Virus record (IMG/VR): IMGVR_UViG_3300034072_002211
Span: 213,445-277,444 of that record
Length of the DNA stretch: 64,000 nucleotides
Direction: 5' to 3' (one strand)
The notes below the pieces were generated by a model, which worked only from the letters and a program-made list of their open reading frames with translations, was not told the DNA's origin and did not search any database. Made by a program: the position numbers and the translations under genes. Of the stretch, positions 1 through 64,000 are shown in pieces. Numbering within the stretch: position 1 is the stretch's first letter; each line of letters begins with the position of its first letter.

Positions 1-85
1 TTCAGCACGAACGTGAGCCGCTTGGCCGTAGCCATGAACTCGATAGGCGCGAGAGGATCACGGCCGGGATAGAGAAGGTGGTCCA

Positions 86-280
86 TCAGTCGAATAGACA
101 GCAGAAATCAAGGTCTCCGCCGGTCCAGACCAGTAGGCCGAGAACCACGCCGATGATGGCCGGAAGCCAATACCAGAAGCTGGCAGTTCCAAGCGTGACG
201 CTGGCGCTGATGCCGATAGCAATCAGCGAGATCATGATACCGACTACCATACAGAATAGTCCGCCGAGAAACTGTCCCAT
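86..280 (-). CDS. small membrane protein, two TM helices
   Basis: Hydrophobic MGQFLGG... ORF directly after the oxygenase; start moved to ATG at 280. Confidence 0.6.
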   Translation of the reverse strand: MGQFLGGLFCMVVGIMISLIAIGISASVTLGTASFWYWLPAIIGVVLGLLVWTGGDLDFCCLFD

Positions 281-281
281 G

Positions 282-1061
282 TTATGCCCTCTCGAATACG
301 ATATCAGTGCGGATGATGATCTTCTCCTTGTCCCACTCCTGAGAGCCCTGCTGGAAGGGCTCCCCATCGTGAAGCAGCCGATGGTCGAACAATAGCGCAT
401 GACCAGCGCGTGGCTTGTTGGCGAAGATGACTTCGTCATCGTGACCTGCTCGGTCCCAATCACTGAAGTCCATTTCGTCCATACGCTTGCCGACTTGTGG
501 ATCCCTGAGGAAGCGTGTGGCCCCATACTCGTTGGTCGTCAGGTAGATGACCAGGCTCATGAGGGTCCGCTGGGTCTCTGTCTTGGCATAGGTGCCATCA
601 TAGTGGGCGACCAGCTGTCCGCCATCCTCATAGCGGATAAAGCGCATCAGCGGATTGACGCCAATAGGCCGCCAGAGGCTGTGGTTGTCGTGGTCCGTGG
701 GCGTGAATGGGTCACAGACTCGCACGTCGGGAAGGAAGGGCTTGAGGCGCCGCCAGAGGACGTCTGCGAAGGCTTCGTTGAAATTGCTCAGACGGAAGTT
801 GCCGATCTGCTCATAGGGCTTGTTCGCGTAACCGTCCAGTCCTACCGCCTGCCATGCGTTGCGACGGAGCCCGTCGAGCAGAACGCTGACGATGCTCGGT
901 GGGAGCAAGTTGCTCGCTGTGAAAGCCTTGGCACCATTCTCGAGGTCATGAGCCTTGTACGACCACACGGGATCGCAGAGGTAGTCGCCGCCGAAATACC
1001 CAGCAGAGATAATCTTGTTGGCGTAGTCCGAATAGTCGAAAGAGTTGACGAATCCGCTCAT
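282..1061 (-). CDS. 2OG-Fe(II) oxygenase, prolyl-hydroxylase-like
   Basis: HYD...HDG facial triad and C-terminal IIRTD. Confidence 0.8.
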   Translation of the reverse strand: MSGFVNSFDYSDYANKIISAGYFGGDYLCDPVWSYKAHDLENGAKAFTASNLLPPSIVSVLLDGLRRNAWQAVGLDGYANKPYEQIGNFRLSNFNEAFADVLWRRLKPFLPDVRVCDPFTPTDHDNHSLWRPIGVNPLMRFIRYEDGGQLVAHYDGTYAKTETQRTLMSLVIYLTTNEYGATRFLRDPQVGKRMDEMDFSDWDRAGHDDEVIFANKPRAGHALLFDHRLLHDGEPFQQGSQEWDKEKIIIRTDIVFERA

Positions 1062-2056
1062 GCTGCCCTCCAGGCCGGGTTATCCCAACCACCCTTAACA
1101 CCAGCTTGCATGACGTCAAGATGGACAGCGGGCGACCGCCCCAGATACTTGTGCGCGTTGTAGCGATGCATCCGCTCCAAGTTGCCCACGTATTCGTCAT
1201 ATTGACGATAGTCATCCTCGCTGCCCTTTTCGTCGAGGATTTGATCGACCATGATGCGGGCATTGGTATGCCACTTCATGTGCGTGAACAACTCCACGAA
1301 ATCGTAGGGCGCACCGAAGACGACCTCATCCGTGGTCGCGTCGAACATATCACCCGTGGGCGCACGTTCCAGCACCTCGCGCGGCACGCCGAGGAACTCG
1401 CCGATCGCATAGACCTCGGACTTGAACATATCGCTGATCAGCTGGAGATCGACCATACCGTCGCTGGCCTTGCCGAAATAACCCAGGTAACCACCCTCGC
1501 TGAGGTTGGTCGTGCCGATGACCAGGCCGGGCTGACCCTGACCGGCCAGGACGCTGGTGATGTAATAATAGGTCGGAGTGCGGGCGTAGCTGGTGACCTG
1601 TCCGCGGCACCAGTAATACTTCTCCTCGACCGCCGATCCCAGCACGGCCTCCACGCTGTTGATGATTGCCTCGCTGATCGGGGAGATGTCGATCTCCAGC
1701 GGGTTGACTGCGAATGCCTCGCAGACTTGCTTGGCCAGATTGGCCGCCTTGGTCTGCCCCGTTACGCCGAGGTTGGTGTGATCAGGCATGGTGACTGCCA
1801 CGATACGCTCGATAGGCGAACCCGGTTCCTGCTGAGCCCGTGCGACCAGACCGAGAACCACAGCACTGTCGATGCCGCCGGAAACCGCGACCACTGCGCT
1901 CTTGAGCCCGCTCTGTCTGTAATAGTCGTTGAGCAGCTTGACCTTGGCCTCAACGACTCGCTCTACGTTGAAGCCTCGCTGAAGCCGACACATCTCAAGG
2001 GCCTCCTTGAGTGGCTGAGACATCTGCATGTTCGTTGCGTGATTACGAATTTCCAT
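1058..2056 (-). CDS. nadE: NAD+ synthetase-like N-type ATP pyrophosphatase
   Basis: SGGIDSAV PP-loop, GTTNLSE, DLQLISDMFKSEV, APTGD; AGGA RBS before ATG 2056. Confidence 0.85.
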   Translation of the reverse strand: MEIRNHATNMQMSQPLKEALEMCRLQRGFNVERVVEAKVKLLNDYYRQSGLKSAVVAVSGGIDSAVVLGLVARAQQEPGSPIERIVAVTMPDHTNLGVTGQTKAANLAKQVCEAFAVNPLEIDISPISEAIINSVEAVLGSAVEEKYYWCRGQVTSYARTPTYYYITSVLAGQGQPGLVIGTTNLSEGGYLGYFGKASDGMVDLQLISDMFKSEVYAIGEFLGVPREVLERAPTGDMFDATTDEVVFGAPYDFVELFTHMKWHTNARIMVDQILDEKGSEDDYRQYDEYVGNLERMHRYNAHKYLGRSPAVHLDVMQAGVKGGWDNPAWRAA

Positions 2057-2067
2057 GTTGCTATTCC

Positions 2068-2274
2068 TTAGCAGGTGGACTGGAGGACGACCGAACCATC
2101 TGCCCGTTCGCAAAGGACGACGCTGACCATGTGAGCCTGGCTCTTGCGCGGCTTGAAATGCTCGGTAGCCTTGACCTTGGCCTGGTAAAGCGATGAAGCG
2201 TAGAGCTCAATCTGCTTGCCGTTGAAAAAACCCATGTAACCGCAGTCGCCGGGGGTCTTTTCGTTAATTGTCAT
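2068..2274 (-). CDS. hypothetical protein
   Basis: ORF with GGAGATC RBS and TTGAC promoter. Confidence 0.7.
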   Translation of the reverse strand: MTINEKTPGDCGYMGFFNGKQIELYASSLYQAKVKATEHFKPRKSQAHMVSVVLCERADGSVVLQSTC

Positions 2275-2354
2275 GTCCGATCTCCTTTGTGCCTATGTCC
2301 TGGTTGTAACACCTAACTTGTGGGCGTCAACCAGTTTGGAACACAGGATTCAGA

Positions 2355-3125
2355 TTAGCGGCTCAGCTTCATGAGCATTGCGGTGTCTCGGAGGCTGTTG
2401 GGCATCCGCATGATCTTCTTGGTTGCGTTGTTCTCAAGCGGGATGCGGTCCCGCTCACCGGTGTCCACGCTCTCGATGACCACGCGGCGTTCGTCCGCAA
2501 AGCCCTTGACCATACAGATGTCCAGCCCTGCCCCATAGTTCAGGGCCACCACGACCAGATCACCGATTGTGACTTCCTGATCCAAACGGTCGGTGAAAGT
2601 CAGCGGACGCTTCGCTTCATTGATCTGGAAGACACGATCGCCCTGATAGTCGAGCAGAACGCTCAGATTGTTGTCCACCTCATTGCCGAAGAACTCAGGG
2701 TAGATGGTGGCTTCCTTAAACACGATCGGCTTGGTCCCGCTCAGGGTATAAATCCATGCTGCTCGTTTGGACCATGCCCAGCCCTTGTTCTTGTCAAAGT
2801 CCTTGACGAAGAAGCTCAGGGGAGTGCCACCGCCCTTGGTCAGACGCACATCGTTCTTGGGCTCGACCGTTGCCGCGAAGCTTGGACCATAGTCACCAAA
2901 GTTGGAACGCGGACCCTCTACCATTGCGGGAAAGATGCTGCCGCGGAAGATGCCGTTGTTGATCTTGATCCAGACCTCGCCCTTGAGAGTAGCCAGGCGA
3001 TCCAGCAAAGCATCACGCTCTGCGATCTGCTTGACTTCCTTGGCTGTGAGGTTCTGAGTGGGCACGAAGTTAGAACTCACATGCCACCAGTGATCCATGT
3101 TGGTCTGGCGACGAAGCTCAATCAT
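2355..3125 (-). CDS. hypothetical protein with C-terminal SH3-like module
   Basis: C-terminus resembles that of 38874..39665. Confidence 0.7.
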   Translation of the reverse strand: MIELRRQTNMDHWWHVSSNFVPTQNLTAKEVKQIAERDALLDRLATLKGEVWIKINNGIFRGSIFPAMVEGPRSNFGDYGPSFAATVEPKNDVRLTKGGGTPLSFFVKDFDKNKGWAWSKRAAWIYTLSGTKPIVFKEATIYPEFFGNEVDNNLSVLLDYQGDRVFQINEAKRPLTFTDRLDQEVTIGDLVVVALNYGAGLDICMVKGFADERRVVIESVDTGERDRIPLENNATKKIMRMPNSLRDTAMLMKLSR

Positions 3126-3430
3126 ACAAAGAACTCCACATTGGGATACATAGCCCGACGATACGCGATTGCCTCGCCGTTGAGCCAGGGTGCGTGACTG
3201 GTCAACGCGGGAGCCAAATCAGGTCTCCTAAACGCCCGAGCCCAGCTGTATTGGACGTGGGGTTGATCTTCATAGAAGGCGATAAAGCGGCGATCACGCA
3301 CCTGCTTCGAAAACGATTTGGACCAGCTCTTCCTCGCATGGAGGATCACCAGCGGGTGAACGTGTGGACTGGCATTCCGGCGCATCGCTGCGACCAGTCC
3401 CAAGCTTTGCCCTCTTAGCTGTTTCCTCAT
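3122..3430 (-). CDS. hypothetical basic protein
   Basis: ORF overlapping the next start by 4 nt. Confidence 0.5.
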   Translation of the reverse strand: MRKQLRGQSLGLVAAMRRNASPHVHPLVILHARKSWSKSFSKQVRDRRFIAFYEDQPHVQYSWARAFRRPDLAPALTSHAPWLNGEAIAYRRAMYPNVEFFV

Positions 3431-3770
3431 TGAACTTCCGTAGCATCACTGAGTCCTGTGTCAAACCCAGATAGTTGCGAATTGATTGGTTCCCGGCCAG
3501 AGCCTTCTCCAACTTGCTTGTGGGAAGACAGCTCAGGAACCCGTTGACTTTGGAGCAATATAGGGCGAGGATCTTTGCGTTCTTCCAGCGCACGATCCAC
3601 CATGTCTTGGTATTGGATTTGCGGCCCACATAGTTGCTCTTGTGGCCGTTCTTTATCTGATCACGCAGGGCTAGCCACTCATGGTGTTCCATATTGTGGA
3701 TGCCATATCGTTCACCCAAGCGAGCGCGGAAGTGTCTCCAAGCGCCGCGCTGGGTTTTCTGAAAGTTCAT
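3294..3770 (-). CDS. hypothetical protein
   Basis: ORF with RBS; 3' end overlaps the neighbour by ~135 nt. Confidence 0.55.
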   Translation of the reverse strand: MNFQKTQRGAWRHFRARLGERYGIHNMEHHEWLALRDQIKNGHKSNYVGRKSNTKTWWIVRWKNAKILALYCSKVNGFLSCLPTSKLEKALAGNQSIRNYLGLTQDSVMLRKFNEETAKRAKLGTGRSDAPECQSTRSPAGDPPCEEELVQIVFEAGA

Positions 3771-3895
3771 TCCTTAGCTCTGGTATAACGATATCGCGGA
3801 TCGCTATAAAGCCAAATGCCAAAGTGAGCAATGTGCCGACCATGTTTCACCCCAGAAAAGTGACAGAACAGGTGTCTTTCCAGTAAACTGACATC

Positions 3896-4456
3896 ATGGC
3901 CAACTGGGAATATATTCTGTTCGATCTGGAGTGTAATGGGTTCAAACCTGACAAGATCTGGGTGATCTCGATGGTTGATCTCATTTCACGCGAGAAGGCA
4001 AGCTTCGTCGGTGCTGAGGCCATAGCAGAAGCCATCCTGCGACTGCAAGACGCAAAGCTGCTCGTGGGTCACAATATCAAGACCTTTGATATCAGGGTGA
4101 TTGAGAAGATCATGGAGGGTGCCGTGACGTTCGATCGCAATCGTGTCCTTGATACTCTCCACATGAGCAAGGCGCTTGTGAAGATGGACAATCACAAGCT
4201 TGAGGGCTGGGGTGAACTGCTGGGCAAACCCAAGCTGGACACACCATTCAGCTTCTACAGGTATGACCCCAGGATGGTTCCCTACTGTGAGCGGGACGTG
4301 GAACTCAACTTGGATGTGTTCTTGGCTCTCTGGAGCATCATGGAGCAACGCCACGGAGAGAAGATTCCTCCCAAGTGGCAGATGCTCACTGAGTATAGGC
4401 AAAGCCTGCCTAGCGCGACACCAAGCCCAGACCTCCCTGGATCCGGCCATCTTTGA
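3896..4456 (+). CDS. stand-alone 3'-5' exonuclease, PolA/T7 gp5 proofreading type
   Basis: FDLECNG ExoI, GHNIKTFD ExoII, DTL, YCERDVELN ExoIII. Confidence 0.85.
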   Translation: MANWEYILFDLECNGFKPDKIWVISMVDLISREKASFVGAEAIAEAILRLQDAKLLVGHNIKTFDIRVIEKIMEGAVTFDRNRVLDTLHMSKALVKMDNHKLEGWGELLGKPKLDTPFSFYRYDPRMVPYCERDVELNLDVFLALWSIMEQRHGEKIPPKWQMLTEYRQSLPSATPSPDLPGSGHL

Positions 4457-4808
4457 TGTTGAGGTCCTGGAGGCGCGCATTGCGCCATTTGTTCGCCTGG
4501 TAAGCGCCATCGCATACTTGTAGAACCAGACACCAACCAAATAGTTTACGGCGGGGTTTGAAGCAAGTCGGCAGGGCATCACTGTCACGAGGACTGATAA
4601 GGCTCTGAAGACTCATATTGGTCAGATCCTGTAGTGTGACATCACACCATTCAGAGCCTTTGAACACCCACCGAGGACTCACGTATCCTTTTACTACTTC
4701 AATCCGCATTTCCATTTGCAGGACGATCAACGGATCTCGGAACAGACGACCCTGCAGTCTGAAACGAAACTGATCCGTTCGAATACGGCGGATATCGCCC
4801 TCTTGCAT
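4410..4808 (-). CDS. hypothetical protein
   Basis: ORF coupled to upstream stop. Confidence 0.55.
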   Translation of the reverse strand: MQEGDIRRIRTDQFRFRLQGRLFRDPLIVLQMEMRIEVVKGYVSPRWVFKGSEWCDVTLQDLTNMSLQSLISPRDSDALPTCFKPRRKLFGWCLVLQVCDGAYQANKWRNARLQDLNIKDGRIQGGLGLVSR

Positions 4809-5353
4809 TAGGGAATAATCTCCACAAAGGCCCGCTTCTTCTTGGGACCCAGTTCGTGACGGCCGAGCTCAAGAGGCTTGTCCCAGCCGTTCTTACGTGC
4901 TTGGCTCACGCTGGGGAAGAAGCCCAGATCCACCATCAGGTGGGCCATGAGGGGCTTGTTCTCGGCTTCCATTTCAGACTTGCTGATCTTCTGCGCGGGC
5001 TTTTGTGGATTGCCGTCGGGACCAATGTCCCACCAGCCCATAGCAGCGCCACGCTGGATACCTTCCTCATTGCGCCGCTTCAGATCCTCGAGGAACTCTG
5101 CCTTGGTCTGTCCACCCCAGAACTCCAGGTCATCGTCACGAACAATCGTGAACTCATGATCACCGAAGAAGAATGTGCCACGAAAGCCTTCGCCGGGCAT
5201 GGGAACGTCCACCCCATGAGTTTCGTGGATCTGATGGATCTTGGTCTCGATGAGGTTGCCCATCCACCAGATCTCTTCCTCTTCCTCGCGAACCGTCTGA
5301 ATGGTCTGGAAGCCGGGGCCTATGAAACGGCCAGTTGGGAAAAGAACTTTCAT
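4808..5353 (-). CDS. hypothetical protein with C-terminal S4-like motif
   Basis: LMVDLGFFPSVSQARKNGW resembles the TyrRS S4 motif; GGAG RBS before ATG 5353. Confidence 0.6.
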   Translation of the reverse strand: MKVLFPTGRFIGPGFQTIQTVREEEEEIWWMGNLIETKIHQIHETHGVDVPMPGEGFRGTFFFGDHEFTIVRDDDLEFWGGQTKAEFLEDLKRRNEEGIQRGAAMGWWDIGPDGNPQKPAQKISKSEMEAENKPLMAHLMVDLGFFPSVSQARKNGWDKPLELGRHELGPKKKRAFVEIIP

Positions 5354-5385
5354 GTCACCGCTCCTAAGCGAGGACTGGTGAGTTG

Positions 5386-5778
5386 TCAACCAGAAACTTC
5401 ATCGCTCACCATAAGTTCCATCAGCTTGGTGCGCTCCTCGGCGGACATCGTGTTGTCACGGACCAACTTGGTCATCCGATCCCAGATGTCGCGCTGGACT
5501 GCCGAGACGCCGTTGACGAACCGACCCTTGTCATCGTGGATGATGGTCTTCCACCACAGGTAGTCGGTCACGGTGAGCTCAAGCCGATAACCGTCGGCGA
5601 GCTTGCCCTTGATCAGCGTGGGCACCTCGATGGAACCAAACTCTTTGGCCGTCTCATCGTCGATGATCTTGACAAGAGCCTGGTAGAACTGAAGGAAGAC
5701 ATCATGCTCCCGTGCTTCGCGTTCACGCGAGCCGGTGATGATGGAAGTAAGCGTCTCGAATGCGCGGAAAGAAATCAT
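5386..5778 (-). CDS. hypothetical protein
   Basis: ORF with GGAG RBS. Confidence 0.7.
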   Translation of the reverse strand: MISFRAFETLTSIITGSREREAREHDVFLQFYQALVKIIDDETAKEFGSIEVPTLIKGKLADGYRLELTVTDYLWWKTIIHDDKGRFVNGVSAVQRDIWDRMTKLVRDNTMSAEERTKLMELMVSDEVSG

Positions 5779-5823
5779 GGTTTGCTCCTTTGAGCCACCA
5801 TATATGCGGTGATTGGTGAGAGA

Positions 5824-6117
5824 TCAACTCTCCAGGCTGCGGCGAATGATGTTCTTGCCGGCCTGGCGCTGCTTGCGCTGGGGTTCCTTGACCTGGCTCT
5901 TGCGGTAGATATAATCGTGACCGTTGAGCTTGAAGCCGCCCTCGTTGTCGATGGTCGCAGTCTGGCACTTGTCCATCTGGATGGCACCGTCCTGACCGCG
6001 GAGGATCGCGTCGTCCTTGCGACCGCGCCAGGCCCAAAGACCGGCCGCATCGCGCTGACGGTTGCGGTGAATGGCCTTGATGAGACCAGCGTCACGGTTG
6101 CGGTAGGTGCGAGCCAT
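5824..6117 (-). CDS. small basic hypothetical protein
   Basis: GGAGATC RBS, host-like codon bias. Confidence 0.7.
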   Translation of the reverse strand: MARTYRNRDAGLIKAIHRNRQRDAAGLWAWRGRKDDAILRGQDGAIQMDKCQTATIDNEGGFKLNGHDYIYRKSQVKEPQRKQRQAGKNIIRRSLES

Positions 6118-6234
6118 CGTCGATCTCCTAAAAGAGGTTGGGGAATGGCGGATGCTTAACTCAGCTCTTCGAGCCTATTTCAACACCCGGGCTCCACGCC
6201 CCGTATCACCTAATTAGCAGAACTGGTGACTCTG

Positions 6235-6741
6235 TCAACCAGAAAGTTTGTCCAGTTTGTCACAAAGTGTCTGGAAACGTTCTGAGGTCAATTCCCACTC
6301 TTCCCCGGTGGGCTTCAGAGATAGAACGGTGCGGACCGCGTGTTCGCGTTCTTCATCCACGATAGCGCCGCGCTTCTCTTGGATGATGCGCGATGTCTCG
6401 TTCTTCTTGTTATAACCGCTGCGAAGCTCGTCATAGAGCCCCTCGCCTCGCCAGAGGTTGATCATCTCGCGCATCAGCGTCTGATAGATTCCAAGGCGCC
6501 GCCAAGACGGAAGCGTATAGGCTCCTGTGATGTAGACTTTTCGATGGGCTTCGATAGGTGCGAAGATCACCATAGAAATCGGTTGGCCATTATAATAGAT
6601 GGCTGCGAAATGGTATAGTTCGGTGTTGGGCCAGTTGCTGGCCATTCCCCGCCGTGCCATTTCATTCTTATACCAGAGGTTCATCTCCGCGATCTCGGGA
6701 GCATTGCCTATCTGGCTCATTCGGAACATGATTTCACCCAT
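6235..6741 (-). CDS. GNAT family acetyltransferase
   Basis: YTLPSWRRLGIY acetyl-CoA motif A and N..SR motif B. Confidence 0.75.
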   Translation of the reverse strand: MGEIMFRMSQIGNAPEIAEMNLWYKNEMARRGMASNWPNTELYHFAAIYYNGQPISMVIFAPIEAHRKVYITGAYTLPSWRRLGIYQTLMREMINLWRGEGLYDELRSGYNKKNETSRIIQEKRGAIVDEEREHAVRTVLSLKPTGEEWELTSERFQTLCDKLDKLSG

Positions 6742-6779
6742 GTGCCTACTCTAACATAGACACATGGGAGGTCAACACC

Positions 6780-6917
6780 TTACTTGAGTTTGCTGAGTAG
6801 GTCCAGCATGTCCGAGGGGATGGTTTCCTGGACCCGGAAGCGAGACTGAAGGGTTTCACCGATCATGGCCATTTGCTGCTCCTCTTTTGTCTTTGGAGCC
6901 AGTTTAACGCACCTCAT
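6780..6917 (-). CDS. NepR-like anti-sigma peptide, 45 aa
   Basis: Not in ORF track; MRCVKLAPKTKEEQQMAMIGETLQSRFRVQETIPSDMLDLLSKLK matches the IG..L...F...E..P....LL..L pattern; ATGA overlap with upstream gene. Confidence 0.55.
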   Translation of the reverse strand: MRCVKLAPKTKEEQQMAMIGETLQSRFRVQETIPSDMLDLLSKLK

Positions 6918-7291
6918 ATGGAATCGTTGCGAGTTTTCACCACAAACCTCTCCGGCTCTGAATCTCCCAACTTGACCAGCGCCGCTATGTCAGATGGGAC
7001 GATCACATAAAACTCAACACGTCGGAGCGAATCATCGTCCGATCCTGCCACCCTCATCATAGGACCAACCGGTCTCCATTCAAAGCCCAGAATGGCATTG
7101 TGCTTAAGGAATTCTCCTAACCTAAGTAAGGCAATTCCCGTGGCTCCTCCCTCAACGAGCCAGCGCAAATGCCGGTGCTCTGTCTCCCAGTCGCTCGTGT
7201 CCGTGTAGATGCCGCTGTAACACACTGTAGTCGCACACAAGTGGACCCGCGTGTGACCCTCTGAGAGCTCTGCCAGGGTGCTCATATCCAC
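6914..7291 (-). CDS. hypothetical protein
   Basis: ORF in operon. Confidence 0.6.
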   Translation of the reverse strand: MDMSTLAELSEGHTRVHLCATTVCYSGIYTDTSDWETEHRHLRWLVEGGATGIALLRLGEFLKHNAILGFEWRPVGPMMRVAGSDDDSLRRVEFYVIVPSDIAALVKLGDSEPERFVVKTRNDSI

Positions 7292-7650
7292 GGACGCAGA
7301 CCCTTGAGGATCTCTTCGCGTTCGTTGACGTCAATGGGCCCAATGCCAAGAGCCGTGATCATAGGACGCGGGAACACGGTCTTGCCTGCATCCTTGATCA
7401 GAGCCGTGCCGCACTTTCCCTTGTAGAGACGGCTCAGCTGATGGAGCGTCTCCTCGCTGGCGTGTAGGCAAACCTTGCCCACGATACCAGTGTCGCGATA
7501 GGCTTTGACCTGCTCTGGATGGTTGTCCATTGCGTCGAAGATAGCCTCGGTGAATGCGTGACCGATCTGGGCACCCATCTTTCCGCGGTTACCGCCTGCG
7601 GCTTTCACTGCTTCGTCGCTCACGATACAGTAGAGTTTGATATCAGGCAC
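7282..7650 (-). CDS. peptidyl-tRNA hydrolase, PTH2 family
   Basis: GKMGAQIGHA, IKDAGKTVF, TALGIGP. Confidence 0.85.
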   Translation of the reverse strand: MPDIKLYCIVSDEAVKAAGGNRGKMGAQIGHAFTEAIFDAMDNHPEQVKAYRDTGIVGKVCLHASEETLHQLSRLYKGKCGTALIKDAGKTVFPRPMITALGIGPIDVNEREEILKGLRPWI

Positions 7651-8023
7651 TGTTCAGTCTTTCCCACATGAGTTCTTGTTTAATACGAGGATTCTTTGCT
7701 CCATAGTAGGCAACGCCTGCCCTAAAGAGCTTGATTTCCAATGCATGCCTGGGTTCTGGATCAAAAGGCCTCATGCCTTTGTCGCAGGCTTGCTTGTAGA
7801 TCTTTGCTAAGTTCCAGAGTTGTCGCATATTGATTCTCTGGTAGATTTTGAGGACTTCAAGCGAAGAGGATAATCGCACCACATCACCCAACTGTAGGGC
7901 GGTGTTCACCGCAAGCTTTTGCTTGGTGACTAGATGATTCTTAAGGGCGAGGAAATGGACCGCTGCTTCGGCTCGCAGGTCCTTGATCTTTTTAGATCGC
8001 TGGTGGGTTTCCTCGAATGTCAC
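7643..8023 (-). CDS. hypothetical protein
   Basis: ORF in operon. Confidence 0.55.
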   Translation of the reverse strand: MTFEETHQRSKKIKDLRAEAAVHFLALKNHLVTKQKLAVNTALQLGDVVRLSSSLEVLKIYQRINMRQLWNLAKIYKQACDKGMRPFDPEPRHALEIKLFRAGVAYYGAKNPRIKQELMWERLNSA

Positions 8024-8053
8024 TCCTCAGAGTAACAGGAGGTTGATCCTAGA

Positions 8054-8209
8054 TCAACCCTTTAGGATGACGCAAGCTTCCTTGCAGCAGGTGCCGCACT
8101 TGACCGCGCAGCCTAGGAACTGGTAAGCTTGGTGGGGAGATTTCGCGCCGGCCTGCTTGGCCTTAAGGATCTTTCCCTCGTTCAGGTTGTTACAAACACA
8201 GATGACCAT
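8054..8209 (-). CDS. bfd: Bfd-like [2Fe-2S] protein, 51 aa
   Basis: Not in ORF track; MVICVCN...CGTCC; GGAGG RBS and TAAATA upstream. Confidence 0.85.
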   Translation of the reverse strand: MVICVCNNLNEGKILKAKQAGAKSPHQAYQFLGCAVKCGTCCKEACVILKG

Positions 8210-8257
8210 AAACCCTCCACCAGTATCGCACCTATTTAAGCGATCAGGTGAGAGTTG

Positions 8258-8536
8258 TCAAATGCGTTGTAGCTTGAGCATCATGGCGCTCGCCATGCCG
8301 TGCTTCTTGGCGTGATAGTAGATCTCGCCTTCTCGATAGAACTGGAGGAGAGGGCTGGGGATAACCTTTGTGGCATCAGCGCCAGCTACGATAAAGGCTT
8401 CAAGAGTTGAAGCCGTTTCCTCCCATGCTTGTCGCATGTTGAGACCTTCGAACCGCCGCTTCCCAGGGCTGATATAGACTTGGCGGGCCTCGTGACAGGC
8501 CCGCTTTGTCCGTTCCCTGAGGTCTTTGAGAGTCAC
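8258..8536 (-). CDS. hypothetical protein
   Basis: ORF ending AMMLKL. Confidence 0.6.
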   Translation of the reverse strand: MTLKDLRERTKRACHEARQVYISPGKRRFEGLNMRQAWEETASTLEAFIVAGADATKVIPSPLLQFYREGEIYYHAKKHGMASAMMLKLQRI

Positions 8537-8814
8537 GCCTTGCCGAAGGTCTTGTCGAGCAGGCCGGTCAGCACCGCGCGCGGCTCATCGTCGGTCGCGC
8601 CGGTGTCGCTGAACTGGACCATCACATCGACCACAGCCGTTTCCACGGTGTCCCGGTCCATGCCGGCGTTGACGCAGTCGGTGAACTTCTCGTTCAGGCG
8701 GAATGCCGCACGAGCGAGCCGCGTTTCGGATTTGCGGTCGGCAGCAACGAGCTCCCAGTCATCCGCCGAGAGGTTCGGGTTCTCGATTTTCGTGCTTGCG
8801 GTCAGTGCGGGCAT
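8533..8814 (-). CDS. hypothetical protein
   Basis: ORF with RBS. Confidence 0.7.
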   Translation of the reverse strand: MPALTASTKIENPNLSADDWELVAADRKSETRLARAAFRLNEKFTDCVNAGMDRDTVETAVVDVMVQFSDTGATDDEPRAVLTGLLDKTFGKA

Positions 8815-8832
8815 TTTGTGTCTCCCCTCGGG

Positions 8833-9126
8833 TTATGCGGTTTGGTTAGCAGGTTGTGACTTTGCGTCAACCGCTTCGTTGAGAACAGCGCGGAACTTCA
8901 TGAAGTCCTCGCCGATGTTGTCACCGAGCAACCCCTTAGCGATCTCCGCCAAGTTGCTGCCCTGAACGTTGGGAGCAAGAGTGAGCACCTTGCTCATGCG
9001 GCCCCACTGGATCGGCGCAACGCTGGCAAAGTGACCCCGATATTTGAGGTAGCCGAGGACGCTGGGGTCCAGTTGCTCCCTGAGGGCCCACTCGAACCAC
9101 TCGTTGAAGTCTGCTTCGATACGCAT
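8833..9126 (-). CDS. hypothetical protein
   Basis: GGAGG RBS before ATG 9126. Confidence 0.65.
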   Translation of the reverse strand: MRIEADFNEWFEWALREQLDPSVLGYLKYRGHFASVAPIQWGRMSKVLTLAPNVQGSNLAEIAKGLLGDNIGEDFMKFRAVLNEAVDAKSQPANQTA

Positions 9127-9136
9127 GGAGCCTCCC

Positions 9137-9598
9137 TTATTCCGAAACCCAGCCGCCGGCCACAAAGCGCGTCTTCGTTGCCTTTGCTGCCTGGGCGGCC
9201 TCGATCTTCTTGACCTTCTCGGCTGCGCGGTCACGGCGCGCCGTCAGGGTGCGGATAACGCTGGGAGCCTTCTTCTCGCGCTGCGCTGCCCAGAGGATGT
9301 TACCGGCCTCACGGACCTTCTCGCGCGCTGCGAGCAGTGGCTTCGTTTCGCGAATGACCTTGACCTGGGCCAAGTAGCCGTCATTCTTTTCCTTGTTCTC
9401 GAGGAACTTCTCGAAATCTTCGACCGAGTTGAACACGGTGTTGACGAAACGCAGGCTACCCAGCATCCCGTAGGAGCCGCTGTAGGAGTGGCCGTTCTCA
9501 TAACGGTCCTGCTCGGCGCGCTTGTCGAAGTCCTTGCGGGCCTGCTCGACCGTCTTGATCGAGTCCTTGAAGCCGATGATCTGGAGGTTAGCGCCCAT
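9137..9598 (-). CDS. hypothetical protein
   Basis: Promoter/RBS cassette, strong codon bias. Confidence 0.75.
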   Translation of the reverse strand: MGANLQIIGFKDSIKTVEQARKDFDKRAEQDRYENGHSYSGSYGMLGSLRFVNTVFNSVEDFEKFLENKEKNDGYLAQVKVIRETKPLLAAREKVREAGNILWAAQREKKAPSVIRTLTARRDRAAEKVKKIEAAQAAKATKTRFVAGGWVSE

Positions 9599-9670
9599 TT
9601 CCGATCTCCTGTCTGCGTTTCCGTATCACCAGTTCTATAGCAAACTGGTGAGCAGTCAACCAGAATCTGG

Positions 9671-9955
9671 TTAGGCGGCCAACTTTTCTGGGGCGAAGAT
9701 CATCCATTCAGGGGATCTGACCATTTCACCCTTGATGGGCTCGAACACGATTTCCCGCAGCACGTCGTCGAAGCGCACATTGAAGCGCCGATCCTTGCTG
9801 TCGCTGTCCCTGATGATCTCGAGGGTTTTGCGGGCGCGTTCGATGTTGGCGAGGTTGCGCGCATTGAGACGCAATTCGATCCCACAGGAGCCGTAGACGA
9901 GAGCCAGATTGGACTCGAGAAAATAGATGTCACCTGCGGCGGTGCTAACGTCCAT
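9671..9955 (-). CDS. hypothetical protein
   Basis: GGAGATC RBS before ATG 9955. Confidence 0.65.
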   Translation of the reverse strand: MDVSTAAGDIYFLESNLALVYGSCGIELRLNARNLANIERARKTLEIIRDSDSKDRRFNVRFDDVLREIVFEPIKGEMVRSPEWMIFAPEKLAA

Positions 9956-10016
9956 TGCCGATCTCCTAGTTATTGCCCACCAATTTAATACAAAGAGGTG
10001 AGGTGTCAACCAGAAA

Positions 10017-10256
10017 TCAATCCTCTATGGGACGAAGCGCGTTGGCTTGTTCGGCGAGGTTCTCAGCGCCCCGCTGGGTCCAGAGAGCAAGCTTGAGCAG
10101 CTTGTCGAACGGTTCCCCGCCCATGCTGTCTATGACGCCGGGCGGCATGTCTCGCAAGCGCGCAAGCACCGAGCCATCAGGCTCAAGGAACAGGTCGATT
10201 GATGCCGCGAACTTACCCTGCGGTTGAGGAAATTGAATGATTTTTGCCACGCTCAC
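10017..10256 (-). CDS. hypothetical protein
   Basis: ORF in operon. Confidence 0.6.
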   Translation of the reverse strand: MSVAKIIQFPQPQGKFAASIDLFLEPDGSVLARLRDMPPGVIDSMGGEPFDKLLKLALWTQRGAENLAEQANALRPIED

Positions 10257-10506
10257 GTGCCTTCTGATCTTCTTCGACTGCGATCACGATAGCGTGGTAG
10301 AGAAACTTCTCCAAGCCCTCGCGTGGAGCATCTTGGAAGCCAGTGCTGATCGCGTCTTTGACTTCCTGCGGGATACCATCCTCGCCGAACTTGGCGCCCT
10401 TTGCGACCCAAGCCCCATAGTCGATCTGAGCGATAGCAGCTTCGATCAGCTCACTGTCAGGCTTGTCTCGGAAGCCCTCGAGGAGAGGATGGTCTCGGTA
10501 GTTCAC
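10213..10506 (-). CDS. hypothetical protein
   Basis: ORF in operon. Confidence 0.6.
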   Translation of the reverse strand: MNYRDHPLLEGFRDKPDSELIEAAIAQIDYGAWVAKGAKFGEDGIPQEVKDAISTGFQDAPREGLEKFLYHAIVIAVEEDQKARERGKNHSISSTAG

Positions 10507-10775
10507 TCTTCTTCCTCGTCCTCGTCGTCAGCATCGACGCTGAACTCGATATCGCGGTTGAGGTCCTCGAGCTGCTGGTGGATGTCGCCCGCTGCCGAGA
10601 ACTCCCGATCATGCTCCGAGGATTCACCCTCAAACTCAAGGTCGCGCATTTCACCCGAGACGCCGCCGCTGCCGCACATATCGTAGCCGGCCTCGTTCAT
10701 GATCTTCTCGATCGCGTCTTCCAGGACTTCGTCGGGTTCCTGTCCTTCGGTGAGCGGATACTGGATCAGAATCAT
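10503..10775 (-). CDS. highly acidic hypothetical protein
   Basis: GGAGG RBS; D/E-rich with EDEEEE tail. Confidence 0.7.
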   Translation of the reverse strand: MILIQYPLTEGQEPDEVLEDAIEKIMNEAGYDMCGSGGVSGEMRDLEFEGESSEHDREFSAAGDIHQQLEDLNRDIEFSVDADDEDEEEE

Positions 10776-10831
10776 TGGTGCCTCCTTTGTTAAACTCTGG
10801 ATAGCACCAATGTTCTAAGCGTCAACCGCTA

Positions 10832-11464
10832 TCAGACTAGATCCCAGTCGGGATCCTTGACGTCCTGACGGGCATCGAAACGTGCGAACATGGCGCGCAT
10901 GTCCTCGTAGAGCTTGGGATCGCCCTTGGTGAAGCCGACCCACTGCTCCTTCTTCTCCTGGACCCACTTGACCGCGAAGCCAGGATCCTGCGCGACGATG
11001 CTGGGCATGTTGGACTTCATATCCGCCAGCTTGACCGTCTGCTGCTCAGGTTCAGCGAGCCAGGAATGCTCCTTGTCCATGTTCTTTCGGAACTTGCGGT
11101 TGCCATCCTCGGGCTTCGAGACGTCAGTGACCTGATAGACGCCGGCGACGACCTTCTGGGCCACTTCGCTGCCGAATTCTGCGAATGCCGCACCCACATC
11201 GCTGAGCGTCTTGTGAGTGTCCTCGACCACATCGTGGCAGATGGCGACTGCCACCGTGATCGCATCACCGTGGATCGACCGTGCGACCATCTTGGCCACC
11301 TGGATCGGGTGAACCATGTAGGGCGCCTTGCTATACTTGCGGCGCTGCCCACCCAGCACAGGGTCAGGCTTCAGCGCATGGTTCTCATGCGCGTCTGTGG
11401 CGAACTCGATTGCCCGCAGGACAATCGGATCCTTCATCACGTCATAGGTTGCTTCTTCTGTCAT
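10832..11464 (-). CDS. HD-domain small alarmone hydrolase, Mesh1/SpoT-hydrolase-like
   Basis: AIEFATDAH, RK...PYMVHP, HDVVEDT, VKLADMKSN; no synthetase domain. Confidence 0.85.
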   Translation of the reverse strand: MTEEATYDVMKDPIVLRAIEFATDAHENHALKPDPVLGGQRRKYSKAPYMVHPIQVAKMVARSIHGDAITVAVAICHDVVEDTHKTLSDVGAAFAEFGSEVAQKVVAGVYQVTDVSKPEDGNRKFRKNMDKEHSWLAEPEQQTVKLADMKSNMPSIVAQDPGFAVKWVQEKKEQWVGFTKGDPKLYEDMRAMFARFDARQDVKDPDWDLV

Positions 11465-11504
11465 ACCCGTGCTCTAACACAGGCAAACCAGAAGTCAACA
11501 CCAA

Positions 11505-12167
11505 TTAGATTGTGACGAGGATACGCTCGGGATCAGTCTCGAGGATGGTGCGTTCCAGATCCAAGTTCGCACGGGCATGATGAACCAGCGCCTTGGCCTG
11601 GTGCGTGTAGAACATCGTGTCCGGGTCTACCGTGCTCAGGAAGTGTAGACGACCCGTCAAGTAGGCGTCACGTCCAAAGCTATGGTATTCACGCCAGATG
11701 TTGCGCGCATACTCAAGATAATGTTCGTCCGGACAAAGGAAGATGCTCATGTCCGCGTCGCTCATGATCCTGAAGCTGAGCGTAGCATTCTCCTCGACCT
11801 TGTGCTTGGCCGTCATGCGGATCAGCTCTGCGACTTCTTTGACCTTGAGGCTCTTGTGTCGGTGGAGACTGCGGGTCATCGCGTAGGTTTCCCACACGAT
11901 TGCGCTCTCTTCCTCGTTGAGCTTGCTCTTCACATTGTAGATGACGTCATGGTAGATCAGCGCCAGAATAACAAGCGGCTGAAATCCATAATGTCGGCGC
12001 ACGAACAGGCACGTTTCGTAGATGTGCTGCCACGTATGATAGTGGCGATCGGGACCCTTGTAGATGGTCCTGATACGCTTGAATTCACGCCAGTCAGGCC
12101 AAAGGCCTAGCGCACGGTGCGCTAGGAACCATTCCTTGGCAAGAAAGATGTCGTGTTTCAGGCTCAT
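11505..12167 (-). CDS. HD-superfamily metal-dependent phosphohydrolase
   Basis: RHYHT..H, YHDVIY, NEEESA, DADMS. Confidence 0.8.
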   Translation of the reverse strand: MSLKHDIFLAKEWFLAHRALGLWPDWREFKRIRTIYKGPDRHYHTWQHIYETCLFVRRHYGFQPLVILALIYHDVIYNVKSKLNEEESAIVWETYAMTRSLHRHKSLKVKEVAELIRMTAKHKVEENATLSFRIMSDADMSIFLCPDEHYLEYARNIWREYHSFGRDAYLTGRLHFLSTVDPDTMFYTHQAKALVHHARANLDLERTILETDPERILVTI

Positions 12168-12190
12168 TACATCATCGTAAAGCTTTTTGT

Positions 12191-13885
12191 CTAAGCGTCA
12201 ACCTGTTCGTATTGACGTAACAGCGCAATGGTGTTTCTGAGCCCGTAAGCCACTGTGAAAGCACCGAAACGTGGCCCATCGCTTGAACCCAAGAGACATT
12301 CGTAGAGAGCTTGGAACCATGACCGCAACGGCTCAAACTCATGCTTCTTGCCGACCTCATAGACCTGATACTGATAATGCTCGGCGGTCATGTTTTCGAG
12401 CATCAGAGAGAAACGGGTCGCAAGCTCACTGAATGCTGCCCGCTCCTTCTCGGTGGGTTCTCGGCGAGAACGCTCAAACAGCCCCTTGTCGGTTGCGTAG
12501 GCGATGACCTTGGGAGCCATTTCCCGCGCATAAGCCGCGGTCGCGTCGGCGAACTCACGACCCTGCATCAAGTAAGCGAGCAGGTTCTCTGGCTGCTTGG
12601 CCTGAGCCACAACAGCCAAGTTGAGCATGAGTCCATGGGAGATGTCAGAGCTCAGTGGCTCAGGCAATTCCACGCGGAAGTGCCACGTGGCGTCATCGGG
12701 CGTCGTCTCAGCCTTCTGCCGCAACTTGACATACTGGTCTTCCAGCTGGGGCACGATCTCTCTGTAGAGCTTCTTTGCCGCGCGTGGGTTCTGAAACATG
12801 AACAGCATCAGGGAGCCAGTCGACCCATAGGTCAACCACTGCTCGACCGTAAAGCCGTTGCCCTTGCTCTTGCTGATCTTTGCGCCGTTTTCGTCCAGGA
12901 ACAGTTCATAGGTCAGGTTGAGCGGAGGGGTTCCGCCGAGGATCCGACAGATCTGGTTGGAAGCCTTGACGCTGTCAATGAGGTCCTTGCCAGACATCTC
13001 ATAGTCCACGTCAAAGTAGACCCAGCGCATCGCCCAGTCGACCTTCCACTGAAGCTTGGCATTGCCGTTGTGGCTCATCTGGCCACAGTGCTCACCGTCG
13101 TCCGTGACCCAGCCGATGTATCCACGTGCGCCAGTTGCCTCGGCCTTGACCTGCAGAACAGGGCCCTTGCCACACCAACGCGGCATAAACGGACTGTAGG
13201 TCGCCTTGCGATCATCCCCCAGCGTGGCGAGCATGATCTCCTGAATCTTGTCGAAGTTGTCCCAGACGCGGTTCAGCATCTCGTTGAACTTGCCGGACTT
13301 GTAATAGCGCGAGGAGCTCACAAAGCTCACAGTGCTGCGGTCGGGCGATGCTCCCACTTGGCCGCCATTGTAGTCCTTGAGGATGCGATCCACAAACTCG
13401 CAGAGCTTGTCGTTGTTGGCTTCGGCAAAGGTCATGGGATCAACCATGACTTGCGTGACACCCGGATCGTTGGAATAGGGCGAAGGAACCTCACTGAGCG
13501 GCAGGCCCAGATACTCGTTCATCCACTCGGGCATGTCGTCAGGGACCTTACGCATTGCGTCATAGTCATCCGAGAACATGATCAGACGGGTCTTGTAGGC
13601 GTTCTGCGTGAGCTCATTGAAAGCGCGCATCACCCAGAGGGTGCGGACCACCTCACCAAAGGTGCCGATATGCGGAGCGCCCGAGGGACCATAGCCGGTC
13701 TCAAAGGTCACCACATCACCAGGCTTCTTGCCCTTCTTCTCGATATGAGCGAGAAGGCTGCGGGCCTCCTGGAAGGGCCAAGACTTTGCCTGGTCGAAAA
13801 TGGTAGCCTCCTTTGCCTGCTCTGCTTTGATGGCACGGATCCGCTCGATGAGGGCTTCCTCTTCCCAGCGGTTCATCATAGCCAT
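12191..13885 (-). CDS. lysS: lysyl-tRNA synthetase, class I
   Basis: GYGPSGAPHIGT HIGH, KLQWKVDWAMRW, KISKSKGN, GPRFG. Confidence 0.95.
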   Translation of the reverse strand: MAMMNRWEEEALIERIRAIKAEQAKEATIFDQAKSWPFQEARSLLAHIEKKGKKPGDVVTFETGYGPSGAPHIGTFGEVVRTLWVMRAFNELTQNAYKTRLIMFSDDYDAMRKVPDDMPEWMNEYLGLPLSEVPSPYSNDPGVTQVMVDPMTFAEANNDKLCEFVDRILKDYNGGQVGASPDRSTVSFVSSSRYYKSGKFNEMLNRVWDNFDKIQEIMLATLGDDRKATYSPFMPRWCGKGPVLQVKAEATGARGYIGWVTDDGEHCGQMSHNGNAKLQWKVDWAMRWVYFDVDYEMSGKDLIDSVKASNQICRILGGTPPLNLTYELFLDENGAKISKSKGNGFTVEQWLTYGSTGSLMLFMFQNPRAAKKLYREIVPQLEDQYVKLRQKAETTPDDATWHFRVELPEPLSSDISHGLMLNLAVVAQAKQPENLLAYLMQGREFADATAAYAREMAPKVIAYATDKGLFERSRREPTEKERAAFSELATRFSLMLENMTAEHYQYQVYEVGKKHEFEPLRSWFQALYECLLGSSDGPRFGAFTVAYGLRNTIALLRQYEQVDA

Positions 13886-13931
13886 CCTCCTTTGGGGCTA
13901 GACTACAGCCTAGCCCCACGGAGTCAACCAA

Positions 13932-14357
13932 TTAGAAGATCTCGCCGGCGAAGATGCTGCGCGGGTTCGTGGGGTTGGGCTTGGGCTCTTCCCACTTCGT
14001 GAAGGGAAGGTGGACTCCGCGCTCCTTGAGGTAAACGCAGAAGTCGAAATCACAGTATTGCGGATAGAGCCGCTTGTTGGGAACCAGCTCGTCGAGCGAC
14101 TCGATACCGTCGCCTGAAACGTCCGCCTTGCGGATGCTCGTTTCCGGCTTGTCCAGGTTGTTCCGGTAGACGTAGATGTAGATGTGACCGTAGTGGTCCT
14201 GGAAGACGTGGTGCGTCTCACGGTCGCAGGTGTAACCGTAAAGGAGCGTCTTGGGATCGCGAGTCGCGTTCGATGTGTAGTCCTTGGCCTGGAGATAGAT
14301 GGCCGTGCGGACCGTTTCCTCATGCCGCGTCAGCGCCTCGAGCTGCTTCTGATCCAT
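13932..14357 (-). CDS. hypothetical protein
   Basis: Promoter/RBS cassette. Confidence 0.75.
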   Translation of the reverse strand: MDQKQLEALTRHEETVRTAIYLQAKDYTSNATRDPKTLLYGYTCDRETHHVFQDHYGHIYIYVYRNNLDKPETSIRKADVSGDGIESLDELVPNKRLYPQYCDFDFCVYLKERGVHLPFTKWEEPKPNPTNPRSIFAGEIF

Positions 14358-14414
14358 TTTCGATCTCCTGTTTTCGTTTCCGATAACCAGGTGATAGCAG
14401 AAACTGGTGAGGCG

Positions 14415-14870
14415 TCAACCTAAAACCTGAACTCTTTTCTTGCCCCGCTTCATGCGCTTCTTGAGCACCTTGTTGACCAGCTCATGGTCAGGCTTTTGGC
14501 GCAGCGCCTTGGGGTCGAGGTTCAGGTCAGGCCACTTGTCCACCTTGCGCTCCATCTGTCGAGCGGTGCGCTTCAAATAGCCACGAGCCACGATGATGGT
14601 GCGATTATATTCCGCAATGCTCTTATAGTTGCGGCGAACATTCTCGGGATCGGGCTTTGCGTTGGGGAAACGAAGCCGCCTTTCCTCTGACTGATGAGTG
14701 TAGGTGCGATCCTTCTCCAAGCGGTCAAAATACCGCTTCATGGAAAAGTGCTCAGCAAGCTTCTGCATCATGGCCATGACCTTGGCCTGAGCATTCTCAA
14801 CGCCAGCTTCGTTTAGCGCCTCGATGATCAGAAGTGGATTGCAGTAAATCTGGTGTAGCGTGGGGCGCAT
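14415..14870 (-). CDS. hypothetical basic protein
   Basis: ORF coupled to upstream stop. Confidence 0.6.
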   Translation of the reverse strand: MRPTLHQIYCNPLLIIEALNEAGVENAQAKVMAMMQKLAEHFSMKRYFDRLEKDRTYTHQSEERRLRFPNAKPDPENVRRNYKSIAEYNRTIIVARGYLKRTARQMERKVDKWPDLNLDPKALRQKPDHELVNKVLKKRMKRGKKRVQVLG

Positions 14871-15166
14871 TACTCAACTCGGGTCAGGATGCCAAAGACA
14901 TTCTTTCGAGGAGTCCACCCATTCACATGACCATGGTTGTTGGAGATCTGATATTGATCAGGCCTCACACCGGTCACGAGATGTAGGTATTGAGCACCGC
15001 GCACCTTACAGAGCACGATGTCACCCTTCTGTGGATCTCGATCTAGTGGTGCGATAGTGCAGAGTTGGCCTGACGAGATCCTTCCCGTCATGCTATTGCC
15101 CTTGGGCCGACACTGGACCGTCTTGCCTTCTTGAAGTTCTTTGATAAGATGTGTGGCCCAACTCAT
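14870..15166 (-). CDS. S24/S26 peptidase-fold protein
   Basis: GNSM, GDIVLC, YLHLV. Confidence 0.7.
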   Translation of the reverse strand: MSWATHLIKELQEGKTVQCRPKGNSMTGRISSGQLCTIAPLDRDPQKGDIVLCKVRGAQYLHLVTGVRPDQYQISNNHGHVNGWTPRKNVFGILTRVE

Positions 15167-15306
15167 AGATCCACGTTACAGATCCTTGTCTGTCTTGTCA
15201 ACTTTGGATCGGGAGACATCTTTGGCTCTCACCTGTAATCCTTTTTATTGAGGAACCGTAACCAGATTCTGTATAAAGGTGGTTAGATATCACAGACGGA
15301 AACCAT

Positions 15307-16239
15307 ATGCTCGTTGCACCAAAGCAACTCGACACTAGCAAAGACATAAAGATGAAAGGAGGAAAGATCCTCCTGGTTTCTGGTGATGTCTTGACCCCTA
15401 GTCTAAGCTTCACGGATGATCCGTCGACTGGCTTCTACAAAACGTCGTCTGTTGCTTTGGGATATGCTTATCAAGGGAACAGCATTCTAAGCATTGGAAC
15501 CAACGGGGTCACCAGTGGTTCGTTCAGCGGCTCACTGAGTGGTAATGCTTCCACTTCAACCAAGTTGGCCACTCCTCGGACCCTAACTTGGTCTGGTGAT
15601 GCGAGTGGATCACTGACCTTCGATGGTTCAGCAAATGCTACCGCTACCCTTACTTTGGCTAATTCTGGCGTGGCCGCTGGCACATATTCTACCGTCACTG
15701 TAGATGCTAAGGGACGGGTCACTGGCGGCTCAAAGTCTGCCTATCGTTCCTCAATTTTATTTGCTGGTAACTTCTTCTCTCCCAACAATACAGATTGGGT
15801 TTGTCCCAATCTGGCTCCTGCTAGTGCGGATCCGGCCTCTCCTTCTTTGAACGTGAGAGCATTTGATGACACCATGGAGACAGGTGTTGGATTCTACCAA
15901 TATATCCCACCACTGGCTACCACGCTGACGTTGGTCATCAAGGCTCGTCCTACAACCAATCCTAGTAGTTCTACCAAGTCAGTTATGCGCCTCTATCATA
16001 GAGCAATTCCGGATGGCACGGCCATGCCAGCGTGGTCTGCTCCTATTCAGCTAACTGACTTGAGCTTCCCGTCTGGCGTGAATTATTATAAGACCTTCAC
16101 CCAGACAATATCATTGGCTTCAGGCGGATGGGCCCCAGGGAACACCTATTTGTTTGAACTAACTCGTTTTGGCAGTTCAACAGCTGATACTTTGCTGGGA
16201 GATCTTTTGATCATTGAAGTTCAGGCTATTTGGTCATGA
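15307..16239 (+). CDS. tail fibre / virion protein
   Basis: TPRTLTWSGDASGSLTFDGSAN and GTYSTVTVDAKGRVT tail-fibre repeats; S/T/G-rich. Confidence 0.7.
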   Translation: MLVAPKQLDTSKDIKMKGGKILLVSGDVLTPSLSFTDDPSTGFYKTSSVALGYAYQGNSILSIGTNGVTSGSFSGSLSGNASTSTKLATPRTLTWSGDASGSLTFDGSANATATLTLANSGVAAGTYSTVTVDAKGRVTGGSKSAYRSSILFAGNFFSPNNTDWVCPNLAPASADPASPSLNVRAFDDTMETGVGFYQYIPPLATTLTLVIKARPTTNPSSSTKSVMRLYHRAIPDGTAMPAWSAPIQLTDLSFPSGVNYYKTFTQTISLASGGWAPGNTYLFELTRFGSSTADTLLGDLLIIEVQAIWS

Positions 16240-16940
16240 CGGTTCTTTTCAATGGCAGCAATCAATATCTAACTCTGGATACCTCTAGTATTCTAGACTT
16301 GAGAGATTTCACGCTGACTTGTTGGATTAATCAAGCCACTGTCACATCGAGCACTAGGGTTGTTTTTGCCAGCAATTCAGCAGAAAACAACTATCAAGCG
16401 CCAATAGCTTTTTACATCCAGAACGGTCGACTAGGCCTCCAGATTACCAGGACTAGAACTATCCTTTGGTTTTGGACTATTACAGAAACGGATACTCTTC
16501 TGGGTAATGCTACGATCCCTGTGAATCACTGGACCCATGTTGCTGCGTCATATGACGGTAATACGATGAGAGTTTTCGTAGATGGTGTGCCTGACGGAAG
16601 TCTGGTATCTGGTTACCAGCCAATAACAGGCAACATCAATGCTACCGTGGGGGCAGACTTGACAGGGTCTTCTTCGGCGCAGGGTTTTTGGAGTGGCCAG
16701 CTGGCTGACTTCCGTCTTTATAATCGAGAGCTACATCCTGGGGAGATCAAGACCATTGCCACTTTGGGTGGGGCTGATGAGATCCTCTATGGACTCCGGG
16801 GACGCTGGGGAATGAATGAAGGGGTAGCTAACTCTACGGTGTCTTCTGGCGTTCTAGATTACAGTATCAACAGAAACAAGGCAAACGCAAGAAACAATCC
16901 CAAGTTTCTTCCTGGTGTCTACGCGAATGGTGAGGACTAA
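16236..16940 (+). CDS. LamG/concanavalin-A-like jelly-roll protein
   Basis: FTLTCWI, WTHVAASYDG..MRVFVDG, GQLADFRLYNREL. Confidence 0.85.
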   Translation: MTVLFNGSNQYLTLDTSSILDLRDFTLTCWINQATVTSSTRVVFASNSAENNYQAPIAFYIQNGRLGLQITRTRTILWFWTITETDTLLGNATIPVNHWTHVAASYDGNTMRVFVDGVPDGSLVSGYQPITGNINATVGADLTGSSSAQGFWSGQLADFRLYNRELHPGEIKTIATLGGADEILYGLRGRWGMNEGVANSTVSSGVLDYSINRNKANARNNPKFLPGVYANGED

Positions 16941-17518
16941 TGGCTGCAGTATTCAACCGAACGACAAAACAATACCTGATATCAGTTAACACTCCAGATT
17001 ATAGCCCAAGTGAGTGGTTGATTAACCCTGACATCACTCCAGTTCGAGGCCATGATCCTCGAGTCTGGGTCATCAATCCGGATGACACTTTGCGGCTCAT
17101 GACCGATGCTGAAATGGATGCTGAGTTCCTAGAGGGATATAAGCTCACATGGTCTAACAAGGTCAATGAACACCGGGAACGAGTTATTGGTAATGGTATG
17201 TGGTATATGGGTTATCTCTTTGATACTGATAATACTGCTCGAGACAATATCGTGGCAACAGTGAGCGCAATCAATGCGGGCATGGTGTTGCCTCCTGATT
17301 TTGTGTGGCGTGATGGATCAAATCACAACGTGCCTATGACTGCCCAGCAGGTAACAACTATGGGTATTATGATGCTAGGTTACATCAATCAGATTTATGC
17401 TCATTCCTGGACTCTGAAGGCTCAGATCTCTGCTTGCGCTACTCGTGCGGAAGTCAGGGCTATTGACGTCACACTGGGCTGGCCTTCCAACAACGTAGAC
17501 GGTTCGCAACCTACTTGA
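16940..17518 (+). CDS. tail fibre assembly protein, DUF4376-like
   Basis: FDTD...DNI, WRDGSNHNVPMTAQQV, AHSWTLKAQI. Confidence 0.7.
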   Translation: MAAVFNRTTKQYLISVNTPDYSPSEWLINPDITPVRGHDPRVWVINPDDTLRLMTDAEMDAEFLEGYKLTWSNKVNEHRERVIGNGMWYMGYLFDTDNTARDNIVATVSAINAGMVLPPDFVWRDGSNHNVPMTAQQVTTMGIMMLGYINQIYAHSWTLKAQISACATRAEVRAIDVTLGWPSNNVDGSQPT

Positions 17519-17557
17519 CTGTCAATAAATATGGCTGGATCCTAATGGAGAACAGCC

Positions 17558-18094
17558 ATGGCGTATGTCGTTTTTCGTTTTGTAAAACCAAACAGCTTGA
17601 CTGGAAAGTTGATCTGCTGGAGACTGGGAGAACCATGGAGTCATGTTGTGGTCCTCTTCGATGAAGCCGCGTTTAGCTCTGAAATTCCAAAGGTTGTAGA
17701 AAGGCCACTGATCCATAAATCAGTAGCAATGCCACCCCGCGAAGGGAGAGATGTTATCCTTGAAGTCACTACTTCCGATTATGAAAAGATGAAAGATTGG
17801 TGTGAGTCCCAGCTTGGAAAGACCTACGACTTTGCAAGCATTCTCGGATGGCTTTTTGGATGGTCTTGGCTACAATGTCGCAAGAACACCTATTGTTTTG
17901 AATATGTGAGAGAATGTCTAGAGCACATGGGTTGGCTCAAGCCCAATGACGCTTTGATCAAAGGCAATCGTCTAATTCAAGACATTGAAGCTCTTATTGA
18001 AACCCATGTGACCTCACAGGCCCAATCTCAGATTATGGGCATTGGCTCAACTGTTGATACCCGTGACGATGATCAGACAGACAAGGCAGGATAA
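17558..18094 (+). CDS. permuted papain-like amidase, YaeF/YiiX-like
   Basis: WSHV His, GKTYDF, YCFEYV Cys after His. Confidence 0.65.
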   Translation: MAYVVFRFVKPNSLTGKLICWRLGEPWSHVVVLFDEAAFSSEIPKVVERPLIHKSVAMPPREGRDVILEVTTSDYEKMKDWCESQLGKTYDFASILGWLFGWSWLQCRKNTYCFEYVRECLEHMGWLKPNDALIKGNRLIQDIEALIETHVTSQAQSQIMGIGSTVDTRDDDQTDKAG

Positions 18095-18182
18095 GAGAAA
18101 CAGCTTCTCCCATCCCGCCAGTTTTTCTATGGGCTCAGGAAGTCTCATGCTGCGAAGTTTTGCGACGCAGCATGAGGTCCAG

Positions 18183-18455
18183 TCAAATGGTTATTGTGAT
18201 GTCCCGCTTGATGGGATCTTTGACCATGTATGAGACGGAGTGAATCTCGATCTCCCGATGGAAGTTCTCTTCCAAGCGGTGGAGATTCTCTTGCGCCATC
18301 TCACATGCCAGCGACGTGGTAACGCCGCCGCGGGTGCGAATGCCCTTGTAGCTGGATCCCTTGGTCACAGTCTTGGTCCAGCGACCCAGCCGAAAGTTCC
18401 AGACTTCGTTGTTCCTGACGTCAATGACGACGTAGCGGGGAATAGGCTGGGTCAT
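18183..18455 (-). CDS. hypothetical protein
   Basis: ORF in operon. Confidence 0.6.
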   Translation of the reverse strand: MTQPIPRYVVIDVRNNEVWNFRLGRWTKTVTKGSSYKGIRTRGGVTTSLACEMAQENLHRLEENFHREIEIHSVSYMVKDPIKRDITITI

Positions 18456-18869
18456 TCAGGCCTCCGCGCTCTCAGATGCGCTCTCAGGGAGCATGGGCTT
18501 GTGGACGAGTGCGACATACACGAACTTGATATAGGGACTCTCGAGGGCCCGCAGGGCTTCAGCGAGTCCTTCGAAGCGGTCCAGCTGATCTGCTTCGTCG
18601 ACGATCACGATGCCGCCATTGTTGAGCTCGATCTGGACCGCTTCCTTGCCGCTGTCCAGGCAGGCCAGTCGAATATCCGTCACGGGGAAGGGATACTTGG
18701 CTTCCTTGCTGGTTTCTTCGAGGCGCGCGGTGGTATAGGTGACCACGCCGTTACCGACCGAACGATTGATGAACACCGAGGTCTCGTCGCCGTAGAGTAG
18801 CGCCAAGAGAGCCTGGTCGATAGCTTCGAAGCGCGAGTCCTGATATCCGGTTGCGTCAACGAGCAGCAT
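18456..18869 (-). CDS. hypothetical protein
   Basis: GGAGATC RBS before ATG 18869. Confidence 0.65.
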   Translation of the reverse strand: MLLVDATGYQDSRFEAIDQALLALLYGDETSVFINRSVGNGVVTYTTARLEETSKEAKYPFPVTDIRLACLDSGKEAVQIELNNGGIVIVDEADQLDRFEGLAEALRALESPYIKFVYVALVHKPMLPESASESAEA

Positions 18870-18932
18870 ATTTCCGATCTCCTGTTGTTGTGCCACCAGT
18901 CCTAGCAGAAACTGGTGGCATGTCAACACCAA

Positions 18933-19451
18933 TTAATATTCGCGGTCGCTGTCTGCGATCACATCCGAGGCCCAAATGCGAGCACGGTAGATGCCGGCCT
19001 TGCGGGTGGGGTTCGTGAACGTGATCCGGTCGGCCGCAGAGTAGCGACGGCCCGCGGGCAAGCTGATTACCACGCGATGGTTGAAACGGCTCACGTAGTC
19101 GCACGAGCTGAGCGGCTGGCCCAGCGTGTCGCAGCGGTAGAGCTCGCCGTTGAGCTGGAAGGTTTGGATAAATTCACGGCTCTTGTTCTCGAACGTCCAG
19201 TTCATGTCGAACATAGGGCTGAACTCTGCGGGGCGATCGCCGCTCATTTCGTTGAGGATCGGTTCATCGACCGAGAACTCGTATTGGCTCTCAGGAAGAG
19301 TCGATTGGCTGATTACCTTGTCCCAGAGGAACATGGCCAGGCTCACGCCGATAATGAGAACCATGAGGAGCCGGAAAGTCCGGAACATCGACAGGATTCC
19401 AACAATAGCGCCGACCGCGATGGGCGTCGCCCAATCCGACTTGTGTGCCAT
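18933..19451 (-). CDS. membrane-anchored hypothetical protein
   Basis: Two N-terminal hydrophobic segments; RBS. Confidence 0.7.
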   Translation of the reverse strand: MAHKSDWATPIAVGAIVGILSMFRTFRLLMVLIIGVSLAMFLWDKVISQSTLPESQYEFSVDEPILNEMSGDRPAEFSPMFDMNWTFENKSREFIQTFQLNGELYRCDTLGQPLSSCDYVSRFNHRVVISLPAGRRYSAADRITFTNPTRKAGIYRARIWASDVIADSDREY

Positions 19452-19527
19452 GACCGATCTCCTCTGTTGTCACCTCCAATAAACTGACCTTAACACCAGT
19501 TTGGGAGACGTCAACCAGGATTTCGAC

Positions 19528-19902
19528 TTAGAGGAGTTTGAAGGAAACTGTGATAAAGAGATCAGCAGATCCCTGGATCTGTAGATCTGAGCCGATGCTG
19601 TTCTTCGCAAGAGCATTCGCAAAGTGTAGGAGGTGCGACAGTGGCATACCCGAACCCGTGTCGATCTTGACCTCACAATCATCCCCGTCGATGTAGACAG
19701 GATAATTGTCCCAAAGCTCAACGCCAGTCTGGCGAGCAATGAGCTGAATGTTCTTTTCAATGCCACGCTCACGAGTCCAGCGGGCTTCCTCTTCGGCATC
19801 ACGAGCATCATCGGCATCCTGCTGTTCACGCTCAGCCACGATCTGTTCGATCATTTCCTCTGCGATTCCTGCGAGCTTTAGCATCCTGCGATAATCCGTC
19901 AT
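19528..19902 (-). CDS. hypothetical protein
   Basis: ORF with promoter. Confidence 0.65.
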   Translation of the reverse strand: MTDYRRMLKLAGIAEEMIEQIVAEREQQDADDARDAEEEARWTRERGIEKNIQLIARQTGVELWDNYPVYIDGDDCEVKIDTGSGMPLSHLLHFANALAKNSIGSDLQIQGSADLFITVSFKLL

Positions 19903-19980
19903 AGTGTTGTCCTTGTCACCAGTTTCTTCTACTTATCTGGCTACTAGAGTCAACACCAGTTTTGGATTTTAGTCAAAAAG

Positions 19981-20006
19981 AAAGCGGGCCGTTTCCAGCC
20001 CGCTTT
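19981..20006 (-). terminator. intrinsic terminator
   Basis: AAAGCGGGC/GCCCGCTTT hairpin with U-run on minus strand. Confidence 0.7.
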
Positions 20007-20033
20007 CCCTTACCCCTCTAGGGTATGTAGCGA

Positions 20034-20387
20034 TTACTCGCTCTTTTCGGCGACCGTGACCTCGGCACCTTCGACGGCCAGCTTGTCGTCGGCCGACGCT
20101 TCACCGGTGGTCAGGGCGAACCAGCCATACTTGTCGGCGCGCAGGCCGAACTGAGCGGTCGCGCCGAGGATGCCGGCCGCGCCCAGCTTCTCGAGCTGCT
20201 TGTCGGTGATCTCGACCTGGACGCCATTCTTGCCCTTGGTCTGGAGCTCGCTCAGGACGTGAGGGCCGGCCTTGCGGTCGGTCGGACGAACCATCAGGGT
20301 CCCGTCCTTGACGTCCATACGAAGCTTGGCGCCGTTGCGCCCGTGAATTGCCGAAGTTGCCTGGGTGTTGAAAGTCAGAATACGCAT
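20034..20387 (-). CDS. hypothetical protein, paralog of 23394..23687
   Basis: Shared RPT.RK and GLRADKYGWFALT; extreme codon bias. Confidence 0.8.
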   Translation of the reverse strand: MRILTFNTQATSAIHGRNGAKLRMDVKDGTLMVRPTDRKAGPHVLSELQTKGKNGVQVEITDKQLEKLGAAGILGATAQFGLRADKYGWFALTTGEASADDKLAVEGAEVTVAEKSE

Positions 20388-20643
20388 TTCGATCTCCGTG
20401 TTACACAACATAGCCGCCGCCGTGCTGTTGTGGACACATTTAGCGGTCCTGTCCTAAACGTCAACACCTCTGGAAAGGATTTATCGAAGTTTTTCAAACA
20501 GGTGTCACCAAAGTCAAGCAAAAATTGCTGTTTCCTGCGGCAAATGTGCTACTTCATAGGTAGCAAGAAAGGACCAAAAAGTTGGCTCTGGTGGACAGCC
20601 TATTGAACCAAAGGTAAGTGGATTATGTAGCCAGGACCTAAGT

Positions 20644-21084
20644 TTAGGCGGGCTGGAGGGCGCAGTGCTCTGGCCACGGTAGAACGCGGTAGCCTTCCTC
20701 GAAGTCACCGACGCGGAAGATGTTGCTGTTGGGAAACGGTCCGCGGGAATTGCCGTAGACATCCACGAACTCCGTGCGATAGAACGAATCCTCGCTGGGA
20801 ATCTGGCACTCGAAATCACTGTAGATGATCAGAGTGTCGTGATGCGAAATGAAGCGATTGTCCATCCACCGGAACACCTCCATGAGGTCGGTGCCGCCGA
20901 AGACATTCTGAAACAGAGCTTCATGGCCCGCCGCCTTGACATCACGCCAGCGCCGTGGCTTGCTGACTTCTGTGCCAAACATGATGATCATATCATCATC
21001 CTTGGCGTAGGTCCTGAGCGCGCAAAAGACCTTCTGCCTGACCACGTAGAAGCTGCCACTGTTGTCGATCGCATGGATTCTCAT
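20644..21084 (-). CDS. VWA-domain protein
   Basis: IDNSGS MIDAS, GGTD, IIYSD. Confidence 0.7.
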   Translation of the reverse strand: MRIHAIDNSGSFYVVRQKVFCALRTYAKDDDMIIMFGTEVSKPRRWRDVKAAGHEALFQNVFGGTDLMEVFRWMDNRFISHHDTLIIYSDFECQIPSEDSFYRTEFVDVYGNSRGPFPNSNIFRVGDFEEGYRVLPWPEHCALQPA

Positions 21085-21311
21085 CGACTATACTCCAGTG
21101 ACTTGTCGGCTATCCACAGGACCAATCGGTCCCATTCAAAGGACTTGTTCGGGCGATAGCGATCCACCCATGTCTTGTCGATGGTCACTTGGTCCACTGC
21201 CCTGCTGAGCAGCTGGTTGTCCGTGGGATCTATGACAGAACCCCAAGGAACCATAAAGCTGTAGACTTTCTCTTCGCCAAGAAAGACCTCTACTGGAAAG
21301 CGGACGCTCAC
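21081..21311 (-). CDS. hypothetical protein
   Basis: GGAGATC RBS. Confidence 0.65.
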   Translation of the reverse strand: MSVRFPVEVFLGEEKVYSFMVPWGSVIDPTDNQLLSRAVDQVTIDKTWVDRYRPNKSFEWDRLVLWIADKSLEYSR

Positions 21312-21360
21312 ATCGATCTCCTTCTAATACTACCCAGAGTTAGCACTAGAAGGAAATCTG

Positions 21361-21846
21361 TCAACTAGGATGTGCTTCAGCTTCTCCATTACCCTGCGCC
21401 TTGGGTTCGAGGTCAGGGCGAGTCACACCCTCGTCGAAACGCTTCTTGACCAGATAGGCATGGACCCCGGCGGCCATGATGTGCTGTTCACCCGGAGCGA
21501 GATTCACGGCGCCTTCCCTGAGCTGTTCCTGGCAGCGTGGATCATAGTAAGGAAGCGGAATGTCGTCGGAGGTCCCACGACCCTCTTCCTGCATATCGAA
21601 CCCGTCATCGAGTATCACGTAGGTAGCATTGACTTCATCATCGCCCGGATGGGCGAGAGCCATCCCTACCTTACACCCCATATTGGCGGGATTCCAGTCG
21701 CCGTTGAGGGCTTCGTCAATCGCAGCGCGCAGAGCCAGAAGACCCTTGCGCCCGCCGATGATATAGGCATTGTGGTGGTAACGCTGCTGGGGAAAGACCG
21801 CCAGGAGACGATCTTCAGCACCCTCGTAGAATTCTTCCTTGTCCAT
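21361..21846 (-). CDS. hypothetical protein
   Basis: ORF from ATG 21846. Confidence 0.6.
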   Translation of the reverse strand: MDKEEFYEGAEDRLLAVFPQQRYHHNAYIIGGRKGLLALRAAIDEALNGDWNPANMGCKVGMALAHPGDDEVNATYVILDDGFDMQEEGRGTSDDIPLPYYDPRCQEQLREGAVNLAPGEQHIMAAGVHAYLVKKRFDEGVTRPDLEPKAQGNGEAEAHPS

Positions 21847-21859
21847 AATGCCTCGAATA

Positions 21860-21888
21860 TTGATCTGGTATCCAAGTCCGTATATAAC
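21860..21888 (+). promoter_or_regulatory. sigma70-type promoter
   Basis: TTGATC-N17-TATAAC. Confidence 0.65.
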
Positions 21889-21894
21889 GAGAAC

Positions 21895-22195
21895 AGTTGG
21901 GCAGCAATGCCTAACTTGACTAGCTTCCCTGCTCAGTGGGTCCCTCACTTCCTGGGGTTACGCGGAAGAGCTGGGTGCCGGGAATGACGGAGGCGCAGTA
22001 GGGTTGGCCGACTACACTGGAGCCAAGGGACTGCGGGGAACCTGACAGAACCGTGGGAATACGAGAGCCCGCCCGATAGGGGCTTCTGTGGTTGCTGGAC
22101 CACGTAAAACTTGGAACCAGCGCGGGGTAATCCGCCGAGGGCAACGCACCCTCAAGAGCCGGGCAATGGTCTAGTCAACCGTGCGCCCGGCTCAA
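21895..22195 (+). ncRNA. unassigned ~300-nt structured RNA with group II D5-like hairpin
   Basis: GCAA and GTAA tetraloop hairpins, H-type pseudoknot, GAGCCGGGC/GCCCGGCTC stem; no credible ORF. Confidence 0.65.
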
Positions 22196-22215
22196 TACCC
22201 TCGCTAAATAGGAAT

Positions 22216-22307
22216 GGAGGAGACGCCTAATGGGTATGGGCATTCTCGCATATGGGCAGGCGTAACCAGCGAGAAATGGGAAGCGGGTTCAAATCCCCGC
22301 CCCTCCA
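22216..22307 (+). ncRNA. tRNA-like element with enlarged anticodon domain
   Basis: GGAGG/CCTCC acceptor, D-like arm, 7-bp stem with 19-nt loop, GGTTCAAATCC T-loop. Confidence 0.55.
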
Positions 22308-22646
22308 CTATACCGAGAAGTCCTCGGTCGGCACATAGCCACTGCCAGGCGATTCCTGTGCCACAGTAATCATCACCAGCGGATCACGATCCACGGGCTG
22401 ACCCATGCGCTCAGGCAGCGCAAGGGACCACGTGATGTCCTTGATCCGATACTGCGAACCGTTGAGGAACACATAGGATCCCTCGGCAGGCAGGGTGACC
22501 AGCATTGTGTCGCCCATGATGTGCCAGCGATCCACGTCCTTGGGATCGAGACGCTCGCCCTTCTCCATGGCCTTCTCGACTTCCTGCTGGACTTCGAGAT
22601 AGTTCTTTTCGCGCCGGAAGATGACTCCCGTGAAAGCCTCGATCAC
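22308..22646 (-). CDS. hypothetical protein
   Basis: ORF in operon. Confidence 0.65.
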   Translation of the reverse strand: MIEAFTGVIFRREKNYLEVQQEVEKAMEKGERLDPKDVDRWHIMGDTMLVTLPAEGSYVFLNGSQYRIKDITWSLALPERMGQPVDRDPLVMITVAQESPGSGYVPTEDFSV

Positions 22647-22843
22647 GACGCGAAGTCCGGATCCAGAACGCTCGGAGCCTCGCGACTGGCATCGAACCCC
22701 ATGCGGTAGTCCGCTGTGCCAGTTTCATATTTGGTATAGAGTTCCATGTGACCCTGACCGTAAAAGCGCGTTCCATCGCGCAGTCCGGTCTGGTATTCAG
22801 CCTGATTGGTAGGCTGGGCGATCTGGGCGAGAAGCTGTGTCAT
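22643..22843 (-). CDS. hypothetical protein
   Basis: ORF with RBS. Confidence 0.6.
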   Translation of the reverse strand: MTQLLAQIAQPTNQAEYQTGLRDGTRFYGQGHMELYTKYETGTADYRMGFDASREAPSVLDPDFAS

Positions 22844-22874
22844 ACGCTTATGATGTTTCCTTTATTGGAGTTCG

Positions 22875-23204
22875 TCAAGCGACCAAGCGAATGTCCGCTC
22901 GGTTCTCGGTAATGCGCTCGCCGCGGACATTGCCGCGCCAGAGGGAAGCGCAACCCCAGATCTCGAAAGTGTCCCAGTGGCCTTCCTTGGGATCGCTGTT
23001 GCGGCGGTTCAGGCCAGAATTCTGCATCTGCTGGATCTTGGCAAAAGCAATCCGGAAAAGATCGTCGTCCTTGACGAAGCGCGGATCAGCAGCAGGAAAG
23101 GAGAAGTGGCCTACCTGCTCACCCTTGAGGAAGAGTCGGACCACGTGCGGTGGGAGACTGGGCCCACGACCGATGTTGCGAAAAACGGGATAATCATGTG
23201 CCAT
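22875..23204 (-). CDS. hypothetical protein
   Basis: GGAGG RBS. Confidence 0.65.
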   Translation of the reverse strand: MAHDYPVFRNIGRGPSLPPHVVRLFLKGEQVGHFSFPAADPRFVKDDDLFRIAFAKIQQMQNSGLNRRNSDPKEGHWDTFEIWGCASLWRGNVRGERITENRADIRLVA

Positions 23205-23340
23205 ATTGTCCTCCTACCGGGCACCAGCGCATTGTGCTTCTGGTTTCTGCCCCGCTGTCTACTTCACCTGGTTCTATATTCAGGCTGTTAACAGTCAATC
23301 GCTGAGTAGGGTTAATGTAATTCTTTTCTTCCAGAGACTG

Positions 23341-23366
23341 GAACGGCGCCCCGCAGGGCGCCGTTC
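23341..23366 (-). terminator. terminator-like hairpin
   Basis: GAACGGCGCCC/GGGCGCCGTTC. Confidence 0.6.
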
Positions 23367-23393
23367 TCTATCGGCCTAGCCGACGATCGAGCG

Positions 23394-23687
23394 TTACGCG
23401 CTGATCTTGACCGAGGCGCCGCGGCCCTTGTGGTCGGGGGTCAGGGCGAACCAGCCATACTTGTCGGCGCGCAGGCCGTAGTTGCCGGCCGGATGCTCCA
23501 TGCCCTCGATCGAGACCTTGCCGCCGACGACGTCGACGAGCTGCTCGTCCTTCTTGAGGTTGACGCGCGCCTTGCGCTCGGTCGGGCGGATGAACATGAT
23601 GCCGTCGCGAACCTGGGCACGAATCTTGGAAGCACCCGAGAAACGGTCGAGACCACGGGCTGCGGTATTCAGCGTGAGAGTTGCCAT
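23394..23687 (-). CDS. hypothetical protein, paralog of 20034..20387
   Basis: GLRADKYGWFALT shared. Confidence 0.8.
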   Translation of the reverse strand: MATLTLNTAARGLDRFSGASKIRAQVRDGIMFIRPTERKARVNLKKDEQLVDVVGGKVSIEGMEHPAGNYGLRADKYGWFALTPDHKGRGASVKISA

Positions 23688-23976
23688 TGTCGATCTACCT
23701 TCTATTGCTGTTCACTTCGAAGGACGTTAGTTGCCTACCGCCCTGGGTTGTGAACAGCGGGATTGCCGTCCACAGCTCAGAACATAAGTATGCGAAACCA
23801 AACGTCAACCGTAAAAACACGCTTTTCTGCGGTTTTCTCCTTGGAATTGGGTGTGTCAAGCACTTTTTCCGCAGATTTGCGTGGTTTATGACACCAAAAA
23901 AATTCACATTTTTCTTGTCCTATACAACAGATGTAGTACGCTGTCCTTTGTATTTGAGCTGGTTGAAAGCAGGTTA

Positions 23977-24495
23977 ATGACCAAAGATCGATCCGAATCG
24001 GACAGCACTTCTCCAGTGAAACCAACCCTTCCGGGTCTCATGGGGAATTACTCAGACGAGGAACTCAACGCTCATGTGGTAAAGCACGCCAAGTATTTTA
24101 CGGTGGTGCAGGTTACCCGAGGTGGGTTCGTGGGTGGCGGTAAGAACTATGATCGCCATCAAGTCGACACGCTCGAGGATGCCCGAGCAAAGGCCAAAGA
24201 GCTCTATGATACAGATCCCTCAAAGCGCGGCATTCTGATCTATGCGGTCGCCGACTTCGCAGGAGCGAATGGTTTCAGCCGACCGGTGGAGAACTATCCA
24301 CCGACCACGTATATGACAAAGGGCGACAAGGCCAAGCTTGAGAAGAAGCAGAAAGCCGAAGCTCGTCAGCGACTGCGCGATGCGCGAATGAACCTCGGGG
24401 AAGGACGCATCAACAAGCGCCCAGCGAAGCCCGCTGAGATGTCAGACGATGAGTTTATGAACAACCCCGAGCCCATGGTGCGGGTGGAGCCTTAG
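23977..24495 (+). CDS. hypothetical protein
   Basis: ORF from ATG 23977, convergent with next gene. Confidence 0.65.
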   Translation: MTKDRSESDSTSPVKPTLPGLMGNYSDEELNAHVVKHAKYFTVVQVTRGGFVGGGKNYDRHQVDTLEDARAKAKELYDTDPSKRGILIYAVADFAGANGFSRPVENYPPTTYMTKGDKAKLEKKQKAEARQRLRDARMNLGEGRINKRPAKPAEMSDDEFMNNPEPMVRVEP

Positions 24496-24866
24496 GGCTT
24501 AGAGAGCTTCTTAGCCGTGTCGTAATCGCGCTTCAGCTTGAGCATTGCCTGCGTATCCTCCGCCGTGAGCTTACCCTCGCGGTCGAGTTCCATACACTGG
24601 TGCTCAGCATCCTGCCAACGAGTGTGGAGAGCATGGAGGAGAGTTTCTTCCTCCGTGGGCTGAGCTTCAAGCTTGAGCCCAGAGCTACAAATAACTTCAT
24701 ACCAAGGAACGCCTTTGAGCTCCTCGCCCAAGAGTCCCTGGTCGATGATGTGCTGGAAACCCTTGTCCAAGCGCATATCTGCAGCCGCTCCAAGCTGCTT
24801 GAGCGTGAACGCCTTGTCACCAATGTAGATGAACAGATGATCCAACAGTGGGTCGCGCTTTGCCAT
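24492..24866 (-). CDS. hypothetical protein
   Basis: ORF with RBS. Confidence 0.65.
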   Translation of the reverse strand: MAKRDPLLDHLFIYIGDKAFTLKQLGAAADMRLDKGFQHIIDQGLLGEELKGVPWYEVICSSGLKLEAQPTEEETLLHALHTRWQDAEHQCMELDREGKLTAEDTQAMLKLKRDYDTAKKLSKP

Positions 24867-24914
24867 GATTCACCTAAATTGACTGATAAGCCATATTGAG
24901 CATACCGTTCTGGT

Positions 24915-25247
24915 ATGTCAAATGAGAACAGCCTCACCAGTATTTACGTCATTGGACCTGAGGGTGGTCCCTACAAGATTGGTTATGCCCAGGACCCCAA
25001 GGCTCGTCTGAGCAATCTACAGGTGGGGCAGGCTGTTGAGCTCAAGCTTCACTATGAGGAAGCCACGGAGACAGCGACCGCCAAGGTTATTGAAAAGCTG
25101 ATCCACAAGCAGATAGCCCATAAGCGAGTGCGTGGCGAATGGTTTGATGTTTCGCTTGAGGAAGCCATAGGTGAGGTCAGGTTCGCATTCATCCGTTGGG
25201 AGGACGAACCGAACCTGACCTTTAGGTATAAGAGGAAGTTGCTTTAG
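24915..25247 (+). CDS. GIY-YIG superfamily T5orf172/MUG113-like protein
   Basis: IYVIG...YKIGY...RL..LQ, E..IH, GEWF. Confidence 0.8.
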   Translation: MSNENSLTSIYVIGPEGGPYKIGYAQDPKARLSNLQVGQAVELKLHYEEATETATAKVIEKLIHKQIAHKRVRGEWFDVSLEEAIGEVRFAFIRWEDEPNLTFRYKRKLL

Positions 25248-25696
25248 GCGCTGAGCAGCGCCTTCACAACACCGCTGGCCTTGCCCTTGTCGAGCGAGGT
25301 GCCGAACGTCGCAGCCAGGTGCGCCATGACGCCGCCCATCTGCTTCATGTTGCGCTCCGGCAGAGTTGCGATGAAGCTCTCGGCCTCGCCGCGAATCTCA
25401 TCCTCGCTGGCCATCTGCGGCAGCAGACCCTCGAGGATCTCGAGCTCGCGCAGGCTGTCGGCGTGGTCGGGCTTGTGGCTCAGGGTGTCCTGGACCTGCT
25501 TGATGCCCTTCTGGATGGCGCGCAGAGCGTCCTCGTCGTCGGCCTTGACCGTCGACAGATCCTGCTTGGCCTTGACCGCGCGCTCCTTGGCGTTTGCGGT
25601 CGCTGCGCTCTGAACACTCAGGAGGGCACCGGCCAGCGGGTCACGCGACTTCCGCAGTTCGAGGGTTTTCGCGTTCAACTCGGCGAGCACACTCAC
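25244..25696 (-). CDS. yqeY: GatB/YqeY domain protein
   Basis: E..IL..LLPQM.SE.EI, KQMGGVM, DKGKAS.VVK.LL. Confidence 0.8.
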   Translation of the reverse strand: MSVLAELNAKTLELRKSRDPLAGALLSVQSAATANAKERAVKAKQDLSTVKADDEDALRAIQKGIKQVQDTLSHKPDHADSLRELEILEGLLPQMASEDEIRGEAESFIATLPERNMKQMGGVMAHLAATFGTSLDKGKASGVVKALLSA

Positions 25697-26172
25697 AAGG
25701 ATTCTCCCTTCACATATCCGACGCTAACCTTGACGTCCAGTCCCTCATAGCAGGTTCTGAGTCGTTCGCAAGCGGAGTCTACCCTATCTCGACGCCTGAA
25801 TTGCTTGGCCAGTTTGAGCTCATCCACAAGCTTGGGCGACTTGCGTCCGGTGAGCTCGTTCTTGATCGTCTTCTCAGGGCGCGGCCTTGGCTTCATATAG
25901 GTGGGAACCGTGCCTTTGCGATGATCTCGCGCTGAACGATTACCACGGCGCCAAGAATTTGAAAAGTATCCATCCCGGTAGAGCCGGGCATTGTAGCCCG
26001 GCTTCTTGGAACCGTCCTTGTTGAAGAAACCCAGGAAGGGCTCTTCATTGGAGACCTCGACCTCTATGGTTTCGGCGACTTCGCCCGCATAAAAGCGATG
26101 CCCTACCTGGATGTAGAAGTAGGAACCCCTTGGTAGCTTTTCATCGCTGCGAAGGACTGGTAATTGTGACAT
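25693..26172 (-). CDS. hypothetical basic protein
   Basis: ORF in operon. Confidence 0.65.
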   Translation of the reverse strand: MSQLPVLRSDEKLPRGSYFYIQVGHRFYAGEVAETIEVEVSNEEPFLGFFNKDGSKKPGYNARLYRDGYFSNSWRRGNRSARDHRKGTVPTYMKPRPRPEKTIKNELTGRKSPKLVDELKLAKQFRRRDRVDSACERLRTCYEGLDVKVSVGYVKGESL

Positions 26173-26203
26173 GGCGCCAGCTTAGAACACTGGCGCCAAT
26201 ATG

Positions 26204-26458
26204 TCAAATCAGGGCCCAGGGCGTTCCGTTCTCATCACGGATGCGGGGAAGAGATCGGTCCCAGATCTTTTCCGCATAGACCGTTGCGTAGGGGTCGCCG
26301 AGGTCGATCAGTAATTCGAGGTGCTGGGTTTCAGGATCTTTGCTGGCCTGCCACTGATAACCAGCGACGATGACCCAAGCAATGAACGTGAGCCAGATAC
26401 CAAACGCTATCAACATAGACTTCCCCTTTTTACCTTCGATAAAATCTAGATATAGCAC
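26204..26458 (-). CDS. small membrane protein
   Basis: Single TM segment. Confidence 0.55.
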   Translation of the reverse strand: MLYLDFIEGKKGKSMLIAFGIWLTFIAWVIVAGYQWQASKDPETQHLELLIDLGDPYATVYAEKIWDRSLPRIRDENGTPWALI

Positions 26459-26471
26459 AACGCCTTGCTAA

Positions 26472-26780
26472 TCAAGACTCCAGATTATCGACATAAGTGA
26501 GCTTTGTCAACAACATATCCCGGCCACAATCCAACCAGCATTGAAGCATAGCCATGAAATCCTTAGAGAGAAGGATCTTCACGACCTCATCTCCTACGAC
26601 GTCCTCGTTGTCGTTGGCCGCTTTGCGCGCGAAGAGTATGTCCTCGAACAGCTCGTTATAGCTCTTGCCCGCTAATCTCAGGGCCGCAAGCTCACGAGCC
26701 TCATCGCTGAGTGCTTGAAAATCCTTGAAGCTGTCGCGGGCTCTCTGGGGTTCTCCCGCGGACCAACCAAAGGGAAACAT
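26472..26780 (-). CDS. hypothetical protein
   Basis: ORF; ends QCWLDCG, similar to RCYVDHG of neighbour. Confidence 0.6.
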   Translation of the reverse strand: MFPFGWSAGEPQRARDSFKDFQALSDEARELAALRLAGKSYNELFEDILFARKAANDNEDVVGDEVVKILLSKDFMAMLQCWLDCGRDMLLTKLTYVDNLES

Positions 26781-27172
26781 CAGTAATCCTCATGCCATGC
26801 AAGCTTTGCGGCCAGCATATTACACCCGTGATCCACATAGCAGCGAACCATCTGACAACGCACAGGACTATCAATGAAGCGCGATAGTCTCAATGAGAGC
26901 TCACCAATGCTAAGAGTCTGGTCCACATCGTAGCGATTGACCATGAATTGGGTGGCGGTAGTCTCGTCGGGCCAACGGCCGCCCTCCACCCAAGCATCCT
27001 GTTGCTTGGTCACATAGACCAGAGCCCTCCGAACTAGGTCCGGAAGGTCCTGGAATACTTTGAAGGACTCACCACGCGGTTCACCCACTTGTGAGATGAA
27101 GCCGCTGACGCAAGGCATTACTTGCCATACCAGTGAGGGGTGCGGAGCCGCGGGTCGAACTGGCCAACCCAA
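26780..27172 (-). CDS. hypothetical protein
   Basis: ORF; start uncertain. Confidence 0.55.
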   Translation of the reverse strand: MGWPVRPAAPHPSLVWQVMPCVSGFISQVGEPRGESFKVFQDLPDLVRRALVYVTKQQDAWVEGGRWPDETTATQFMVNRYDVDQTLSIGELSLRLSRFIDSPVRCQMVRCYVDHGCNMLAAKLAWHEDY

Positions 27173-27669
27173 TGGTCCCTGAACTTTGCCACCGTCAAGT
27201 GGAGACCAAAGTTGTAGGGCAGGTTGAACTCTTCGGCGCGGAGATCAAGAAGCCAGGGGCACTTGACGTCCACAAAGAAGAACTCACCCTTGGCGCACTG
27301 AACATGCGGGCTGTAGAGGAAATCAACCTCACGGCCCTGATACTTGCCCCACAGGGCCTGCCGGTGGTGCTTGGGCACATTGCGGAGATCACCCTCGCCG
27401 CGCAAGATGCTGATGTGCGCGTCGTAGCTGGGCTGAAGAACACCGTGGCCCTCAACGCCAGTCATGTTGATGAGCTCACGGTCGATGAACCAGCGGAACA
27501 GCCGCGTGATCTCGCGGTCCACTTCCAGAACCAACCAACCTGTGGTGTTGCTCTTGTTGGCCCGCTTGGGATCATAGACCAAGCGACCCCGTGACTTGAG
27601 CCAGCCGGGCTCGCTCATCATGAGCTTGGGGCGCTGAATCTCGCGCCGAGCGGGAGAAAGAATCGTCAT
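27118..27669 (-). CDS. 2H phosphoesterase superfamily protein
   Basis: Two HxS/T motifs: AHISI and LHLTV. Confidence 0.7.
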   Translation of the reverse strand: MTILSPARREIQRPKLMMSEPGWLKSRGRLVYDPKRANKSNTTGWLVLEVDREITRLFRWFIDRELINMTGVEGHGVLQPSYDAHISILRGEGDLRNVPKHHRQALWGKYQGREVDFLYSPHVQCAKGEFFFVDVKCPWLLDLRAEEFNLPYNFGLHLTVAKFRDHWVGQFDPRLRTPHWYGK

Positions 27670-27714
27670 GTCACCTGTTTAGCACAGGACTGGTGTGAGT
27701 CAACCAAAGAAAAA

Positions 27715-27739
27715 GGAGAGCGGGACAAGCCCGCTCTCC
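27715..27739 (-). terminator. intrinsic terminator
   Basis: GGAGAGCGGG/CCCGCTCTCC with U-run. Confidence 0.7.
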
Positions 27740-27764
27740 ACCCTGGTGCGACCCTCAGGGTAAC

Positions 27765-28139
27765 TTATGCGGCTTCGACAAACTTGCGCTTGCCATGATC
27801 CCAGTCGTAGGACTTGCCGCCCATACGGAGCGCCACGAGCGCCTCGAGGTTGATGTTGCGGAACGCGCCCTTCTCGAGCTCATCCTCGCTCTTGCCGGCG
27901 TTGTGAGGCGCCTTGGGATCCAGCTTCTGCATATCGAACACAGTGAGCAGGTTGTGCTTCGCGGGATCGTAGCTCTGACCGACTCCCTTGACACCCTTCT
28001 TCACGCCCCGGCGGCAGTTCATCGTGCGGAGGCTGGGCTCACCGGGCTTTGCGGTGCGCTTGACGAAGTCCACGGTGAAGAGCTGACCGCCCTTGGTGTT
28101 CTCGAGGAACTGATCCAGCGTCATTTCGGCGCGTGCCAT
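27765..28139 (-). CDS. conserved phage protein, WYL/SH3-like fold
   Basis: FTVDFVKR, RTMNC, TVFDM, FRNINL pattern. Confidence 0.6.
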   Translation of the reverse strand: MARAEMTLDQFLENTKGGQLFTVDFVKRTAKPGEPSLRTMNCRRGVKKGVKGVGQSYDPAKHNLLTVFDMQKLDPKAPHNAGKSEDELEKGAFRNINLEALVALRMGGKSYDWDHGKRKFVEAA

Positions 28140-28206
28140 TGTGCGATCTCCCTAAAGTTGATACAGATCAAATAACAGGGAAATCGCACCTTGTCAACCG
28201 CGCATC

Positions 28207-28614
28207 TTACTTCGATCTGCGAGCAGCCTTGCGAGCCGCTGCTCTTGCCCCTGCTCCCTTGATCATCGCTGCGGGCCGCTGAGCCCTCAAGAGGCGGGAA
28301 ATGCGAGGAGTTGTGCCTGACGTGCTTGTTTCCTTGGGAGGCATTGAGACGTGCTCTGCGCCCTCGGGATTGATCCGCTTGATGCGGTCGGAACCCTTGG
28401 GAGCAATGGTGAGCTCATGGTCACAAGCCTTCAGCATAGCTCGCACGGTAGCAAGCTGCGGGAACATCGTTTCCCTGTAGAGCCACTTGCTGATCGTCTG
28501 TGGGGTTGGACCCCCGCGTTCATGAACCCGCTTGAAGGAGTGGCCCGAGTTGAGGACCACCGCCACACAGTCGTCCCTCAGATCCTCGAGGTCCGTCAAA
28601 GGTTCACGCTTCAT
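28207..28614 (-). CDS. Cro/CI-type HTH protein
   Basis: PQTISKWLYRETMFPQLATVRAML. Confidence 0.7.
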   Translation of the reverse strand: MKREPLTDLEDLRDDCVAVVLNSGHSFKRVHERGGPTPQTISKWLYRETMFPQLATVRAMLKACDHELTIAPKGSDRIKRINPEGAEHVSMPPKETSTSGTTPRISRLLRAQRPAAMIKGAGARAAARKAARRSK

Positions 28615-28643
28615 TGGTACTTTTCGTGCCACCGGTCGATCTC

Positions 28644-29978
28644 CTAGAGTTGCGGCAATTCCCACTTGACCTTGATCGTGCCGCCCTTTGTGGGCTTACG
28701 CTTGCGGAAAGCAAGGAAGCCCCTAAAGAGCAATTCGATCTTCTGTTCCCTCACAATACCACTGAGGTCCATCAGCTTCTCGCGAGTAATGTAGGCCGCG
28801 CTGTCAGCTGCGATGTTCACGCCAGTGATGACCTGCTCCAGGAATTCCTTGGCGTCCTTCTCGTCCACCTTCATGAATTCATAATAGCAGAATCCCACCA
28901 CACTCGGCGGAGCGAGACGCTTGGCCTTGTTTCCAAACTTGTAGGGAAACTGAGCGGCTTCGTCGATCAACCGATCGTCTTTGGCCCGCTCATAAACATC
29001 TGGTCCCGAGATGCGATTGAGGTTCGCAAATCCTCGTCCCTCGTTGCGCTCATAAGAGAGCACAAAGCGGCTGATAGCTGCCATCGTGGTGGGCTGAGTG
29101 AATCCATCTGCGCTCAACTGATCGTGTGGACCACGGTTGGCACCAGTGTCCACGGTCTTGCGCGTTTGCCGCTCAACACCAAAGACGAACAGCACGGGAA
29201 TGCCAATGCCAGTTTCGAGGACCGCATAGCTGCGATGCTGGCCATTGTTCATCAGCCCTTCCTTGCTGATGATGATCGTCTCGCCGTTGAACTCCCAGCG
29301 GTTGTTCGCAATGTCGTCCACATATTGAGCCAACTTTGCGATGCGGATCGGCCGGTTGCCCTCATTGTTGTCGATGAGCACCTGAGCCAGAGCCGGCGTG
29401 AGAATTGCCTGCTCAGTGTGGACTTGCCGATTGCCCATCTTGACGCGAGTGTTGAACCACGCCGTTGCGACCTCGGGATCGTTGAGGTCTCCTGCGTCAG
29501 CAGTCTGTTCCTCGAGAATGTCTTCCTGGAAGTGGGTGGCGGGGAAGTGATGCTCAGGATCAGCTTCTCGCTTCAACGCTTCCACATCCATGAACGCGTC
29601 GGTCACATTGTCGGGAAGATCTCCCTTGAATGCGATCCGATTGTGCTCAGGATCATATTCACCCATGAGCTTTTGCGCCGTCATCTCTGTCTCTGGCGTC
29701 TTGATGCCAGAGAGATGATGCTCGCCCAGGCTTGATGCCCAGGCAAAATTACCCCGCACCGCATGGCTAAGCTTGACGCCCTCTTGCCCCAGCTGAGCGG
29801 TCAGGACACCCGACTGCTGACTGAGCCGGACCTTCTGGTAATCCTCAGGAACGTGCTCGAGGAACTCTTTGCTAACGCCCAGGCTCCAGACCAGTCGGGG
29901 CGTTGCTTTGCTGCCCATTCGCAATGCGCTCAAGCGCATGTCAACTGGGATTGTTCGTTCTGCCGTGATGCTAGTCAC
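28644..29978 (-). CDS. ParB/Srx-like domain protein
   Basis: NRPI, WEFNGETI, NNGQHR..AV. Confidence 0.7.
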   Translation of the reverse strand: MTSITAERTIPVDMRLSALRMGSKATPRLVWSLGVSKEFLEHVPEDYQKVRLSQQSGVLTAQLGQEGVKLSHAVRGNFAWASSLGEHHLSGIKTPETEMTAQKLMGEYDPEHNRIAFKGDLPDNVTDAFMDVEALKREADPEHHFPATHFQEDILEEQTADAGDLNDPEVATAWFNTRVKMGNRQVHTEQAILTPALAQVLIDNNEGNRPIRIAKLAQYVDDIANNRWEFNGETIIISKEGLMNNGQHRSYAVLETGIGIPVLFVFGVERQTRKTVDTGANRGPHDQLSADGFTQPTTMAAISRFVLSYERNEGRGFANLNRISGPDVYERAKDDRLIDEAAQFPYKFGNKAKRLAPPSVVGFCYYEFMKVDEKDAKEFLEQVITGVNIAADSAAYITREKLMDLSGIVREQKIELLFRGFLAFRKRKPTKGGTIKVKWELPQL

Positions 29979-30219
29979 GAGTCTTCTCCGATCTCACAAA
30001 TGCGACCATGCGGTCGGTAAAAGACTTCTCCACGGATTCACGCTCCGTGGTGAAGTGTTCAAGGGCTTCAGCGAGGTTGGGGTTCAGTTCTGGGTCAAAG
30101 AAAAGCAGAATTGCTCGACTTGCCAGAACTTGCTTCGTCATCCCCGTTCGCTTGCTCACCACATCGAGGGCACTACTGGCCTCTCTGGTGATGGCTACAC
30201 TGGTATGGGTTGACGTCAT
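29971..30219 (-). CDS. ribbon-helix-helix DNA-binding protein
   Basis: TSVAITRE...L...SKRTGMTKQVLASRAI. Confidence 0.65.
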   Translation of the reverse strand: MTSTHTSVAITREASSALDVVSKRTGMTKQVLASRAILLFFDPELNPNLAEALEHFTTERESVEKSFTDRMVAFVRSEKTRD

Positions 30220-30274
30220 GTGGGCCTCTCGTTTGGCCCACAGAACTTATAGAGCTGCTATAACGTGTCAATAG

Positions 30275-30712
30275 TCAAGCTATAGACGAAATCTCGCGCT
30301 CCAAAATGTCATCAGCAACTGAGAAAAGTTGTGCTTTTTGAACGAGTTGTAGAGCTATCGGTGTGGAACGGGTAGGATGATTGAGTTCAAGACTGATGAG
30401 GCAGGTCCTATAACTGAACAAGTCAGTAGCCTCAACATTACCGAGGTTTATCAGCAAATGAAAGTGCCTGAACTCGGCTTTGCGAGCCTCAAGAACATCC
30501 TTGAACCGCTGTATAAACCACGGTCCACCAGCCCTCGCGATCATGCCTTTGTCAGCAAAGAAGCGACCCTTGGGCTCATGCTTCATGAGTTCAAAACCCA
30601 ACATGGGTGTGGTGAGGCAGATGCTTGTGTGATTGTTGGAGAACCTGCCCAGGAACTCCTGTCCCCTGAATATGCGGGCAGTATCAACGACGTTAGGAAC
30701 TAGCTTGCTCAT
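30275..30712 (-). CDS. hypothetical protein
   Basis: ORF. Confidence 0.6.
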   Translation of the reverse strand: MSKLVPNVVDTARIFRGQEFLGRFSNNHTSICLTTPMLGFELMKHEPKGRFFADKGMIARAGGPWFIQRFKDVLEARKAEFRHFHLLINLGNVEATDLFSYRTCLISLELNHPTRSTPIALQLVQKAQLFSVADDILEREISSIA

Positions 30713-30980
30713 GCGCCTAAGCTACAGATAATGACGGGGAGGACAAGCCTGAGCCTCTCCTCCCCGTCACCGTTAGCCTGTTTACCTAGCACGTCTATGT
30801 CGGGTCGCAAGTCAACATAGACGCTACTATCCCGCACTCCTCTGCGCCAGGCCAAGAAACTCTAGAGCCCCCGACGCTGGCCTGTTCGTTCACTGTGGCA
30901 AACGACACCCTCAACAGGCCACAAGGACACCGTAGAGCAAGATCCACAGATTTCAAGCGGTAATTGGCGAAATGCTTTGG

Positions 30981-31475
30981 TTATTGCGACGAGTCGTGCA
31001 CTTTGGCAGATGAGTGTGTGATAATTGCGACACACGTGAGCACAAAGCCCAGGGGCAAAAACGACCACAATCCGACTCGGACAGCAAGGCTTCCTACCGC
31101 CTCGAGGTCTCGGAAAGTCAGATAGCCGGCCATGTGGAACACGAACGCGACAATGAATGCCACGAACACTAGCGCCACTGGAATCAGCAGAGCACCCAGC
31201 CAGGCTTCGCCGATCTTGCCCATGAGAGTCGTGGGAGCCGGCGGTGCCTGTTCGAGCACCTTCCAGCCCAACTTCGACGCGGCTTCATCGGCGTAGCGGT
31301 CAGCTGATACCTTGTTGCTTGTGAAATATGTGAGGCGCACGTGGACCCCTTCAGGGGTCTCTAAGTGGCTTTCATAGGACTCTGGCTGCTCCGGCGCGCT
31401 GGGCGTCGGAATGAACATCGTGGTCATCTGAGGCCCGTTGGGCCCTTGCGTCACGCCGAAAGCAATCTGTGTCAT
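30981..31475 (-). CDS. membrane protein
   Basis: Two C-terminal TM helices. Confidence 0.6.
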   Translation of the reverse strand: MTQIAFGVTQGPNGPQMTTMFIPTPSAPEQPESYESHLETPEGVHVRLTYFTSNKVSADRYADEAASKLGWKVLEQAPPAPTTLMGKIGEAWLGALLIPVALVFVAFIVAFVFHMAGYLTFRDLEAVGSLAVRVGLWSFLPLGFVLTCVAIITHSSAKVHDSSQ

Positions 31476-31510
31476 GTGCCCAAAGATAAACCCTGGGCTC
31501 AGAATGTCAA

Positions 31511-31810
31511 CTACATGAAGGTGACACGGAGGTAGGTTGTTTCTTCGGCACGTCTCGGACCCTGATCTACCACGGGACCCGTGATAGTCTCGAGGTAAGC
31601 GAACTCATAGGTGCCGTCCTTGTCCTTGACGGTAGAGAAGAGAAGCTCACGCATCTGCTTCTTGTTGAGTTCGTTGTCGATGATCATGCGGAAGATTCGC
31701 CTACCGTCGTGATCCACAAAGTGGGCGACATTGACATAGATGCCTAGCTTCTCAGCCACGGCTTCAGTGAGGAGGTGACCAACGGGATAGTCACGCGCGT
31801 CTAGGTGCAT
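31511..31810 (-). CDS. hypothetical protein
   Basis: ORF. Confidence 0.65.
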   Translation of the reverse strand: MHLDARDYPVGHLLTEAVAEKLGIYVNVAHFVDHDGRRIFRMIIDNELNKKQMRELLFSTVKDKDGTYEFAYLETITGPVVDQGPRRAEETTYLRVTFM

Positions 31811-31850
31811 AGAGACCTCGTAGGAGAGGGGTTGCTCTCCTACTTAGTCC

Positions 31851-33383
31851 TCATGCGGCGTAACTGACCTGCCCTTCCCAGTTGCCAACATACTTGTTAC
31901 CAACCCGCTTCTTGCTGGTCTCGTAAACTGCCAGGACGTCCGGAAGGATGCTGTAGAGGACATTGATCTGTCCGTCCTGGAAGATCTGCTTACCCGTCTG
32001 CCGGTTGACCATTGCGTGAAGGCTGGGGTTGTCAATGGCCATGCGAATCTTGGGAGCCATGACCTCGAACTCCTTAGCGCCCATCCCGAACCATTCAAAG
32101 ACCATAGTGGAGATCGTAGCGTTGACCATCACGCCGTGGCCCTTACGGCAAAGTGGGCAGGTGCTGTTCTGCTTGATGTTGTAAACGTGACCGCAAGGAT
32201 CGGAGCAGCGAGTCCAGACGTTGTCCTGCTTTGCGTAGGTCTTTGCGCTGATCTCACGGTCCTCGCCCTCGAGGACCAAGCCCTTGGCCGCGCGGGGCCA
32301 CTCGATGGCTTCCACGTAGCCATGCTCCTTGAGGTTGCCCTCGAAGTCGTAGATAAAGCCTTCGGGCTTGCCCTCACACTTGCGAAGCACTCGGCCGCAC
32401 ATTTGCTGGTAGAACGCAATGTTGCCGACCTTGCGAGTGAGGAAGCAGAACTTGGCCAGCTTCTCGTCAAAGCCCTCGCAAAGAGCGTCAACGCTGATCA
32501 GCACCTCAGTCTCGCCCCGGTGGAAGCGCGCGAAGATTTCCTCACGGACCTTAGCAGCCTGACGGGGCACATAGTCGACATCACCAACCACACCCTTGCC
32601 TGCCGTGACCACCTCGCACTTGATGCCCTCACCCAGGAACTGCGCTTCCAGCATCTTGCTATGGTTGGTGTCGTCGGTGAAAACAATCGTGCGCTTGTTG
32701 GAATGACCAGCAGTGGCGAGCAGCCAGGTCTTCGCCACGTGGGCACCGGGGGTTTCAAAGTAGCGGGGACGGGCAAGATCACCGCGCGCGATCAGCTCGC
32801 TCATTGTGGCCGCGATCACAATGCGATCACCATACCATTCCTCGAGGCTCTCACCCGGATCGTTCTTCTCACGGTAAGGAGTTGCGGTGAAGCCGACCAC
32901 CTTTGCGTTGGGCCAGTTCTTGCGAATCTTCTGGAACTCAGCAGCCGTTGCCTTGTGGGCTTCGTCGAAGAGGATCATTGTGGGAACAAACGAGGGGTCA
33001 AAATAGAGATCGTTCGTGACGTTGATGTCCAGGGTGTTGGTCATCGTCTTGGGGAGAGTCACAAGCAGGTTGCGCTTATAATCACACACAAGCGGATGGC
33101 TTTCTGCGCCAACGAGGTAGCTCTCAATTTTGTCGTGGAGGGCGGAGGTCTCAACTCCAAAGCCATGCTCCATGGTTGCGACCGTCTGGCCCAGGAGGAC
33201 CTGAAGGTTCACAATAACCAGCACCCGGCCGCCGCGCTGAATTTCCTCATGCGCGACATCGCCCATGACCACAGTCTTGCCATAGCCCGTTGGAGCCACC
33301 ACCAGAGCAGACGGATTTTTCTCTAGCAAGCTAAACACTTGCTTAGTTACGTTGCGCTGTTCCTCGCGGGGCTTGATTCGCAT
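31851..33383 (-). CDS. SF2 helicase, RadD/UvsW-like, with C-terminal Zn finger
   Basis: APTGYGKT, DEAH, TATP, EGFD, QMCGRVLR, C..C...C..C. Confidence 0.9.
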   Translation of the reverse strand: MRIKPREEQRNVTKQVFSLLEKNPSALVVAPTGYGKTVVMGDVAHEEIQRGGRVLVIVNLQVLLGQTVATMEHGFGVETSALHDKIESYLVGAESHPLVCDYKRNLLVTLPKTMTNTLDINVTNDLYFDPSFVPTMILFDEAHKATAAEFQKIRKNWPNAKVVGFTATPYREKNDPGESLEEWYGDRIVIAATMSELIARGDLARPRYFETPGAHVAKTWLLATAGHSNKRTIVFTDDTNHSKMLEAQFLGEGIKCEVVTAGKGVVGDVDYVPRQAAKVREEIFARFHRGETEVLISVDALCEGFDEKLAKFCFLTRKVGNIAFYQQMCGRVLRKCEGKPEGFIYDFEGNLKEHGYVEAIEWPRAAKGLVLEGEDREISAKTYAKQDNVWTRCSDPCGHVYNIKQNSTCPLCRKGHGVMVNATISTMVFEWFGMGAKEFEVMAPKIRMAIDNPSLHAMVNRQTGKQIFQDGQINVLYSILPDVLAVYETSKKRVGNKYVGNWEGQVSYAA

Positions 33384-33469
33384 TTGTTGACTCCGGTTAT
33401 ATCCGATCTCTTGCCACCTGTATAAAGAGGTGAGGCAAGCGAGTCAACTCTGGTTTTCACCTTTTTTTG

Positions 33470-33755
33470 CTCGATCTAGATTCACCGGTGACTCTATCCC
33501 AGCCGAGCCACACCATCCTCCACGAGATCCCGAACCAACCGGGGTACCGCTTCATCGGACCTCACCGCGCCAGACTACTTTGCTTGGGTCTCGAGCCCCG
33601 CCCGTTTCATCTCAGTGAATCGATCTCTGCTGGAGGGGGTCCTCATTCCCTCACCGAACGGAAGCACCCATGAAAGCAGGATAGGCCGTAGCTAAAGCCG
33701 CCGTTCAAAGCACCAAGAACCTGCGGGCTTTCCCCACCTGTTCCTCAGCAGTTAT
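33470..33755 (-). ncRNA. candidate structured ncRNA
   Basis: TTGACA promoter at ~33789; CTGCTG/CAGCAG and GATTCAC/GTGAATC closing stems; GAAA hairpin; no ORF. Confidence 0.45.
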
Positions 33756-33794
33756 GGTGATGTTAAGGTGAAACTGCGGTGCTTGTCAAGCTGC

Positions 33795-34245
33795 CAAACA
33801 GAAAAGTTTTGGGTTGCAAGACCGGTTTCCCCTCAATCCCGGCACCGCCCCGTCCCAGGGCCTCACTGATGCGTCCTTGTTGTCGGGCTCAGGCTTTGTC
33901 ATCATCCCATTTGGCCTAACACGGAAAGCCCTAAGGCTATACCGATGCCGCTGGGCGTCTTCCTTCCATCTCGCCAGACCACTCATTAGAAAAACACCTG
34001 AGCAGTCCCAACGGGGTACGATCCCGTTGCACAACTTGCAACCCAAAACTCCCGATTCAATGTCTGGCGTCCACACTACCAGCACCGGCTTGACAGGGCT
34101 ATTCAAGAACCCCTGGGGACTCCATCCCCTTGCCTAAAGCACCATAGGTGAGCACACACTCAACAGGGAATTGAACCCCGCGCCGCTTGAGGATCTGCTT
34201 CCACGTCCGGCCGGACCGCTTCCACAGGGCCACGGCCCCATCATC
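33795..34245 (-). ncRNA. candidate ~450-nt structured ncRNA
   Basis: TTGACT-N17-TAGAAA promoter; 16-bp GTTTTGGGTTGCAAG helix; crossing CGCCAGAC/GTCTGGCG pairing; T-loop-like GGTTCAATTCCC. Confidence 0.5.
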
Positions 34246-34316
34246 GAATCGTCCTCTTTCTAAAAGAAAGCCGCGTTCAAGTCAAGAAGGGTGGCTAGAA
34301 GCCACCCTTCTTGATA

Positions 34317-34913
34317 TCAGCCGACCTTGACGGTGAGCTGGGCTTCGAGGTAAATCTTCTCGCTATGGCCGAGCGAGACGCCATCGGAACCACCGCCCTT
34401 GGACGTGCTCTCCAGCATCATTGCGGATGCTGCATAGCTGGCACCACGCGCGTTGCTCATGATGTCGCGAGCGATTGCCTCACCGAACTCGATGCGCGTC
34501 ACAGTGCCGCTCAGCTTCTCGGCTTCGGCCTTGGCCTTCTCGATGAGTGCAACACGGAGATCGCTCTCGGCCTTGCGCTTCTCATGGAGCGGGATGCTGG
34601 CGTCGATGTTGTTGATTGCGATGGTCAGCTTGCCCTGCTCGCTCAGCTGGTCGCACTTCAGTGCCAGCTGGTCGTTCTGCGTGGCGTCGATGCGGGTCGA
34701 AGCCTGAACACGGAACGTGAAGCCATCGGGCTGGTAGGTGAAGTTGCTGAAAGCCCAGCTGACTTCCGGGAAGAGCTTCTTGGCCAGTTCGAGGGCCGCA
34801 GCTTCGAGGGCCGGACGATCCTGGCCATTGACGACGCCCTGGATCCAGGCGCTGATCTTCACGGTGGTATTGGTGATCGTGACCTCGTCGGTCATGTTGA
34901 ATTTGATCTTCAT
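34317..34913 (-). CDS. SIMPL/DUF541-like protein
   Basis: ALIEKAKAEAEKL...I...A.M...V pattern. Confidence 0.5.
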   Translation of the reverse strand: MKIKFNMTDEVTITNTTVKISAWIQGVVNGQDRPALEAAALELAKKLFPEVSWAFSNFTYQPDGFTFRVQASTRIDATQNDQLALKCDQLSEQGKLTIAINNIDASIPLHEKRKAESDLRVALIEKAKAEAEKLSGTVTRIEFGEAIARDIMSNARGASYAASAMMLESTSKGGGSDGVSLGHSEKIYLEAQLTVKVG

Positions 34914-35006
34914 GGATTGCTCCCGCGCGTGATTGCGACTTCGTCTATGCGCGAGCTCATGCCGAAAAGTCAAGGAAATGGCGGCGTTTCCGCCGCCATT
35001 ACCGTC

Positions 35007-35318
35007 TTACTTTTTGATCTTGCCGCCGCAACCAATGATGCCAGCTTCCAGGGCAATGATGTATGCCTGTTGCTGAGCAATGGTTTCCCTCATAGCAGCC
35101 GTCTGTTCTTCCAAGGGCTTACCCTGCTCCATGGAATCCAGTTTGACCTTTGCGCGTTCGATTTCGACCGTGCAGAGAACTGGGACGGGAATGTTCTGAG
35201 TTACGACTTCGGTGTTCTTTGGTGGATTAGGGAGCCTTATGTCTTCCTTCTGACCACAAGCTGCCAAGGACATCAGGACAGCGATAGCTAGAATCTTCTT
35301 CACTTTGCTTTCCTCCAA
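35007..35318 (-). CDS. o-spanin, Rz1-like lipoprotein
   Basis: LAAC lipobox, Pro-rich, overlaps i-spanin end. Confidence 0.7.
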   Translation of the reverse strand: MEESKVKKILAIAVLMSLAACGQKEDIRLPNPPKNTEVVTQNIPVPVLCTVEIERAKVKLDSMEQGKPLEEQTAAMRETIAQQQAYIIALEAGIIGCGGKIKK

Positions 35319-35830
35319 TCCTTGATGAACTCGTCGTTCGTAGCCTGCTCACGATCAATACGTTCCTGTGCGGGCTTTGTGTGATCGTTGGCGCGACCAT
35401 AATCGCGACCCAGCTGCTCGAACTTTGCTTTGTCCTTCTCAGCCCTGCGACCCGCAGCTTGTGCGTTTGCGAGGGCACGATCAGCGGCCTTCTTCAGATC
35501 TGCCACTGCTTCGTTGGACCTCTTGATTGAGGTCTGGTGGTTCTTCTTCTCGGTGTCAAGGGCCTGAACGTATTCCTTGAGGATCTTATCCTGGCCCTTG
35601 ATGAAGAGGATCTTCTCTTCAACAATCTTGCGCGTTTCTACGAGCTCCTGGTTTGTGCCGTAAGCATACCAACCAGCGTAGATGAGAGCGAGGGACAGGA
35701 CGATCGTCAGAAACTGGAATGGCTTAGCAACGGCAAACTTGAAGATGCCCTTGATAACGTCCCAGGCAAAGCCCAGAAGCATCTTACCAAATCCCAGACC
35801 CTTGAGCAGAATGCTTAGAGCAATGCCCAT
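35300..35830 (-). CDS. i-spanin, Rz-like
   Basis: TM helix then coiled coil; late promoter upstream. Confidence 0.7.
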   Translation of the reverse strand: MGIALSILLKGLGFGKMLLGFAWDVIKGIFKFAVAKPFQFLTIVLSLALIYAGWYAYGTNQELVETRKIVEEKILFIKGQDKILKEYVQALDTEKKNHQTSIKRSNEAVADLKKAADRALANAQAAGRRAEKDKAKFEQLGRDYGRANDHTKPAQERIDREQATNDEFIKDWRKAK

Positions 35831-35889
35831 GGTGATCTCCTAAATAGAGGTGTGTAGTGTGTCCCCTATTTACCGAGAAGTCATGGAAA

Positions 35890-35913
35890 TGGGGAGAGGT
35901 TTCCCTCTCCCCA
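35890..35913 (-). terminator. terminator-like hairpin
   Basis: GGGGAGAGG/CCTCTCCCC. Confidence 0.6.
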
Positions 35914-35923
35914 CCTTTAACGA

Positions 35924-37639
35924 TTAGCGGCCAGTGTCGCCGGCCTGCTCCTCGTTCGTGAAGTTGCTCGTGCGAGCAATCACGTTGTCGACCAGCGCGT
36001 TGTCGACCTGGTTGCCCTTGGCGCGGGCCAGCTTGATCGCCAGCTTGATCACGTTCTTGATCTGGCGACCGTTGAGGTCGTGCTCTGCGAGCTTGTCCAG
36101 ATCCAGGCCAGTGACGCCAGCCGCCGAGGTCAGGTTGGTCCAGATCGCACGGCGTTTGTCCACCGTCGCGTCGCCGAAGCGCAGACCAATGCTGATACGC
36201 GAGTAGAACGCCTTGTCGATGTTCTTCACGCGGTTGGTGGTCAGGAACAGAACACCCTGGTGGTATTCCAGCAAGCGCAGGAACACGCCGACCATTGCGT
36301 TGCGGACGATGTCCTTCTCGTCGCGCTCCTCGAGGAAGATGTCTGCCTCGTCGAGCAGCAGAACCGCATTCCAGACCGTAGCAACGTCCAGGATCTCGCG
36401 CAGAGTATCCTCGAGCGAGTCTGGCGAAGTGCCCAGCTCACCGACCGAGATGCTGTAGAGCGGACGCTGAAGCTCTTCCGCGATTGCTTCCGCGGTCAGC
36501 GTCTTACCCTGACCCGGCGGGCCATGGAGCAGGAAGATCGAGCCGCCGCCCTTGCCGTCGATGAGATCCGAGAAGTCGCCACCCTCGTCCTGGACGATAG
36601 CCTTGACGAGCTCCTTGTCCTCCTCAGGGAGAACCAGCTTCTCGAACGCATCAGTGCGGAACGCGATGTCCGAGAGGCCCGATACCGCCATGCGACCCCA
36701 CTGCTTCGCCGACAGGCTGAAGCCGTAGAGGTATGGGTAGGTGCGCCACAGCTGGTCCTCAGGGATCAGCATATCGGTCTTCTTGTTGCCGCGGTCCTCA
36801 CGGTCACGGTCGAGACCCGACGCACTCTGCTCGCTCGAGAACTGGTTGTTGTCCACCTGCGAGAAGCTGCTCACGTCCAGCATGGCACGACCGTCCGCGC
36901 GGAACCGGCGGTTCGACCACCACGAACTGCGGGTCAGCTGGCCCTTATACTGGATATAGTGGGCGCCGGTCGCATACTCGCGGAACTTCTGGCCGCGGAG
37001 CGTCAGCTCAGCCTTTTCCTCTTCGGAGACCGGACGCACGGGCAGCGCGTTGATCTTCTGGAGGCCAGCATAGTAGCCCAGCTGAGTCTCGTAGGTGCCG
37101 TCCTGGATCGAACCGAAGACGTTGCTGATCACCTTCATCTGGATCTTGTAATAGACCCCGAAGAAGCTCTTGACCAGGCGGATGCTCTCGATGACGCCGC
37201 CGAGCGTCTCGCCGTCGTGAAGCGTGGTGACCTCGGTGCCCTTGAGCAGCAGGTAGGGAAGATCGCCGAACTCCACCGAGCCGCGCTCAATCTTCTCGCT
37301 CAGCTGACCCTTAACCTCCTCGATGAACTCATCGAGGATGGTGAGGAACGGCTTATACTTGCTGGCCGCGCTCTCGGTGTCGACGCCGTAGTTGTTGAAC
37401 TCCTGCGCGATCTGGTCGCGGTAGGGCATCAGCTCACTGACGGGGAAGACGTAAGAGAAGCGACGAGCCTCGTGGTAGCCCAGGACGTCGCCCAGCACCT
37501 CGAGGATCTGATACTTCACATCGTCCGGACCGTGGCTGCAATCCAGATAAACGGTGCCACCTGCTTCGAGGCGGTGAATCGGTGCGAGCTTCGGCTTCTT
37601 AGCCGTCTTCGTCTTAGCAGTGGTTGCCTGTGCCGTCAT
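35924..37639 (-). CDS. AAA+ ATPase
   Basis: GPPGQGKT, LLLDEAD, TTNR, AFYSRI. Confidence 0.9.
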   Translation of the reverse strand: MTAQATTAKTKTAKKPKLAPIHRLEAGGTVYLDCSHGPDDVKYQILEVLGDVLGYHEARRFSYVFPVSELMPYRDQIAQEFNNYGVDTESAASKYKPFLTILDEFIEEVKGQLSEKIERGSVEFGDLPYLLLKGTEVTTLHDGETLGGVIESIRLVKSFFGVYYKIQMKVISNVFGSIQDGTYETQLGYYAGLQKINALPVRPVSEEEKAELTLRGQKFREYATGAHYIQYKGQLTRSSWWSNRRFRADGRAMLDVSSFSQVDNNQFSSEQSASGLDRDREDRGNKKTDMLIPEDQLWRTYPYLYGFSLSAKQWGRMAVSGLSDIAFRTDAFEKLVLPEEDKELVKAIVQDEGGDFSDLIDGKGGGSIFLLHGPPGQGKTLTAEAIAEELQRPLYSISVGELGTSPDSLEDTLREILDVATVWNAVLLLDEADIFLEERDEKDIVRNAMVGVFLRLLEYHQGVLFLTTNRVKNIDKAFYSRISIGLRFGDATVDKRRAIWTNLTSAAGVTGLDLDKLAEHDLNGRQIKNVIKLAIKLARAKGNQVDNALVDNVIARTSNFTNEEQAGDTGR

Positions 37640-37714
37640 TAGGTGTTCCCGTATGTTGCCCCACCGCATTAGCGGGTCGGGAACACCTTGTCACTATCTC
37701 AGGTGAGATATTTT

Positions 37715-38167
37715 TTACCGAGCCATCACCGCTCCGACACCGCATTCCTCGGAAGCCCAATACGAAGCCTGGCGCTCGAACGTCACCGGATTGAGGAAGC
37801 GGGAAATGAAAGCCCGGCTGGGATCGACCACGCGACCTTCTTCGCCGAGGTTTTCCTCGAGGGCCACTGCCATCTCAATAGCATCGACGACGCTGGGGAA
37901 AACGAACGCCGGATCATTGAACGGGTCAACGTCCTTGCCCTGGGTCGAGTAGAGGAAACGGTCGCTGGCCTTCATGATGTGGCCGCCGACCGGACCTTCG
38001 ACCAGGAGATGCCAACCGGCGGGACGATCGCGGAACGCGCCTCGCTTGCAGATCTTGATGTTCTTGCCGAAGCGCAGTTCAGAGACGTTCTGCGCGAAGC
38101 GGCGGATTATCGAGCCTTCGACGAAGCTCTTGAGCATTGCTTCGTCCGCGTTGTCATTTGCTGCCAT
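37715..38167 (-). CDS. hypothetical protein
   Basis: Promoter/RBS cassette. Confidence 0.7.
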   Translation of the reverse strand: MAANDNADEAMLKSFVEGSIIRRFAQNVSELRFGKNIKICKRGAFRDRPAGWHLLVEGPVGGHIMKASDRFLYSTQGKDVDPFNDPAFVFPSVVDAIEMAVALEENLGEEGRVVDPSRAFISRFLNPVTFERQASYWASEECGVGAVMAR

Positions 38168-38233
38168 GTCCGATCTCCTTGTGTGTTTCCGTGTCACCAG
38201 TCCTACACGAAACTGGTGACACGTCAACCACTT

Positions 38234-38821
38234 TTAGATCAGACTCCTAAAGGTCAGGCTGATCCTCGACTTGGTCTGGAAGCCGGCCTTGGGGATGCGG
38301 TGCTGATGCGTGGCCTGGAACCCAGCGGGCATCAGGCAGAGCGAACCCTGTTCGAGCGGCAGATCCACGACTTCGCCGTAGGTCATCTTGCCATCGACCA
38401 CACCCAGCTTCTCGCGGAACTGAATGCTCCGCGGCGTATCGACACCTTCGCCGCCATAGAGGGTCACGATAGCAATGGGCCGCTCGTGATTGATGCCAGG
38501 GTCGTCATCCTCGTGCCAGCCTAGCCAGTCGTGCGCGTCCTCATAGCCGTTGAGGAAGCAACCCTCGAAGTCGACCAGCACCTCGGGATGGTTGATGAGA
38601 GCCAGCGCGCATTCGTCGATGGCGTGATGCGAATTCTGGCTGTGGTAGGTCCGGAGGCCAGCACCGCGACCGTAGGAATAATCCCGGCCGAAGATGTTGG
38701 TCCAGTATTCCCGACGAGGAGCATCGCCGCGCCGTTCCCAGCTGAGCCCATTCCAGAGCTCACTGAACATTTCGCCCGCACGATCGGCGCTGACGAAATT
38801 GGGAATATAGATTGCGCTCAT
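38234..38821 (-). CDS. AlkB-family 2OG-Fe(II) dioxygenase
   Basis: N.Y, WHEDD, HRIPK, RISLTFR. Confidence 0.9.
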   Translation of the reverse strand: MSAIYIPNFVSADRAGEMFSELWNGLSWERRGDAPRREYWTNIFGRDYSYGRGAGLRTYHSQNSHHAIDECALALINHPEVLVDFEGCFLNGYEDAHDWLGWHEDDDPGINHERPIAIVTLYGGEGVDTPRSIQFREKLGVVDGKMTYGEVVDLPLEQGSLCLMPAGFQATHQHRIPKAGFQTKSRISLTFRSLI

Positions 38822-38873
38822 GTCGATCTCCTTTCTAGCCTGCTGATAGCACCAGAAAGGAGAACGTCAACCG

Positions 38874-39665
38874 TTAGAGCGTTTTGAGCTTCTCGACCAT
38901 GAGCACGGCCTTGAGGTCATCACTGAGCAGCAAGACCTGATCATCACGAACGTTCGTGATGCTGGCTTCCTCTGTGGAGCCAATGTGCTTGAGCTTGACC
39001 GTCCGCTTGTCCGAGATGCTGGTGATCTTGCCCACCATGAGCATTCCCGATGAGCCACGACCGATGATCGCGAGGTCGCCCTTTTTGACCTCTCGATTGT
39101 AACGATCCTTGATCGTTGGTTCGACCTTGGCTACTGGTCCCTTGTGGAGGAATGTTGGTCCATTGTAGCCGATGAGTAGCACGGGCCGCGCACTCTTCAT
39201 GCTGGCCGTCCGGCAGTTGAATTCCAGGACCACTTTGCCGTCGATCTCACACTGGATCATCTCATAGTCGCTGACCTTGGGCTGGTAGGTGTTCGAGGCC
39301 AGAAAGAGTGATCCGCGAAGCCGCCAGGTCGATCGACCCCAGTTATCCTCATGGATGATCTCGACCTTGCCGGGATCTTTCTCTTGGCGGAGGCGGTTGT
39401 TCTCGATGTTGATCTTGAAGGTTGGAAGCTTGACCACCCGTGCGATGCTGCCTGCGAGCTTTCCCGCAGTGAACTTCACATACATGCTCTTGGTGCCCGC
39501 AATACAGGCTTCCACCTCGCTGCGGATGGCTTGAAGCTTTGCCTGCAGCTCTTCCGCAAGTGCTTTCGCGGCGTCTCGGCTCAGGTCACGCCCATTATAG
39601 GGCACGTTGGTGTTCGACCACGTTTTGCCGTCGCCGAAGGCGTCTGTCCAGAGTATCTCGTTCAT
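38874..39665 (-). CDS. hypothetical protein with C-terminal SH3-like module
   Basis: DRYNREVKKGDL resembles DRLDQEVTIGDL of 2355..3125. Confidence 0.7.
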   Translation of the reverse strand: MNEILWTDAFGDGKTWSNTNVPYNGRDLSRDAAKALAEELQAKLQAIRSEVEACIAGTKSMYVKFTAGKLAGSIARVVKLPTFKINIENNRLRQEKDPGKVEIIHEDNWGRSTWRLRGSLFLASNTYQPKVSDYEMIQCEIDGKVVLEFNCRTASMKSARPVLLIGYNGPTFLHKGPVAKVEPTIKDRYNREVKKGDLAIIGRGSSGMLMVGKITSISDKRTVKLKHIGSTEEASITNVRDDQVLLLSDDLKAVLMVEKLKTL

Positions 39666-39700
39666 GTGTCCTGAGTAACACAGGATGGATACCTGTCAAG

Positions 39701-39796
39701 TGGTAGGGGTGGAGGGATTCGAACCCTCGTCGTCGCCTAATCTGGGCTCTCGCAAGGTATAAGCTTGCCCGCTCTTGACCGCTGAGCTACACCCCC
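39701..39796 (-). tRNA. tRNA-Ile(UAU) with long variable arm
   Basis: Cloverleaf, loop CTTATAC, 23-nt variable arm, encoded CCA. Confidence 0.85.
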
Positions 39797-39799
39797 ATG

Positions 39800-40108
39800 T
39801 CAGAATATGTAGATAGCTTGCTCGGCTATCTCATACCATACGGGCTTGAGCTCATCTATGATCGCGTCTACCTGAAACTGGTGGACTTCGGTGGGGACGT
39901 TCTTTGACATGGCGTCGCGCAGTTCTTCTGCCATGAGTTCTAGTGCCCTGAATGGCCACTTCTTCTCAACCCACAATGGCATCACGTGGCAGACCATGCC
40001 AACCACAATAGCATCAAGTGCTTGATCTGGGGTGAGAAGCTGTTGAGCGCGTTGCTCAACAGTTAGGGCCTTTGGCTCAGGAAGTCGGAACTCTAGGATC
40101 TTCGCCAT
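39800..40108 (-). CDS. hypothetical protein, late promoter
   Basis: TAAATA just upstream. Confidence 0.65.
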   Translation of the reverse strand: MAKILEFRLPEPKALTVEQRAQQLLTPDQALDAIVVGMVCHVMPLWVEKKWPFRALELMAEELRDAMSKNVPTEVHQFQVDAIIDELKPVWYEIAEQAIYIF

Positions 40109-40189
40109 ACAGACTATTTAGTCGGGCGTTAACCTAGAGGAGCCTTAGACTCGTATGCTTTCCTTTAGCATGTGACTTCCTTCAAAACT

Positions 40190-40268
40190 TGGTGGCCGTT
40201 GTGGGGCTCGAACCCACAACTCTCAGGGGTTTAGAATCCCCGGCTCTGCCAGCTTGAGCTAAACGGCC
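40190..40268 (-). tRNA. amber suppressor-type tRNA, anticodon CUA
   Basis: Cloverleaf GGCCGTT/AACGGCC, loop TTCTAAA, CCA. Confidence 0.85.
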
Positions 40269-40308
40269 ATGCTCTCTTTGTAAGCGCAGAGGGCCGTATT
40301 GTCAACCG

Positions 40309-40608
40309 TTAGTCAGCAGAGATTGGCTTCTCAGGCGTGAAATGATCGATACCTACAAAGACCGTGAAGTCGCGAGCCTTGAGGTATTCTTCCACCTGCT
40401 CTGGCTTCCTGAACCTCCTGACGTCGTCTCGGGAGAACCAAGCAATGTAGGCACCATTGCGGAAGAGAACTTCCATGGTGTGATGTCCTGAAGCATCAGT
40501 GAAATGAGCGGAATCACCCTGCTCGTTAGCATGATCCCAATTGGGAACAGTGCGACCGAGGATCATGGGATCACCCATTGCTTCGTTGACGATTTCATTC
40601 CACTTCAT
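40309..40608 (-). CDS. hypothetical protein, late promoter
   Basis: TAAATA and GGAGG upstream. Confidence 0.7.
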   Translation of the reverse strand: MKWNEIVNEAMGDPMILGRTVPNWDHANEQGDSAHFTDASGHHTMEVLFRNGAYIAWFSRDDVRRFRKPEQVEEYLKARDFTVFVGIDHFTPEKPISAD

Positions 40609-40632
40609 ATCAAACCTCCTTGGATCCGATAT

Positions 40633-41175
40633 TTAGCGGTTGTAGCCGCCCCTATTGGGGAAGGAGAGTCCTGGAATCATGATAATCGTGGCATCATACC
40701 AGTCGGTCACGGCCTTCAGCAGTTCGCCGTTGGCGCCAATGACCTCATCCAGGTATTGAGTCATGAGCCGGTTGGGACACATTGCTGGGCTGAGCAGCTT
40801 GACCTTGGCCAGAGCATCCTTGGGGCTCATACCGTGAAGCACCAGCACCGCAATAGCGATTGCCGTGCTGCGGCTCTTTCCCGCTGAACAGTGAATCAGC
40901 ACCTTGCTGTCATCGTTCAACTCCCAGCTCTTTACCTCGTCGATGATGTCCTGCATGTCTTTCTTGGTCGGTGGGACCAAGTCAGCGTATTCCTCAGGAT
41001 CGTCATCCTCGACGTCATGGAAGTTGTAGATCGCGTGGTTGTTGTGTTGGCGGTCAATGGTCGTCGCAGGCCAGTTGGGTCCCGCGTCATTGATAACGCT
41101 GATGATGTGGGTCGGCCAGTCCTGAGCAATCAGGGTCTTGGCTTTGTGGATTCCGAGGACTTTGAGTTCAAACAT
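40633..41175 (-). CDS. protein tyrosine/dual-specificity phosphatase-like
   Basis: IHCSAGKSRS CX5R, PN..M. Confidence 0.85.
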   Translation of the reverse strand: MFELKVLGIHKAKTLIAQDWPTHIISVINDAGPNWPATTIDRQHNNHAIYNFHDVEDDDPEEYADLVPPTKKDMQDIIDEVKSWELNDDSKVLIHCSAGKSRSTAIAIAVLVLHGMSPKDALAKVKLLSPAMCPNRLMTQYLDEVIGANGELLKAVTDWYDATIIMIPGLSFPNRGGYNR

Positions 41176-41215
41176 ATCGATCTCTAGGATGAGCGTTAAC
41201 CCATCCTAGCACGGA

Positions 41216-41578
41216 TTACTCCGCAGGGCTAACGAGACAAATCTGCTTCGCGTAAGCCATGGCGCCAATGGCGGTGTCCCAATCCTTGTTGCTACGCTCG
41301 TAGGCATAGTCCATCAGCTTCTTATGCATGATGTAAGGATTGGAGTCGGCAGTTGCGATAGCATAAAATGCATCGCCAGTTGCCCAAGAAGCTTCACAGC
41401 CCGAGAGCTTGACCACAAAGGTCTTGCCACTGGCGCTGATTGGAGCCTTGTCACCTTCGAGCTTGCCCACAGTGACGGTGATCATCTTCACATGGGCTGG
41501 TGGGGTCACCTGTGCCATCGCAGGCGCAGCGACCAGAGCAGTGAGCGCAGCAAGGGCGCCCAGAACCATCTTCAGCAT
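41216..41578 (-). CDS. secreted hypothetical protein
   Basis: Signal peptide ending AMA. Confidence 0.7.
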   Translation of the reverse strand: MLKMVLGALAALTALVAAPAMAQVTPPAHVKMITVTVGKLEGDKAPISASGKTFVVKLSGCEASWATGDAFYAIATADSNPYIMHKKLMDYAYERSNKDWDTAIGAMAYAKQICLVSPAE

Positions 41579-41659
41579 ATGGTATTCCTCCAGGCGTCAA
41601 CGCCCTGTGCGTTTATTCGCCTTTCACCACTTTACTGAATCTAGTTGTTAAGCGTCTAT

Positions 41660-42082
41660 TTAGATTTCCACCATGTTGCCGTCTTCATCGAACGTGAAGT
41701 GACGGAACGTAATATTGGTCGCCGCGTCGCCGAAGATGCTCTTGATCTCCCGCTCCAGATCGCCGAGGAAGTTGTCCGAGAGGCCAGACATGCGATCCTC
41801 ATTGTCGTCGTGGACGGCACCCAGTTCTTGGGCGAGGCGTGTGAGATCACCCGGCCGGGGATCGAAGGCATCAGGAGCAAAGCCCTGGAAGTTGCTCTCC
41901 TCTCGGAACTCGCGCTTCCGGCTGGGTTCACCAGCGTTGATGTTCTTCATCACGTGATAGTGGAGAAGCTCGCGCCAGTCCCGCTGGGGTGCTTCTGCCC
42001 GACGGGCTTCCTGCTCGCGTAGGAGGAAGAGGGGATCACCGGCCACCGGGCTTTCGACGATTTCGTAAGTGACCTTCCGCAT
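41660..42082 (-). CDS. acidic hypothetical protein
   Basis: GGAGG RBS. Confidence 0.65.
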   Translation of the reverse strand: MRKVTYEIVESPVAGDPLFLLREQEARRAEAPQRDWRELLHYHVMKNINAGEPSRKREFREESNFQGFAPDAFDPRPGDLTRLAQELGAVHDDNEDRMSGLSDNFLGDLEREIKSIFGDAATNITFRHFTFDEDGNMVEI

Positions 42083-42130
42083 ACTGCCTCCTACCGTTGT
42101 GTCACCAAAGTAACACCAAACAGGTGAGTG

Positions 42131-42415
42131 TCAATAGCTCAGGTAGTTGAAATCCTCGATGAGAATCATTTTGTTGGTGAGCATGAACTCCAGGGCTTCC
42201 TTGATGGTGCCGCACCGCGCACCGGTGGTCAGGAGGTTGTGGCGGTCGATGATATCGCCCATGGCCTCGCAATAGTCGTTGCTCGACTGATAGCCCTGTT
42301 CAGCCTCGTCCATCTGTTGCTGGTTGAGGACCCAATAGGTAATGTCCTCACCACACCCGCTGGCCTCGACTGCGATATAGCCGGCCTGAAAGCCAGCGGG
42401 GATGGGGTCGGTCAT
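42131..42415 (-). CDS. hypothetical protein
   Basis: ATG 42415 coupled by TGATG to micro-ORF. Confidence 0.65.
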   Translation of the reverse strand: MTDPIPAGFQAGYIAVEASGCGEDITYWVLNQQQMDEAEQGYQSSNDYCEAMGDIIDRHNLLTTGARCGTIKEALEFMLTNKMILIEDFNYLSY

Positions 42416-42498
42416 CAGAAGATCCAAGCGCCCAGGATGAACGCGCCGACGGCGGTTGCGATGGGATGCTCGGAAACGAAACGCTGAACCTTGTCCAT
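42415..42498 (-). CDS. 27-aa tail-anchor peptide, ElaB/YqjD/DUF883 C-terminus-like
   Basis: Not in ORF track; MDKVQRFVSEHPIATAVGAFILGAWIF, GGAGA RBS. Confidence 0.6.
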   Translation of the reverse strand: MDKVQRFVSEHPIATAVGAFILGAWIF

Positions 42499-42586
42499 GG
42501 TATTCTCCTTGAATGGTTAGCAAAATGCCAATCAGTCAAGGCGATGACTAGGACAGTTTCCCATCCTAGTCAATACCTGTTTGGGC

Positions 42587-43000
42587 TTACTTGCCGCGGG
42601 CTGCGATGATGCGCTCCTTGGCCATCTCGCTGAAGCGGATCTTTTCGCCGGTCGCGACCTCTTCCATGAGGTAGGGGAACTTGCGGGCTTTGGTGTTGAA
42701 GCCGATCAGCTTGTATTGCTTGCCGCGCGACGTGATGACCGCGCCGAAGTCCCGCGGTTCCAGGCCGTAGCTGCGAGCGTAAAGCTCGAAGGTCGTGCGG
42801 ATTTTGTCCTCGACGCCCTGCTCGCCGCCGACCACGAACTGAAGCTTCAGCTGGAGCGCCGAACCATCGCGGTAATACTGCCAGCGACCTTCCTGCTTGA
42901 CACCGAGACCGAGTTCAGCGGCGTAGGCCATCAGCTTTTCCATCGCGCCATCGACGATGGTCTGGCCGTTGCGCGCGTTGATGCTGGTCACCTTGGTCAT
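42587..43000 (-). CDS. hypothetical protein
   Basis: Promoter/RBS cassette, strong codon bias. Confidence 0.75.
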   Translation of the reverse strand: MTKVTSINARNGQTIVDGAMEKLMAYAAELGLGVKQEGRWQYYRDGSALQLKLQFVVGGEQGVEDKIRTTFELYARSYGLEPRDFGAVITSRGKQYKLIGFNTKARKFPYLMEEVATGEKIRFSEMAKERIIAARGK

Positions 43001-43071
43001 GTTTCCGATCTCCTGTTTGCGTTTCCGATAAACAGGTGATAGCAGGAATCAGGATAGGGTCAACCAGAAAA

Positions 43072-43569
43072 TCACCTGATTGTTTGAAGCGCCGCCTGGT
43101 AGATCGCAAAGCGGTGAGCATCCAAGCGTTCCTCTGCCTCGCTGCGGCTCAGCACCACAGGAGCCAGACACTCGTCATTCTCCACGTAGGGCTTGGAACT
43201 CATGACGTCGCCGGTATAGAACTGCTGGAACGAAATGGGCCAAGGATAGCGATAGCCCTCAGGCGCAGGAGCCTCGCAAGTCTGGATCAAATAACCCAGT
43301 GCCTTGATGTGACTAACCCAGTAGCCAGTCTCCTCCACGGTTTCCCGATGAGCAGCCGCGCAGCTGGACTCACCTGGATCAATGTGCCCGCCAGGAAACT
43401 CCAGTCCGCGACGACGGTTCTGCGCCATGACCACACTACCATCGGCCATCAGCGGGACCATGAACGCGGTCGGCGTTAGGTCCAGAGGTGTCAGAGCTGA
43501 GTCCTTGAGGAACTCAACATGGTTAGGCTGTGGAAGGTAGAGAACGTCGCTTTTGCTGTAGAGTTTCAT
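43072..43569 (-). CDS. Nudix hydrolase
   Basis: PGGHIDPGESSCAAAHRETVEETG Nudix box. Confidence 0.9.
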   Translation of the reverse strand: MKLYSKSDVLYLPQPNHVEFLKDSALTPLDLTPTAFMVPLMADGSVVMAQNRRRGLEFPGGHIDPGESSCAAAHRETVEETGYWVSHIKALGYLIQTCEAPAPEGYRYPWPISFQQFYTGDVMSSKPYVENDECLAPVVLSRSEAEERLDAHRFAIYQAALQTIR

Positions 43570-43578
43570 GCGTTCAGT

Positions 43579-43935
43579 TTACGCAGAATGCCTCTTCGCG
43601 TCTAGTTCATACTCGAGAGTCATGATGCGCTCATTCATCTTACGCTGGACCTGCAGGAGAGCTCGCTGGTTTTGGCGGACTTCCCTGAGGATTTCCTTCA
43701 TCTCTTCAGTGTCACGGTTCTGGGTGTTCTGGAGCAGGAAGACCATCAGGAACGTGGCAATGGTGGTGCCAGTGTTGATGATCAGTTGCCAGGTCTGGCT
43801 GAAGCCTGCGAAAGGACCCCAAGCTGCCCAGAGGAACACCGAACTCAATGCTAGGACAAACGCCACGGGTTTACCAAGACTGTCAGCAATCCACTCAGAA
43901 AAGAGGTCGAACTTGCTTCGTAGAATCTTGTTCAT
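43579..43935 (-). CDS. low-affinity iron permease family protein, Fet4-like
   Basis: WQLIINTGTTIATFLMVFLLQNTQNRD. Confidence 0.85.
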   Translation of the reverse strand: MNKILRSKFDLFSEWIADSLGKPVAFVLALSSVFLWAAWGPFAGFSQTWQLIINTGTTIATFLMVFLLQNTQNRDTEEMKEILREVRQNQRALLQVQRKMNERIMTLEYELDAKRHSA

Positions 43936-44011
43936 TGGCGTCACTCCCGCGACTAAGCTGGTGTCATAGGACTCCTGAGGTTGATGGAACTTTGCGAGCC
44001 GAAGCCGCTGA

Positions 44012-45013
44012 TTATTTAGTGGAAAGTTGCTTTTCCCACAGATAAGCGGTCGTGATGATATGCTGGAGATCATCATGCTCCGGCGTCCAGCCAACTATGT
44101 GGCGGATCTCACGAGTGTCAGCAACGAGAATTGCGGGATCACCATCTCTGCGAGGACCTTCGGTGATCTCAAAGTGCTTGATCTTCTGTGCGGTCTCCAG
44201 AACTTCCCTGACACTGAAGCCACGACCATAACCCACGTTGGCTGTGATCGTCCGCCCGTCCGCAATGTAGTGGAGGACATCAACGTGCGCCTGGGCTAGA
44301 TCCGAGACGTGGATGTAGTCACGAATGCAGGAGCCGTCAGGCGTGGGATAGTCTGTCCCTGCGATGCTCAACGAGCGGCGTTTTTCTCCGACCATAGCCT
44401 CGCATGCCAGCTTGATCAGATGGGTGCTCTTGGGGCTTATTTGCCCCGTGCGACCCTTGGGATCGGCCCCTGCGACGTTGAAATATCGCAGGATGCCATA
44501 GTCAATCCCATAAGCCGTGTGACACGCCTGGATCAGCTTTTCGACAGCCAGCTTGCTATCACCATATGGGTTGATGGGCAGGAGGTCATCATGCTCACGG
44601 AGAGGACGGATCAGCGTATTCTCGTCGCCACCATAGGGATCACCATAAACGGCTGCGGTGCTGCTGAAGACCAGCTTGGTTAGTCCTGTGCCTACCATGG
44701 CGTTGATGAGATTGTGGCTGGCAACCACATTGTTCTTCCAATAGACCAACGGCTGCTCCACGGACTCCGGAACCACAATGCTGCCTGCGAAGTGCATGAC
44801 GGCCTCAATGCCATTGTCCTCGAGGTAGGTCTTGAGGTCCAAGGGATCAACGAAGCGGAGGTCGGTGATCCAGAGAGGCACATCGCTGGGAATGAGTCGC
44901 TGATGGCCGGTGCTCAGATCGTCTAGGACAAAGGGCTCATGCCCAGCATCCAAGAGGGCATAGACCACGTGGCTTCCAATGTAGCCACAACCACCAGTGA
45001 CAAGAACTCTCAT
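44012..45013 (-). CDS. galE: UDP-glucose 4-epimerase
   Basis: TGGCGYIGSH, FSSTAAVYG, YGDSK, LRYFNVAGA, RDYIHV.DLA.AH. Confidence 0.95.
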   Translation of the reverse strand: MRVLVTGGCGYIGSHVVYALLDAGHEPFVLDDLSTGHQRLIPSDVPLWITDLRFVDPLDLKTYLEDNGIEAVMHFAGSIVVPESVEQPLVYWKNNVVASHNLINAMVGTGLTKLVFSSTAAVYGDPYGGDENTLIRPLREHDDLLPINPYGDSKLAVEKLIQACHTAYGIDYGILRYFNVAGADPKGRTGQISPKSTHLIKLACEAMVGEKRRSLSIAGTDYPTPDGSCIRDYIHVSDLAQAHVDVLHYIADGRTITANVGYGRGFSVREVLETAQKIKHFEITEGPRRDGDPAILVADTREIRHIVGWTPEHDDLQHIITTAYLWEKQLSTK

Positions 45014-45022
45014 GCGCGCTCC

Positions 45023-45310
45023 TTAATAGCGCGACATCTCATCCTCGAGTTCGCGCATCTCTGACATCTTGTCATAGAGCACATTGCCCACGTTGTCGAC
45101 TATCTTTCCCACACAATCGCCGTAGACGTCGAAGAGATCCTCGGCAAAGGTCTCAGCAGAGGGGAAGGGATCGCCTGACGTGCGCCAGCCCCGATCCATA
45201 ACGCTGTCGTAGGTGGGGAACTTGTGCTCCTCCACGGTGCGAGTTTCGTGGTTCCAGACAGTCACGTGGTAACCGTTGAAACTCAGCTTGTCATAGAGCG
45301 CGTTGGCCAT
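45023..45310 (-). CDS. hypothetical protein
   Basis: ORF in operon. Confidence 0.65.
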   Translation of the reverse strand: MANALYDKLSFNGYHVTVWNHETRTVEEHKFPTYDSVMDRGWRTSGDPFPSAETFAEDLFDVYGDCVGKIVDNVGNVLYDKMSEMRELEDEMSRY

Positions 45311-45687
45311 TAGTCGTGCCGCTCGATGACACGGTGTTTCTTCAGCAGGTCCAGGTCAGCCACTTCGGCGCCCTTGGCCTGCCGGTCTTCTGCGCGGTTG
45401 GTCGCATAGTAGAAGAACGCCTGTTCGTTCTCGACGAGGATGACCTCTCCCCGCTCCAGCGCAGCCTGGATCAGCTTGCCGTCCTCGGGGTCGCTTTCCT
45501 TGCCGGTGGAGATGCTCTTGCCGTAACTGTCCAGCTGACCCTCGGGGTTGAGGTAGAGGAAGCCCGCACGGACGACCTTGTGAGGGCCGCCCACGTAGTG
45601 TCCGAGGGTGGAATGTTCCACGCCCGTGTATTTGCTGACCAGCGCGAATGTGCCGTCCTCGGTGATCACGTATTTGGTGTAGCTCAC
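45310..45687 (-). CDS. hypothetical protein
   Basis: ORF in operon. Confidence 0.65.
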   Translation of the reverse strand: MSYTKYVITEDGTFALVSKYTGVEHSTLGHYVGGPHKVVRAGFLYLNPEGQLDSYGKSISTGKESDPEDGKLIQAALERGEVILVENEQAFFYYATNRAEDRQAKGAEVADLDLLKKHRVIERHD

Positions 45688-45807
45688 GAACGGTCTTCCT
45701 TGATCCAGGTCTTACATTCCCGGCAATGCCAGTGGTAAGCCTTGGGTTCCACGAAAAGGTCGAGGGTGTTGTGCTGACCGAGCCAGCACAACACCTTTCG
45801 GATCCAT

Positions 45808-46503
45808 TCACGCATAGTAGAAGCTGCCAGCGTAGTTGTTGCCGCCGGTGCGGATCGAGAGAATCGAGGCCAGCCCGATCGAGCGCACGATGATCTGGTT
45901 CTCGGCCTTCAGACCGCCCTGGATGTTGGCGCCCTCCTTGAGCTCCTTCTTCTCGAAGCCCTGGATGTCGTCCTCGGCGATCGGCTGACCGTCCAGGAAG
46001 TATTCGACCTCGCCGGCGCGCAGGAAGATCGTGTCCAGGTAATAGTCGGCGTGGACGTTGCCCTTCTTCACGTGCTGGATGAACGGGCTGTTGGGGATGC
46101 GCTCACCCCACTTGCGAGCCGACACTTCGAACCGCTCCTCGGCCGCTTCCTTGCGCTCGGCCTCGCCGGCGATCAGCGCCGCTTCGATCTTCTCCGAAAG
46201 CGCGTCGAGTTCGTCGGCGCTCAGGATGTCGACCAGCAGGCCCTTGCCCTCGTTGGCCTTCGCGGTCGCCTCAGCGAGAAGCTCGCCCGCGATTGCGTTG
46301 CGGACCATGTTCTGGTAGGTGTTGGTGTTCTTGTTCTGGGCGATCAGGACGGTCGAACCGGTCACGCGCTTGGTCACACGACCCTGCATCGGGTTGCCCT
46401 TGCCACCCTTCAGCGGAACCACCGTCTCCATGTCGAGACCGATGAAGCTGACGCCGCGGAGTGCTGCGAGGACCGTCTTCACGTTGTGCATCTGGGTAGC
46501 CAT
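45808..46503 (-). CDS. hypothetical protein
   Basis: Promoter/RBS cassette, strong codon bias. Confidence 0.8.
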   Translation of the reverse strand: MATQMHNVKTVLAALRGVSFIGLDMETVVPLKGGKGNPMQGRVTKRVTGSTVLIAQNKNTNTYQNMVRNAIAGELLAEATAKANEGKGLLVDILSADELDALSEKIEAALIAGEAERKEAAEERFEVSARKWGERIPNSPFIQHVKKGNVHADYYLDTIFLRAGEVEYFLDGQPIAEDDIQGFEKKELKEGANIQGGLKAENQIIVRSIGLASILSIRTGGNNYAGSFYYA

Positions 46504-46561
46504 CTTTTCGATCTCCTTTGTGTTTGCCTATGTCCTCTTTCTATACAGAATAGGTGAGGCG

Positions 46562-46792
46562 TCAACCAGAATTCTTAGGTCTGGTGAAGATTTTGGCAAG
46601 AAAGTTTTTGGGACAGTCGGGGTGACGCATCACGTTGTAGCCGTAACGACCGCCGAACTTCTGCTTCACGTAGCGACGGGCGAGGCGCTTGGTCATCAGG
46701 CCAGATGCGGCCTCAATACCATTGTCAACGTAATACCAGCCACCCTTCAGGGGGTTACGATAGTGCTGGTGATCAGCAATCCGTTTCGACAC
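46562..46792 (-). CDS. hypothetical basic protein
   Basis: GGAGG RBS before GTG 46792. Confidence 0.6.
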   Translation of the reverse strand: MSKRIADHQHYRNPLKGGWYYVDNGIEAASGLMTKRLARRYVKQKFGGRYGYNVMRHPDCPKNFLAKIFTRPKNSG

Positions 46793-46852
46793 TCTAGCCT
46801 CCTGTTTTACTGCGGCGCAGCATAAACCTAAAGGAGGTATCGTCAACCGATA

Positions 46853-46927
46853 TGGTGACCCCAACGGGACTCGAACCCGTGCTGCCGACGTGAAAGGCCG
46901 GTGTCCTAACCGCTAGACGATGGGGCC
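46853..46927 (-). tRNA. tRNA-Glu(UUC)
   Basis: Cloverleaf, loop CTTTCAC, CCA. Confidence 0.95.
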
Positions 46928-46939
46928 ACTTGACTCACA

Positions 46940-48262
46940 TTATGTGACGCGGACCTTATCGTCAAGATATCGCTGACCCATATCCAACTCACTTAGGTAG
47001 TGGCAGTTGAGCATATAGGGGCGAAGAACCTCTGGAATCATGACGTCATCGGTCGTCTGGTAATTCTCCAGAACCGCAACCAAAGTGCGACCAACCGCCA
47101 AGCCAGAGCCATTTAGCGTGTGGGCGTAGAACGTCTCGCCATTGACCTTATAGCGGGTGTTCATACGACGCGCTTGGAAGTCGCCGCAGTTCGAGACGCT
47201 GCTGATCTCGCGGTAGGTGTTCTGGCCAGGAAGCCAGACCTCGATGTCGTAGGTCTTCTGTGCGCTGAACCCCATGTCGCCCGCGCACAATAGCATCGTG
47301 CGATAGGTCAGGTCCAACTTGGCCAGGATCTGCTCCGCGGCGTTGAGCATATAGTCATGCTCATGAGCACTCTGCGAAGGCTCACAGACAGTCACGAGTT
47401 CGACCTTTTGGAACTGATGCTGTCGGATAAGCCCGCGCGTGTCTCGGCCCGCAGAGCCCGCCTCTGAGCGATAGCAATCGGTGAGAGCCACGTAGCGATG
47501 CCGCCCACCCAAAAGGATCTGATCCGCATGAATGTTAGTCAGGCTGACTTCAGCCGTGGGGATCAGGAACTGAGTGGGTTCACTTGCTCCATCCTCATCA
47601 GCAATACCAAAGAGATCCTCTTTGAACTTGGGCAGTTGCCCCGTTCCGTAAAGAGCTTCCTCGTTGACGATGGTGGGAGGGATGACCTCACGGTAGCCGC
47701 GCTTGATCTGTTCATCCAGCATGAACTGTCCGAGAGCACGATGTAGTCGAGCCACCGGACCCTGAAGCATTGAGAAGCGCGAGCCGCTGATCTTTGCCGC
47801 CGCGTCAAAACCCAGATCGACTTGATCCAGTTCATAATGCGGTGTGCCATCCCTTGCGCCGACCTTGCCCCAGCGACGGACTTCCACGTTACTGGTCTCG
47901 TCCGTGCCATCTGGCACATCAGCCGCAGGCACGTTGGGACACATGATCAGGAATGCCTCGAGCATCTCTTCAGCGTGAGTTGCCTGAGCAGCCCACATTG
48001 TTTCATTTTGCTTGAGAAGCTTCACCAACTCCTTGAGGGCGTCAGCTGAAGCAGTATTACCCTCCTTCATGGCTTTGCCAATTTCCTGACTCTTGGCCTT
48101 GATTAGGCTGCGAGTGTCCTGAAGCCTCGTGAGCGCATCGCTACGGCGGCTTGCGAACTGCTGGATCTTGTCGATGTGGGGATCGTGCCCGCGGCGCTTC
48201 ATAGCAGCCACGAACTCATCCGGCTTAGCCAGGATGCCCTTGACGTCAAAGTGATACTTCAT
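46940..48262 (-). CDS. serS: seryl-tRNA synthetase
   Basis: GTGQLPKF, PTAEV, CYRSEAG, HQFQKVE, YREISS, HTLNGSGLAVGR. Confidence 0.97.
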   Translation of the reverse strand: MKYHFDVKGILAKPDEFVAAMKRRGHDPHIDKIQQFASRRSDALTRLQDTRSLIKAKSQEIGKAMKEGNTASADALKELVKLLKQNETMWAAQATHAEEMLEAFLIMCPNVPAADVPDGTDETSNVEVRRWGKVGARDGTPHYELDQVDLGFDAAAKISGSRFSMLQGPVARLHRALGQFMLDEQIKRGYREVIPPTIVNEEALYGTGQLPKFKEDLFGIADEDGASEPTQFLIPTAEVSLTNIHADQILLGGRHRYVALTDCYRSEAGSAGRDTRGLIRQHQFQKVELVTVCEPSQSAHEHDYMLNAAEQILAKLDLTYRTMLLCAGDMGFSAQKTYDIEVWLPGQNTYREISSVSNCGDFQARRMNTRYKVNGETFYAHTLNGSGLAVGRTLVAVLENYQTTDDVMIPEVLRPYMLNCHYLSELDMGQRYLDDKVRVT

Positions 48263-48339
48263 AGTGCCAGCTTGCTTCCAAATTGGAATAGAGTCAACCA
48301 TTCATGGCGAAGCCCCGGAGCGTCCTCCGGGGCTTGCTC

Positions 48340-48576
48340 TTACTTCACGAAGTTGGGCTGACCTTCCTTCACGGTCCAAGTAAGCTGGATCCAACCCGCT
48401 GGAATGTAGTGCGACTTACCGTCGGCGCTGAAGATCCGATGACCTCCCGAGTCGCTGACGCTGAGCTGCTCGGGGTTCTGAATCTTCACGAAACCCTTGC
48501 TGCCGAAGTTGTAGACGCGTTCAGCCTCGCTGCTGATATCAGTGAACTTGAGGCCGCTTTCATTCTTGAATGCCAT
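48340..48576 (-). CDS. conserved hypothetical phage protein
   Basis: GGAGA RBS; flanked by terminator hairpins. Confidence 0.75.
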   Translation of the reverse strand: MAFKNESGLKFTDISSEAERVYNFGSKGFVKIQNPEQLSVSDSGGHRIFSADGKSHYIPAGWIQLTWTVKEGQPNFVK

Positions 48577-48653
48577 AGTAATCTCCTATTCTAGTAATCC
48601 CGTAGGACACCAGAGTTTAACAGAATAGGAGACTGTGGGTCAGTATTCATGGC

Positions 48654-48683
48654 GAAACCCAGACCGTTTCTGGTCTGGGTCTC
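48654..48683 (-). terminator. terminator hairpin downstream of GOLLD-like RNA
   Basis: GAAACCCAGACC/GGTCTGGGTCTC. Confidence 0.6.
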
Positions 48684-48699
48684 ATAATGTGGTCACCCT

Positions 48700-49735
48700 G
48701 AGAATGTCGGGTGACCGTCCCGGTCTCTGCGGATTATTCCCTGGATCCTACTCCAGGTATTCCCGCTCACTCCATCACCCTTGCGGGTGTAACCGGTCGT
48801 GCCGCCGTTTTTAACGTCAGGCAGTAGACGTGTCACCATATGCTTTTCGACAGTTTCCACCACACCTGCCTTCGGGGCAGTTAAGGCTTGCGGGCCCTAT
48901 ATGGCTTTCTCTATCAACAACGTCTGGATTGGGTACCAGCTCGCCGCCCTAGTTAGCTTGCGCCCCAGGGATTAGGCACTTTCGAGGTTTCCCTCATACA
49001 CATGGCCGAGTCAGGCTTTCCGTTTTTGACAGCAATGTCCAATATGCTATTACCTGCTAGGAGGTAACCCAGAGAGAAGTGCTGACTCAGTAGTTCCAAG
49101 GCCTTTTGAACCTCAGAATGCTACACTCCTCGTATCGTTCGGCTTGCGGGCCTACTAAATCGGTTTACAGGACTTGTCTGGCTTTTTACACCAACCAAAC
49201 CCTTTGACCTGCCATGAGCCCTAGGCGCGACCCTCGGACAACATGACTACCTCTTGCCACTCGATAGTAAACCTGTTTGAGTAGAGGACGCTGGGGTTAC
49301 AAGGCCCCATTCACCGGCCGCTCGTCGCCACCGGGATTATCGTGCTTTCGCACGGCAGTCGTTCTCAGGTCGTCCTACCTACTGCCACTGCTCCTTGGGA
49401 GAGCTTGACAGTCCCTCTTTTGGAGGGCAGGTGAGGATGCGTGTATTGATCCGAACCGAAGCCCGGACGGCTGGGGATGGGTCCCTTCACCACTTACTTG
49501 GGTTACCCCAAGCTACCACCACACGCGGTAATCTCTTGAAACTTTCGAGTCTCCAACTTAACACCGAAGTGTTTCGCCGTCAACTAAAAAGTTTCCGATC
49601 GATCCCTCTGCGGCGCCACACTCCCCTCGACCAGCTATCTCTGCTTCACTTAGACTGAGGATCCTTTCGGAAACCCCAGGCCTTGTTCTGCTCCTGCTGA
49701 CCTTCGAGGTGTGTAGCACCGCGTTGGTCTCATCG
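48700..49735 (-). ncRNA. GOLLD-like giant ornate RNA, ~1030 nt
   Basis: ORF-free; TTGACG promoter at 49757-49762; many GCAA/GAAA/CAAAAG hairpins; 3' motifs CGAAAGTGCCTA, CCGCAAG..TTAA, GACCGGTT, GGAATAATCC match my recollection of GOLLD. Confidence 0.7.
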
Positions 49736-49784
49736 TTCTATGTTCAACCAGTGTCTGCGTCAACAACAAAAATGCCATCCCGCA

Positions 49785-49968
49785 AACTTTTTTCTCCTCC
49801 AGGAGAAAACCAGGGTCCATAGACGTTTTGGGCCCCCAAGAGAGTTGAATCTCCTGGGGACCCATCGTGGGAGTTTCCTCCTACGTCCCTCTGCGTCTGC
49901 TCCGGTTCGAGTGTCTGGCTCACGAAGTCCAGCTGACCTTACCTTAGCGTCTGCGTTGGTTCATAACA
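49785..49968 (-). ncRNA. small RNA paralogous to the 5' end of the giant RNA
   Basis: Own TTGACG promoter; four collinear shared blocks. Confidence 0.6.
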
Positions 49969-50034
49969 TCTAGCTTTGCGACCCACAGGACGTCAACAAC
50001 CCTTTTTCAAAGAACTGTGGACAACTCTGTGAGA

Positions 50035-50845
50035 GATGCCATGGGCCCGACACCGAAGTGCCGAGCCCACGAAATGTAATGTGCTTGCCTGTGAAAAACA
50101 AGCTTTACACTGGTGTGTTCACCGAGCCGAGATCAACAGAACGCTGAGGCGCTTGGCCAATGGAACCGTTGTCTTGTGTGGTAGTGGCAGGCGAAGCAAT
50201 GGCGCCGTTGTCGCCGAACAGGAATTTGAATGGTCGGAACAAAAGCTTGCCTTGACCGGACAGCTTGTGGAGCGAGAGTCTAATCATGCTACTATTTATG
50301 CTGATAGGTTTAGAGCTCCTGGAGCCGAAACCCCAGGAGCTCAACCAGTTGACCGAAGTCTCTTGGTATTAGAGTAGGTTTCCAGCATAGGTCCAAAGAC
50401 CACTAAGTTGGTTCCTTGCTCTAACGTCGGTTTAGGGGATAGCTAACCGAAATCAACTATCCCCAACCGACAACAAGCCGAAGCCTGCTGTGGTCTCTGT
50501 GCCAGTGTCTGGAGGTTAGCCGAAGCCACACCATCGCAGTCTTTACACAAAGCCGGTTCTGGGACCCTAGTAGGCCGAAGCTTTCCAGGGTCCCAACCGA
50601 GCAAACCGAAGTTTGCTGGCTTTTGTGTAGGGTTCTGCTGTTGCTATGATCGGGCCCGAAAGCCGTCTCAGGGAGTTCAGCAGTCCTTTCACAAAACTCG
50701 GGTTTAGACCAGCTGGGTGTTCATCCGAAGATTACTAGCGCCAGCTGGTCAACCGATGAAAACCGAAGTCTTCATGGTCTCGAAAGTGTTTTGCCGCTGA
50801 GAACAAAACCGAAGTTCTGCGTCATCATTAGCATCTGCGCTTCCG
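50035..50845 (-). ncRNA. ~800-nt RNA with four tandem UUCG-capped structural repeats
   Basis: About 11 c(UUCG)g or UUUCG hairpins; repeated GGTTG..CTAAACC helix; G-U pairs favour the minus strand. Confidence 0.65.
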
Positions 50846-50911
50846 ATGCTCGCTATGTATGTGACCCGTCCGTGCCGCGCAAGAACTTTTTACAGGACAA
50901 TTACGATTTTG

Positions 50912-50932
50912 TGTGAATAAGATTGTGGATAA
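50912..50932. promoter_or_regulatory. two tandem DnaA boxes
   Basis: TGTGAATAA 50912-50920 and TGTGGATAA 50924-50932; another TTATTCACA at 51303-51311. Confidence 0.5.
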
Positions 50933-50933
50933 C

Positions 50934-51284
50934 TTAGGACGGATCCGTGAAGACCCAGCCTGACTGGCTTGCTCTCTCGACGAGCATTTCGGAGAATCGC
51001 TCCATGACCTCATCTCCGTCCATGTTACAAGGCCAGTGGGCATCAGCATATTCCAGCCCGATAGCATCCATGAGATAGCCGCGCTCATATGTGTCGAGCG
51101 AGGGCGGACCCCATTTGAGAATCAGCGAGCCGCTATAGCCGGTAATGAGAAGACGCATCAGCCGAGGATGCTTCATAATGATCGCTGCGAGCAACGCTCG
51201 ATTGGGCGCGATCAATCCACGCTCTTTGAGGGTGTTGTCACACACCTCCAGGTGCTGGGCGCTCAACGTGGATAATCGCGGCAT
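50934..51284 (-). CDS. hypothetical protein
   Basis: ORF with promoter. Confidence 0.65.
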   Translation of the reverse strand: MPRLSTLSAQHLEVCDNTLKERGLIAPNRALLAAIIMKHPRLMRLLITGYSGSLILKWGPPSLDTYERGYLMDAIGLEYADAHWPCNMDGDEVMERFSEMLVERASQSGWVFTDPS

Positions 51285-51641
51285 CCCTGTTACCTTTTCC
51301 AGTTATTCACAGTTTGTGGTAACATAGGTGGAGAGGCTGTCAACCAGGAATGTCGTCCGGGGCAGGTTGCCCTACCGGCGGCATGGACGGCCATCCTTCC
51401 ACCCCCTCGCGGGCCGGACGTGCTCCCCCGCCGACCCGGGTCGCAAGCGTAATCGGCGGGTTAGATGCTATCTGCTAGAAACCACCGCAACAAAATATGC
51501 GTAAAACCACGTAGCGCGCTCGCAAGGAAACGACCCCGACTTTTTTATCGTCGGGGTCGCCTCTGCAATGGTTCGTTGCTATCTCAGGGAGGTCGGATAG
51601 CAGAAGTGCTATTAAGCGTGACGCGCTTTAGCGTCAAGCGT

Positions 51642-52061
51642 TCACTTCTTGAAATCTGTCCCCGTCCGGCACCCGCGCTGGCCGCCCTTACCGTCAGGGC
51701 GAGGAATGAACACCAGTGCCATGCCGGTCTTATATGAGGAGTCTTCCTTTTCGAGGAACTCACAGCCCGTGGCCTTGTCCCTGTAGATGTAGACTCCGGC
51801 GTCTGCCTCGGACCCCACGACCTCGAAAGGATAGCTGGCTCGTTCTGCTGCTTCGTCAGCCGCCTGCTGGTTCATCATATCCGATGAACTCTGGTCGAGC
51901 TCTTCCTCGGTCATGTTGCCCGTCGGTGACTGGGCGTTGCCCAGCAGCTCTACCTCTTCCTGAGGCAAGAGGGTAGCTTGATCGATCGGCTGGACCGGGT
52001 CGGGTTGCTTGTTACAAGCCGCCAGAGCTACCAGGCCAGCGAGAACAACGATCTTCTTCAT
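51642..52061 (-). CDS. lipoprotein
   Basis: LAAC lipobox; YRDKATGCEFL. Confidence 0.75.
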   Translation of the reverse strand: MKKIVVLAGLVALAACNKQPDPVQPIDQATLLPQEEVELLGNAQSPTGNMTEEELDQSSSDMMNQQAADEAAERASYPFEVVGSEADAGVYIYRDKATGCEFLEKEDSSYKTGMALVFIPRPDGKGGQRGCRTGTDFKK

Positions 52062-52070
52062 GGATCCTCC

Positions 52071-52451
52071 TTAGCCCCGCGGAACAGAGAACGTGATCTC
52101 CAGGCGGGTGCTGGGATCCTCGCAATAGGCTTCATAGTAGGTCTCGGTGTCCACGTAGGACATCACAGCCTCGCCAGCTTCCAAGACGAGCTTGATGCCC
52201 ATGAGCTTCTTCATGTCTTCGCGGTTGAGCGTCGACACGGTGAAGGTCACCTGCGAGGTGCCTACTGACGATGTTTGGATGTAGAGTTCGAGGCGTTCCG
52301 AGAGGTAACGCTTCTGCGCTTCAGCTTGAGTTTGCGGGCGGCGCAGATACATGGAACCGTTGGGCTTCTTAGCCTGCTCCTCGGTCCACTTCGCAAGCCA
52401 CTCCACGGTGGCCTTTGCCATATTGATTTTCATCAACGCCTCCTTTCGCAC
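52071..52451 (-). CDS. hypothetical protein
   Basis: ORF with promoter. Confidence 0.65.
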   Translation of the reverse strand: MRKEALMKINMAKATVEWLAKWTEEQAKKPNGSMYLRRPQTQAEAQKRYLSERLELYIQTSSVGTSQVTFTVSTLNREDMKKLMGIKLVLEAGEAVMSYVDTETYYEAYCEDPSTRLEITFSVPRG

Positions 52452-52486
52452 CTGGATCTAACACCAGGTGAGGAGGTGTCAACCGC

Positions 52487-52867
52487 TTATACGAAGCGAG
52501 CCCGCTGAAGCAGCAAGGCCGTGAGTTCGGCCATATTGGCCACGCCCATCTTGCGATAGATTTTGCTGATGTGGACACGAACAGTGGATATCTGGGTGCC
52601 AGTTGCCTCGCTGATCTTGTCAGCGGTGTTACCATCCACAAGCAGGTTCAAGACCCGATACTCGGCAGGGCTGAGCTTGAATTCACCTTTGACCCACTCC
52701 AGGTCATATGGCTTATCGAAAACAACCAGGACCTCTTTGAGTAGGTCTTTGGTTTCGCGGTCAGGTGCCACCTTTATGAAGGAGGCAACTCTGTCTCGGA
52801 TCCCTGCCATATGCGGAACCTCAGCCGGAGCCATCGATGCCATTTCAACCTTCATGATCATTATCAA
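52487..52867 (-). CDS. LuxR-type HTH regulator
   Basis: LSPAEYRVL.L...G...KI......STVRVHISKIYRKMGV. Confidence 0.9.
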   Translation of the reverse strand: MIMIMKVEMASMAPAEVPHMAGIRDRVASFIKVAPDRETKDLLKEVLVVFDKPYDLEWVKGEFKLSPAEYRVLNLLVDGNTADKISEATGTQISTVRVHISKIYRKMGVANMAELTALLLQRARFV

Positions 52868-52938
52868 TTGTTCATATTGAACAGTTTGGTCACCTTGTCA
52901 AACAGAATTTCAATTTAATCCGTTAGTTTGACGCAGAA

Positions 52939-53958
52939 TTACCAATTACAAGCGATTGCCCATCGCCTGTCATGCAGGATTTTGTTAAGGTCGTGACCAA
53001 AGTCCAGTGCGGTTGCTTCCATTCTCTTGGCTTCTTCTCCTGTCGCAACTCGCCCAGCACTTGCCATAGCCCGGTGACAAAAGCCGATTATCTCACTGTG
53101 ACGCTTGACGAATTCCTCGATTCTGAACTTGGCCCACCATTGCTCGCTATGGAAATATCGCTCAGGGATCCAAGTAGAGATATAAACCGTTGTGGCCCCT
53201 GGCTTGCCATTGAACTCAGAGGACGTTAGCGATTCATATGGCGACTGCTCTACCTTGGTTTCCTTGATGCCATCGACGAATCTGGCATTGTGGAAACCCC
53301 AACCATGCTGATTGACATGCGTTTCTGTGAAGCTCATCTTGGCCAATAGAGCGCCGCCAGAGAAGGGAATGAGCATATTGTGGCCCAGCTCATCGCCCAG
53401 ATAGTGGTGGGCGAGAGCAAACGTATTGGCGTATTGAAGCCACTCTTCGATGTTTTCCGAGAGGTAGCGCAGTGGTTCTCTGTTCACGAGACCACGTTGG
53501 ATCATGCGGTAGAGGGTGTGTTCGTTGACCACCACAAAGCTGCTGAGCCAATCAGCGACGATCTTCTTTCGTCCTACCGTGACATTGGCATGCTTGAGAT
53601 CTAGGTAGTTCTCGCGCCGCTCAGCGATCTCGGGATTGTTGGGCTCGGTCATTGCCATGAGCACATGATCCCAGAAGAACATGGAATCTTGGATGGTGCT
53701 CGGACCATCCTCTTCGATGCGAACTTTTCCCGACGTGACTCCGAAACCGTTCAGCTTGTCTTGTAGCTGCGAAACCAGCTTACGTCGGGTGAGCTTTTGT
53801 TTGGTTTCGCCCAGCGAGCCCCTGGAATAATAGCCGCCACCCGGTGGGCGAATCAGATCTGCGAATGTCTTCTCGATGCGCTCAGGGCGCTTTTTACCAA
53901 GAAGACGCAGTTCCTCTTTGACGAGGCCCCACGCCAACTTGTCATACTCTTCGCGCAC
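52939..53958 (-). CDS. hypothetical protein
   Basis: 339-aa ORF with RBS. Confidence 0.7.
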   Translation of the reverse strand: MREEYDKLAWGLVKEELRLLGKKRPERIEKTFADLIRPPGGGYYSRGSLGETKQKLTRRKLVSQLQDKLNGFGVTSGKVRIEEDGPSTIQDSMFFWDHVLMAMTEPNNPEIAERRENYLDLKHANVTVGRKKIVADWLSSFVVVNEHTLYRMIQRGLVNREPLRYLSENIEEWLQYANTFALAHHYLGDELGHNMLIPFSGGALLAKMSFTETHVNQHGWGFHNARFVDGIKETKVEQSPYESLTSSEFNGKPGATTVYISTWIPERYFHSEQWWAKFRIEEFVKRHSEIIGFCHRAMASAGRVATGEEAKRMEATALDFGHDLNKILHDRRWAIACNW

Positions 53959-54010
53959 CGTTCGATCTCCAATTGCGCTAAAGCTTTAGCACCAAGGAGA
54001 CCCCTGTCAA

Positions 54011-54868
54011 TCAGAACGAGAACGTCTTACCGATCATCCTGGATGCGAGGATTGCCATGCGCTCGTTGACGAGATCCTCGAGACTGGCAAGCATCTCATC
54101 CAAGCGTTCCAACGGAACCTTGCGCTTGGTGAGATCCTGATCAGCACCATAACCCCAGTCCATCTGAACCGCGGGATGGCGCTTAAAGTTCTTGGTGTGG
54201 CCGAGTTCCTCGATACCAGACTCCGACCACTTCTTCAGTCGGAAGCGACCAGTGTGGAGAAACTGCGCGAAGGCTTCAGCGAAAATGTCCAGCTCATTGG
54301 AGATCAGCTTGTCCCGCGCACTCTTCATCGTGAAAAGCCAGTTGGCCATGAAGCCAATGGTATAGCGGTTACCATCGAAGCAAGTGAAGGAACCGTCCTT
54401 GATATATTTGGCGCGGATGCTACCCTGATAGTGAACACCATAGGCCTCAGTCCAGACATCATCCAGGCCGGCGAACAACTCGAATTCAGGACCTTGGTTG
54501 CGAGGGAAGGTGGAATCAAAGGTGCCCACGGCATCCCCCGTGGCCATTGCGTGACTGAGCCGATGAAACATGATCCATGAGGTCATGGGGATCCAGTTCT
54601 TCTCAGTGGTCACGTTGTTACAGAGGACCAGATTGACCTTGTCCTCGTGAACAGGCTGCTCGGAAACCAGTGCCCTCATGTCCCTGAGAGCCCCTACGAG
54701 AACCGTGACGTTGAAGGGGTAAACAGAGCGCTCGAGGTTGCGACGAACCTTCTTCATGGCCTTCTGTGAGTCAAAGAACTCGAAGTCGCCGGGATGCCAG
54801 TTACCACCGGGGCGGCTACGTGCGCGCTCCTTGGGATCAATGATCTTAACTGACAAGCAGGACTTCAA
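54011..54868 (-). CDS. hypothetical protein
   Basis: ORF with GGAGATC RBS; HR..H motif. Confidence 0.7.
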   Translation of the reverse strand: MKSCLSVKIIDPKERARSRPGGNWHPGDFEFFDSQKAMKKVRRNLERSVYPFNVTVLVGALRDMRALVSEQPVHEDKVNLVLCNNVTTEKNWIPMTSWIMFHRLSHAMATGDAVGTFDSTFPRNQGPEFELFAGLDDVWTEAYGVHYQGSIRAKYIKDGSFTCFDGNRYTIGFMANWLFTMKSARDKLISNELDIFAEAFAQFLHTGRFRLKKWSESGIEELGHTKNFKRHPAVQMDWGYGADQDLTKRKVPLERLDEMLASLEDLVNERMAILASRMIGKTFSF

Positions 54869-54930
54869 AGTCGATCTCCTCTGGTTTCCTACGCTCTAAC
54901 ACCAGTTTGGTGTTTGTCAACCAGACACGG

Positions 54931-54960
54931 AGAAGCCCGGCCGTTTCCGACCGGGCTTCT
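54931..54960 (-). terminator. intrinsic terminator
   Basis: AGAAGCCCGG/CCGGGCTTCT. Confidence 0.65.
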
Positions 54961-54963
54961 TAG

Positions 54964-55037
54964 CATCGGGGGATGGACTCGAACCACCGCCTAGCGCAGC
55001 TTCACGCCGCACCGCTCTACCACTGAGCTACCCCGAT
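54964..55037 (-). tRNA. atypical tRNA, identity undetermined
   Basis: Good D and T arms; loop CGTGAAG lacks U33; ends CTA rather than CCA. Confidence 0.65.
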
Positions 55038-55162
55038 ATATTCGGGTAGGGAACTTGCTGTCTTCCGACTCTGGGTCCCTACCCTAGAAAGTGCGTCGCT
55101 AGGCTTGCACAATCTCTGTGTCTGTTGATAGAGGGTTCTGGACCATCCGTCAACAACTATTT

Positions 55163-55852
55163 TCAGTCGTCGTTCGAAACGCCGACAAAGCGCAGGATGA
55201 AGAGGAACATATTCAGGAAGTCGAGGTAGAGGTTCAGAGCCCCCATGACCACGATACGTCCCTGAGTGTCACCGTCCAGGCGGGGCGTGTAGGCTTCCTT
55301 GAGCGTCTGCGTGTCCCACGCGGTCAGACCGGCGAAGATCAGGATACCCGCAATGCCGATGAACAGGTTCAGACCCGTGCTGGGAATGAAGATGTTCAGG
55401 ATCATGAGCGCCAGCAGACCGAACAGCGCGAACACCAGGAACGCACCGATGGGGCCGAGGTTACGCCGGGTCGTATAGCCGTAAAGCGAACAGCCTGCGA
55501 AGCCCACCGCGCTAGCCAGGAAGGCCATGAGGATGGAACCGCCGGTGTAGCGGCTCAGGATCACCGACAGACCGAGGCCCTCGATGACCACGAACGACCA
55601 GTAGAGAGTGTGGAGGGTGGCCAGCTTCATGCGCTCGACACCGAGGCTCATTGCGAGCACCAGACCAAGCGGCGAGAGCGCCACCAGCCAGAACAGGAGA
55701 CCACCCTGCTTGAGGGTATCGACCAGGCCGCTCGCAGTGGCGAACCACGCCGCGCCGGCGCTGACCAGGAGACCCGTGAGCATCAGATTGTAGATGCTCG
55801 TCATATAGTTGCGAAGACCCTGGTCATAGGTCTCGCCGCGAGTGAGTTCCAT
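55163..55852 (-). CDS. Bax inhibitor-1/YccA family membrane protein
   Basis: Seven TMs; FAGLTAWDTQ.LK, ALNLYLDFLNMF. Confidence 0.95.
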   Translation of the reverse strand: MELTRGETYDQGLRNYMTSIYNLMLTGLLVSAGAAWFATASGLVDTLKQGGLLFWLVALSPLGLVLAMSLGVERMKLATLHTLYWSFVVIEGLGLSVILSRYTGGSILMAFLASAVGFAGCSLYGYTTRRNLGPIGAFLVFALFGLLALMILNIFIPSTGLNLFIGIAGILIFAGLTAWDTQTLKEAYTPRLDGDTQGRIVVMGALNLYLDFLNMFLFILRFVGVSNDD

Positions 55853-55910
55853 TTAGTGATTTACCTCCATAAGAACCATGTTGCCATGATAATGGAGGTT
55901 CACCTAACTG

Positions 55911-56294
55911 TCAACCTAGGTTGTTGAGCACCACGATAGCGGCCACGATCCAAGCGCCGTAGATCCAGTTGTTCCACTTCAACCGGCGTTCAATCCGGCT
56001 CCACTCGTTCAGGGAGTTCTGACAACGCTGGCTGTGGTCTAGGTCCTCGCCGCCTTTGATCGTATATTTGCCAGTTGCGCTATTGTAGCTCATGCTGAAC
56101 GATGGACGGCTGAAATGCTTGCGAGAATTCTCACGCGCGGCATTCTCACCATCGGTGTCGTAGCAGATGTTCATCATGATACGCATACCAAAATACATGA
56201 TCGTGCCGATACAGGCAAAGATCAGAACTTCTTGGCGGTCCATACCTTGGAGCCAACCCAGGGCTCCGACGAAGAGGAGGAAGATCACATACAT
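55911..56294 (-). CDS. membrane protein
   Basis: Three TM segments; start moved to ATG 56294, past the Y RNA. Confidence 0.55.
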   Translation of the reverse strand: MYVIFLLFVGALGWLQGMDRQEVLIFACIGTIMYFGMRIMMNICYDTDGENAARENSRKHFSRPSFSMSYNSATGKYTIKGGEDLDHSQRCQNSLNEWSRIERRLKWNNWIYGAWIVAAIVVLNNLG

Positions 56295-56305
56295 CGATCT
56301 GGGAT

Positions 56306-56453
56306 GAGTGCGACGGGCAAGAGATCGTCTATGGATAGGAGCCTGCTGCTCTACCACCTGAGCTACCCGATCCAGCTTGCGGCCTTGACGGGGTGGGGAT
56401 CGAACCCACGACCTTCTGGTTAGTTAACCCACGGACTACGGCCCGTCGCACTC
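56306..56453 (-). ncRNA. Y RNA, YrlA-like with permuted tRNA domain
   Basis: 12-bp terminal stem, GGGCCG..GGGTTA..CTTG; T arm precedes D arm. Confidence 0.8.
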
Positions 56454-56505
56454 ACTATATGGCAGAACGGACGGCTTGTTGTCAAGCCGTCCGTTGAATG
56501 GACTC

Positions 56506-56568
56506 GAGAGCAAGTTGGTTAGCCTGGGGGTTCATCTTCAAAAGGATAACCCAAGCCATTCGGCTCTC
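56506..56568 (-). ncRNA. Y RNA, minimal Ro60-binding stem only
   Basis: GAGAGCCGAATGGCTTGGGTTATC..CAACTTGCTCTC. Confidence 0.75.
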
Positions 56569-56573
56569 AAGTT

Positions 56574-56649
<76 letters not shown>

Positions 56650-56702
56650 GTTGTGCCACCCTCTTAGACGAGGGCTGGTGGGGCGTCAACCGTTTTTCTT
56701 TG

Positions 56703-56785
56703 TAGGGGCGGAGAGATTCGAACTCTCAAAAACCACCGATTTTAAGCCGGCAGGGTGTTCCGGTTTCCCACTAGGTCACGCCCCC
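56703..56785 (-). tRNA. tRNA-Leu(UAA), atypical arms
   Basis: Loop CTTAAAA; long D region and short variable arm. Confidence 0.75.
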
Positions 56786-56788
56786 ATG

Positions 56789-57049
56789 TCAGTTAATGCA
56801 GAACCGCTTGGTTAAGCCGCGGTCCTCGAGGATCTCGACTTTGACGCCGCGATCCCGCATTCCCTGGATCATCCTGTCGAACTCATCGAACCGCTCCGAA
56901 ACAGCACGAGCCTTGAAGCAGTTGGGGCTCTCAGAATAAATTACCACGGGATGCAACTTCCTGCTTTGTTGTGCGTTCGTCAGCCCAATACGTGGTTTCA
57001 CGTAGTCGCGCAAGTCACTCGGATGAATTCTTTGGTTGTGCTTCCGCAA
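56789..57049 (-). CDS. hypothetical protein
   Basis: ORF. Confidence 0.55.
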   Translation of the reverse strand: MRKHNQRIHPSDLRDYVKPRIGLTNAQQSRKLHPVVIYSESPNCFKARAVSERFDEFDRMIQGMRDRGVKVEILEDRGLTKRFCIN

Positions 57050-57548
57050 TGACTTTGAGGAGCGCCTCTTCCATTAGCTGATTGAGCGTGATATCTCGAG
57101 CATGGGCCTGCTTGAACAGTTCAAGAAGAACATCATCTTCTAGATCCAACGGAATCTGGACCCGCTTATCGAAGTCCTCGTTCTTGAGCATCGCAACGCC
57201 CTTTTCCAGCAGGTCTTCAACAAGTTCCAGATCCACGTAGCTGAAGCCTTCCCAGGCTTCATCCTTGGCTACGTTGCGGCTCTCTGCTTCGTTGAAGATC
57301 GCATCCTTGTAATCAGGATTGATCCAACGGTAGGCATAGTCATGCTCAGAATCCAACTCGGTGGTCGCAGTGAGCTCGATGACTTCCTGAGTCTCGCGGT
57401 TGAAGACAATCTTCATAGCCGCAAAACCATTCACATAGCCAAGCACCTGGCCATTCTCATAAGAGCGCCACTGGTGCTCCCAAGCATCGTTGATCCGATA
57501 CTCGACGGCTTCCATGAACTGCTGAAGGATGCTCACACTAGACCTCAC
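57015..57548 (-). CDS. hypothetical protein with C-terminal RHH-like motif
   Basis: LFKQAHARDITLNQLMEEAL. Confidence 0.7.
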   Translation of the reverse strand: MRSSVSILQQFMEAVEYRINDAWEHQWRSYENGQVLGYVNGFAAMKIVFNRETQEVIELTATTELDSEHDYAYRWINPDYKDAIFNEAESRNVAKDEAWEGFSYVDLELVEDLLEKGVAMLKNEDFDKRVQIPLDLEDDVLLELFKQAHARDITLNQLMEEALLKVIAEAQPKNSSE

Positions 57549-58501
57549 TCTTGGGTTCGATCTAGTCCGCTCTCACTAGACTGCCGCTCACCAGAAGTCA
57601 ACCTACTTTCTGCGAATGCGATATACTGGTCATCTACGTCAAAGCCCAAGTAGCTGAGACCCTCAGCTTGAGCAGCTACCGCACTCGTTCCAGTGCCAAT
57701 GAAAGGGTCCAAGAGGGTGCCTGAGACACCCGAGAACTTGATAGCGCGTCTGACTAGCTCAACAGGAAAAGTTGCCGGATGAGTGCCCCTCTGGGCGCCA
57801 CGATCAGCAATCGTTTCGTATGGGATATACCACACGTTTCCTGGGCAATGAAGGTCCTCTACGGGCTTGGCCTTTGCGAGCTTGCGCGCGAGTGCGTCCT
57901 CGAGTTCTTGCTTCTCAGCGGGGCTCGCTGACGCATCAAAGGCGCGCTTGTTCTCGAAGCCCATCTTCTTGATCAGCTTGCCGCGCCAACGAGAACTCTT
58001 ATCCAAGTTGCCCTTGTCTGCGTAGGGAACGCCAATCGCCGTCTTCTGACATGGGACGTTGCCAGTCTTCGTGAAGTGGAAGAGATGCTCCCACGTGGGG
58101 TTCGCGAACCGCTGACTGTTGATGGGCTTATAATGACCCAACTGGACATCGTCGATCGCAATACTCTTGACCCACGTGAAGTTGTTCTGGAGGATCATGT
58201 GCTTGCGCGCAACATTCGCGACATCCATGCCCACCCATGGGTCCACGTTGCTGTAACCCATATTGAGGAAGAAGTGCCCCTCGGGTTTCAACACACGAGC
58301 AATCTGCCCAAAGATATCAGAGAGCCAAGCCAAATAGGCTTCACGTGGTTGATTGTCCTCGTAGGCACCATACTTGATATCGAGGTTATAGGGCGGGCTG
58401 GTCACGCAAATGTCAATGGACTCTACGTCGAGTGCCTTCATGCCCGCGAGGCAGTCCTGGTGGATGATCTTGTTCACCAGATAATTATGCCTAGAAGTCA
58501 T
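57545..58501 (-). CDS. N4-cytosine/N6-adenine DNA methyltransferase, beta class
   Basis: TSPPYN, HPATFP, DPFIGTGTS; start moved to ATG 58501. Confidence 0.9.
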   Translation of the reverse strand: MTSRHNYLVNKIIHQDCLAGMKALDVESIDICVTSPPYNLDIKYGAYEDNQPREAYLAWLSDIFGQIARVLKPEGHFFLNMGYSNVDPWVGMDVANVARKHMILQNNFTWVKSIAIDDVQLGHYKPINSQRFANPTWEHLFHFTKTGNVPCQKTAIGVPYADKGNLDKSSRWRGKLIKKMGFENKRAFDASASPAEKQELEDALARKLAKAKPVEDLHCPGNVWYIPYETIADRGAQRGTHPATFPVELVRRAIKFSGVSGTLLDPFIGTGTSAVAAQAEGLSYLGFDVDDQYIAFAESRLTSGERQSSESGLDRTQE

Positions 58502-58535
58502 GGAAAAAGCGGCACCAGCCGAAGCCAGTGCCACT

Positions 58536-58623
58536 TGGAGGATAGCGGGGAACTCGAATCCCAGTCCCTTGCGGGACCCAACCCGTTTCCAGCGGGTGCC
58601 GCACCCCGTGCGGTTCACTATCC
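58536..58623 (-). tRNA. tRNA-Ser(GGA)
   Basis: Loop CTGGAAA, long variable arm, CCA. Confidence 0.9.
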
Positions 58624-58624
58624 A

Positions 58625-58715
58625 TGGAGGAAGGCTGCGGTCTCGATCCGCAAGCGGCTCATCACCGCTCCAACTGGTTTCGAATCAGTGCCAGGCCCCG
58701 CCTGGTTAACCTTCC
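58625..58715 (-). tRNA. tRNA-Ser(CGA)
   Basis: Loop TTCGAAA, long variable arm, CCA. Confidence 0.9.
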
Positions 58716-58719
58716 ATGT

Positions 58720-58853
58720 ATTTGCGAGCAAGTTAAGGACTGGATGTTTTCGGTGCTACCACTACACTACAGGCCAGTTTCCCGACCTGCTGGGACTCGA
58801 ACCCAGCCTCGCTTTTTTCAAGAAAGATAACCCAAACCATTCGGCTCGCAAAT
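58720..58853 (-). ncRNA. Y RNA, YrlA-like
   Basis: CCGAATGGTTTGGGTTATC..AACTTG; permuted T-acceptor-D with loop-closed acceptor. Confidence 0.8.
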
Positions 58854-58858
58854 CTATT

Positions 58859-59009
58859 TAGTTGAGGGCAAGTTGCCGCCTGGAATCATTTCCGCCGCGT
58901 TTGCCAATTCCGCCACTCCCCGTCATGTGGTCGGGGAGCCAGGACTCGAACCTGGAAGACCTTAGTCAGCAGTTTCCATCAGATAACCCAAACTGTCGGC
59001 CCTCAACTA
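58859..59009 (-). ncRNA. Y RNA, YrlA-like with CCA-bearing permuted tRNA
   Basis: GGGCCGACAGTTTGGGTTATC; CTCCCCG-A-CCA-CATGA-CGGGGAG; CAACTTGCCC. Confidence 0.8.
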
Positions 59010-59012
59010 TTC

Positions 59013-59246
59013 TTACGCATCAGGATTCTTGTTAGCCTTGATAGCTTCAATCCTAGCATTCATCTGGGTTCGCATCTGAATCTTTTGGATCACAGTTGCT
59101 AGACCCTTGGGCATCTTGACTGTGTCTACATTACGAAGGGCACCAAAGAAGTCCCTTACGTCAGTAGCAAGCTCGTTGTGTTCAGCGCGAAGCTTCTCTA
59201 GCTCAGCACGAGTTTCAGCCAATTCTGCCTTCAAATTTTCATCCAT
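59013..59246 (-). CDS. small coiled-coil protein
   Basis: Heptad pattern. Confidence 0.6.
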   Translation of the reverse strand: MDENLKAELAETRAELEKLRAEHNELATDVRDFFGALRNVDTVKMPKGLATVIQKIQMRTQMNARIEAIKANKNPDA

Positions 59247-59272
59247 CGGGTTTTACCTCTGTTATTGGACGT

Positions 59273-59350
59273 TGGCGCCTCATACGGGATTCGAACCCGT
59301 GATCTCTACCGTGACAGGGTAGCGGGGACTCCAGACTCCCCTAATGAGAC
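59273..59350 (-). tRNA. tRNA-Asp(GUC)
   Basis: Loop CTGTCAC, G73, CCA. Confidence 0.9.
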
Positions 59351-59357
59351 GTGGGTG

Positions 59358-60290
59358 TCAGTCGAGCAAGCTGCTGACTGACTGCTCATCCGAGATGCGC
59401 TTGATTGCCTCTGCGAGCAATGGCGCCACGGTGAGCTGCCGGATCTTCTCCGCGCCGTGTTCCAGCGGGATGGTGTCCGTGATGACCAGTTCTTTGAGCG
59501 AACTATTGGCGACTCGTTCCAGAGCCTGCCCACTCAATACACCGTGGGTGCAGTATGCCGAAACGTCGCTTGCGCCAGCCTCTATGAGGGCCTTGGCAGC
59601 ATTGCAGAGCGTTCCCGCGCTGTCCACGATATCGTCGATGAGAATGCAGGACTTGCCCGAAACGTCACCGATGATGTTCATGACCTCCGACACACCGGCC
59701 TTTTCGCGGCGCTTGTCCACAATAGCAAGGGGTGCGTTCTCGAGGCGCTTTGCGAGCGCACGAGCCCGAACCACACCGCCAACGTCTGGGCTTACAACAC
59801 AAAGGTTGTCAATGACCATGCGGGCACGAATGTCTGCCGCGATCACTGGAGCAGCCGCGAGGTTGTCCGTGGGAATATCGAAGAAGCCCTGGATCTGACC
59901 AGCGTGGAGGTCGAGAGCCAACACACGATCCGCACCAGCAGCCGTGATCAAGTTGGCGACCAGCTTCGCGCTAATCGGCGTCCGAGGACCAGGCTTACGG
60001 TCTTGTCGAGCGTAGCCATAATAGGGAGTAACTGCCGTGATCCTGCGAGCCGAAGCGCGCTTGAGCGCATCGACGAGAACCAGGAGTTCCATGAGGTTGT
60101 CGTTGACCGGATTGCAGGTGCTCTGGAGGATGAATACATCCTCACCGCGCACGTTCTCCTTGATCTCCACGAAGATCTCTTCGTCTGCGAACCGACGAAC
60201 ACGGGCGTCAACGAGTGGAACCTCGAGATAGTCCGAGATGTTCTTTGCCAACTCTAGGTTGGCATTTCCGGCCAGCAGCTTCATCGTCAA
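59358..60290 (-). CDS. prs: ribose-phosphate pyrophosphokinase
   Basis: [38 protein letters not shown]. Confidence 0.97.
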
Positions 60291-60339
60291 CTCCCTATTT
60301 GGAAGTTCTTTCTAGCAGCTGGTGTCCGGCTTATCAATA

Positions 60340-60482
60340 TTCAACGGGCAAGTTGCGAAAAGGATGTTTTTCGGCGTCCTAACCACTAGACGAACCCCGC
60401 ATAGATTTTGGAGCGGGGTATGGGATTCGAACCCATGTAACCGGCGTGATAAGCGATAACCCTCATCAGTCGGCCCGTTGAA
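60340..60482 (-). ncRNA. Y RNA, YrlA-like with CCA-bearing permuted tRNA
   Basis: GGGCCGACTGATGAGGGTTATC; ACCCCGC-T-CCA-AAATCTAT-GCGGGGT; CAACTTGCCC. Confidence 0.8.
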
Positions 60483-60484
60483 AC

Positions 60485-60673
60485 TTAGGCGGATTCCAGA
60501 CTGGTTTCTGGAATGCCGAGCATCTTCAATCCCACGTAGAAATTGTCGGTCTTTTCGATGACCTCAATGTCCCAGTGGGTATAGCGTTCGGTGTAGTGAC
60601 GTTGCGCGATGATCCGGCAAAGTGGTTTGCCATGTTGGCTTTTGAACCGCACTTCCTGATCTTCGCTAAACAT
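60485..60673 (-). CDS. small hypothetical protein
   Basis: GGAG RBS before ATG 60673. Confidence 0.55.
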   Translation of the reverse strand: MFSEDQEVRFKSQHGKPLCRIIAQRHYTERYTHWDIEVIEKTDNFYVGLKMLGIPETSLESA

Positions 60674-60723
60674 CAGCAACTCCTTTGTGGCCTTTATAGC
60701 CAGGAGGTTCACCGTTGTCAATG

Positions 60724-60791
60724 CGCTCCAGAGAGGATTCGAACCTCCAAAGGCCGCTTTAGGAGAGCAGCGTCCATCCATTGGCTGAAGC
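60724..60791 (-). tRNA. tRNA-Arg(CCU), truncated D arm
   Basis: Loop CTCCTAA; 68 nt. Confidence 0.75.
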
Positions 60792-60792
60792 A

Positions 60793-60869
60793 TGGCGTTC
60801 CCGAGACGACTCGAACGTCCGACCTTTACCTTCGCAGGGTAACGCTCTATCCAACTGAGCTACGGGAAC
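60793..60869 (-). tRNA. tRNA-Arg(GCG)
   Basis: Loop CTGCGAA, CCA. Confidence 0.9.
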
Positions 60870-60876
60870 ATGGAAG

Positions 60877-60988
60877 ACGACGAGCAAGTGGCGAAAGCCG
60901 ATTGCCCCCAAGGGCGCTTTCCCATAGGGTATATGGTGGGAAAGAGAGGAGTCGAACCTATGATAACGAATTTCAGTCGGCTCGTCGT
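60877..60988 (-). ncRNA. Y RNA, compact YrlA-like with CCA
   Basis: ACGACGAGCCGA..GTTATC; CTTTCCC-A-CCA-TATACCCTAT-GGGAAAG; CACTTGCTCGTCGT. Confidence 0.75.
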
Positions 60989-60991
60989 TTG

Positions 60992-61064
60992 TGGAGAATA
61001 TGGGAATCGAACCCATCGCAGCGATGGTGCGAGCATCGCCTGTGTAACACCCAGCACATTCCCC
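60992..61064 (-). tRNA. tRNA-Ala(CGC)
   Basis: G3-U70, loop CTCGCAC. Confidence 0.85.
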
Positions 61065-61071
61065 AGGAGAG

Positions 61072-61230
61072 TCAAGACCCAAGGCCGGCTTCCGCACTTC
61101 CGGCACCAACATGGAATCCGGCGTTCAGTGGCCGGCCCATCAGCCCAACAAGTCAATCACTAGCCTATGGGGCGAGGGGCCTAGAAACCCAGCCTTCTCC
61201 ACATATTCGGTCATGACCCCATGGGTCTTG
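61072..61230 (-). ncRNA. unassigned small structured RNA
   Basis: CAAGACCCA/TGGGTCTTG terminal stem between tRNAs. Confidence 0.4.
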
Positions 61231-61302
61231 GTGCTTCCACTGAGAATCGAACTCAGGTTTACGGGTTACGAATCCGTTGTCCTACCACTGAACGATAGAA
61301 GC
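61229..61302 (-). tRNA. tRNA-Thr(CGU)
   Basis: Loop TTCGTAA, CCA. Confidence 0.9.
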
Positions 61303-61303
61303 A

Positions 61304-61379
61304 TGGTGCCGGTGAAAGGACTCGAACCCTCAACCTTCTCCTTACAAGGGAGTTGCACTACCAATTGTGCTACACCGGC
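61304..61379 (-). tRNA. tRNA-Thr(UGU)
   Basis: Loop CTTGTAA, CCA. Confidence 0.95.
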
Positions 61380-61427
61380 AGGTTGTCCAAGGACTCAAAC
61401 AACAGTGCATCCGTGCTGTCAAGTCCT

Positions 61428-61503
61428 TGGTGCTCCCGGTAGGAGTCGAACCTACGACCTACGCCTTCGGAGGGCGGCGCTCTATCCACTGAGCTACGGA
61501 AGC
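61428..61503 (-). tRNA. tRNA-Arg(CCG)
   Basis: Loop CTCCGAA, CCA. Confidence 0.95.
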
Positions 61504-61504
61504 A

Positions 61505-61575
61505 TGGAGCCCCTACTAGGATTCGAACCTAGCCTCCAGCGTTCGAAGCGCCGGGTCCTGTCCACAGGCAGAGGC
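61505..61575 (-). tRNA. tRNA-Arg(UCG), short D arm
   Basis: Loop CTTCGAA, CCA; 71 nt. Confidence 0.8.
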
Positions 61576-61582
61576 AAGTTAG

Positions 61583-61657
61583 TGGTGACCCATACGAGAT
61601 TCGAACTCGTGTTAACGCCGTGAGAGGGCGTCGTCCTGACCACTAGACGAATGGGCC
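61583..61657 (-). tRNA. tRNA-Glu(CUC)
   Basis: Loop CTCTCAC, CCA. Confidence 0.95.
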
Positions 61658-61666
61658 GTTAGAGGG

Positions 61667-61936
61667 TTACGCGCTGGGCTTCTTGTCAGCGATTGCCTCA
61701 GTGGTCGCAAAGCGCAACAGGGCAGTCGTGATACCAACGAACGCAAAGATTGGACCATACCACGCATCAGGGATCACACCCTGCATCTGTGGCAAGTAGG
61801 TCTCTGCCGCACCGAAGACAGCAACAGCGCCACCGAACCAAATCGTCTTCGATTTAGCGGTTGCGATGAGCCAGTCCTTGGCGTTGAAGCCAAATGCTTT
61901 GAGCACTTCGAGGGCGGGAGCAACATTGTATGCCAT
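61667..61936 (-). CDS. holin-like membrane protein
   Basis: KSKTIWF followed by two TMs and a basic tail; TAAATA late promoter. Confidence 0.55.
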   Translation of the reverse strand: MAYNVAPALEVLKAFGFNAKDWLIATAKSKTIWFGGAVAVFGAAETYLPQMQGVIPDAWYGPIFAFVGITTALLRFATTEAIADKKPSA

Positions 61937-62225
61937 GGGAAATCCTCCTGGGGTTTCCCATATTTAGCTTGACCAGCGGGTTTCCACTCTTCCCGCACCA
62001 TCGCATGACAGTCCCAACATGAGCTCCGTCCCTCGTCCAAGGAGGGCAGCGACTACAGCACCAGCCCCTATAGCCAATACAGCGTAGGCTTGATCAAGCA
62101 ATTTCACTACCAGTAGGGATCCACATTTCCCTACACCGAAGAGCACCCGGTTTCGCTGACCCGACTTTAACCTGCTTTGCTCTTCACTTGCTCCAGGCGG
62201 TCAGTGCCTTGGCAGTAAATTAGAA

Positions 62226-62288
62226 CATGGGCAAGTTGGCAAGCTTGGGGTTCATCAAAGCAGGATAACCCAAGCCATTCGGCCCATG
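62226..62288 (-). ncRNA. Y RNA, minimal Ro60-binding stem only
   Basis: CATGGGCCGAATGGCTTGGGTTATC..CAACTTGCCCATG. Confidence 0.75.
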
Positions 62289-62291
62289 CGT

Positions 62292-62367
62292 TGGTTGCGG
62301 AGGTCGGATTTGAACCGACGTGCTTCTGGTTATGAGCCAGACGAGATAACCACTCCTCTACCCCGCG
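62292..62367 (-). tRNA. initiator tRNA-fMet(CAU)
   Basis: C1-A72 mismatch, loop CTCATAA, CCA. Confidence 0.9.
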
Positions 62368-62411
62368 TCAAAACTGTTAGTTGGGCTTGCGCTTTGCGTC
62401 AAGACCCTTTG

Positions 62412-62597
62412 TGGAGCCGAGGGGATTCGAACCCCCACAACGCGCTGACCCTAGCATTACCAAGGGCTGGTGTGTAGGTTCAAAGACTCGTCGCGAGCCT
62501 GTAAAAAATATCCCACACCATCTTACGCAGCTCGTCGGATTTTACTCCGAATCGCCCTGTCTTTTGCGACTGCCTGTCCCTCTAGGCGGACGGCCCC
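62412..62597 (-). ncRNA. minimal tmRNA-like RNA, 186 nt
   Basis: GGGGCCG/CGGCTCC-A acceptor with G3-U70, canonical T arm, internal reading frame DELRKMVWDIFYRLATSL-stop. Confidence 0.55.
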
Positions 62598-62605
62598 ATA
62601 GGTAT

Positions 62606-62681
62606 TGGTGCTAAGGGCGGGAATCGAACCCACTTCCTCCGATTTTCAGCCGGGTGCATTGACCACAGTTGCTTCCTTAGC
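62606..62681 (-). tRNA. tRNA-Phe(GAA)
   Basis: Loop CTGAAAA, CCA. Confidence 0.9.
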
Positions 62682-62682
62682 A

Positions 62683-62758
62683 TGGAGGCCCGAGTGGGAA
62701 TTGAACCCACATAGATCCGCTTTGCAGGCGGTCACAATGTCCACTCTGTCATCGGGCC
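62683..62758 (-). tRNA. tRNA-Cys(GCA)
   Basis: Loop CTGCAAA, U73, CCA. Confidence 0.95.
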
Positions 62759-62883
62759 GTGAAAACTTGCGTCTGACTACCACTACGTCAGAACCGGAGC
62801 GTCCGTCATTTGCAGCGACGAGAGCTACCAAGCACCATACTTTCGCCTGACGTTCATGACCGCCCTGCTAGGTATCAACAAGT

Positions 62884-62957
62884 TGGAGCGGGCGAAGGGA
62901 ATCGAACCCTCACTCTCAGCTTGGAAGGCTGATTCGCTACCATTACAACACGCCCGC
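62884..62957 (-). tRNA. tRNA-Gly(UCC)
   Basis: Loop CTTCCAA, U73, CCA. Confidence 0.95.
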
Positions 62958-63060
62958 AAAATGGCTCCCAATGGTCGGCCTTCCTAGGTGCCTTCCATGC
63001 TCCTCGTGCTCGAGATCAGACCATGCAAGCGCGAAGCATTGACAGTGGGTGGAGCCTCTG

Positions 63061-63134
63061 AGCGGGTAAGGGGAATCGAACCCCTCTCTTCACCATGGCA
63101 AGGTGACATAATCAGACCAATATACTATACCCGC
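63061..63134 (-). tRNA. tRNA-Gly(GCC)
   Basis: Loop TTGCCAT, U73; CCA not encoded. Confidence 0.85.
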
Positions 63135-63141
63135 ATGTTCA

Positions 63142-63421
63142 ATCTCGAAGATCCGTAGCCGCGATCCTGTTCTATGCTACAATCTACCTCGCCAGGATTT
63201 CTCCTGACGGCCTCGGCATTACCCGATGGAGACTTACTGCCTCCTGGCTGCACCAACCCGTCCCAATAGCAGGGGAATTACCTAGGACTGTTTGGCTTGC
63301 TGGCTTAATCACGGTGGTCTCTTCCCTTGTGTCGGGGTATCACCCCAACTCCCACTCGTTCCCCACGCCAGTCGCGAACTTCCTCAAAGCTTTCGCCCTG
63401 CTGTAGCTCGACCGTCGAGAT
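63142..63421 (-). ncRNA. rnpB: RNase P RNA with reduced specificity domain, 280 nt
   Basis: P1 ATCTCGA/TCGAGAT, P2 GCTACAG/TTGTAGC, P3 GAAA hairpin, CR-I GAGGAAGTTCGCGA pairing CR-V ACAGGATCGCGGCT as P4 with bulged U, P5 CTGGC/GCCAG, CR-IV CAGCAAG. Confidence 0.9.
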
Positions 63422-63495
63422 TGGTACACCCGGAGGGACTCGAACCCCCATGACTCGGTAATCGGCCGAGCGCCTTGCCATTAGACGACAGGTGT
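63422..63495 (-). tRNA. atypical tRNA, nominal anticodon GAU
   Basis: Cloverleaf with CCA; loop CCGATTA has C33 and U37. Confidence 0.7.
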
Positions 63496-63502
63496 ATGGT
63501 TT

Positions 63503-63682
63503 CAATTCGAGGACTGCGGTCCGGGTGCCCCACCTAGACTCCTCAGGCGACTCTACACTAGCACCGCTTCGTCAGCGGGCCCGGGACGCGACCACCGGCT
63601 CTCCCGAGTTCAAGTCGGGCATGTTGTTCAGCTAACCATGCGAGCAAGGAACAAAGTCCTTGGTGGCATCGCAGCCTCGAAT
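63503..63682 (-). ncRNA. 6S RNA-like
   Basis: ~180 nt closed by a CAATTCGAGG/CCTCGAATTG stem; GGTCGCGTCCCGGGCCCG resembles alphaproteobacterial 6S from memory. Confidence 0.5.
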
Positions 63683-63757
63683 TGGAGCGGGTAGGGGGAT
63701 TCGAACCCCCGACATTCACGTTGGCAACGTGACGCTCTACCACTGAGCTATACCCGC
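63683..63757 (-). tRNA. tRNA-Gly(GCC)
   Basis: Loop TTGCCAA, U73, CCA. Confidence 0.95.
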
Positions 63758-63797
63758 ATGAGTATCACATTACAGACTTTGGAACAGTCTGTCAATA

Positions 63798-63874
63798 TGG
63801 GGTGGCCAACGGGTCACGATCCCGTCCCTTCGGATTCACAGTCCGACATGCTCACCATTAACACAATGGCCACC
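63798..63874 (-). tRNA. tRNA-His(GUG)
   Basis: G-1/C73, loop CTGTGAA, CCA. Confidence 0.9.
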
Positions 63875-63937
63875 ATAAAGACCAGGCAGTTAGCTTCAAT
63901 GCTCGTTAACGGCGAGTTGCAGCCGTCACCTGGTTTG

Positions 63938-64000
63938 TGGATCACTGGGGAATCGAACCCCATGACGACCGCATTGCAAGTGCAGTCCGCTACCCCATAG
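63938..64000 (-). tRNA. tRNA-Ala(UGC), 5' end cut by window edge
   Basis: Loop CTTGCAA, T arm, U70 and A73. Confidence 0.8.

What the first reader, a model, noticed from the sequence alone, without database searches (positions are those of the whole stretch)
2281..54920. Repeated ~60-bp promoter-stem-loop-RBS cassettes give most small genes their own promoter
Seen: GTCAAC (minus-strand TTGAC) precedes more than 30 genes by eye. Near-identical cassettes GATCTCC..GTTTCCG..ACTGGTGA..GTCAACC occur at about 9600-9661, 14360-14420 and 38169-38229, with a related copy lacking ACTGGTGA at 43004-43066. At 9626-9650 and 38193-38220 the -10 region lies in the loop of a TCACCAGT/ACTGGTGA inverted repeat. 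Known: T4-like PeSL elements have this design and act as recombination sites that shuffle accessory genes.
Basis: partly seen in the sequence, partly recalled or inferred. Interest (0 to 1): 0.6.

Follow-up and report, generated by a model that had tools for sequence, protein, structure and literature searches.

The report
Promoter-hairpin cassettes in a jumbo phage
The repeats are real: about 40 compact host-type promoter units, half with a hairpin built over the -10 box, each fill the whole gap in front of a small early gene of a roughly 450-kb phage of rhizobia-like bacteria; they are built like the PeSL cassettes of T4-type phages, but a role in gene shuffling could not be shown.

Summary
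The window is the early or accessory arm of a 277-kb fragment of a ~450-kb jumbo phage; its nearest cultured relatives are Sinorhizobium phage Phosso and Agrobacterium phage Atu_ph07. A position matrix finds 40 minus-strand promoters in the window and none on the plus strand (genome: 93 v 6). The consensus is A-rich/stop codon, CTGG-TTGAC, 16 nt, TGyTA, which is the alphaproteobacterial sigma-70 type. Seven are followed by ATG exactly at the predicted start site (leaderless). Twenty-three carry a short leader with the extended SD GGAGATCG. Hairpins spanning the -10 occur in 225 of 430 promoters across five phages, against 104 in shuffles. Many have unrelated arm sequences. They end at the predicted start site, lack U-tracts, and tolerate G·T over A·C mismatches 44:22, which points to a role in read-through RNA. 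The four named cassettes are 55-77% identical, not near-identical. About 40% of gene junctions carry a cassette, not most. Gene-content breakpoints against three relatives are not enriched at cassettes (OR 1.16, p=0.67). The relatives are distant, so power was low. The design matches PeSL, but the recombination role stays untested. No RNA data exist.

The parts
2272..57609 (-). Array of 40 promoter cassettes. Window coordinate of the T of TTGAC for each: 2330, 5389, 6238, 6775, 8870, 9659, 10009, 10825, 11498, 12201, 13927, 14418, 18926, 19514, 20464, 20517, 21364, 23859, 26510, 27703, 28197, 31510, 34285, 38227, 38870, 39699, 40305, 43063, 46565, 46846, 49583, 49763, 51343, 52482, 52901, 54010, 54920, 55153, 56689, 57601. 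The -10 TA lies 22 (21-23) nt downstream of each.
   Evidence: Matrix scan. Classes: 7 leaderless, 23 with SD plus start codon, 2 in front of tRNAs, 8 with no start codon in reach. 24 of the 40 have a stem of score >=10 spanning the -10.
9596..9667 (-). 9-bp stem with arms at 9643-9651 and 9626-9634 and the -10 in the loop. Leader of the CGGAAACG type, SD GGAGATCG, ATG at 9598-9596.
   Evidence: (MFE -14.8, z -2.2)
14355..14426 (-). Only a 5-bp ACCAG/CTGGT stem; same leader family. It precedes a gene (13932-14357) that all three relatives lack.
38165..38235 (-). 11-bp perfect stem with arms at 38212-38222 and 38191-38201 around the -10.
   Evidence: (MFE -21.2, z -4.6)
42998..43071 (-). From the -10 to the ATG it matches its G003 orthologue at all but one position, while the downstream protein is 56% identical.
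18867..18934 (-). A further member of the CACCAG family, with a 10-bp stem (arms 18911-18920 and 18891-18900).
   Evidence: (z -3.6)
13877..13935 (-). Promoter of the class I lysyl-tRNA synthetase gene. A 9-bp stem of unrelated sequence (GGGGCTAG type) sits around the -10.
   Evidence: (MFE -24.4, z -5.6)
6739..6783 (-). Leaderless promoter: ATG 12 nt after the T of the -10 TA. The 12-bp stem of unrelated sequence has a 3' arm that covers the ATG.
   Evidence: (z -5.1)
21311..21372 (-). An 18-bp stem pairs the promoter spacer with the SD region, so the SD is closed in read-through RNA and open in the gene's own RNA.
   Evidence: MFE -25, z -7.8; SD paired 1.00 in read-through v 0.05 in own RNA
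38819..38878 (-). An anti-SD (TCTCCTTTCT) in the spacer pairs with the SD. The G003 orthologue of this promoter and a G001 promoter (G1_42954) that by position precedes the G001 orthologue carry stems of the same kind; the G001 orthology is inferred from gene order, because the script listed no promoter there.
52434..52490 (-). Nested stem: CACCTGG/CCAGGTG around the -10, plus an outer CCTCC/GGAGG pairing to the SD.
   Evidence: (z -3.2)
11462..11506 (-). Leaderless promoter. The ATG position is kept in the G001, G002 and G003 orthologues. In W, G002 and G003 (not clearly in G001) a stem spans the -10; the arms differ in sequence and register.
27667..27711 (-). Leaderless promoter with a CACCAG-type spacer; ATG at TA+12.
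5351..5397 (-). Leaderless promoter (ATG at TA+13) with an imperfect TCACC/GGTGA stem.
40268..40313 (-). Cassette promoter placed directly in front of a tRNA with anticodon CTA.
56654..56697 (-). Cassette promoter placed directly in front of tRNA-Lys(CTT).
2272..2338 (-). Best-scoring promoter of the window (30.5), with a leader of the ATAGGCA type. Its G003 orthologue has an 11-bp stem that this copy lacks.
49548..49771 (-). Two promoters (49583 and 49763) with no start codon in reach, inside an ORF-poor stretch that is conserved in relatives.

Best explanation
Each cassette is a complete, compact expression unit for host RNA polymerase in the early or accessory arm of a jumbo phage of an alphaproteobacterium.

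Shown from sequence:
- The stop codon of the upstream gene lies a median 9 nt before the -35.
- The layout is then TTGAC, a 16-nt spacer and an extended -10 (TGyTA).
- What follows the -10 is either an ATG exactly at the predicted +1 (leaderless) or a 15-30 nt A/C-rich leader with SD GGAGATCG and a start codon.
- About half of the promoters carry a stem-loop. Its arms lie in the two free parts of the promoter (the spacer and the region from -10 to +1), and its 3' edge coincides with the predicted start site.

Inferred:
- The hairpin is absent from the gene's own mRNA, so it acts on RNA that reads through from the upstream unit.
- There it marks or insulates the end of that unit by attenuation, processing or 3'-end protection.
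- In a minority of cassettes it also closes the SD, so that only transcripts from the gene's own promoter are translated.
- The intergenic gap is exactly one cassette long, so the promoter is the only place such a hairpin can sit.
- Cassette families shared by unrelated genes could also give homology patches for recombination, as proposed for PeSLs. That step is not shown here.
For: Promoter:
- Strand asymmetry is 93 v 6 genome-wide and 40 v 0 in the window.
- The consensus resembles the S. meliloti sigma-70 motif CTTGAC-N17-CTATAT (PMC2873474).
- GTTGAC-N14-TGYTA occurs 50-60 times in each of G001, G002, G003 and the cultured Sinorhizobium phage Phosso, against 0-2 for the control pattern.
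- 12 of 95 promoters put ATG or GTG at TA+12/13 (plus one at 15), with none at 16-25. This register is kept in orthologues.

Hairpin:
- At least 6 contiguous pairs span the -10 in 38% of promoters, v 6% in shuffles.
- 225 of 430 promoters in five phages have stems, v 103.5 +/- 7.6 in shuffles.
- Stems are enriched even in promoters with no CCWG motif: 15 v 4.1.
- 38 of 64 strong stems have unrelated arm sequences, and 5 have the arms swapped.
- Spacer ACCWG predicts a downstream CWGGT, OR 30, p=3e-9.
- Phosso shows the same design with TTCCTAT/ATAGGAA arms: 8 v 2.2.
- The 6238 orthologue set has 4 of 11 pairs with compensatory changes.

RNA level:
- G·T v A·C mismatches inside stems are 44:22, p=0.009; shuffles give 0.53.
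- Hairpins are enriched in the promoter core (46 v 7) and upstream of the -35 (20 v 6), but not downstream of the start site (4 v 5).
- The 3' ends of the stems cluster at TA+8 to +14.

Compactness: the median distance from stop codon to -35 is 9 nt.
Against: - There are no transcript data, so the promoters and start sites are predictions.
- The hairpins lack U-tracts: only 3 of 54 have >=4 T in the next 8 nt. Terminator-like sites are not enriched, 18 v 17. Classical intrinsic termination is therefore unlikely, and the precise RNA function is open.
- Hairpin presence is not conserved at orthologous promoters beyond what independence predicts: both 11, one 17, none 8 of 36 pairs.
- Fixed-column covariation is weak because the registers differ.
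- SD occlusion as a class does not exceed the shuffled-spacer control, 0.46 v 0.52.
- The G·T bias rests on 66 mismatches.
Confidence: 0.6

Rival explanations
1. The cassettes exist mainly as PeSL-type recombination linkers. Homologous exchange between them inserts, deletes and swaps small genes, and may form mini-circles. The promoter and hairpin are what make each shuffled module self-sufficient.
For: - 25 cassette pairs are >=70% identical at 39 positions outside the consensus, and none has homologous downstream proteins.
- Cassettes 9659, 38227, 18926 and 14418 are closer to paralogues (74-77%) than to their orthologues (38-64%).
- The window-specific units 13932-14357, 54011-54868 and 20644-21311 have a cassette on both sides.
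- The mechanism was shown experimentally for RB49/phi1 (PMC2839356).
Against: - Synteny breaks are as frequent at junctions without cassettes (89 of 138) as with them (63 of 93): OR 1.16, p=0.67.
- Variable genes are not significantly more often cassette-flanked: own promoter OR 1.9, p=0.17; both sides OR 1.1.
- Several window-specific genes have no cassette nearby (44012-45013, 41660-42082, 59358-60284).
- On average, orthologous cassettes are more alike than non-orthologous ones (44% v 30%), which indicates mostly vertical descent.
- The joint 9623 to 14393 in the contigs is the paralogous cassette at genome position 209316.
Confidence: 0.2
2. The inverted repeat is an operator. A dimeric phage DNA-binding protein sits on TCACCAG..CTGGTGA over the -10 and switches the early promoters off together.
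For: - TCACC and ACCAG are enriched 14-17-fold in the spacer (29 of 95).
- The dyad centre clusters at -2 to +1 relative to the -10 TA.
- Phosso has its own preferred arm sequence, as a co-evolving repressor-operator pair would.
Against: - 38 of 64 strong stems have unrelated arms, and 5 have swapped arms, which a sequence-specific dimer would not read.
- Stems are enriched in promoters with no such motif.
- G·T is favoured over A·C 2:1, which has no meaning for double-stranded DNA.
- Some stems reach the SD or the start codon.
Confidence: 0.1
3. The hairpin acts in DNA. Cruciform or hairpin extrusion at the -10 makes the promoters dependent on supercoiling or on a structure-specific factor.
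For: - The stems are centred on the -10.
- Hairpin promoters are known for the virion RNA polymerase of phage N4 (from my own knowledge).
Against: - Full -35 and -10 boxes of the host type are present.
- Stems vary from 5 to 18 bp with loops of 3-14 nt.
- There is a G·T over A·C bias.
- Hairpins also lie upstream of the -35.
Confidence: 0.07
4. The repeats are only strong promoters. The complementarity is a by-product of descent from one palindromic ancestor cassette or of base composition.
For: - Hairpin presence is not conserved at orthologous sites beyond chance.
- Pyrimidine-rich spacers pair with purine-rich leaders by composition alone.
Against: - The excess over composition-preserving shuffles is 2- to 20-fold in five genomes.
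- Unrelated arm sequences and swapped arms occur.
- No excess is seen downstream of the start site.
Confidence: 0.03

Closest known systems
PeSL (promoter-early stem-loop) cassettes of T4-type phages RB49/phi1, T4/PST and KVP40/nt-1 (PMC2839356, PMC4122927)
   Same: Both fill the intergenic gap, about 60-75 bp. Both run from the stop codon in an A/T-rich stretch through a host sigma-70 consensus promoter, a stem-loop between or over the boxes, an SD and a start codon. Both are dense in arms full of small genes of unknown function, are shared by unrelated genes, and have genome-specific preferred stem sequences.
   Different: The host consensus is alphaproteobacterial (TGyTA, with no conserved last T). 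GC content is 54%. 13% of the units are leaderless. The SD is extended (GGAGATCG). The stems lack G/C tracts and U-tracts. The phage belongs to the Atu_ph07/Phosso jumbo clade, not the T-even group. Terminator activity, indel association and mini-circles, which define the PeSL function, are unshown or not found here.
T4 genes e, soc and 49: a late promoter inside a hairpin that closes the ribosome site in early read-through RNA
   Same: In a subset (21364, 38870, 52482, 54010, 28197 and others) the 5' arm lies upstream of the start site and the 3' arm holds the SD. Only the gene's own transcript has an open SD.
   Different: Here the promoter is a host-type early promoter and the arrangement is repeated many times. 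As a class, SD pairing does not exceed shuffled controls.
RNase III processing hairpins between the early genes of T7 (from my own knowledge)
   Same: These are also hairpins without U-tracts placed between successive early genes on read-through RNA, and they are compatible with processing and 3'-end protection.
   Different: The T7 sites do not overlap promoters and are longer, with internal loops. No cleavage data exist here.
Sigma-70 promoters of Sinorhizobium meliloti, CTTGAC-N17-CTATAT (PMC2873474)
   Same: The -35 is the same, and the -10 begins with CTA at almost the same spacing. This fits the rhizobial hosts of the nearest cultured relatives.
   Different: The phage version adds the upstream A-rich/CTGG block, a TG two bases before the TA, and a conserved spacer.

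Membership tests
PeSL cassettes (Arbiol 2010) | Intergenic, and dense in arms rich in small accessory genes | tested here: met
   Cassettes are concentrated at genome 164-271 kb on one strand. The median distance from stop codon to -35 is 9 nt.
PeSL cassettes (Arbiol 2010) | Promoter matching the host sigma-70 consensus | tested here: met
   By sequence only. Activity was not tested.
PeSL cassettes (Arbiol 2010) | AT-rich stretch upstream of the -35 | tested here: met
   A or T makes up 72-85% at positions -6 to -4 relative to GTTGAC, often including the stop codon. The stretch is short.
PeSL cassettes (Arbiol 2010) | Stem-loop between or over the promoter boxes, or just upstream | tested here: met
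   Promoter core 46 v 7 expected and upstream region 20 v 6; 225 of 430 v 104.
PeSL cassettes (Arbiol 2010) | The stem-loop terminates or attenuates upstream transcription | not testable with these tools
   No RNA runs exist. The missing U-tracts argue against classical termination.
PeSL cassettes (Arbiol 2010) | SD and start codon at the 3' end of the cassette | tested here: met
   23 of 40 in the window. Another 7 are leaderless, a class I did not see described in the parts of the PeSL papers I read.
PeSL cassettes (Arbiol 2010) | Indels and replacements between relatives are bounded by cassettes | tested here: inconclusive
   OR 1.16, p=0.67; OR 1.9, p=0.17. The relatives are only 60-70% identical and 64% of junctions are broken, so power is low. 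No closer relative was found.
PeSL cassettes (Arbiol 2010) | Mini-circles or deletions joined at cassettes | not testable with these tools
   Only contigs are held. The single joint is a paralogous copy.
PeSL cassettes (Arbiol 2010) | The carrier is a T4-type phage | tested here: inconclusive
   The DNA polymerase is nearest to Phosso (58%) and Atu_ph07 (52%), then to GAP32/CBB-like jumbo phages. T4-like phages match at <60%. A baseplate wedge homologue is present. The capsid module is missing from this fragment.
Promoter inside an RBS-closing hairpin (T4 gene e type) | The 5' arm lies upstream of the start site and pairs with the SD | tested here: inconclusive
   Clear in about 8 window cassettes, with SD pairing near 1.0 in read-through RNA v 0.0-0.3 in the gene's own RNA. 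The class mean is 0.46 v 0.52 in shuffles.
N4-type hairpin promoters for a virion RNA polymerase | A hairpin alone serves as the promoter, with no -35 or -10 boxes | tested here: not met
   Full host-type boxes are present in every cassette.
Rfam families | Match to a curated RNA family | tested here: not met
   Only tRNAs reach the gathering score.

The most novel reading that the evidence does not exclude
The cassettes are units of concerted evolution in a whole clade of ~450-kb rhizobial phages. Promoter-leader modules would be copied between unrelated genes, and between co-infecting phages, by short-patch recombination. The embedded hairpin would be a sense-strand RNA signal, read by a host or phage ribonuclease, that cuts the read-through RNA into one-gene messages. 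This would amount to a general system of one gene, one promoter, one processing site that allows free gain and loss of small genes.
Probability: 0.2. Interest if true: 0.65.

Novelty: new member of a known kind. Interest (0 to 1): 0.45.

Why it matters
PeSL-type cassettes have so far been described in T4-type phages of gamma-proteobacteria, with brief mentions for cyanophages. The same layout now appears in a distant clade of ~450-kb phages of alphaproteobacteria, built on a different host promoter consensus and with other stem sequences. That suggests it is a general solution for packing many independently expressed small genes. The sequence evidence points to the hairpin acting in read-through RNA: G·T tolerance, a 3' edge at the start site, and absence from the gene's own mRNA. 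Because the cultured Sinorhizobium phage Phosso shows the same design, the questions of hairpin function and cassette-driven gene turnover can be tested in a laboratory host. The promoter model and the leaderless class also give a ready set of start-site predictions for annotating these huge phages.

Tried and rejected
- A megablast of 7 kb and a blastn of one cassette against GenBank phages found no match.
- The E. coli-consensus promoter scanner misses most sites, because the -10 lacks the last T.
- A search for RNA runs found none. The sample is a subsurface metagenome held only as contigs.
I reject it as a deletion: the 10 letters between the two sides and the flanks match the paralogous cassette at genome position 209316, at the phage's own depth.
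- Fixed-column covariation over 151 promoters was weak, because the stem registers differ. RNAalifold on the 11498 orthologue set found no shared stem for the same reason.
- The G·T v A·C test on 208 promoters was not significant (17:11). It became significant only with 430 promoters.
- SD occlusion as a general rule is rejected: 0.46 v 0.52 in shuffles.
- Searches for closer relatives in viral and metagenome contigs found nothing above 87% protein identity.
- Reading TAG as a sense codon in 48.4-51.4 kb was tried once, because a tRNA with anticodon CTA is present. It opened no long minus-strand frame, and the standard code is kept.

Full report
**What is in the sequence.** Genes run on the minus strand. 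Read on that strand, each place has GGTTGAC, a spacer that often holds TCACCAG, then TGCTA or TGTTA, then a short leader ending in AGGAGATCG, a few bases and ATG.
- GTTGAC occurs 54 times on the minus strand and 19 times on the plus strand; GGTTGAC occurs 30 v 4 times.
- Aligning all minus-strand sites on the -35 gives the consensus A-rich, CTGG, TTGAC, then T and A at fixed positions 22-23 nt after the first T, preceded by TG.
- A two-block matrix built from these sites finds 93 minus-strand and 6 plus-strand sites in the 277-kb record at score >14.
- In the window it finds 40 minus-strand and no plus-strand sites at score >12.
- The sites concentrate at genome 164-271 kb.

**Two overstatements.** The four named cassettes are 55-77% identical over about 75 nt, so they are related rather than near-identical. 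In the window 37 of 92 gene junctions carry a cassette, so about 40% of genes have their own promoter, not most.

**The promoter and what follows it.** The motif is the alphaproteobacterial housekeeping type. S. meliloti uses CTTGAC-N17-CTATAT (PMC2873474). The phage version has the same -35 and a -10 that begins yTA, one base closer. The last T of the E. coli hexamer is not conserved, which is why an E. coli-type scanner misses most sites.
- The distance from the T of the -10 TA to the next start codon falls in sharp classes. It is 12-13 nt in 12 of 95 promoters, one at 15 nt and none at 16-25 nt, and 26-42 nt in 60.
- Twelve nucleotides after that T is the expected +1. The first class is therefore leaderless mRNA starting at the A of AUG.
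- The register is kept in orthologous promoters of three relatives. This is internal support for both the promoter model and the start site.
- The second class has an A/C-rich leader and the extended SD GGAGATCG. That SD occurs in 45 of 213 early-arm genes and in 4 of 244 others.
- Leaders fall into families (CGGAAACG, ATAGGCAAC and GGTAACAAC types) that recur in the relatives.
- In the window, 7 cassettes are leaderless, 23 have SD plus start codon, 2 sit in front of tRNAs, and 8 have no start codon in reach.
- The upstream gene's stop codon lies a median 9 nt before the -35. The cassette is therefore the whole intergenic spacer.

**The hairpin.** A stem that spans the -10 is much more frequent than chance.
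- At least 6 contiguous Watson-Crick pairs occur in 38% of the 95 promoters, against 6% after shuffling the spacer and the downstream part, and 8% at random genome positions.
- The mean folding z-score is -1.9.
- In 430 promoters from five phage genomes, 225 have a stem of score 10 or more, against 103.5 +/- 7.6 in shuffles.
- The excess is not one repeated palindrome. Of 64 strong stems in four genomes, 38 have unrelated arm sequences, 21 have CCWG in the 5' arm and CWGG in the 3' arm, and 5 have the arms swapped.
- Promoters with no such motif anywhere still show 15 strong stems against 4.1 expected.
- Within the genome, a spacer ACCWG predicts a complementary CWGGT downstream (20 of 33 v 3 of 62, OR 30). 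The swapped pair also co-occurs, while same-sense pairs are depleted.
- One orthologous set (6238) gives a consensus stem with compensatory changes at 4 of 11 pairs.
- Three findings weaken the case. Hairpin presence at orthologous promoters is no more conserved than independence predicts: both 11, one 17, none 8 of 36 pairs. Column-wise covariation is weak because the registers shift. So the stem is a frequent, fast-turning-over property of these promoters, not a fixed feature of each one.

**RNA or DNA.** Four observations point to the sense-strand RNA.
- Inside stems, G·T mismatches outnumber A·C by 44 to 22 (p=0.009; shuffles give 0.53). In double-stranded DNA the two are the same thing, so a bias has meaning only for a single strand of the mRNA sense.
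- Hairpins are enriched in the promoter core (46 v 7.0) and in the 47 nt upstream of the -35 (20 v 6.0). They are not enriched in the 47 nt downstream of the start site (4 v 5.0).
- The 3' ends of the stems cluster at 8-14 nt after the -10 TA, which is at the predicted +1. The gene's own mRNA lacks the hairpin, and RNA reading through from upstream has it.
- In a subset the 3' arm is the SD itself, paired with an anti-SD in the spacer (21364, 38870, 52482, 54010, 28197, 46846). The SD pairing probability is near 1.0 in read-through RNA and 0.0-0.3 in the gene's own RNA.

As a class, however, SD pairing does not exceed a shuffled-spacer control (0.46 v 0.52), so this is a special case and not the rule. 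The stems are not classical terminators. Their tails are 17% T, and only 3 of 54 have four or more T in eight. Terminator-like sites are not enriched in 20 kb (18 v 17). What the hairpin does to read-through RNA, whether attenuation, cleavage or 3'-end protection, is therefore inferred and not shown. The geometry has a simple reason. With the gap filled by the cassette, the spacer and the stretch from -10 to +1 are the only positions free to form arms.

**Whose genome.**
- The record is an IMG/VR virus contig of 277,444 bp, rated 60% complete, from a subsurface metagenome.
- The window encodes 21 tRNAs, a class I lysyl-tRNA synthetase, a seryl-tRNA synthetase, NAD synthase, PRPP synthetase and a DNA methylase.
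- The rest of the record holds a family B DNA polymerase, an NAD-dependent ligase, a Lon-like protease, a baseplate wedge protein and tail fibre proteins.
- The polymerase is nearest to Sinorhizobium phage Phosso (469 kb, 58%) and Agrobacterium phage Atu_ph07 (490 kb, 52%).
- Three uncultured relatives of 417-465 kb are collinear with the window at about 70% nucleotide identity.
- All four carry GTTGAC-N14-TGYTA 50-60 times, against 0-2 for the control pattern.
- Phosso shows the same hairpin-over-the-box design with other arms, TTCCTAT/ATAGGAA (8 strong stems v 2.2 expected), and the same GGAGATCG SD. The design is therefore a trait of the clade.

**The recombination idea.** I tested it in the ways the data allow.
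- Against each of the three relatives I scored every junction between neighbouring window genes as intact or broken, using presence or absence, or a spacing change of more than 300 bp. Breaks are as common at junctions without a cassette (89 of 138) as with one (63 of 93): OR 1.16, p=0.67.
- Genes missing from at least two relatives have their own cassette somewhat more often (13 of 31 v 17 of 62), but not significantly (p=0.17). They are not more often flanked on both sides.
- Some window-specific units are neatly flanked (13932-14357, 54011-54868, 20644-21311). Others have no cassette nearby (44012-45013, 41660-42082).
- On average, orthologous cassettes are more alike at free positions than non-orthologous ones (44% v 30%), which points to mostly vertical descent. 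A few (9659, 38227, 18926, 14418) are closer to paralogues (74-77%) than to their orthologues (38-64%).
- 25 cassette pairs are at least 70% identical at 39 free positions, and none has homologous downstream proteins. Either cassettes are copied independently of genes, or selection holds them at a family consensus.
- One cassette (43063) matches its G003 orthologue at all but one position from the -10 to the ATG, next to a protein that is 56% identical.
- The contig joint from 9623 to 14393 is the paralogous cassette at genome position 209316, not a deletion.
- No closer relative could be found. With 64% of junctions already broken, the test has little power, so the recombination role is neither supported nor excluded.

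**Comparison with what is known.** By the authors' own description, PeSLs consist of an AT-rich stretch holding the upstream stop codon, a host sigma-70 promoter, a stem-loop most often between the boxes or over the -10, an SD and an ATG. They are dense in arms of small unknown genes (PMC2839356; PMC4122927). All of these structural features are met here. The features that define what PeSLs do are terminator activity, indels bounded by cassettes, and mini-circles. Here they are untestable or inconclusive.

The differences are:
- an alphaproteobacterial promoter consensus;
- a leaderless class;
- an extended SD;
- stems without G/C tracts or U-tracts;
- a carrier from the Atu_ph07/Phosso jumbo clade rather than the T-even group.

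The SD-closing subset works like the T4 gene e arrangement, and the U-less intergenic stems resemble the T7 RNase III sites. Both comparisons come from my own knowledge. N4-type hairpin promoters are excluded, because full host boxes are present. No Rfam family matches the cassettes.

**Verdict.** This is a real, statistically strong feature that is correctly recognised as PeSL-like. I file it as a new member of a known kind, in a new phage clade and host class. The promoter reading is near certain on sequence grounds. Selection for the hairpin is well supported, and its action on read-through RNA is the best-supported but unproven mechanism. The gene-shuffling role remains open.

Noticed in passing
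window 40190-40268 (-), with its promoter at 40305: A tRNA with anticodon CTA (ARAGORN labels it tRNA-Pyl; Rfam tRNA at 48 bits) has its own cassette promoter, so it looks like an amber suppressor. Coding density under the standard code is 88%, so there is no sign of wholesale recoding.
   Followed up: partly
window about 48600-50900: An ORF-poor stretch with promoters at 49763 and 49583 but no start codon in reach. It is conserved at 66-77% nucleotide identity in G001, G002 and G003. Reading TAG as sense opens no long minus-strand frame. It may encode non-coding RNA.
   Followed up: partly
window 15307-18094 (+): A low-GC (46.5%) island of four plus-strand genes inside the minus-strand early arm. 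It includes a Laminin_G_3 (ConA-like) protein and a DUF4376 protein, which looks like a tail-fibre module. The island is absent from G002 and G003.
   Followed up: partly
window 5389, 6775, 11498, 12201, 27703, 31510, 39699 (coordinates of the T of TTGAC): Seven promoters put ATG 12-13 nt after the -10 TA, which predicts leaderless mRNAs. The arrangement is conserved in orthologues of three relatives.
   Followed up: yes
whole record; window SD sites such as 9600-9607: The extended SD GGAGATCG, which contains GATC, is nearly confined to early-arm genes (45 of 213 v 4 of 244) and is shared with phage Phosso. The phage also encodes an N6/N4 DNA methylase (57545-58618). No link between the two was tested.
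   Followed up: partly
window 12191-13885, 46940-48301, 1058-2113, 59358-60290: The window encodes a class I lysyl-tRNA synthetase, a seryl-tRNA synthetase, NAD synthase and PRPP synthetase, alongside 21 tRNA genes. PRPP synthetase and its neighbours are absent from the three relatives' syntenic regions.
   Followed up: partly
window 14361-14420, in run X1: A 3.1-kb contig at about 45 times the phage's depth carries a cassette with 7 differences. A more abundant related phage with the same cassette type is therefore present in the same sample.
   Followed up: no

What the first reader, a model, noticed from the sequence alone, without database searches (positions are those of the whole stretch)
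40190..40268. Amber CUA tRNA in a genome that still uses TAG as stop
Seen: an intact cloverleaf with CTA at 40232-40234. TAG ends lysS (12191), 22308, 24495, 25247 and 31511, so there is no global recoding here. Inference: conditional readthrough, suppression of host stops, or a decoy.
Basis: partly seen in the sequence, partly recalled or inferred. Interest (0 to 1): 0.6.

Follow-up and report, generated by a model that had tools for sequence, protein, structure and literature searches.

The report
Conserved amber suppressor tRNA, jumbo phage
A large bacteriophage that ends some of its own genes with TAG carries an intact tRNA built to read TAG, one of a pair kept at fixed positions in its relatives; this puzzle is already reported in other jumbo phages, and here TAG is shown to be a true stop with no gene that needs the tRNA.

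Summary
Window 40190-40268 (- strand) is an intact tRNA gene with anticodon CUA at 40232-40234.

The contig is 60% of a roughly 470 kb T4-like jumbo myovirus related to Sinorhizobium phage Phosso and Agrobacterium phage Atu_ph07, from a subsurface metagenome.

- **A second copy.** The genome has another tRNA-CUA outside the window.
- **Conservation.** Phosso and the five closest IMG/VR relatives with full or near-full genomes each carry two. Each genome has one with discriminator A73 (the window type) and one with G73. Both loci are syntenic, the stems show compensatory changes, and the anticodon loop is invariant.
- **TAG is a real stop.** It ends about 6% of genes and swaps with TAA and TGA between orthologues. 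It never sits inside a conserved gene, and the sequence after TAG stops has no conserved coding extension.
- **Not pyrrolysine.** The tRNA lacks tRNA-Pyl features and no PylS or release factor gene was found.
- **Identity.** The body resembles the phages' short-arm tRNA-Leu, then tRNA-Lys.

Most likely it is a working low-level amber suppressor with no dedicated target gene. Xanthomonas phage XacN1 is a published precedent, so this is a new member of a known, unexplained kind.

The parts
40190..40268 (-). tRNA with anticodon CUA (amber-suppressor type), discriminator A73, encoded CCA, 7-nt variable loop, A31.C39 mismatch, U32
   Evidence: ARAGORN. Rfam tRNA 48 bits. Parsed arms. Syntenic orthologues in G305 at 330698-330776 and G304 at 293258-293333.
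39800..40108 (-). 102-aa ORF directly downstream of the tRNA; conserved neighbour, no family match
   Evidence: 77% identical in G304 next to its tRNA-CUA and 43% in G305. No Pfam or PHROG hit.
39701..39796 (-). tRNA-Ile(UAU) with an extra arm of about 21 nt; neighbour of the tRNA-CUA
   Evidence: ARAGORN and Rfam, 53.7 bits. The same pairing of tRNA-Ile(UAU) with tRNA-CUA is seen in G304.
40309..40608 (-). 99-aa ORF directly upstream of the tRNA; unknown function
   Evidence: ORF list. Weak homologue in the same place in G304. No family hit.
40633..41175 (-). dual-specificity protein phosphatase-like gene; conserved flank of the tRNA locus
   Evidence: PF00782, 9.1e-10. Homologues flank the tRNA-CUA in G304 (52%) and G305 (72%).
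12191..13885 (-). class I lysyl-tRNA synthetase, terminated by TAG
   Evidence: PF01921, 4.6e-94. NF001968, 560 bits. The stop is TAG here and in G304 but TGA in G305.
22308..22646 (-). TAG-terminated ORF (112 aa)
   Evidence: Scored gene set. The G305 orthologue ends in TAA.
23977..24495 (+). TAG-terminated ORF (172 aa)
   Evidence: Scored gene set. The G304 orthologue ends in TAA.
24915..25247 (+). TAG-terminated ORF (110 aa); TAG kept in G304 and G305, TGA in Phosso
   Evidence: The long in-frame extension has negative coding potential and lies over a convergent - strand ORF.
31511..31810 (-). TAG-terminated ORF (99 aa); a second stop follows 3 codons later
28644..29918 (-). TAG-terminated ORF (424 aa, PHROG 5931, unknown function)
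   Evidence: The G304 orthologue ends in TAA.
46940..48301 (-). seryl-tRNA synthetase, part of the phage's translation gene set
   Evidence: PF00587 and PF02403. TIGR00414, 442 bits.
54963..63873 (-). main tRNA cluster (17 tRNA genes by ARAGORN), including tRNA-Lys(CUU) at 56574-56649

Best explanation
The gene encodes a working amber-suppressor tRNA. It is transcribed with the surrounding - strand genes, matured, charged by a synthetase that tolerates the CUA anticodon, and delivered to ribosomes, where it competes with release factor 1 at UAG. Leucine is the most likely amino acid and lysine second.

It is one of two such tRNAs, an A73 type and a G73 type, that this jumbo-phage lineage keeps at fixed genome positions. 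No phage gene requires it. TAG stays a true but leaky stop. The phage tolerates the leak because TAG ends only about 6% of its genes, mostly short ones, and another in-frame stop follows within about 10 codons. The benefit is therefore general, either disturbing host termination or buffering nonsense mutations, not gene-specific.

Shown: intact structure, conservation, synteny, TAG as a stop, absence of in-frame TAG. Inferred: expression, charging, the amino acid, readthrough and the benefit.
For: **Structure.** The tRNA is intact and has the universal tertiary nucleotides.

**Conservation.**
- Syntenic orthologues with CUA occur in G304 and G305, with 48 of 51 stem positions paired and compensatory changes at 4 pairs.
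- The sister family (G73 type) has 9 syntenic members with 153 of 153 stem positions paired and compensatory changes at 15 of 17 pairs.
- The loop YU-CUA-AA is the same in 22 of 24 collected CUA tRNAs; the other two have C38.
- Exactly two CUA tRNAs were found by full scan in the own contig, Phosso, G304 and G305. Two each were found in G302, G303 and G309.

**TAG is a stop.**
- Orthologue stop swaps.
- No internal TAG in conserved genes.
- Short, non-coding extensions after TAG.

**TAG use.** It is lower in the four suppressor-bearing genomes than in two relatives without one. For genes of at least 200 aa the counts are 31/680 against 49/493, Fisher p 4e-4.

**Identity.**
- Anticodon-masked isotype profiles place all three family-2 orthologues with the phages' short-arm tRNA-Leu at 31.5-34.6 bits. 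The runner-up is Lys for the window copy and G305 (27.6 and 25.3 bits) and Arg for G304 (26.2 bits).
- They share A73, A14 and an A15-U48 pair with those tRNA-Leu.
- The best full-length bacterial BLAST hits are tRNA-Lys(CUU).

**Precedent.** XacN1 has two CUA suppressors, 18 TAG stops and no target found (PMC5852040).
Against: - There are no expression, charging or readthrough data. The only sequencing runs that hold the sequence are DNA.
- The window copy has an A31.C39 mismatch and U32 where its orthologues have a pair and C32, so it may be a weak suppressor.
- The TAG-usage contrast rests on six related genomes. It vanishes if G307 is left out (p 0.38). TAG is the rarest stop in most bacteria and phages anyway.
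- The isotype classifier is right in only 73% of leave-one-out tests, and the margin for the window copy is 3.9 bits.
- The contig is 60% complete. A target gene could lie in the missing part, although the complete relatives show none among the genes shared with another genome.
- The gene set comes from a home-made caller.
Confidence: 0.55

Rival explanations
1. Programmed readthrough or local recoding. The tRNA exists to read one or a few specific TAG codons in phage genes, giving extended isoforms or decoding an in-frame TAG. These could lie in the 40% of the genome missing from this contig or in lineage-specific genes.
For: - The contig is only 60% complete.
- About a third of the genes have no homologue in the relatives and so could not be tested.
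- TAG is retained at the same stop in own, G304 and G305 for three small genes.
- Recoded phages do carry such tRNAs (PMC13037316).
Against: - No in-frame TAG appears in 273 + 240 clean alignments for this genome, or in the reciprocal comparisons among G304 and G305.
- The only long coding-like extension after a TAG is a separate gene with its own ribosome-binding site and ATG.
- Extensions are not conserved, and the 'conserved' TAG stops are TAA or TGA in Phosso.
- No release factor gene is present.
Confidence: 0.12
2. Non-translational use. The tRNA is an aminoacyl carrier or a decoy. Either it is charged and used by a tRNA-dependent transferase, with the stop anticodon keeping it out of sense-codon decoding, or it soaks up a host tRNA-targeting nuclease.
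For: - Phage Mu Mom uses Gly-tRNA-Gly to modify DNA, a precedent for non-ribosomal use of charged tRNA by phages (PMC13219725).
- The sister tRNA-CUA sits in a tRNA-metabolism module with a catalytic-core-only GlyRS-like enzyme, CysRS, Pth2 and a kinase-phosphatase.
Against: - The GlyRS-like gene is also present in G313 and G307, which have no suppressor tRNA at all.
- It is absent from XacN1 and RHph_I1_18, which do have one.
- No FemAB family member was found, and only a sub-threshold GNAT-like match.
- Invariant U33, A37 and A38 together with the anticodon are what decoding requires.
- A CUA tRNA cannot replace any cleaved sense tRNA.
Confidence: 0.1
3. Tolerated by-product. With 55-60 tRNA genes, anticodon mutants arise, and a weak suppressor is nearly neutral where TAG stops are rare and backed up. 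The gene has no selected function.
For: - The tRNA complements are very large.
- The window copy carries a stem mismatch.
- No target was found here or in XacN1.
- Two relatives have lost or never had such tRNAs.
Against: - Two separate loci keep the CUA anticodon and a compensated cloverleaf in genomes whose shared proteins are only 40-62% identical.
- The A73/G73 pairing recurs even in XacN1.
- A neutral gene would be expected to decay or revert over that distance.
Confidence: 0.13
4. Pyrrolysine tRNA, as ARAGORN and the GenBank annotation of relatives label it.
For: The label 'tRNA-Pyl' is given automatically to any CUA anticodon.
Against: - The tRNA has canonical G18G19, a T-loop GTTCGA, a 5-bp anticodon stem and a 7-nt variable loop, none of which fits tRNA-Pyl.
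- No PylS C-terminal domain is found in the contig.
Confidence: 0.01

Closest known systems
The two CUA suppressor tRNAs of Xanthomonas jumbo phage XacN1 (Yoshikawa et al. 2018, PMC5852040)
   Same: - Jumbo myovirus with a very large tRNA set, the standard code and few TAG stops.
- Two amber-suppressor-type tRNAs, and no target gene found by in-silico readthrough.
- One XacN1 copy is 83% identical to this genome's other tRNA-CUA.
- The XacN1 pair also consists of one A73 and one G73 tRNA.
   Different: - The XacN1 genes are tandem and lie in the terminal repeats.
- Here the two genes are about 225 kb apart, each in its own conserved neighbourhood.
- XacN1 lacks the GlyRS-like core gene found here.
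Opal suppressor tRNA(UCA) of Agrobacterium phage Atu_ph07 (Attai et al. 2018, PMC6102473)
   Same: A relative of this phage (DNA polymerase 52% identical). It is a standard-code jumbo phage that carries a suppressor tRNA for a stop codon it uses itself.
   Different: Different stop codon. TGA is abundant in Atu_ph07 (267 genes), whereas TAG is the rare stop here. No CUA tRNA was found among the 23 Atu_ph07 tRNAs that I scanned.
Suppressor tRNAs of TAG-recoded (code 15) phages such as Lak megaphages and some crAss-like phages
   Same: A phage-encoded tRNA with anticodon CUA (PMC13037316).
   Different: Those genomes have many in-frame TAG codons in late genes, and often a release factor 2 gene. 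Here there is no in-frame TAG, TAG stops are exchanged with TAA and TGA, and no release factor gene is present.
Escherichia coli amber suppressors derived from tRNA-Leu (supP/Su6) and tRNA-Lys (textbook knowledge, not tested here)
   Same: They arise by a single anticodon change from CAA or CUU to CUA. LeuRS does not read the anticodon, so a Leu-type body with A73 stays chargeable. The window tRNA has A73, A14 and A15-U48 and scores best with tRNA-Leu profiles.
   Different: The E. coli suppressors are laboratory mutants of cellular genes with a long variable arm. This is a naturally conserved phage gene with a short variable loop, like the unusual short-arm tRNA-Leu genes of these phages.

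Membership tests
Amber suppressor tRNA (elongator tRNA with anticodon CUA) | Complete cloverleaf with the universal tertiary nucleotides (U8, A14, G18G19, G53-T54-T55-C56, A58, C61) | tested here: met
   ARAGORN and Rfam tRNA at 48 bits. Arms parsed. These columns are invariant in the alignment of 15 CUA tRNAs.
Amber suppressor tRNA (elongator tRNA with anticodon CUA) | Seven-nucleotide anticodon loop with U33, C34-U35-A36 and a purine at 37 | tested here: met
   The loop is UUCUAAA. A36-A37-A38 is the usual context of tRNAs that read codons starting with U (established knowledge).
Amber suppressor tRNA (elongator tRNA with anticodon CUA) | Maintained by selection (orthologues keep the fold and the anticodon) | tested here: met
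   There are three syntenic orthologues with compensatory changes. The sister family has 15 of 17 pairs with compensatory changes and no broken pair.
Amber suppressor tRNA (elongator tRNA with anticodon CUA) | Is aminoacylated and inserts an amino acid at UAG in vivo | not testable with these tools
   No RNA runs hold the sequence. This needs a reporter assay and mass spectrometry.
Pyrrolysine tRNA (tRNA-Pyl) | Atypical structure: 6-bp anticodon stem, 3-nt variable loop, small D loop without G18G19, no T54-Psi55-C56 | tested here: not met
   It has a 5-bp anticodon stem, a 7-nt variable loop, G18G19 and GTTCGA.
Pyrrolysine tRNA (tRNA-Pyl) | Accompanied by pylS | tested here: not met
   TIGR02367 has no match in the contig, which is 60% complete.
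TAG-recoded (code 15) phage genome | In-frame TAG codons inside conserved genes | tested here: not met
   There is no credible internal TAG in clean alignments to Phosso, G304 and G305.
TAG-recoded (code 15) phage genome | Coding density or gene length rises specifically when TAG is read as sense | tested here: not met
   Coding density is 0.892 under the standard code. It is 0.911 without TAG, 0.911 without TAA and 0.922 without TGA.
TAG-recoded (code 15) phage genome | TAG not used as a terminator | tested here: not met
   27-28 scored genes end in TAG. Orthologues end at the same place in TAA or TGA.
tRNA-Leu-derived suppressor | A73 discriminator plus Leu-type core (A14, A15-U48) | tested here: met
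   Present in the window copy and in both orthologues. The G73 family has G15-C48 instead.
tRNA-Leu-derived suppressor | Closest isotype when the anticodon is masked | tested here: inconclusive
   The short-arm Leu profile is best for all three orthologues, at 31.5-34.6 bits. The runner-up scores 25.3-27.6 bits (Lys for the window copy and G305, Arg for G304). The classifier is 73% accurate, and 58-72% accurate at such margins. BLAST against 301 bacterial genomes favours tRNA-Lys(CUU).

The most novel reading that the evidence does not exclude
This jumbo-phage lineage, and independently XacN1, maintains a matched pair of amber suppressors with different discriminator bases (A73 and G73), which probably insert two different amino acids. 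That would make UAG a deliberately ambiguous stop during infection. It would be a stable 'ambiguous intermediate' on the road to the TAG reassignment seen in other huge phages, or a host-takeover device aimed at host genes that end in TAG.
Probability: 0.25. Interest if true: 0.65.

Novelty: new member of a known kind. Interest (0 to 1): 0.4.

Why it matters
Suppressor tRNAs in phages that keep the standard code have been noted several times and never explained. This case adds comparative evidence that they are not accidents. Two separate loci keep the anticodon and a compensated fold across genomes whose shared proteins are only 40-62% identical, always as one A73 and one G73 tRNA, while TAG remains a terminator.

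One relative, Phosso, is cultured on Sinorhizobium meliloti and has the same pair. The question of what a suppressor does for a standard-code phage is therefore directly testable by knockout, tRNA sequencing and proteomics. If the tRNAs are active, they bear on how stop-codon reassignment begins in phages. They would also be natural, chargeable amber suppressors with unusual short-arm bodies.

Tried and rejected
1. **Near-identical DNA in GenBank phages:** none found.
2. **Exact-pattern scans of IMG/VR for the anticodon arm and T arm:** no hit, in two scans. Relatives were reached through a neighbouring protein instead.
3. **Crude longest-ORF gene set:** it overcounted TAG stops (64 of 412) because of shadow ORFs on the opposite strand. 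It was replaced by a codon-potential-scored set.
4. **Raw lists of stops inside tblastn alignments:** these were dominated by shadow frames and 5' leaders. After filtering, nothing credible remained.
5. **Candidate readthrough at genome 172801-173220:** rejected. The downstream piece has its own ribosome-binding site and ATG.
6. **Apparent conserved extension after the TAG at window 25247:** rejected as the shadow of a convergent gene, with negative coding potential.
7. **Phage class I LysRS as the partner of the tRNA:** LysRS is absent from Phosso, Atu_ph07 and RHph_I1_18, though G304 and G305 have it. No specific link.
8. **GlyRS-like core enzyme as a dedicated partner of the other tRNA-CUA:** weakened. 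The enzyme occurs in two genomes with no suppressor tRNA and is missing from two phages that have one.
9. **Split DNA polymerase of Atu_ph07 as an amber readthrough case:** rejected. The break is TAA plus TGA.
10. **Search of bacterial genomes with the LysRS to find a host:** gave only one MAG, which seems to contain phage contigs.
11. **Read laying and complex prediction:** not used. No RNA run was available, and no protein-protein claim is made.

Full report
**What is at the coordinates**

ARAGORN finds 21 tRNA genes on the - strand of the window. One lies at 40190-40268 and has anticodon CTA. Rfam's tRNA model scores it 48 bits, against a gathering score of 29.

The tRNA strand folds into a full cloverleaf:
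- acceptor stem GGCCGUU paired with AACGGCC, and discriminator A73
- an encoded CCA end
- a 4-bp D stem with G18G19
- an anticodon stem with one A31.C39 mismatch
- anticodon loop UUCUAAA
- a 7-nt variable loop and a canonical T arm

ARAGORN's 'tRNA-Pyl' is only its label for any CUA anticodon. The structure has none of the tRNA-Pyl peculiarities, and the contig has no PylS.

**What genome this is**

The window is the last 64 kb of a single 277,444-bp contig with 54% G+C. It is an IMG/VR virus record that CheckV rates 60% complete, and it comes from a subsurface metagenome.

PHROG hits include a T4-type baseplate wedge, tail fibres, a family B DNA polymerase and an NAD-dependent ligase. The polymerase is 58% identical to that of Sinorhizobium phage Phosso (469 kb) and 52% to Agrobacterium phage Atu_ph07 (490 kb). 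So this is part of a jumbo myovirus of about 470 kb. A 468,011-bp contig carrying an identical protein exists in the public collections.

The contig encodes 25 tRNAs and several aminoacyl-tRNA synthetases:
- a class I LysRS and a SerRS in the window
- a CysRS
- a truncated ValRS-like protein
- a 272-aa GlyRS-like protein

**Is TAG a stop here?**

A first greedy longest-ORF set overcounted TAG because of shadow ORFs. A set scored by codon potential gives about 450 genes: 221 end in TAA, 201 in TGA and 28 in TAG, or 6%. Four lines of evidence agree that TAG terminates translation.

- Reading any one stop codon as sense raises apparent coding density by a similar small amount, so there is no TAG-specific signal.
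- After TAG stops the next in-frame stop comes after a median of 10 codons, and the stretch has no coding potential. The one long coding-like extension is a separate gene with its own Shine-Dalgarno sequence and ATG.
- Own genes ending in TAG have orthologues ending at the same place in TAA or TGA, and the reverse also holds. I fetched two closer relatives from IMG/VR for this test: G304 (436 kb; 316 of 450 genes shared, median 62% identity) and G305 (417 kb; 271 shared, 55%). The LysRS is an example, with TAG here and in G304 but TGA in G305.
- Six-frame comparisons found no credible in-frame TAG inside conserved genes. This holds for this contig (273 and 240 clean alignments of at least 80 aa) and for G304 and G305 compared with each other. 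The Phosso comparison agrees.

No release factor gene is present.

**The tRNA is one of a conserved pair**

The contig has a second tRNA-CUA at genome position c28717-28792, outside the window. Full scans show exactly two in Phosso, G304 and G305. Two each were found in G302, G303 and G309, and one each among the top model hits in G308, G310 and G312.

The window gene has positional orthologues in G305 (85% identical) and G304 (77%). Each lies between the same phosphatase-like gene and the same 102-aa ORF, and in G304 also next to the same unusual tRNA-Ile(UAU). In these three orthologues 48 of 51 stem positions pair, and four pairs show compensatory changes. The window copy alone has the A31.C39 mismatch and U32.

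The second gene lies upstream of a conserved 272-aa gene in this contig, in Phosso and in all seven closest IMG/VR relatives. In those nine sequences all 153 stem positions pair, and 15 of 17 pairs carry compensatory changes.

Across the 24 CUA tRNAs collected, U33, the anticodon and A37 never vary, and A38 varies in only two. The window family always has A73 and an A15-U48 pair. The other family always has G73 and G15-C48. Each genome with two copies has one of each type. The same is true of the two tandem suppressors of Xanthomonas phage XacN1. This is strong evidence that both genes are kept by selection as tRNAs with this anticodon. It also hints that they are charged by different enzymes.

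**Which amino acid?**

This can only be inferred.
- A BLAST of the window tRNA against 301 Pseudomonadota genomes gives tRNA-Lys(CUU) as the best full-length match, at 75-78% identity.
- I built isotype profiles from 236 phage tRNAs with anticodons masked. All three window-type orthologues score best with an unusual set of short-arm (77-79 nt) tRNA-Leu genes that these phages carry, at 31.5-34.6 bits. The runner-up is Lys for the window copy and G305 (27.6 and 25.3 bits) and Arg for G304 (26.2 bits).
- Leave-one-out accuracy of this classifier is 73% overall and 9 of 10 for short-arm Leu.

Bacterial LeuRS does not read the anticodon and relies on A73 and core tertiary features (established knowledge). 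Leu is therefore the most coherent guess and Lys the second. The G73 family has a Lys-like body, and its identity is open.

**Leads that weakened**

The 272-aa gene next to the other tRNA-CUA is a class IIa synthetase catalytic core closest to dimeric GlyRS. The evidence:
- PDB sequence match at 3.3e-9.
- The AlphaFold model has pLDDT 85, and its best Foldseek hits are GlyRS.
- Motifs 1-3 are invariant in 18 homologues.
- It has no anticodon-binding domain.

A dedicated anticodon-blind partner for a suppressor was an attractive idea. However, the gene is present in G313 and G307, which a full scan shows to have no suppressor tRNA. It is also absent from XacN1 and RHph_I1_18, which do have one. 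Likewise, the class I LysRS is absent from Phosso, Atu_ph07 and RHph_I1_18. I therefore make no claim of a dedicated synthetase.

**Is the suppressor active?**

The only available proxy is TAG usage.
- The four genomes with the pair use TAG for 5.5-9.8% of stops.
- The two relatives without any suppressor use it for 8.7% and 13.0%.
- For genes of at least 200 aa the counts are 31/680 against 49/493, Fisher p 4e-4.

This points the way an active suppressor predicts. But it rests on six related genomes, and one of them carries the effect: the p value is 0.38 without G307.

**Comparison with what is known**

The situation is already described. XacN1 has two CUA suppressors, 18 TAG stops and no target found by in-silico readthrough (PMC5852040). 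Atu_ph07 has a UCA suppressor although TGA is its common stop (PMC6102473). A Klebsiella jumbo phage paper lists the usual speculations: rescue of nonsense mutations, host takeover, or alternative codes (PMC8386662). A broad review of jumbo-phage gene content does not discuss the matter (PMC7824862).

What this analysis adds is the clade-wide, syntenic conservation of two loci, the A73/G73 pairing, and the explicit negative result for recoding and programmed readthrough.

**Verdict**

The most likely account is a functional, low-efficiency amber suppressor with a general effect and no dedicated target gene (confidence about 0.55). It is a new member of a known but unexplained kind, and it is now testable in the cultured relative Phosso.

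**Limits**
- The gene caller and the isotype classifier are home-made.
- The contig is 60% complete.
- The host is unknown.
- There are no RNA data.

Noticed in passing
G000:C1 c28717-28792 (= L002:8717-8792, - strand), outside the window: A second tRNA-CUA in the same genome, with discriminator G73 and a tRNA-Lys-like body. It is syntenic with a tRNA-CUA in Phosso and in seven IMG/VR relatives.
   Followed up: yes
G000:C1 c26978-27796 (= L002:6978-7796, - strand): A 272-aa class IIa synthetase catalytic core closest to dimeric GlyRS. It has no anticodon-binding domain and motifs 1-3 are invariant. More than 1,800 homologues of 245-290 aa exist in metagenomes, many on contigs of 200-560 kb. 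Its substrate is unknown.
   Followed up: partly
G000:C1 c57945-59333 (= L003:17945-19333, - strand): A ValRS-like protein of only 462 aa, against about 860 in bacteria. It matches the valS models in two stretches and seems to lack the middle part that holds the editing domain.
   Followed up: no
Phosso (e.g. 420741-420819, 427897-427973, 428078-428155, 439254-439332), G304 (308345-308421, 323401-323477, 323805-323881), RHph_I1_18 (L021:1491-1568): A set of short (77-79 nt) tRNA-Leu genes without the long variable arm. They cover several Leu anticodons and sit beside normal long-arm tRNA-Leu genes. This is unusual for bacterial-type systems.
   Followed up: partly
window 39701-39796 (- strand); also L113:250-342 in G304: tRNA-Ile with anticodon UAU and an extra stretch of about 21 nt in the variable region. 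It is conserved next to the tRNA-CUA in a relative. Whether the extra stretch is an arm or an intron is unknown.
   Followed up: no
window 56703-56785 (- strand): Rfam calls a weak tRNA here (30.5 bits, just over threshold) that ARAGORN does not report. It may be a degenerate or unusual tRNA next to tRNA-Lys(CUU).
   Followed up: no
G000:C1 c150066-153182 and c153195-155204: Two long ORFs (1,038 and 669 aa; the first is tail-protein-like) lie in the same frame with a TAA between them. More generally, TAA-ended genes are followed by an in-frame coding ORF more often than TGA- or TAG-ended genes. This is probably just gene packing.
   Followed up: partly
G000:C1 2475-13574 (+ strand): A 3,699-aa ORF directly after the baseplate wedge gene, 64% identical over its whole length to one in G305.
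   Followed up: no
L035, L036 and other contigs of genome G001 (JALOAT01, labelled a Gammaproteobacteria MAG): This MAG holds a class I LysRS 51% identical to the phage's and a GlyRS-like core 60% identical. Its tRNA-CUA is identical to that of IMG/VR jumbo phage G308. It probably contains mis-binned jumbo-phage contigs.
   Followed up: partly
whole contig G000:C1: IMG/VR classes the record as a provirus, but I saw no host-like flank. One end is virion genes, and the other end is a tRNA cluster that appears to be cut within a tRNA. A 468,011-bp contig with an identical protein exists elsewhere.
   Followed up: no
G000:C1 c28804-29262 (= L002:8804-9262, - strand): A 152-aa ORF with a potassium-channel pore domain (Ion_trans_2) next to the second tRNA-CUA.
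   Followed up: no
L014:2190-2220 (Atu_ph07 DNA polymerase): The Atu_ph07 polymerase is annotated as two genes. The junction has TAA and TGA within 18 bases in one frame, yet the alignment to this phage's single polymerase runs straight through it.
   Followed up: partly

What the first reader, a model, noticed from the sequence alone, without database searches (positions are those of the whole stretch)
48700..49735. Unusually long GOLLD-like RNA beside SerRS and tRNA genes
Seen: ~1030 ORF-free nt between a promoter and a terminator, rich in GNRA and CAAAAG hairpins. Known: GOLLD RNAs are phage-associated, lie near tRNAs, are usually ~800 nt and form multimeric cages; their function is unknown. 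The family match rests on my memory of the 3' motifs. Inference: an alphaproteobacterial-phage variant with an extended 5' domain.
Basis: partly seen in the sequence, partly recalled or inferred. Interest (0 to 1): 0.7.

Follow-up and report, generated by a model that had tools for sequence, protein, structure and literature searches.

The report
Long GOLLD RNA in jumbo phage
The flagged stretch is a real but divergent, roughly 1,040-nt member of the known GOLLD family of cage-forming phage RNAs, carried by a jumbo phage related to Sinorhizobium phage Phosso, with an extra 5' arm and an undescribed tandem array of structured RNA units just upstream.

Summary
The observation and most of the interpretation hold. 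On the minus strand, 49731 to 48695 (1,037 nt; 1,078 nt with the 3' hairpin) is a non-coding RNA. It lies between a conserved sigma-70-type promoter and a conserved 3' hairpin. Its 3' 440 nt match Rfam GOLLD over the whole model (143.7 bits, E 1.8e-39). That is 6 bits under the curated cut-off, which is why a default scan is blank. Four orthologues score 129 to 171 bits, and cultured Sinorhizobium phage Phosso has an unannotated GOLLD at 186.6 bits. The 5' region is about 600 nt, against 420 nt in the solved env-38 RNA. A core is homologous to Phosso's 5' domain, and about 190 nt at the 5' end are clade-specific. Both parts show compensatory base changes. Near-identical copies of the core, but not of the flanking DNA, occur in four unrelated metatranscriptomes. 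SerRS and tRNA adjacency is confirmed. An alphaproteobacterial host is supported only indirectly. This is a new member of a known family, and its function remains unknown. The more novel item lies outside the flagged span. A conserved ORF-free block at 49790-50900 contains 3 to 5 tandem covarying units. Most units end in a 7-bp helix followed by N-CCA. The block has no Rfam match and no evidence of expression.

The parts
49735..49767 (-). Promoter of the GOLLD RNA: GTTGTTGACG (-35 TTGACG at 49763-49758), 17-nt spacer, -10 TAGAAC at 49740-49735. The predicted start is near 49731-49727.
   Evidence: Conserved in four orthologues and, as a variant, in Phosso. The same 10-mer precedes a tRNA-Ser gene. 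The start site is inferred, not mapped.
49538..49731 (-). Clade-specific 5' extension of the GOLLD: a ~115-nt arm tipped by a GAAA loop (49722-49610), then a UUCG hairpin. It has no counterpart in Phosso, and L026 has a shorter arm.
   Evidence: 42 consensus pairs, 91.7% canonical, 9 with compensatory changes against 0-5 in slid controls. Phosso homology begins only after it.
49135..49537 (-). 5' core domain of the GOLLD. It is homologous to the 5' domain of the Phosso GOLLD and contains an invariant C-AAAA-G loop at 49422.
   Evidence: 107 pairs, 93.1% canonical, 50 compensatory against 6-11 in controls. nhmmer against Phosso gives E 9e-12. Covered by near-identical metatranscriptome contigs.
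48695..49133 (-). Universally conserved GOLLD 3' domain, including the linker region (about 49071-48995), which holds no tRNA here.
   Evidence: RF02032 match of 143.7 bits, E 1.8e-39, model 1-416/416. 110 pairs, 57 compensatory. No tRNA found by ARAGORN or Rfam.
48647..48683 (-). Conserved 3' hairpin (48683-48654) running into the motif TTCGCCATGA (48656-48647). It is a terminator or 3'-end stabiliser and has no U-tract.
   Evidence: Conserved with compensatory changes in four sequences. Not called by the terminator scan. The motif is repeated at 48302-48311, in front of SerRS.
50364..50775 (-). Three tandem units of a new structured RNA module. Each has a UUCG hairpin, then a 17-19-bp duplex framed by invariant GGUU/AACC, then an irregular hairpin closed by a 7-bp helix followed by N-CCA.
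   Evidence: Covariance model R1 scores 38.6, 92.2 and 115 bits. Over 14 units, 94.5% of cells are canonical and 31 of 41 pairs changed on both sides; no shuffle of 500 reaches the score. 11 of 14 units end in (A/G)CCA. No Rfam hit.
49790..50900 (-). The whole conserved ORF-free block upstream of the GOLLD promoter. It holds a promoter-like CTTGC...CATACATA near 50885-50860, a first CCA-ended hairpin (about 50857-50775), the unit array, a variable stretch, and a conserved ~180-nt hairpin-rich tail. A second GTTGTTGACG at 50000-49991 is found only in the window.
   Evidence: Three-way alignment with 73% column identity and no conserved ORF. Structure. Present once per genome and only in this clade.
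46940..48301 (-). Seryl-tRNA synthetase gene, downstream of the GOLLD on the same strand.
   Evidence: PF00587 and PF02403. The same GOLLD-then-SerRS order is found in L002 and L003.
48340..48576 (-). 78-aa ORF of unknown function lying between the GOLLD and SerRS, flanked on both sides by the hairpin-TTCGCCATGA junction motif.
   Evidence: No Pfam or PHROG match. Duplicated motif. L003 has no gene in this position.
46853..46927 (-). tRNA-Glu(UUC), the tRNA gene nearest to the GOLLD.
   Evidence: ARAGORN and Rfam.

Best explanation
Window 49731-48695 on the minus strand encodes a ~1,040-nt non-coding RNA of the GOLLD family, carried by a jumbo phage whose nearest cultured relative is Sinorhizobium phage Phosso.

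Shown here:
- A conserved sigma-70-type promoter lies directly upstream.
- A three-part RNA follows. The first ~190 nt are a clade-specific 5' extension. The next ~400 nt are a 5' core homologous to Phosso's 5' domain. The last ~440 nt are the universal GOLLD 3' domain. A conserved hairpin closes the RNA.
- All three parts keep their helices through compensatory changes.
- Close relatives of the core are present in RNA libraries from four environments, while the flanking DNA is not.

Inferred from the solved GOLLD structures (PMC12286853, PMC12990946): the 3' domains associate through kissing loops and A-minor contacts into two stacked rings. The 5' domains form the caps and set the number of subunits, so the RNA self-assembles into a hollow RNA-only cage. 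The enlarged 5' domain would then either change the subunit number or add an arm to the cap.

Inferred from context only: the gene sits in a translation island (21 tRNAs, SerRS, class I LysRS) and directly upstream of SerRS in three phages. The cage therefore most likely acts during lytic growth in the phage's handling of tRNAs or the translation apparatus. What it binds or encloses is unknown.
For: - Family match: full-length RF02032 match, E 1.8e-39. Orthologues score 171.1, 155.1, 149.6 and 129 bits, and Phosso 186.6.
- Structure: five-way alignment with 296 consensus pairs, 124 of them with compensatory changes. Per-domain compensatory counts are 9, 50 and 57, against 0-14 in slid controls.
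- Promoter and 3' hairpin are conserved.
- No conserved ORF.
- RNA libraries: contigs 90-100% identical cover only 48723-49621 in four metatranscriptomes. One is a 785-nt contig at word depth 378. The upstream 1.3 kb has no cover, and the flanking 5.7 kb of genes gives only short, unlike pieces.
- Context: SerRS, LysRS and tRNAs.
- Phage placement.
Against: - The window's own score, 143.7, is below Rfam's gathering score of 150.
- Neither RNA end has been mapped. The 3' hairpin has no U-tract, so read-through into the 78-aa ORF and SerRS is possible.
- An internal promoter-like site (TTGACG, 17 nt, TAAGTT, about 49590-49555) is conserved. It sits just before the point where Phosso homology begins.
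- The metatranscriptome contigs come from relatives, not from this phage. They stop at 49612-49621, about 110 nt short of the predicted start.
- Logan contigs carry no strand and cannot exclude DNA carried in an RNA library.
- Cage formation and any link to translation are inferences. No function is known for any GOLLD.
Confidence: 0.9

Rival explanations
1. Two RNAs rather than one. The first ~190 nt (49731-49540) are a separate leader or small RNA made from the upstream promoter. A core GOLLD of ~850 nt starts at the internal promoter-like site near 49545. The 'extended 5' domain' would then not be part of the cage subunit.
For: TTGACG-N17-TAAGTT (TTGACA-N17-TAAAGT in L002 and L003) is conserved at A2 columns 214-248. 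Phosso homology starts just after it. L026 lacks most of the first arm. The extension has the weakest covariation of the three parts.
Against: Contigs from RNA libraries run through the internal site, up to 49612-49621. The extension's closing helix and the invariant start block are conserved in four phages, with 9 compensatory pairs. The conserved 'promoter' letters overlap a conserved UUCG hairpin, so they may be kept for RNA structure.
Confidence: 0.15
2. One long precursor. The upstream array, the GOLLD and possibly the 78-aa ORF and SerRS are transcribed as an operon of more than 2-3.5 kb, which is then cut into stable RNAs and an mRNA. The GOLLD promoter only adds to this. This reading is compatible with the best explanation.
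For: There is no U-tract terminator between the array and the GOLLD, or after the GOLLD. In L003 only 85 nt separate the GOLLD from the SerRS start. The order array-GOLLD-SerRS on one strand is conserved. The N-CCA ends after 7-bp helices look like processing sites.
Against: The array has no cover in the four RNA libraries that hold the GOLLD core, and no RNA run is shown to hold it. Phosso's GOLLD stands alone, with its own promoter and a classic terminator.
Confidence: 0.3
3. Not a GOLLD but a new class of giant RNA that only shares short motifs with it.
For: No match at Rfam's gathering threshold. The 5' 600 nt match no Rfam family.
Against: E 1.8e-39 over all 416 model positions, including the pseudoknot. 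Orthologues that align end to end with the window exceed the cut-off. The Rfam model covers only the 3' domain by design, because GOLLD 5' domains are variable (PMC12286853).
Confidence: 0.02
4. A degraded or unusual protein-coding region, or non-functional spacer DNA.
For: Short ORFs of up to 87 aa exist.
Against: No ORF is conserved in position. Substitutions are concentrated in paired positions and are compensatory. Sequence conservation is as strong as in the neighbouring SerRS gene.
Confidence: 0.01

Closest known systems
GOLLD RNA (Rfam RF02032); solved examples env-38 (833 nt, 14-mer, PDB 9MEE) and Streptococcus agalactiae GOLLD (700 nt, 12-mer, PDB 9L0R), as reported in PMC12286853 and PMC12990946
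   Same: The 3' domain aligns over the whole covariance model, including the long-range pseudoknot. The architecture is bipartite, with a variable linker. It has C-AAAA-G and GNRA loops. It is phage-borne, lies among tRNA genes and has no ORF.
   Different: The region 5' of the Rfam match is ~600 nt rather than ~325-420 nt. The total is ~1,040 nt. The score is 6 bits below Rfam's cut-off. There is no tRNA in the linker. The host phage is a ~460-kb jumbo phage of the Phosso/Atu_ph07 group rather than a Firmicute, actinobacterial or marine element. The oligomeric state is untested.
The unannotated GOLLD of Sinorhizobium phage Phosso (PV764938.1, 33533-34001, inside a 1,046-nt gap between CDS 79 and CDS 81)
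   Same: It is the nearest cultured relative. The promoter is of the same type. The 5' core is homologous (E 9e-12) and so is the 3' domain. Segment 48869-48790 of the window is 72% identical to it.
   Different: Phosso has no 5' extension and no upstream array. It has a tRNA inside the linker (54.1 bits) and a classic U-tract terminator. It is not next to SerRS. It is ~966 nt long.
ROOL RNA (Rfam RF03087)
   Same: It is another large phage-associated RNA near tRNA islands that forms RNA-only cages (PMC12286853).
   Different: The sequence and fold are unrelated, and no ROOL match was found in 48200-51000 even at E up to 10.
For the upstream array only: tRNA genes and tRNA-like RNase P substrates. 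Phage T4's stable species 1 and 2 RNAs and the P1/P4 antisense RNAs are recalled from memory and were not checked.
   Same: A 7-bp closing helix is followed by one unpaired base and CCA, as at a tRNA acceptor end. The units lie in tandem in a tRNA-rich phage region.
   Different: There is no cloverleaf and no T-loop. The units are not found by ARAGORN or by the tRNA model. Each unit also carries a long near-perfect duplex. Processing and expression have not been shown.

Membership tests
GOLLD RNA (RF02032) | Significant sequence-plus-structure match to the conserved 3' domain over its full length | tested here: met
   143.7 bits, E 1.8e-39, model positions 1-416 of 416.
GOLLD RNA (RF02032) | Operational annotation threshold (Rfam gathering score of 150 bits). 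This is a curators' cut-off, not a biological feature. | tested here: not met
   The window scores 143.7. Orthologues that align end to end with it score 171.1 (L002), 155.1 (L027), 149.6 (L003) and 129 (L026), and Phosso scores 186.6. Membership follows by homology with sequences above the cut-off.
GOLLD RNA (RF02032) | Helices of the 3' domain, including the long-range pseudoknot helix, maintained by covariation | tested here: met
   110 pairs, 93.7% canonical, 57 compensatory against 6-14 in slid controls. The long-range helix at A2 columns 827-835 with 1003-1012 changes on both sides in most pairs.
GOLLD RNA (RF02032) | Bipartite build: a variable, structured 5' domain joined to the 3' domain by a poorly conserved linker | tested here: met
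   The 5' core and extension are structured and covary. They are conserved only within the clade and partly with Phosso. The linker columns vary in length and sequence.
GOLLD RNA (RF02032) | Encoded by a phage or prophage, near tRNA genes | tested here: met
   A 277-kb IMG/VR virus record with relatives of 462-500 kb. 21 tRNA genes in the window.
GOLLD RNA (RF02032) | Made as a discrete, abundant RNA (raised during lysis in Lactobacillus brevis, as cited in PMC12286853) | tested here: inconclusive
   Near-identical core sequences occur in four metatranscriptomes while the flanks do not. These come from relatives and are assembler contigs without strand. The ends have not been mapped.
GOLLD RNA (RF02032) | Self-assembly into a dihedral RNA-only cage (10-, 12- or 14-mer) | not testable with these tools
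   The RNA is far above the size limit of the complex predictor. This needs mass photometry or cryo-EM.
GOLLD RNA (RF02032) | Optional feature: a tRNA or pseudo-tRNA embedded in the linker | tested here: not met
   None in the window. Present in Phosso. This feature is not required for membership (PMC12286853: 'sometimes present').
tRNA / tRNA-like elements (considered for the upstream units) | Cloverleaf with D, anticodon and T arms | tested here: not met
   No tRNA call by ARAGORN or RF00005 in 49790-50900. The folds are irregular single hairpins. Only the acceptor-like 7-bp helix plus N-CCA is shared.

The most novel reading that the evidence does not exclude
The GOLLD of this clade works together with the tandem array upstream. 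The array would be a new class of structured RNA whose units mimic tRNA acceptor ends (7-bp helix, one free base, CCA). RNase P and 3' trimming would cut it into ~60-80-nt CCA-ended hairpins and ~65-nt twin-hairpin spacers. These would take the place of the tRNA that other GOLLDs carry inside their linker, as cargo or client of a cage whose enlarged 5' cap changes its size or subunit number.
Probability: 0.15. Interest if true: 0.75.

Novelty: new member of a known kind. Interest (0 to 1): 0.42.

Why it matters
GOLLD is one of very few natural RNAs known to build a closed cage without protein, and its function is still unknown.

- **Structure.** In the two solved examples the 5' domain sets the subunit number: 10-mer without it, 12-mer at 700 nt and 14-mer at 833 nt (PMC12990946). 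A natural ~1,040-nt version tests directly how cap size controls cage geometry. Its 5' core can be aligned to a shorter cultured relative, and its extra ~190-nt arm is well defined.
- **Taxonomic range.** The clade extends GOLLD to jumbo phages related to Sinorhizobium and Agrobacterium phages. No paper in the searched library reports this.
- **Experimental access.** Phosso grows on a laboratory strain of S. meliloti, which gives a tractable system for knock-outs.
- **Annotation.** Rfam's cut-off misses part of the family: three of the five clade members fall below 150 bits.
- **Function.** The position of the GOLLD between a tandem array of acceptor-end mimics and an aminoacyl-tRNA synthetase gene sharpens the hypothesis that GOLLD acts on tRNAs or translation.

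Tried and rejected
- blastn of 48600-50950 against 50,697 phage records found nothing.
- The invariant 16-mer at the RNA start gave 16 IMG/VR loci. Local profile searches showed that all but the known relative were chance matches.
- More specific patterns found only the same two IMG/VR contigs. They found two metagenome contigs and no cellular genome.
- L026 and L027 could not be extended or searched as whole records.
- I considered reading the contig ends at 49612-49621 as the true RNA 5' end. I rejected this because they coincide with the border between an invariant block and a variable arm, where an assembler would break when several strains are present.
- ARAGORN did not call the tRNA inside Phosso's GOLLD. 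The Rfam tRNA model did.
- The fourth GGUUG...UAAACC match, inside the GOLLD 5' core, was dismissed. It is in a different structural register and is not conserved in L002 or L003.
- MAFFT misaligned the first unit of the array with the others. The model was therefore built from six well-aligned units, and the remaining copies were found by the model.
- TAG recoding, suggested by a CUA-anticodon tRNA, is not supported by a simple frame-length comparison.
- The original GOLLD paper (doi 10.1038/nature08586) and Morgado et al. 2020 (PMC7549688) are not held. The family's full length range and 5'-domain subtypes therefore could not be checked.
- The 5' domain could not be compared with env-38 or S. 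agalactiae GOLLD, because no tool holds those RNA sequences.

Full report
**1. What is at the coordinates**

A default Rfam scan of the whole window reports only 20 tRNA matches, all on the minus strand; ARAGORN finds 21 tRNA genes. A permissive scan of 48200-51000 gives one strong match. It is RF02032 (GOLLD) at 48695-49133 on the minus strand, with 143.7 bits, E 1.8e-39 and model positions 1-416 of 416, including the annotated pseudoknot. A whole-record search reproduces it. The curated gathering score is 150, so the match falls 6.3 bits short, which explains the blank default scan. The Rfam model covers only the conserved 3' half of GOLLD. The 5' half is variable by definition (PMC12286853).

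**2. The carrier**

The window is the last 64 kb of a 277,444-bp IMG/VR virus record, which CheckV estimates to be 60% complete.

- The gene downstream of the RNA on the same strand, 46940-48301, is a seryl-tRNA synthetase.
- The window also encodes a class I lysyl-tRNA synthetase, NAD synthase, PRPP synthetase, an N6/N4 DNA methylase and a helicase.
- SerRS relatives lie in three IMG/VR phage contigs of 462-500 kb.
- The terminase of the complete 462-kb relative is 62.8% identical to that of Sinorhizobium phage Phosso (469 kb) and 55% identical to that of Agrobacterium phage Atu_ph07 (490 kb).
- The window's own helicase has Phosso as its best cultured match (E 3e-58; the next best is 5e-19).

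An alphaproteobacterial host is therefore plausible but not shown. No cellular genome holds the RNA's signatures.

**3. Relatives of the RNA**

| Source | RF02032 score | Position relative to SerRS |
|---|---|---|
| Window | 143.7 bits | directly upstream |
| L002 (462-kb phage) | 171.1 bits | directly upstream |
| L003 (465-kb phage) | 149.6 bits | directly upstream |
| G003 (500-kb phage) | 30.9 bits | 30 kb away |
| L027 (metagenome, cut at its 3' end) | 155.1 bits | not known |
| L026 (metagenome) | 129 bits | not known |
| Phosso | 186.6 bits | not adjacent |

Phosso's GOLLD lies at 33533-34001, inside an unannotated 1,046-nt gap. A tRNA is embedded in its linker (54.1 bits), and it ends in a classic terminator. 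Atu_ph07 has no GOLLD. The clade therefore straddles Rfam's cut-off.

**4. Anatomy**

A five-way alignment from promoter to 3' hairpin and its RNAalifold consensus (296 pairs, 124 with compensatory changes) give these parts in window coordinates:

- **Promoter.** GTTGTTGACG lies at 49767-49758 and the -10 TAGAAC at 49740-49735, with a 17-nt spacer. An invariant start block begins at 49731.
- **5' extension, 49731-49538.** 42 pairs, of which 9 are compensatory (slid controls 0-5).
- **5' core, 49537-49135.** 107 pairs, of which 50 are compensatory (controls 6-11).
- **3' domain, 49134-48700.** 110 pairs, of which 57 are compensatory (controls 6-14).
- **3' hairpin, 48683-48654.**

The slid controls are somewhat flattering, because the structure was derived from the same alignment. 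The difference in compensatory pairs is nevertheless large.

The RNA is 1,037 nt to the end of the Rfam match and 1,078 nt with the hairpin. The relatives measure 1,123, 1,115, 1,042 and 966 nt. The clade's 5' profile matches Phosso only from position 199 onward (E 9e-12). The first ~190 nt are therefore an addition relative to the nearest cultured relative. The region 5' of the Rfam match is ~600 nt, against 420 nt in env-38.

The promoter type recurs in front of a tRNA-Ser gene.

**5. Mosaic evolution**

The window is 84-90% identical to L027 over 49610-49135, but only 47-59% identical over 48999-48700. Segment 48869-48790 is closest to Phosso, at 72%. A metatranscriptome contig shows the same pattern. 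Its first 397 nt are identical to the window, and it then continues for 420 nt of unlike sequence. GOLLD segments appear to be exchanged between variants.

**6. RNA evidence**

Nine or more metatranscriptome runs share 7-20% of the locus's 31-mers. Four of them (gut, root, soil and leaf litter) were laid on 48640-50940. Their contigs cover only 48723-49621.

- One run has a 785-nt contig with 21 mismatches and 6 gaps, at word depth 378.
- Another has two pieces that are 100% identical to the window.
- Nothing covers 49641-50940.

As a control, the same runs were laid on 43000-48700. They gave only 40-80-nt pieces of under 90% identity at universally conserved motifs, and all of these ran on into unrelated sequence.

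This shows that close relatives of the GOLLD core are present in RNA libraries without their genomic neighbours. It does not give the strand, the ends or the expression of this particular phage. The contig ends at 49612-49621 coincide with the border of a variable arm. They are probably assembly break points.

**7. How it most likely works**

The solved GOLLDs are RNA-only cages. The 3' domains form the rings, and the 5' domains form the caps and fix the number of subunits. The 3' domain here is a full-length homologue, so cage formation is the best-supported mechanism by inference. I put it at about 0.65. The enlarged cap predicts either a changed subunit number or an added arm.

A role in tRNA or translation handling during lytic growth is suggested only by context, and I put it at about 0.3. 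The context is the tRNA island, two aminoacyl-tRNA synthetase genes and the conserved position just upstream of SerRS.

Two alternatives remain open. An internal promoter-like site near 49590-49555 could start a shorter RNA. The lack of a U-tract after the 3' hairpin leaves read-through into SerRS possible.

**8. Outside the flagged span**

The ORF-free zone does not stop at 49735. It continues to about 50930 and is conserved in L002, L003 and L026. It contains tandem units of 115-160 nt. Each unit has three elements:

- a UUCG hairpin;
- a 17-19-bp near-perfect duplex framed by invariant GGUU/AACC (fold z-scores -4.4 to -7.2);
- an irregular hairpin with fully conserved internal loops, closed by a 7-bp helix followed by one base and CCA.

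A covariance model built from six units finds 3-5 units per phage and nothing else in the window. It finds exactly one array per genome, always next to the GOLLD. It finds none in G003, Phosso or Atu_ph07.

Over 14 units, 94.5% of cells pair. Of 41 pairs, 31 change on both sides. The covariation score is 0.515, against 0.194 in shuffles (0 of 500 reach it) and at most 0.104 when partners are slid. This alignment was fitted to the model, which favours the structure. Helix-plus-CCA sites exceed shuffles in three of the four loci.

There is no Rfam match and no evidence of RNA. I read the units as mimics of tRNA acceptor ends and likely processing substrates. That is a hypothesis.

**9. Verdict**

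The flagged object is a new, divergent and long member of a known family. It is not a new class. The neighbouring array is the more novel item and deserves its own test.

Noticed in passing
window 49790-50900 (minus strand); L002:5020-5975, L003:5840-6812, L026:1880-2945: A conserved ORF-free block directly upstream of the GOLLD promoter holds 3-5 tandem structured units. Most units end in a 7-bp helix followed by N-CCA. Covariation is strong and there is no Rfam match. The array occurs once per genome and only in this clade. No RNA library is shown to hold it.
   Followed up: yes
window 50912-50932 (minus), 51267-51275 (minus), 51303-51311 (plus): A cluster of DnaA-box-like 9-mers. The only perfect TTATCCACA in the window, with a one-mismatch copy beside it, sits at the head of the upstream block and is conserved in L002 and L003. 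Boxes with at most one mismatch number 20 in the window, against 8.3 expected.
   Followed up: partly
window 48723-49621, in runs X2, X3, X4 and X9: GOLLD core sequences 97-100% identical to this subsurface phage turn up in gut, root, soil and leaf-litter metatranscriptomes. They also occur in DNA runs of three coded organisms. Why one RNA is so widespread and so similar is unexplained. Possibilities are a cosmopolitan phage, segment exchange or a shared contaminant.
   Followed up: partly
window 48700-48999, compared with L027, L002, L003, L026 and Phosso: The window's 3'-terminal GOLLD segment differs from its four clade-mates, and part of it (48869-48790) is closest to Phosso. A metatranscriptome contig shows a similar switch. 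This is evidence of recombination between GOLLD variants.
   Followed up: yes
PV764938.1 33004-34049 (L032:3505-4550): Sinorhizobium phage Phosso, a cultured jumbo phage, has an unannotated GOLLD (186.6 bits) with a tRNA embedded in its linker. ARAGORN misses that tRNA, but the Rfam tRNA model finds it at 54.1 bits.
   Followed up: yes
window 12191-13885 (minus): A phage-encoded class I lysyl-tRNA synthetase (PF01921, E 4.6e-94). Among 50,697 phage records, only an archaeal virus shows a weak match. Together with SerRS and 21 tRNAs it forms a translation island.
   Followed up: partly
window 40190-40268 (minus): A tRNA with anticodon CUA (amber-suppressor type; ARAGORN labels it Pyl). A simple frame-length comparison gives no clear sign of TAG recoding. 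TAG ends only 7 of 83 long minus-strand frames.
   Followed up: partly
window 39701-39796 (minus): An unusually long (96-nt) tRNA-Ile with the rare anticodon UAU. An intron or a long extra arm was not examined.
   Followed up: no
window 48302-48311 and 48647-48656 (minus): The junction motif (GC-rich hairpin followed by TTCGCCATGA) occurs twice, on either side of the 78-aa ORF 48340-48576. L003 has the GOLLD directly next to SerRS. This suggests that the small ORF was inserted with a duplication of the junction.
   Followed up: partly
window 49991-50000 (minus): A third exact copy of the promoter 10-mer GTTGTTGACG lies inside the upstream block. It is in front of a conserved ~180-nt hairpin-rich segment (about 49965-49790). 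This promoter is absent at that position in L002 and L003.
   Followed up: no
G003 contig 55034-55420 (L007): The 500-kb relative has only a 30.9-bit GOLLD match, 30 kb from its SerRS gene. The clade's sequence profiles do not detect it. It may be a very divergent or decayed GOLLD.
   Followed up: no
whole record G000: IMG/VR labels the 277-kb record a provirus at 60% completeness. Its relatives are 462-500-kb phages, one with direct terminal repeats, and no terminase was found in G000. The record is probably a fragment of a lytic jumbo phage genome.
   Followed up: no
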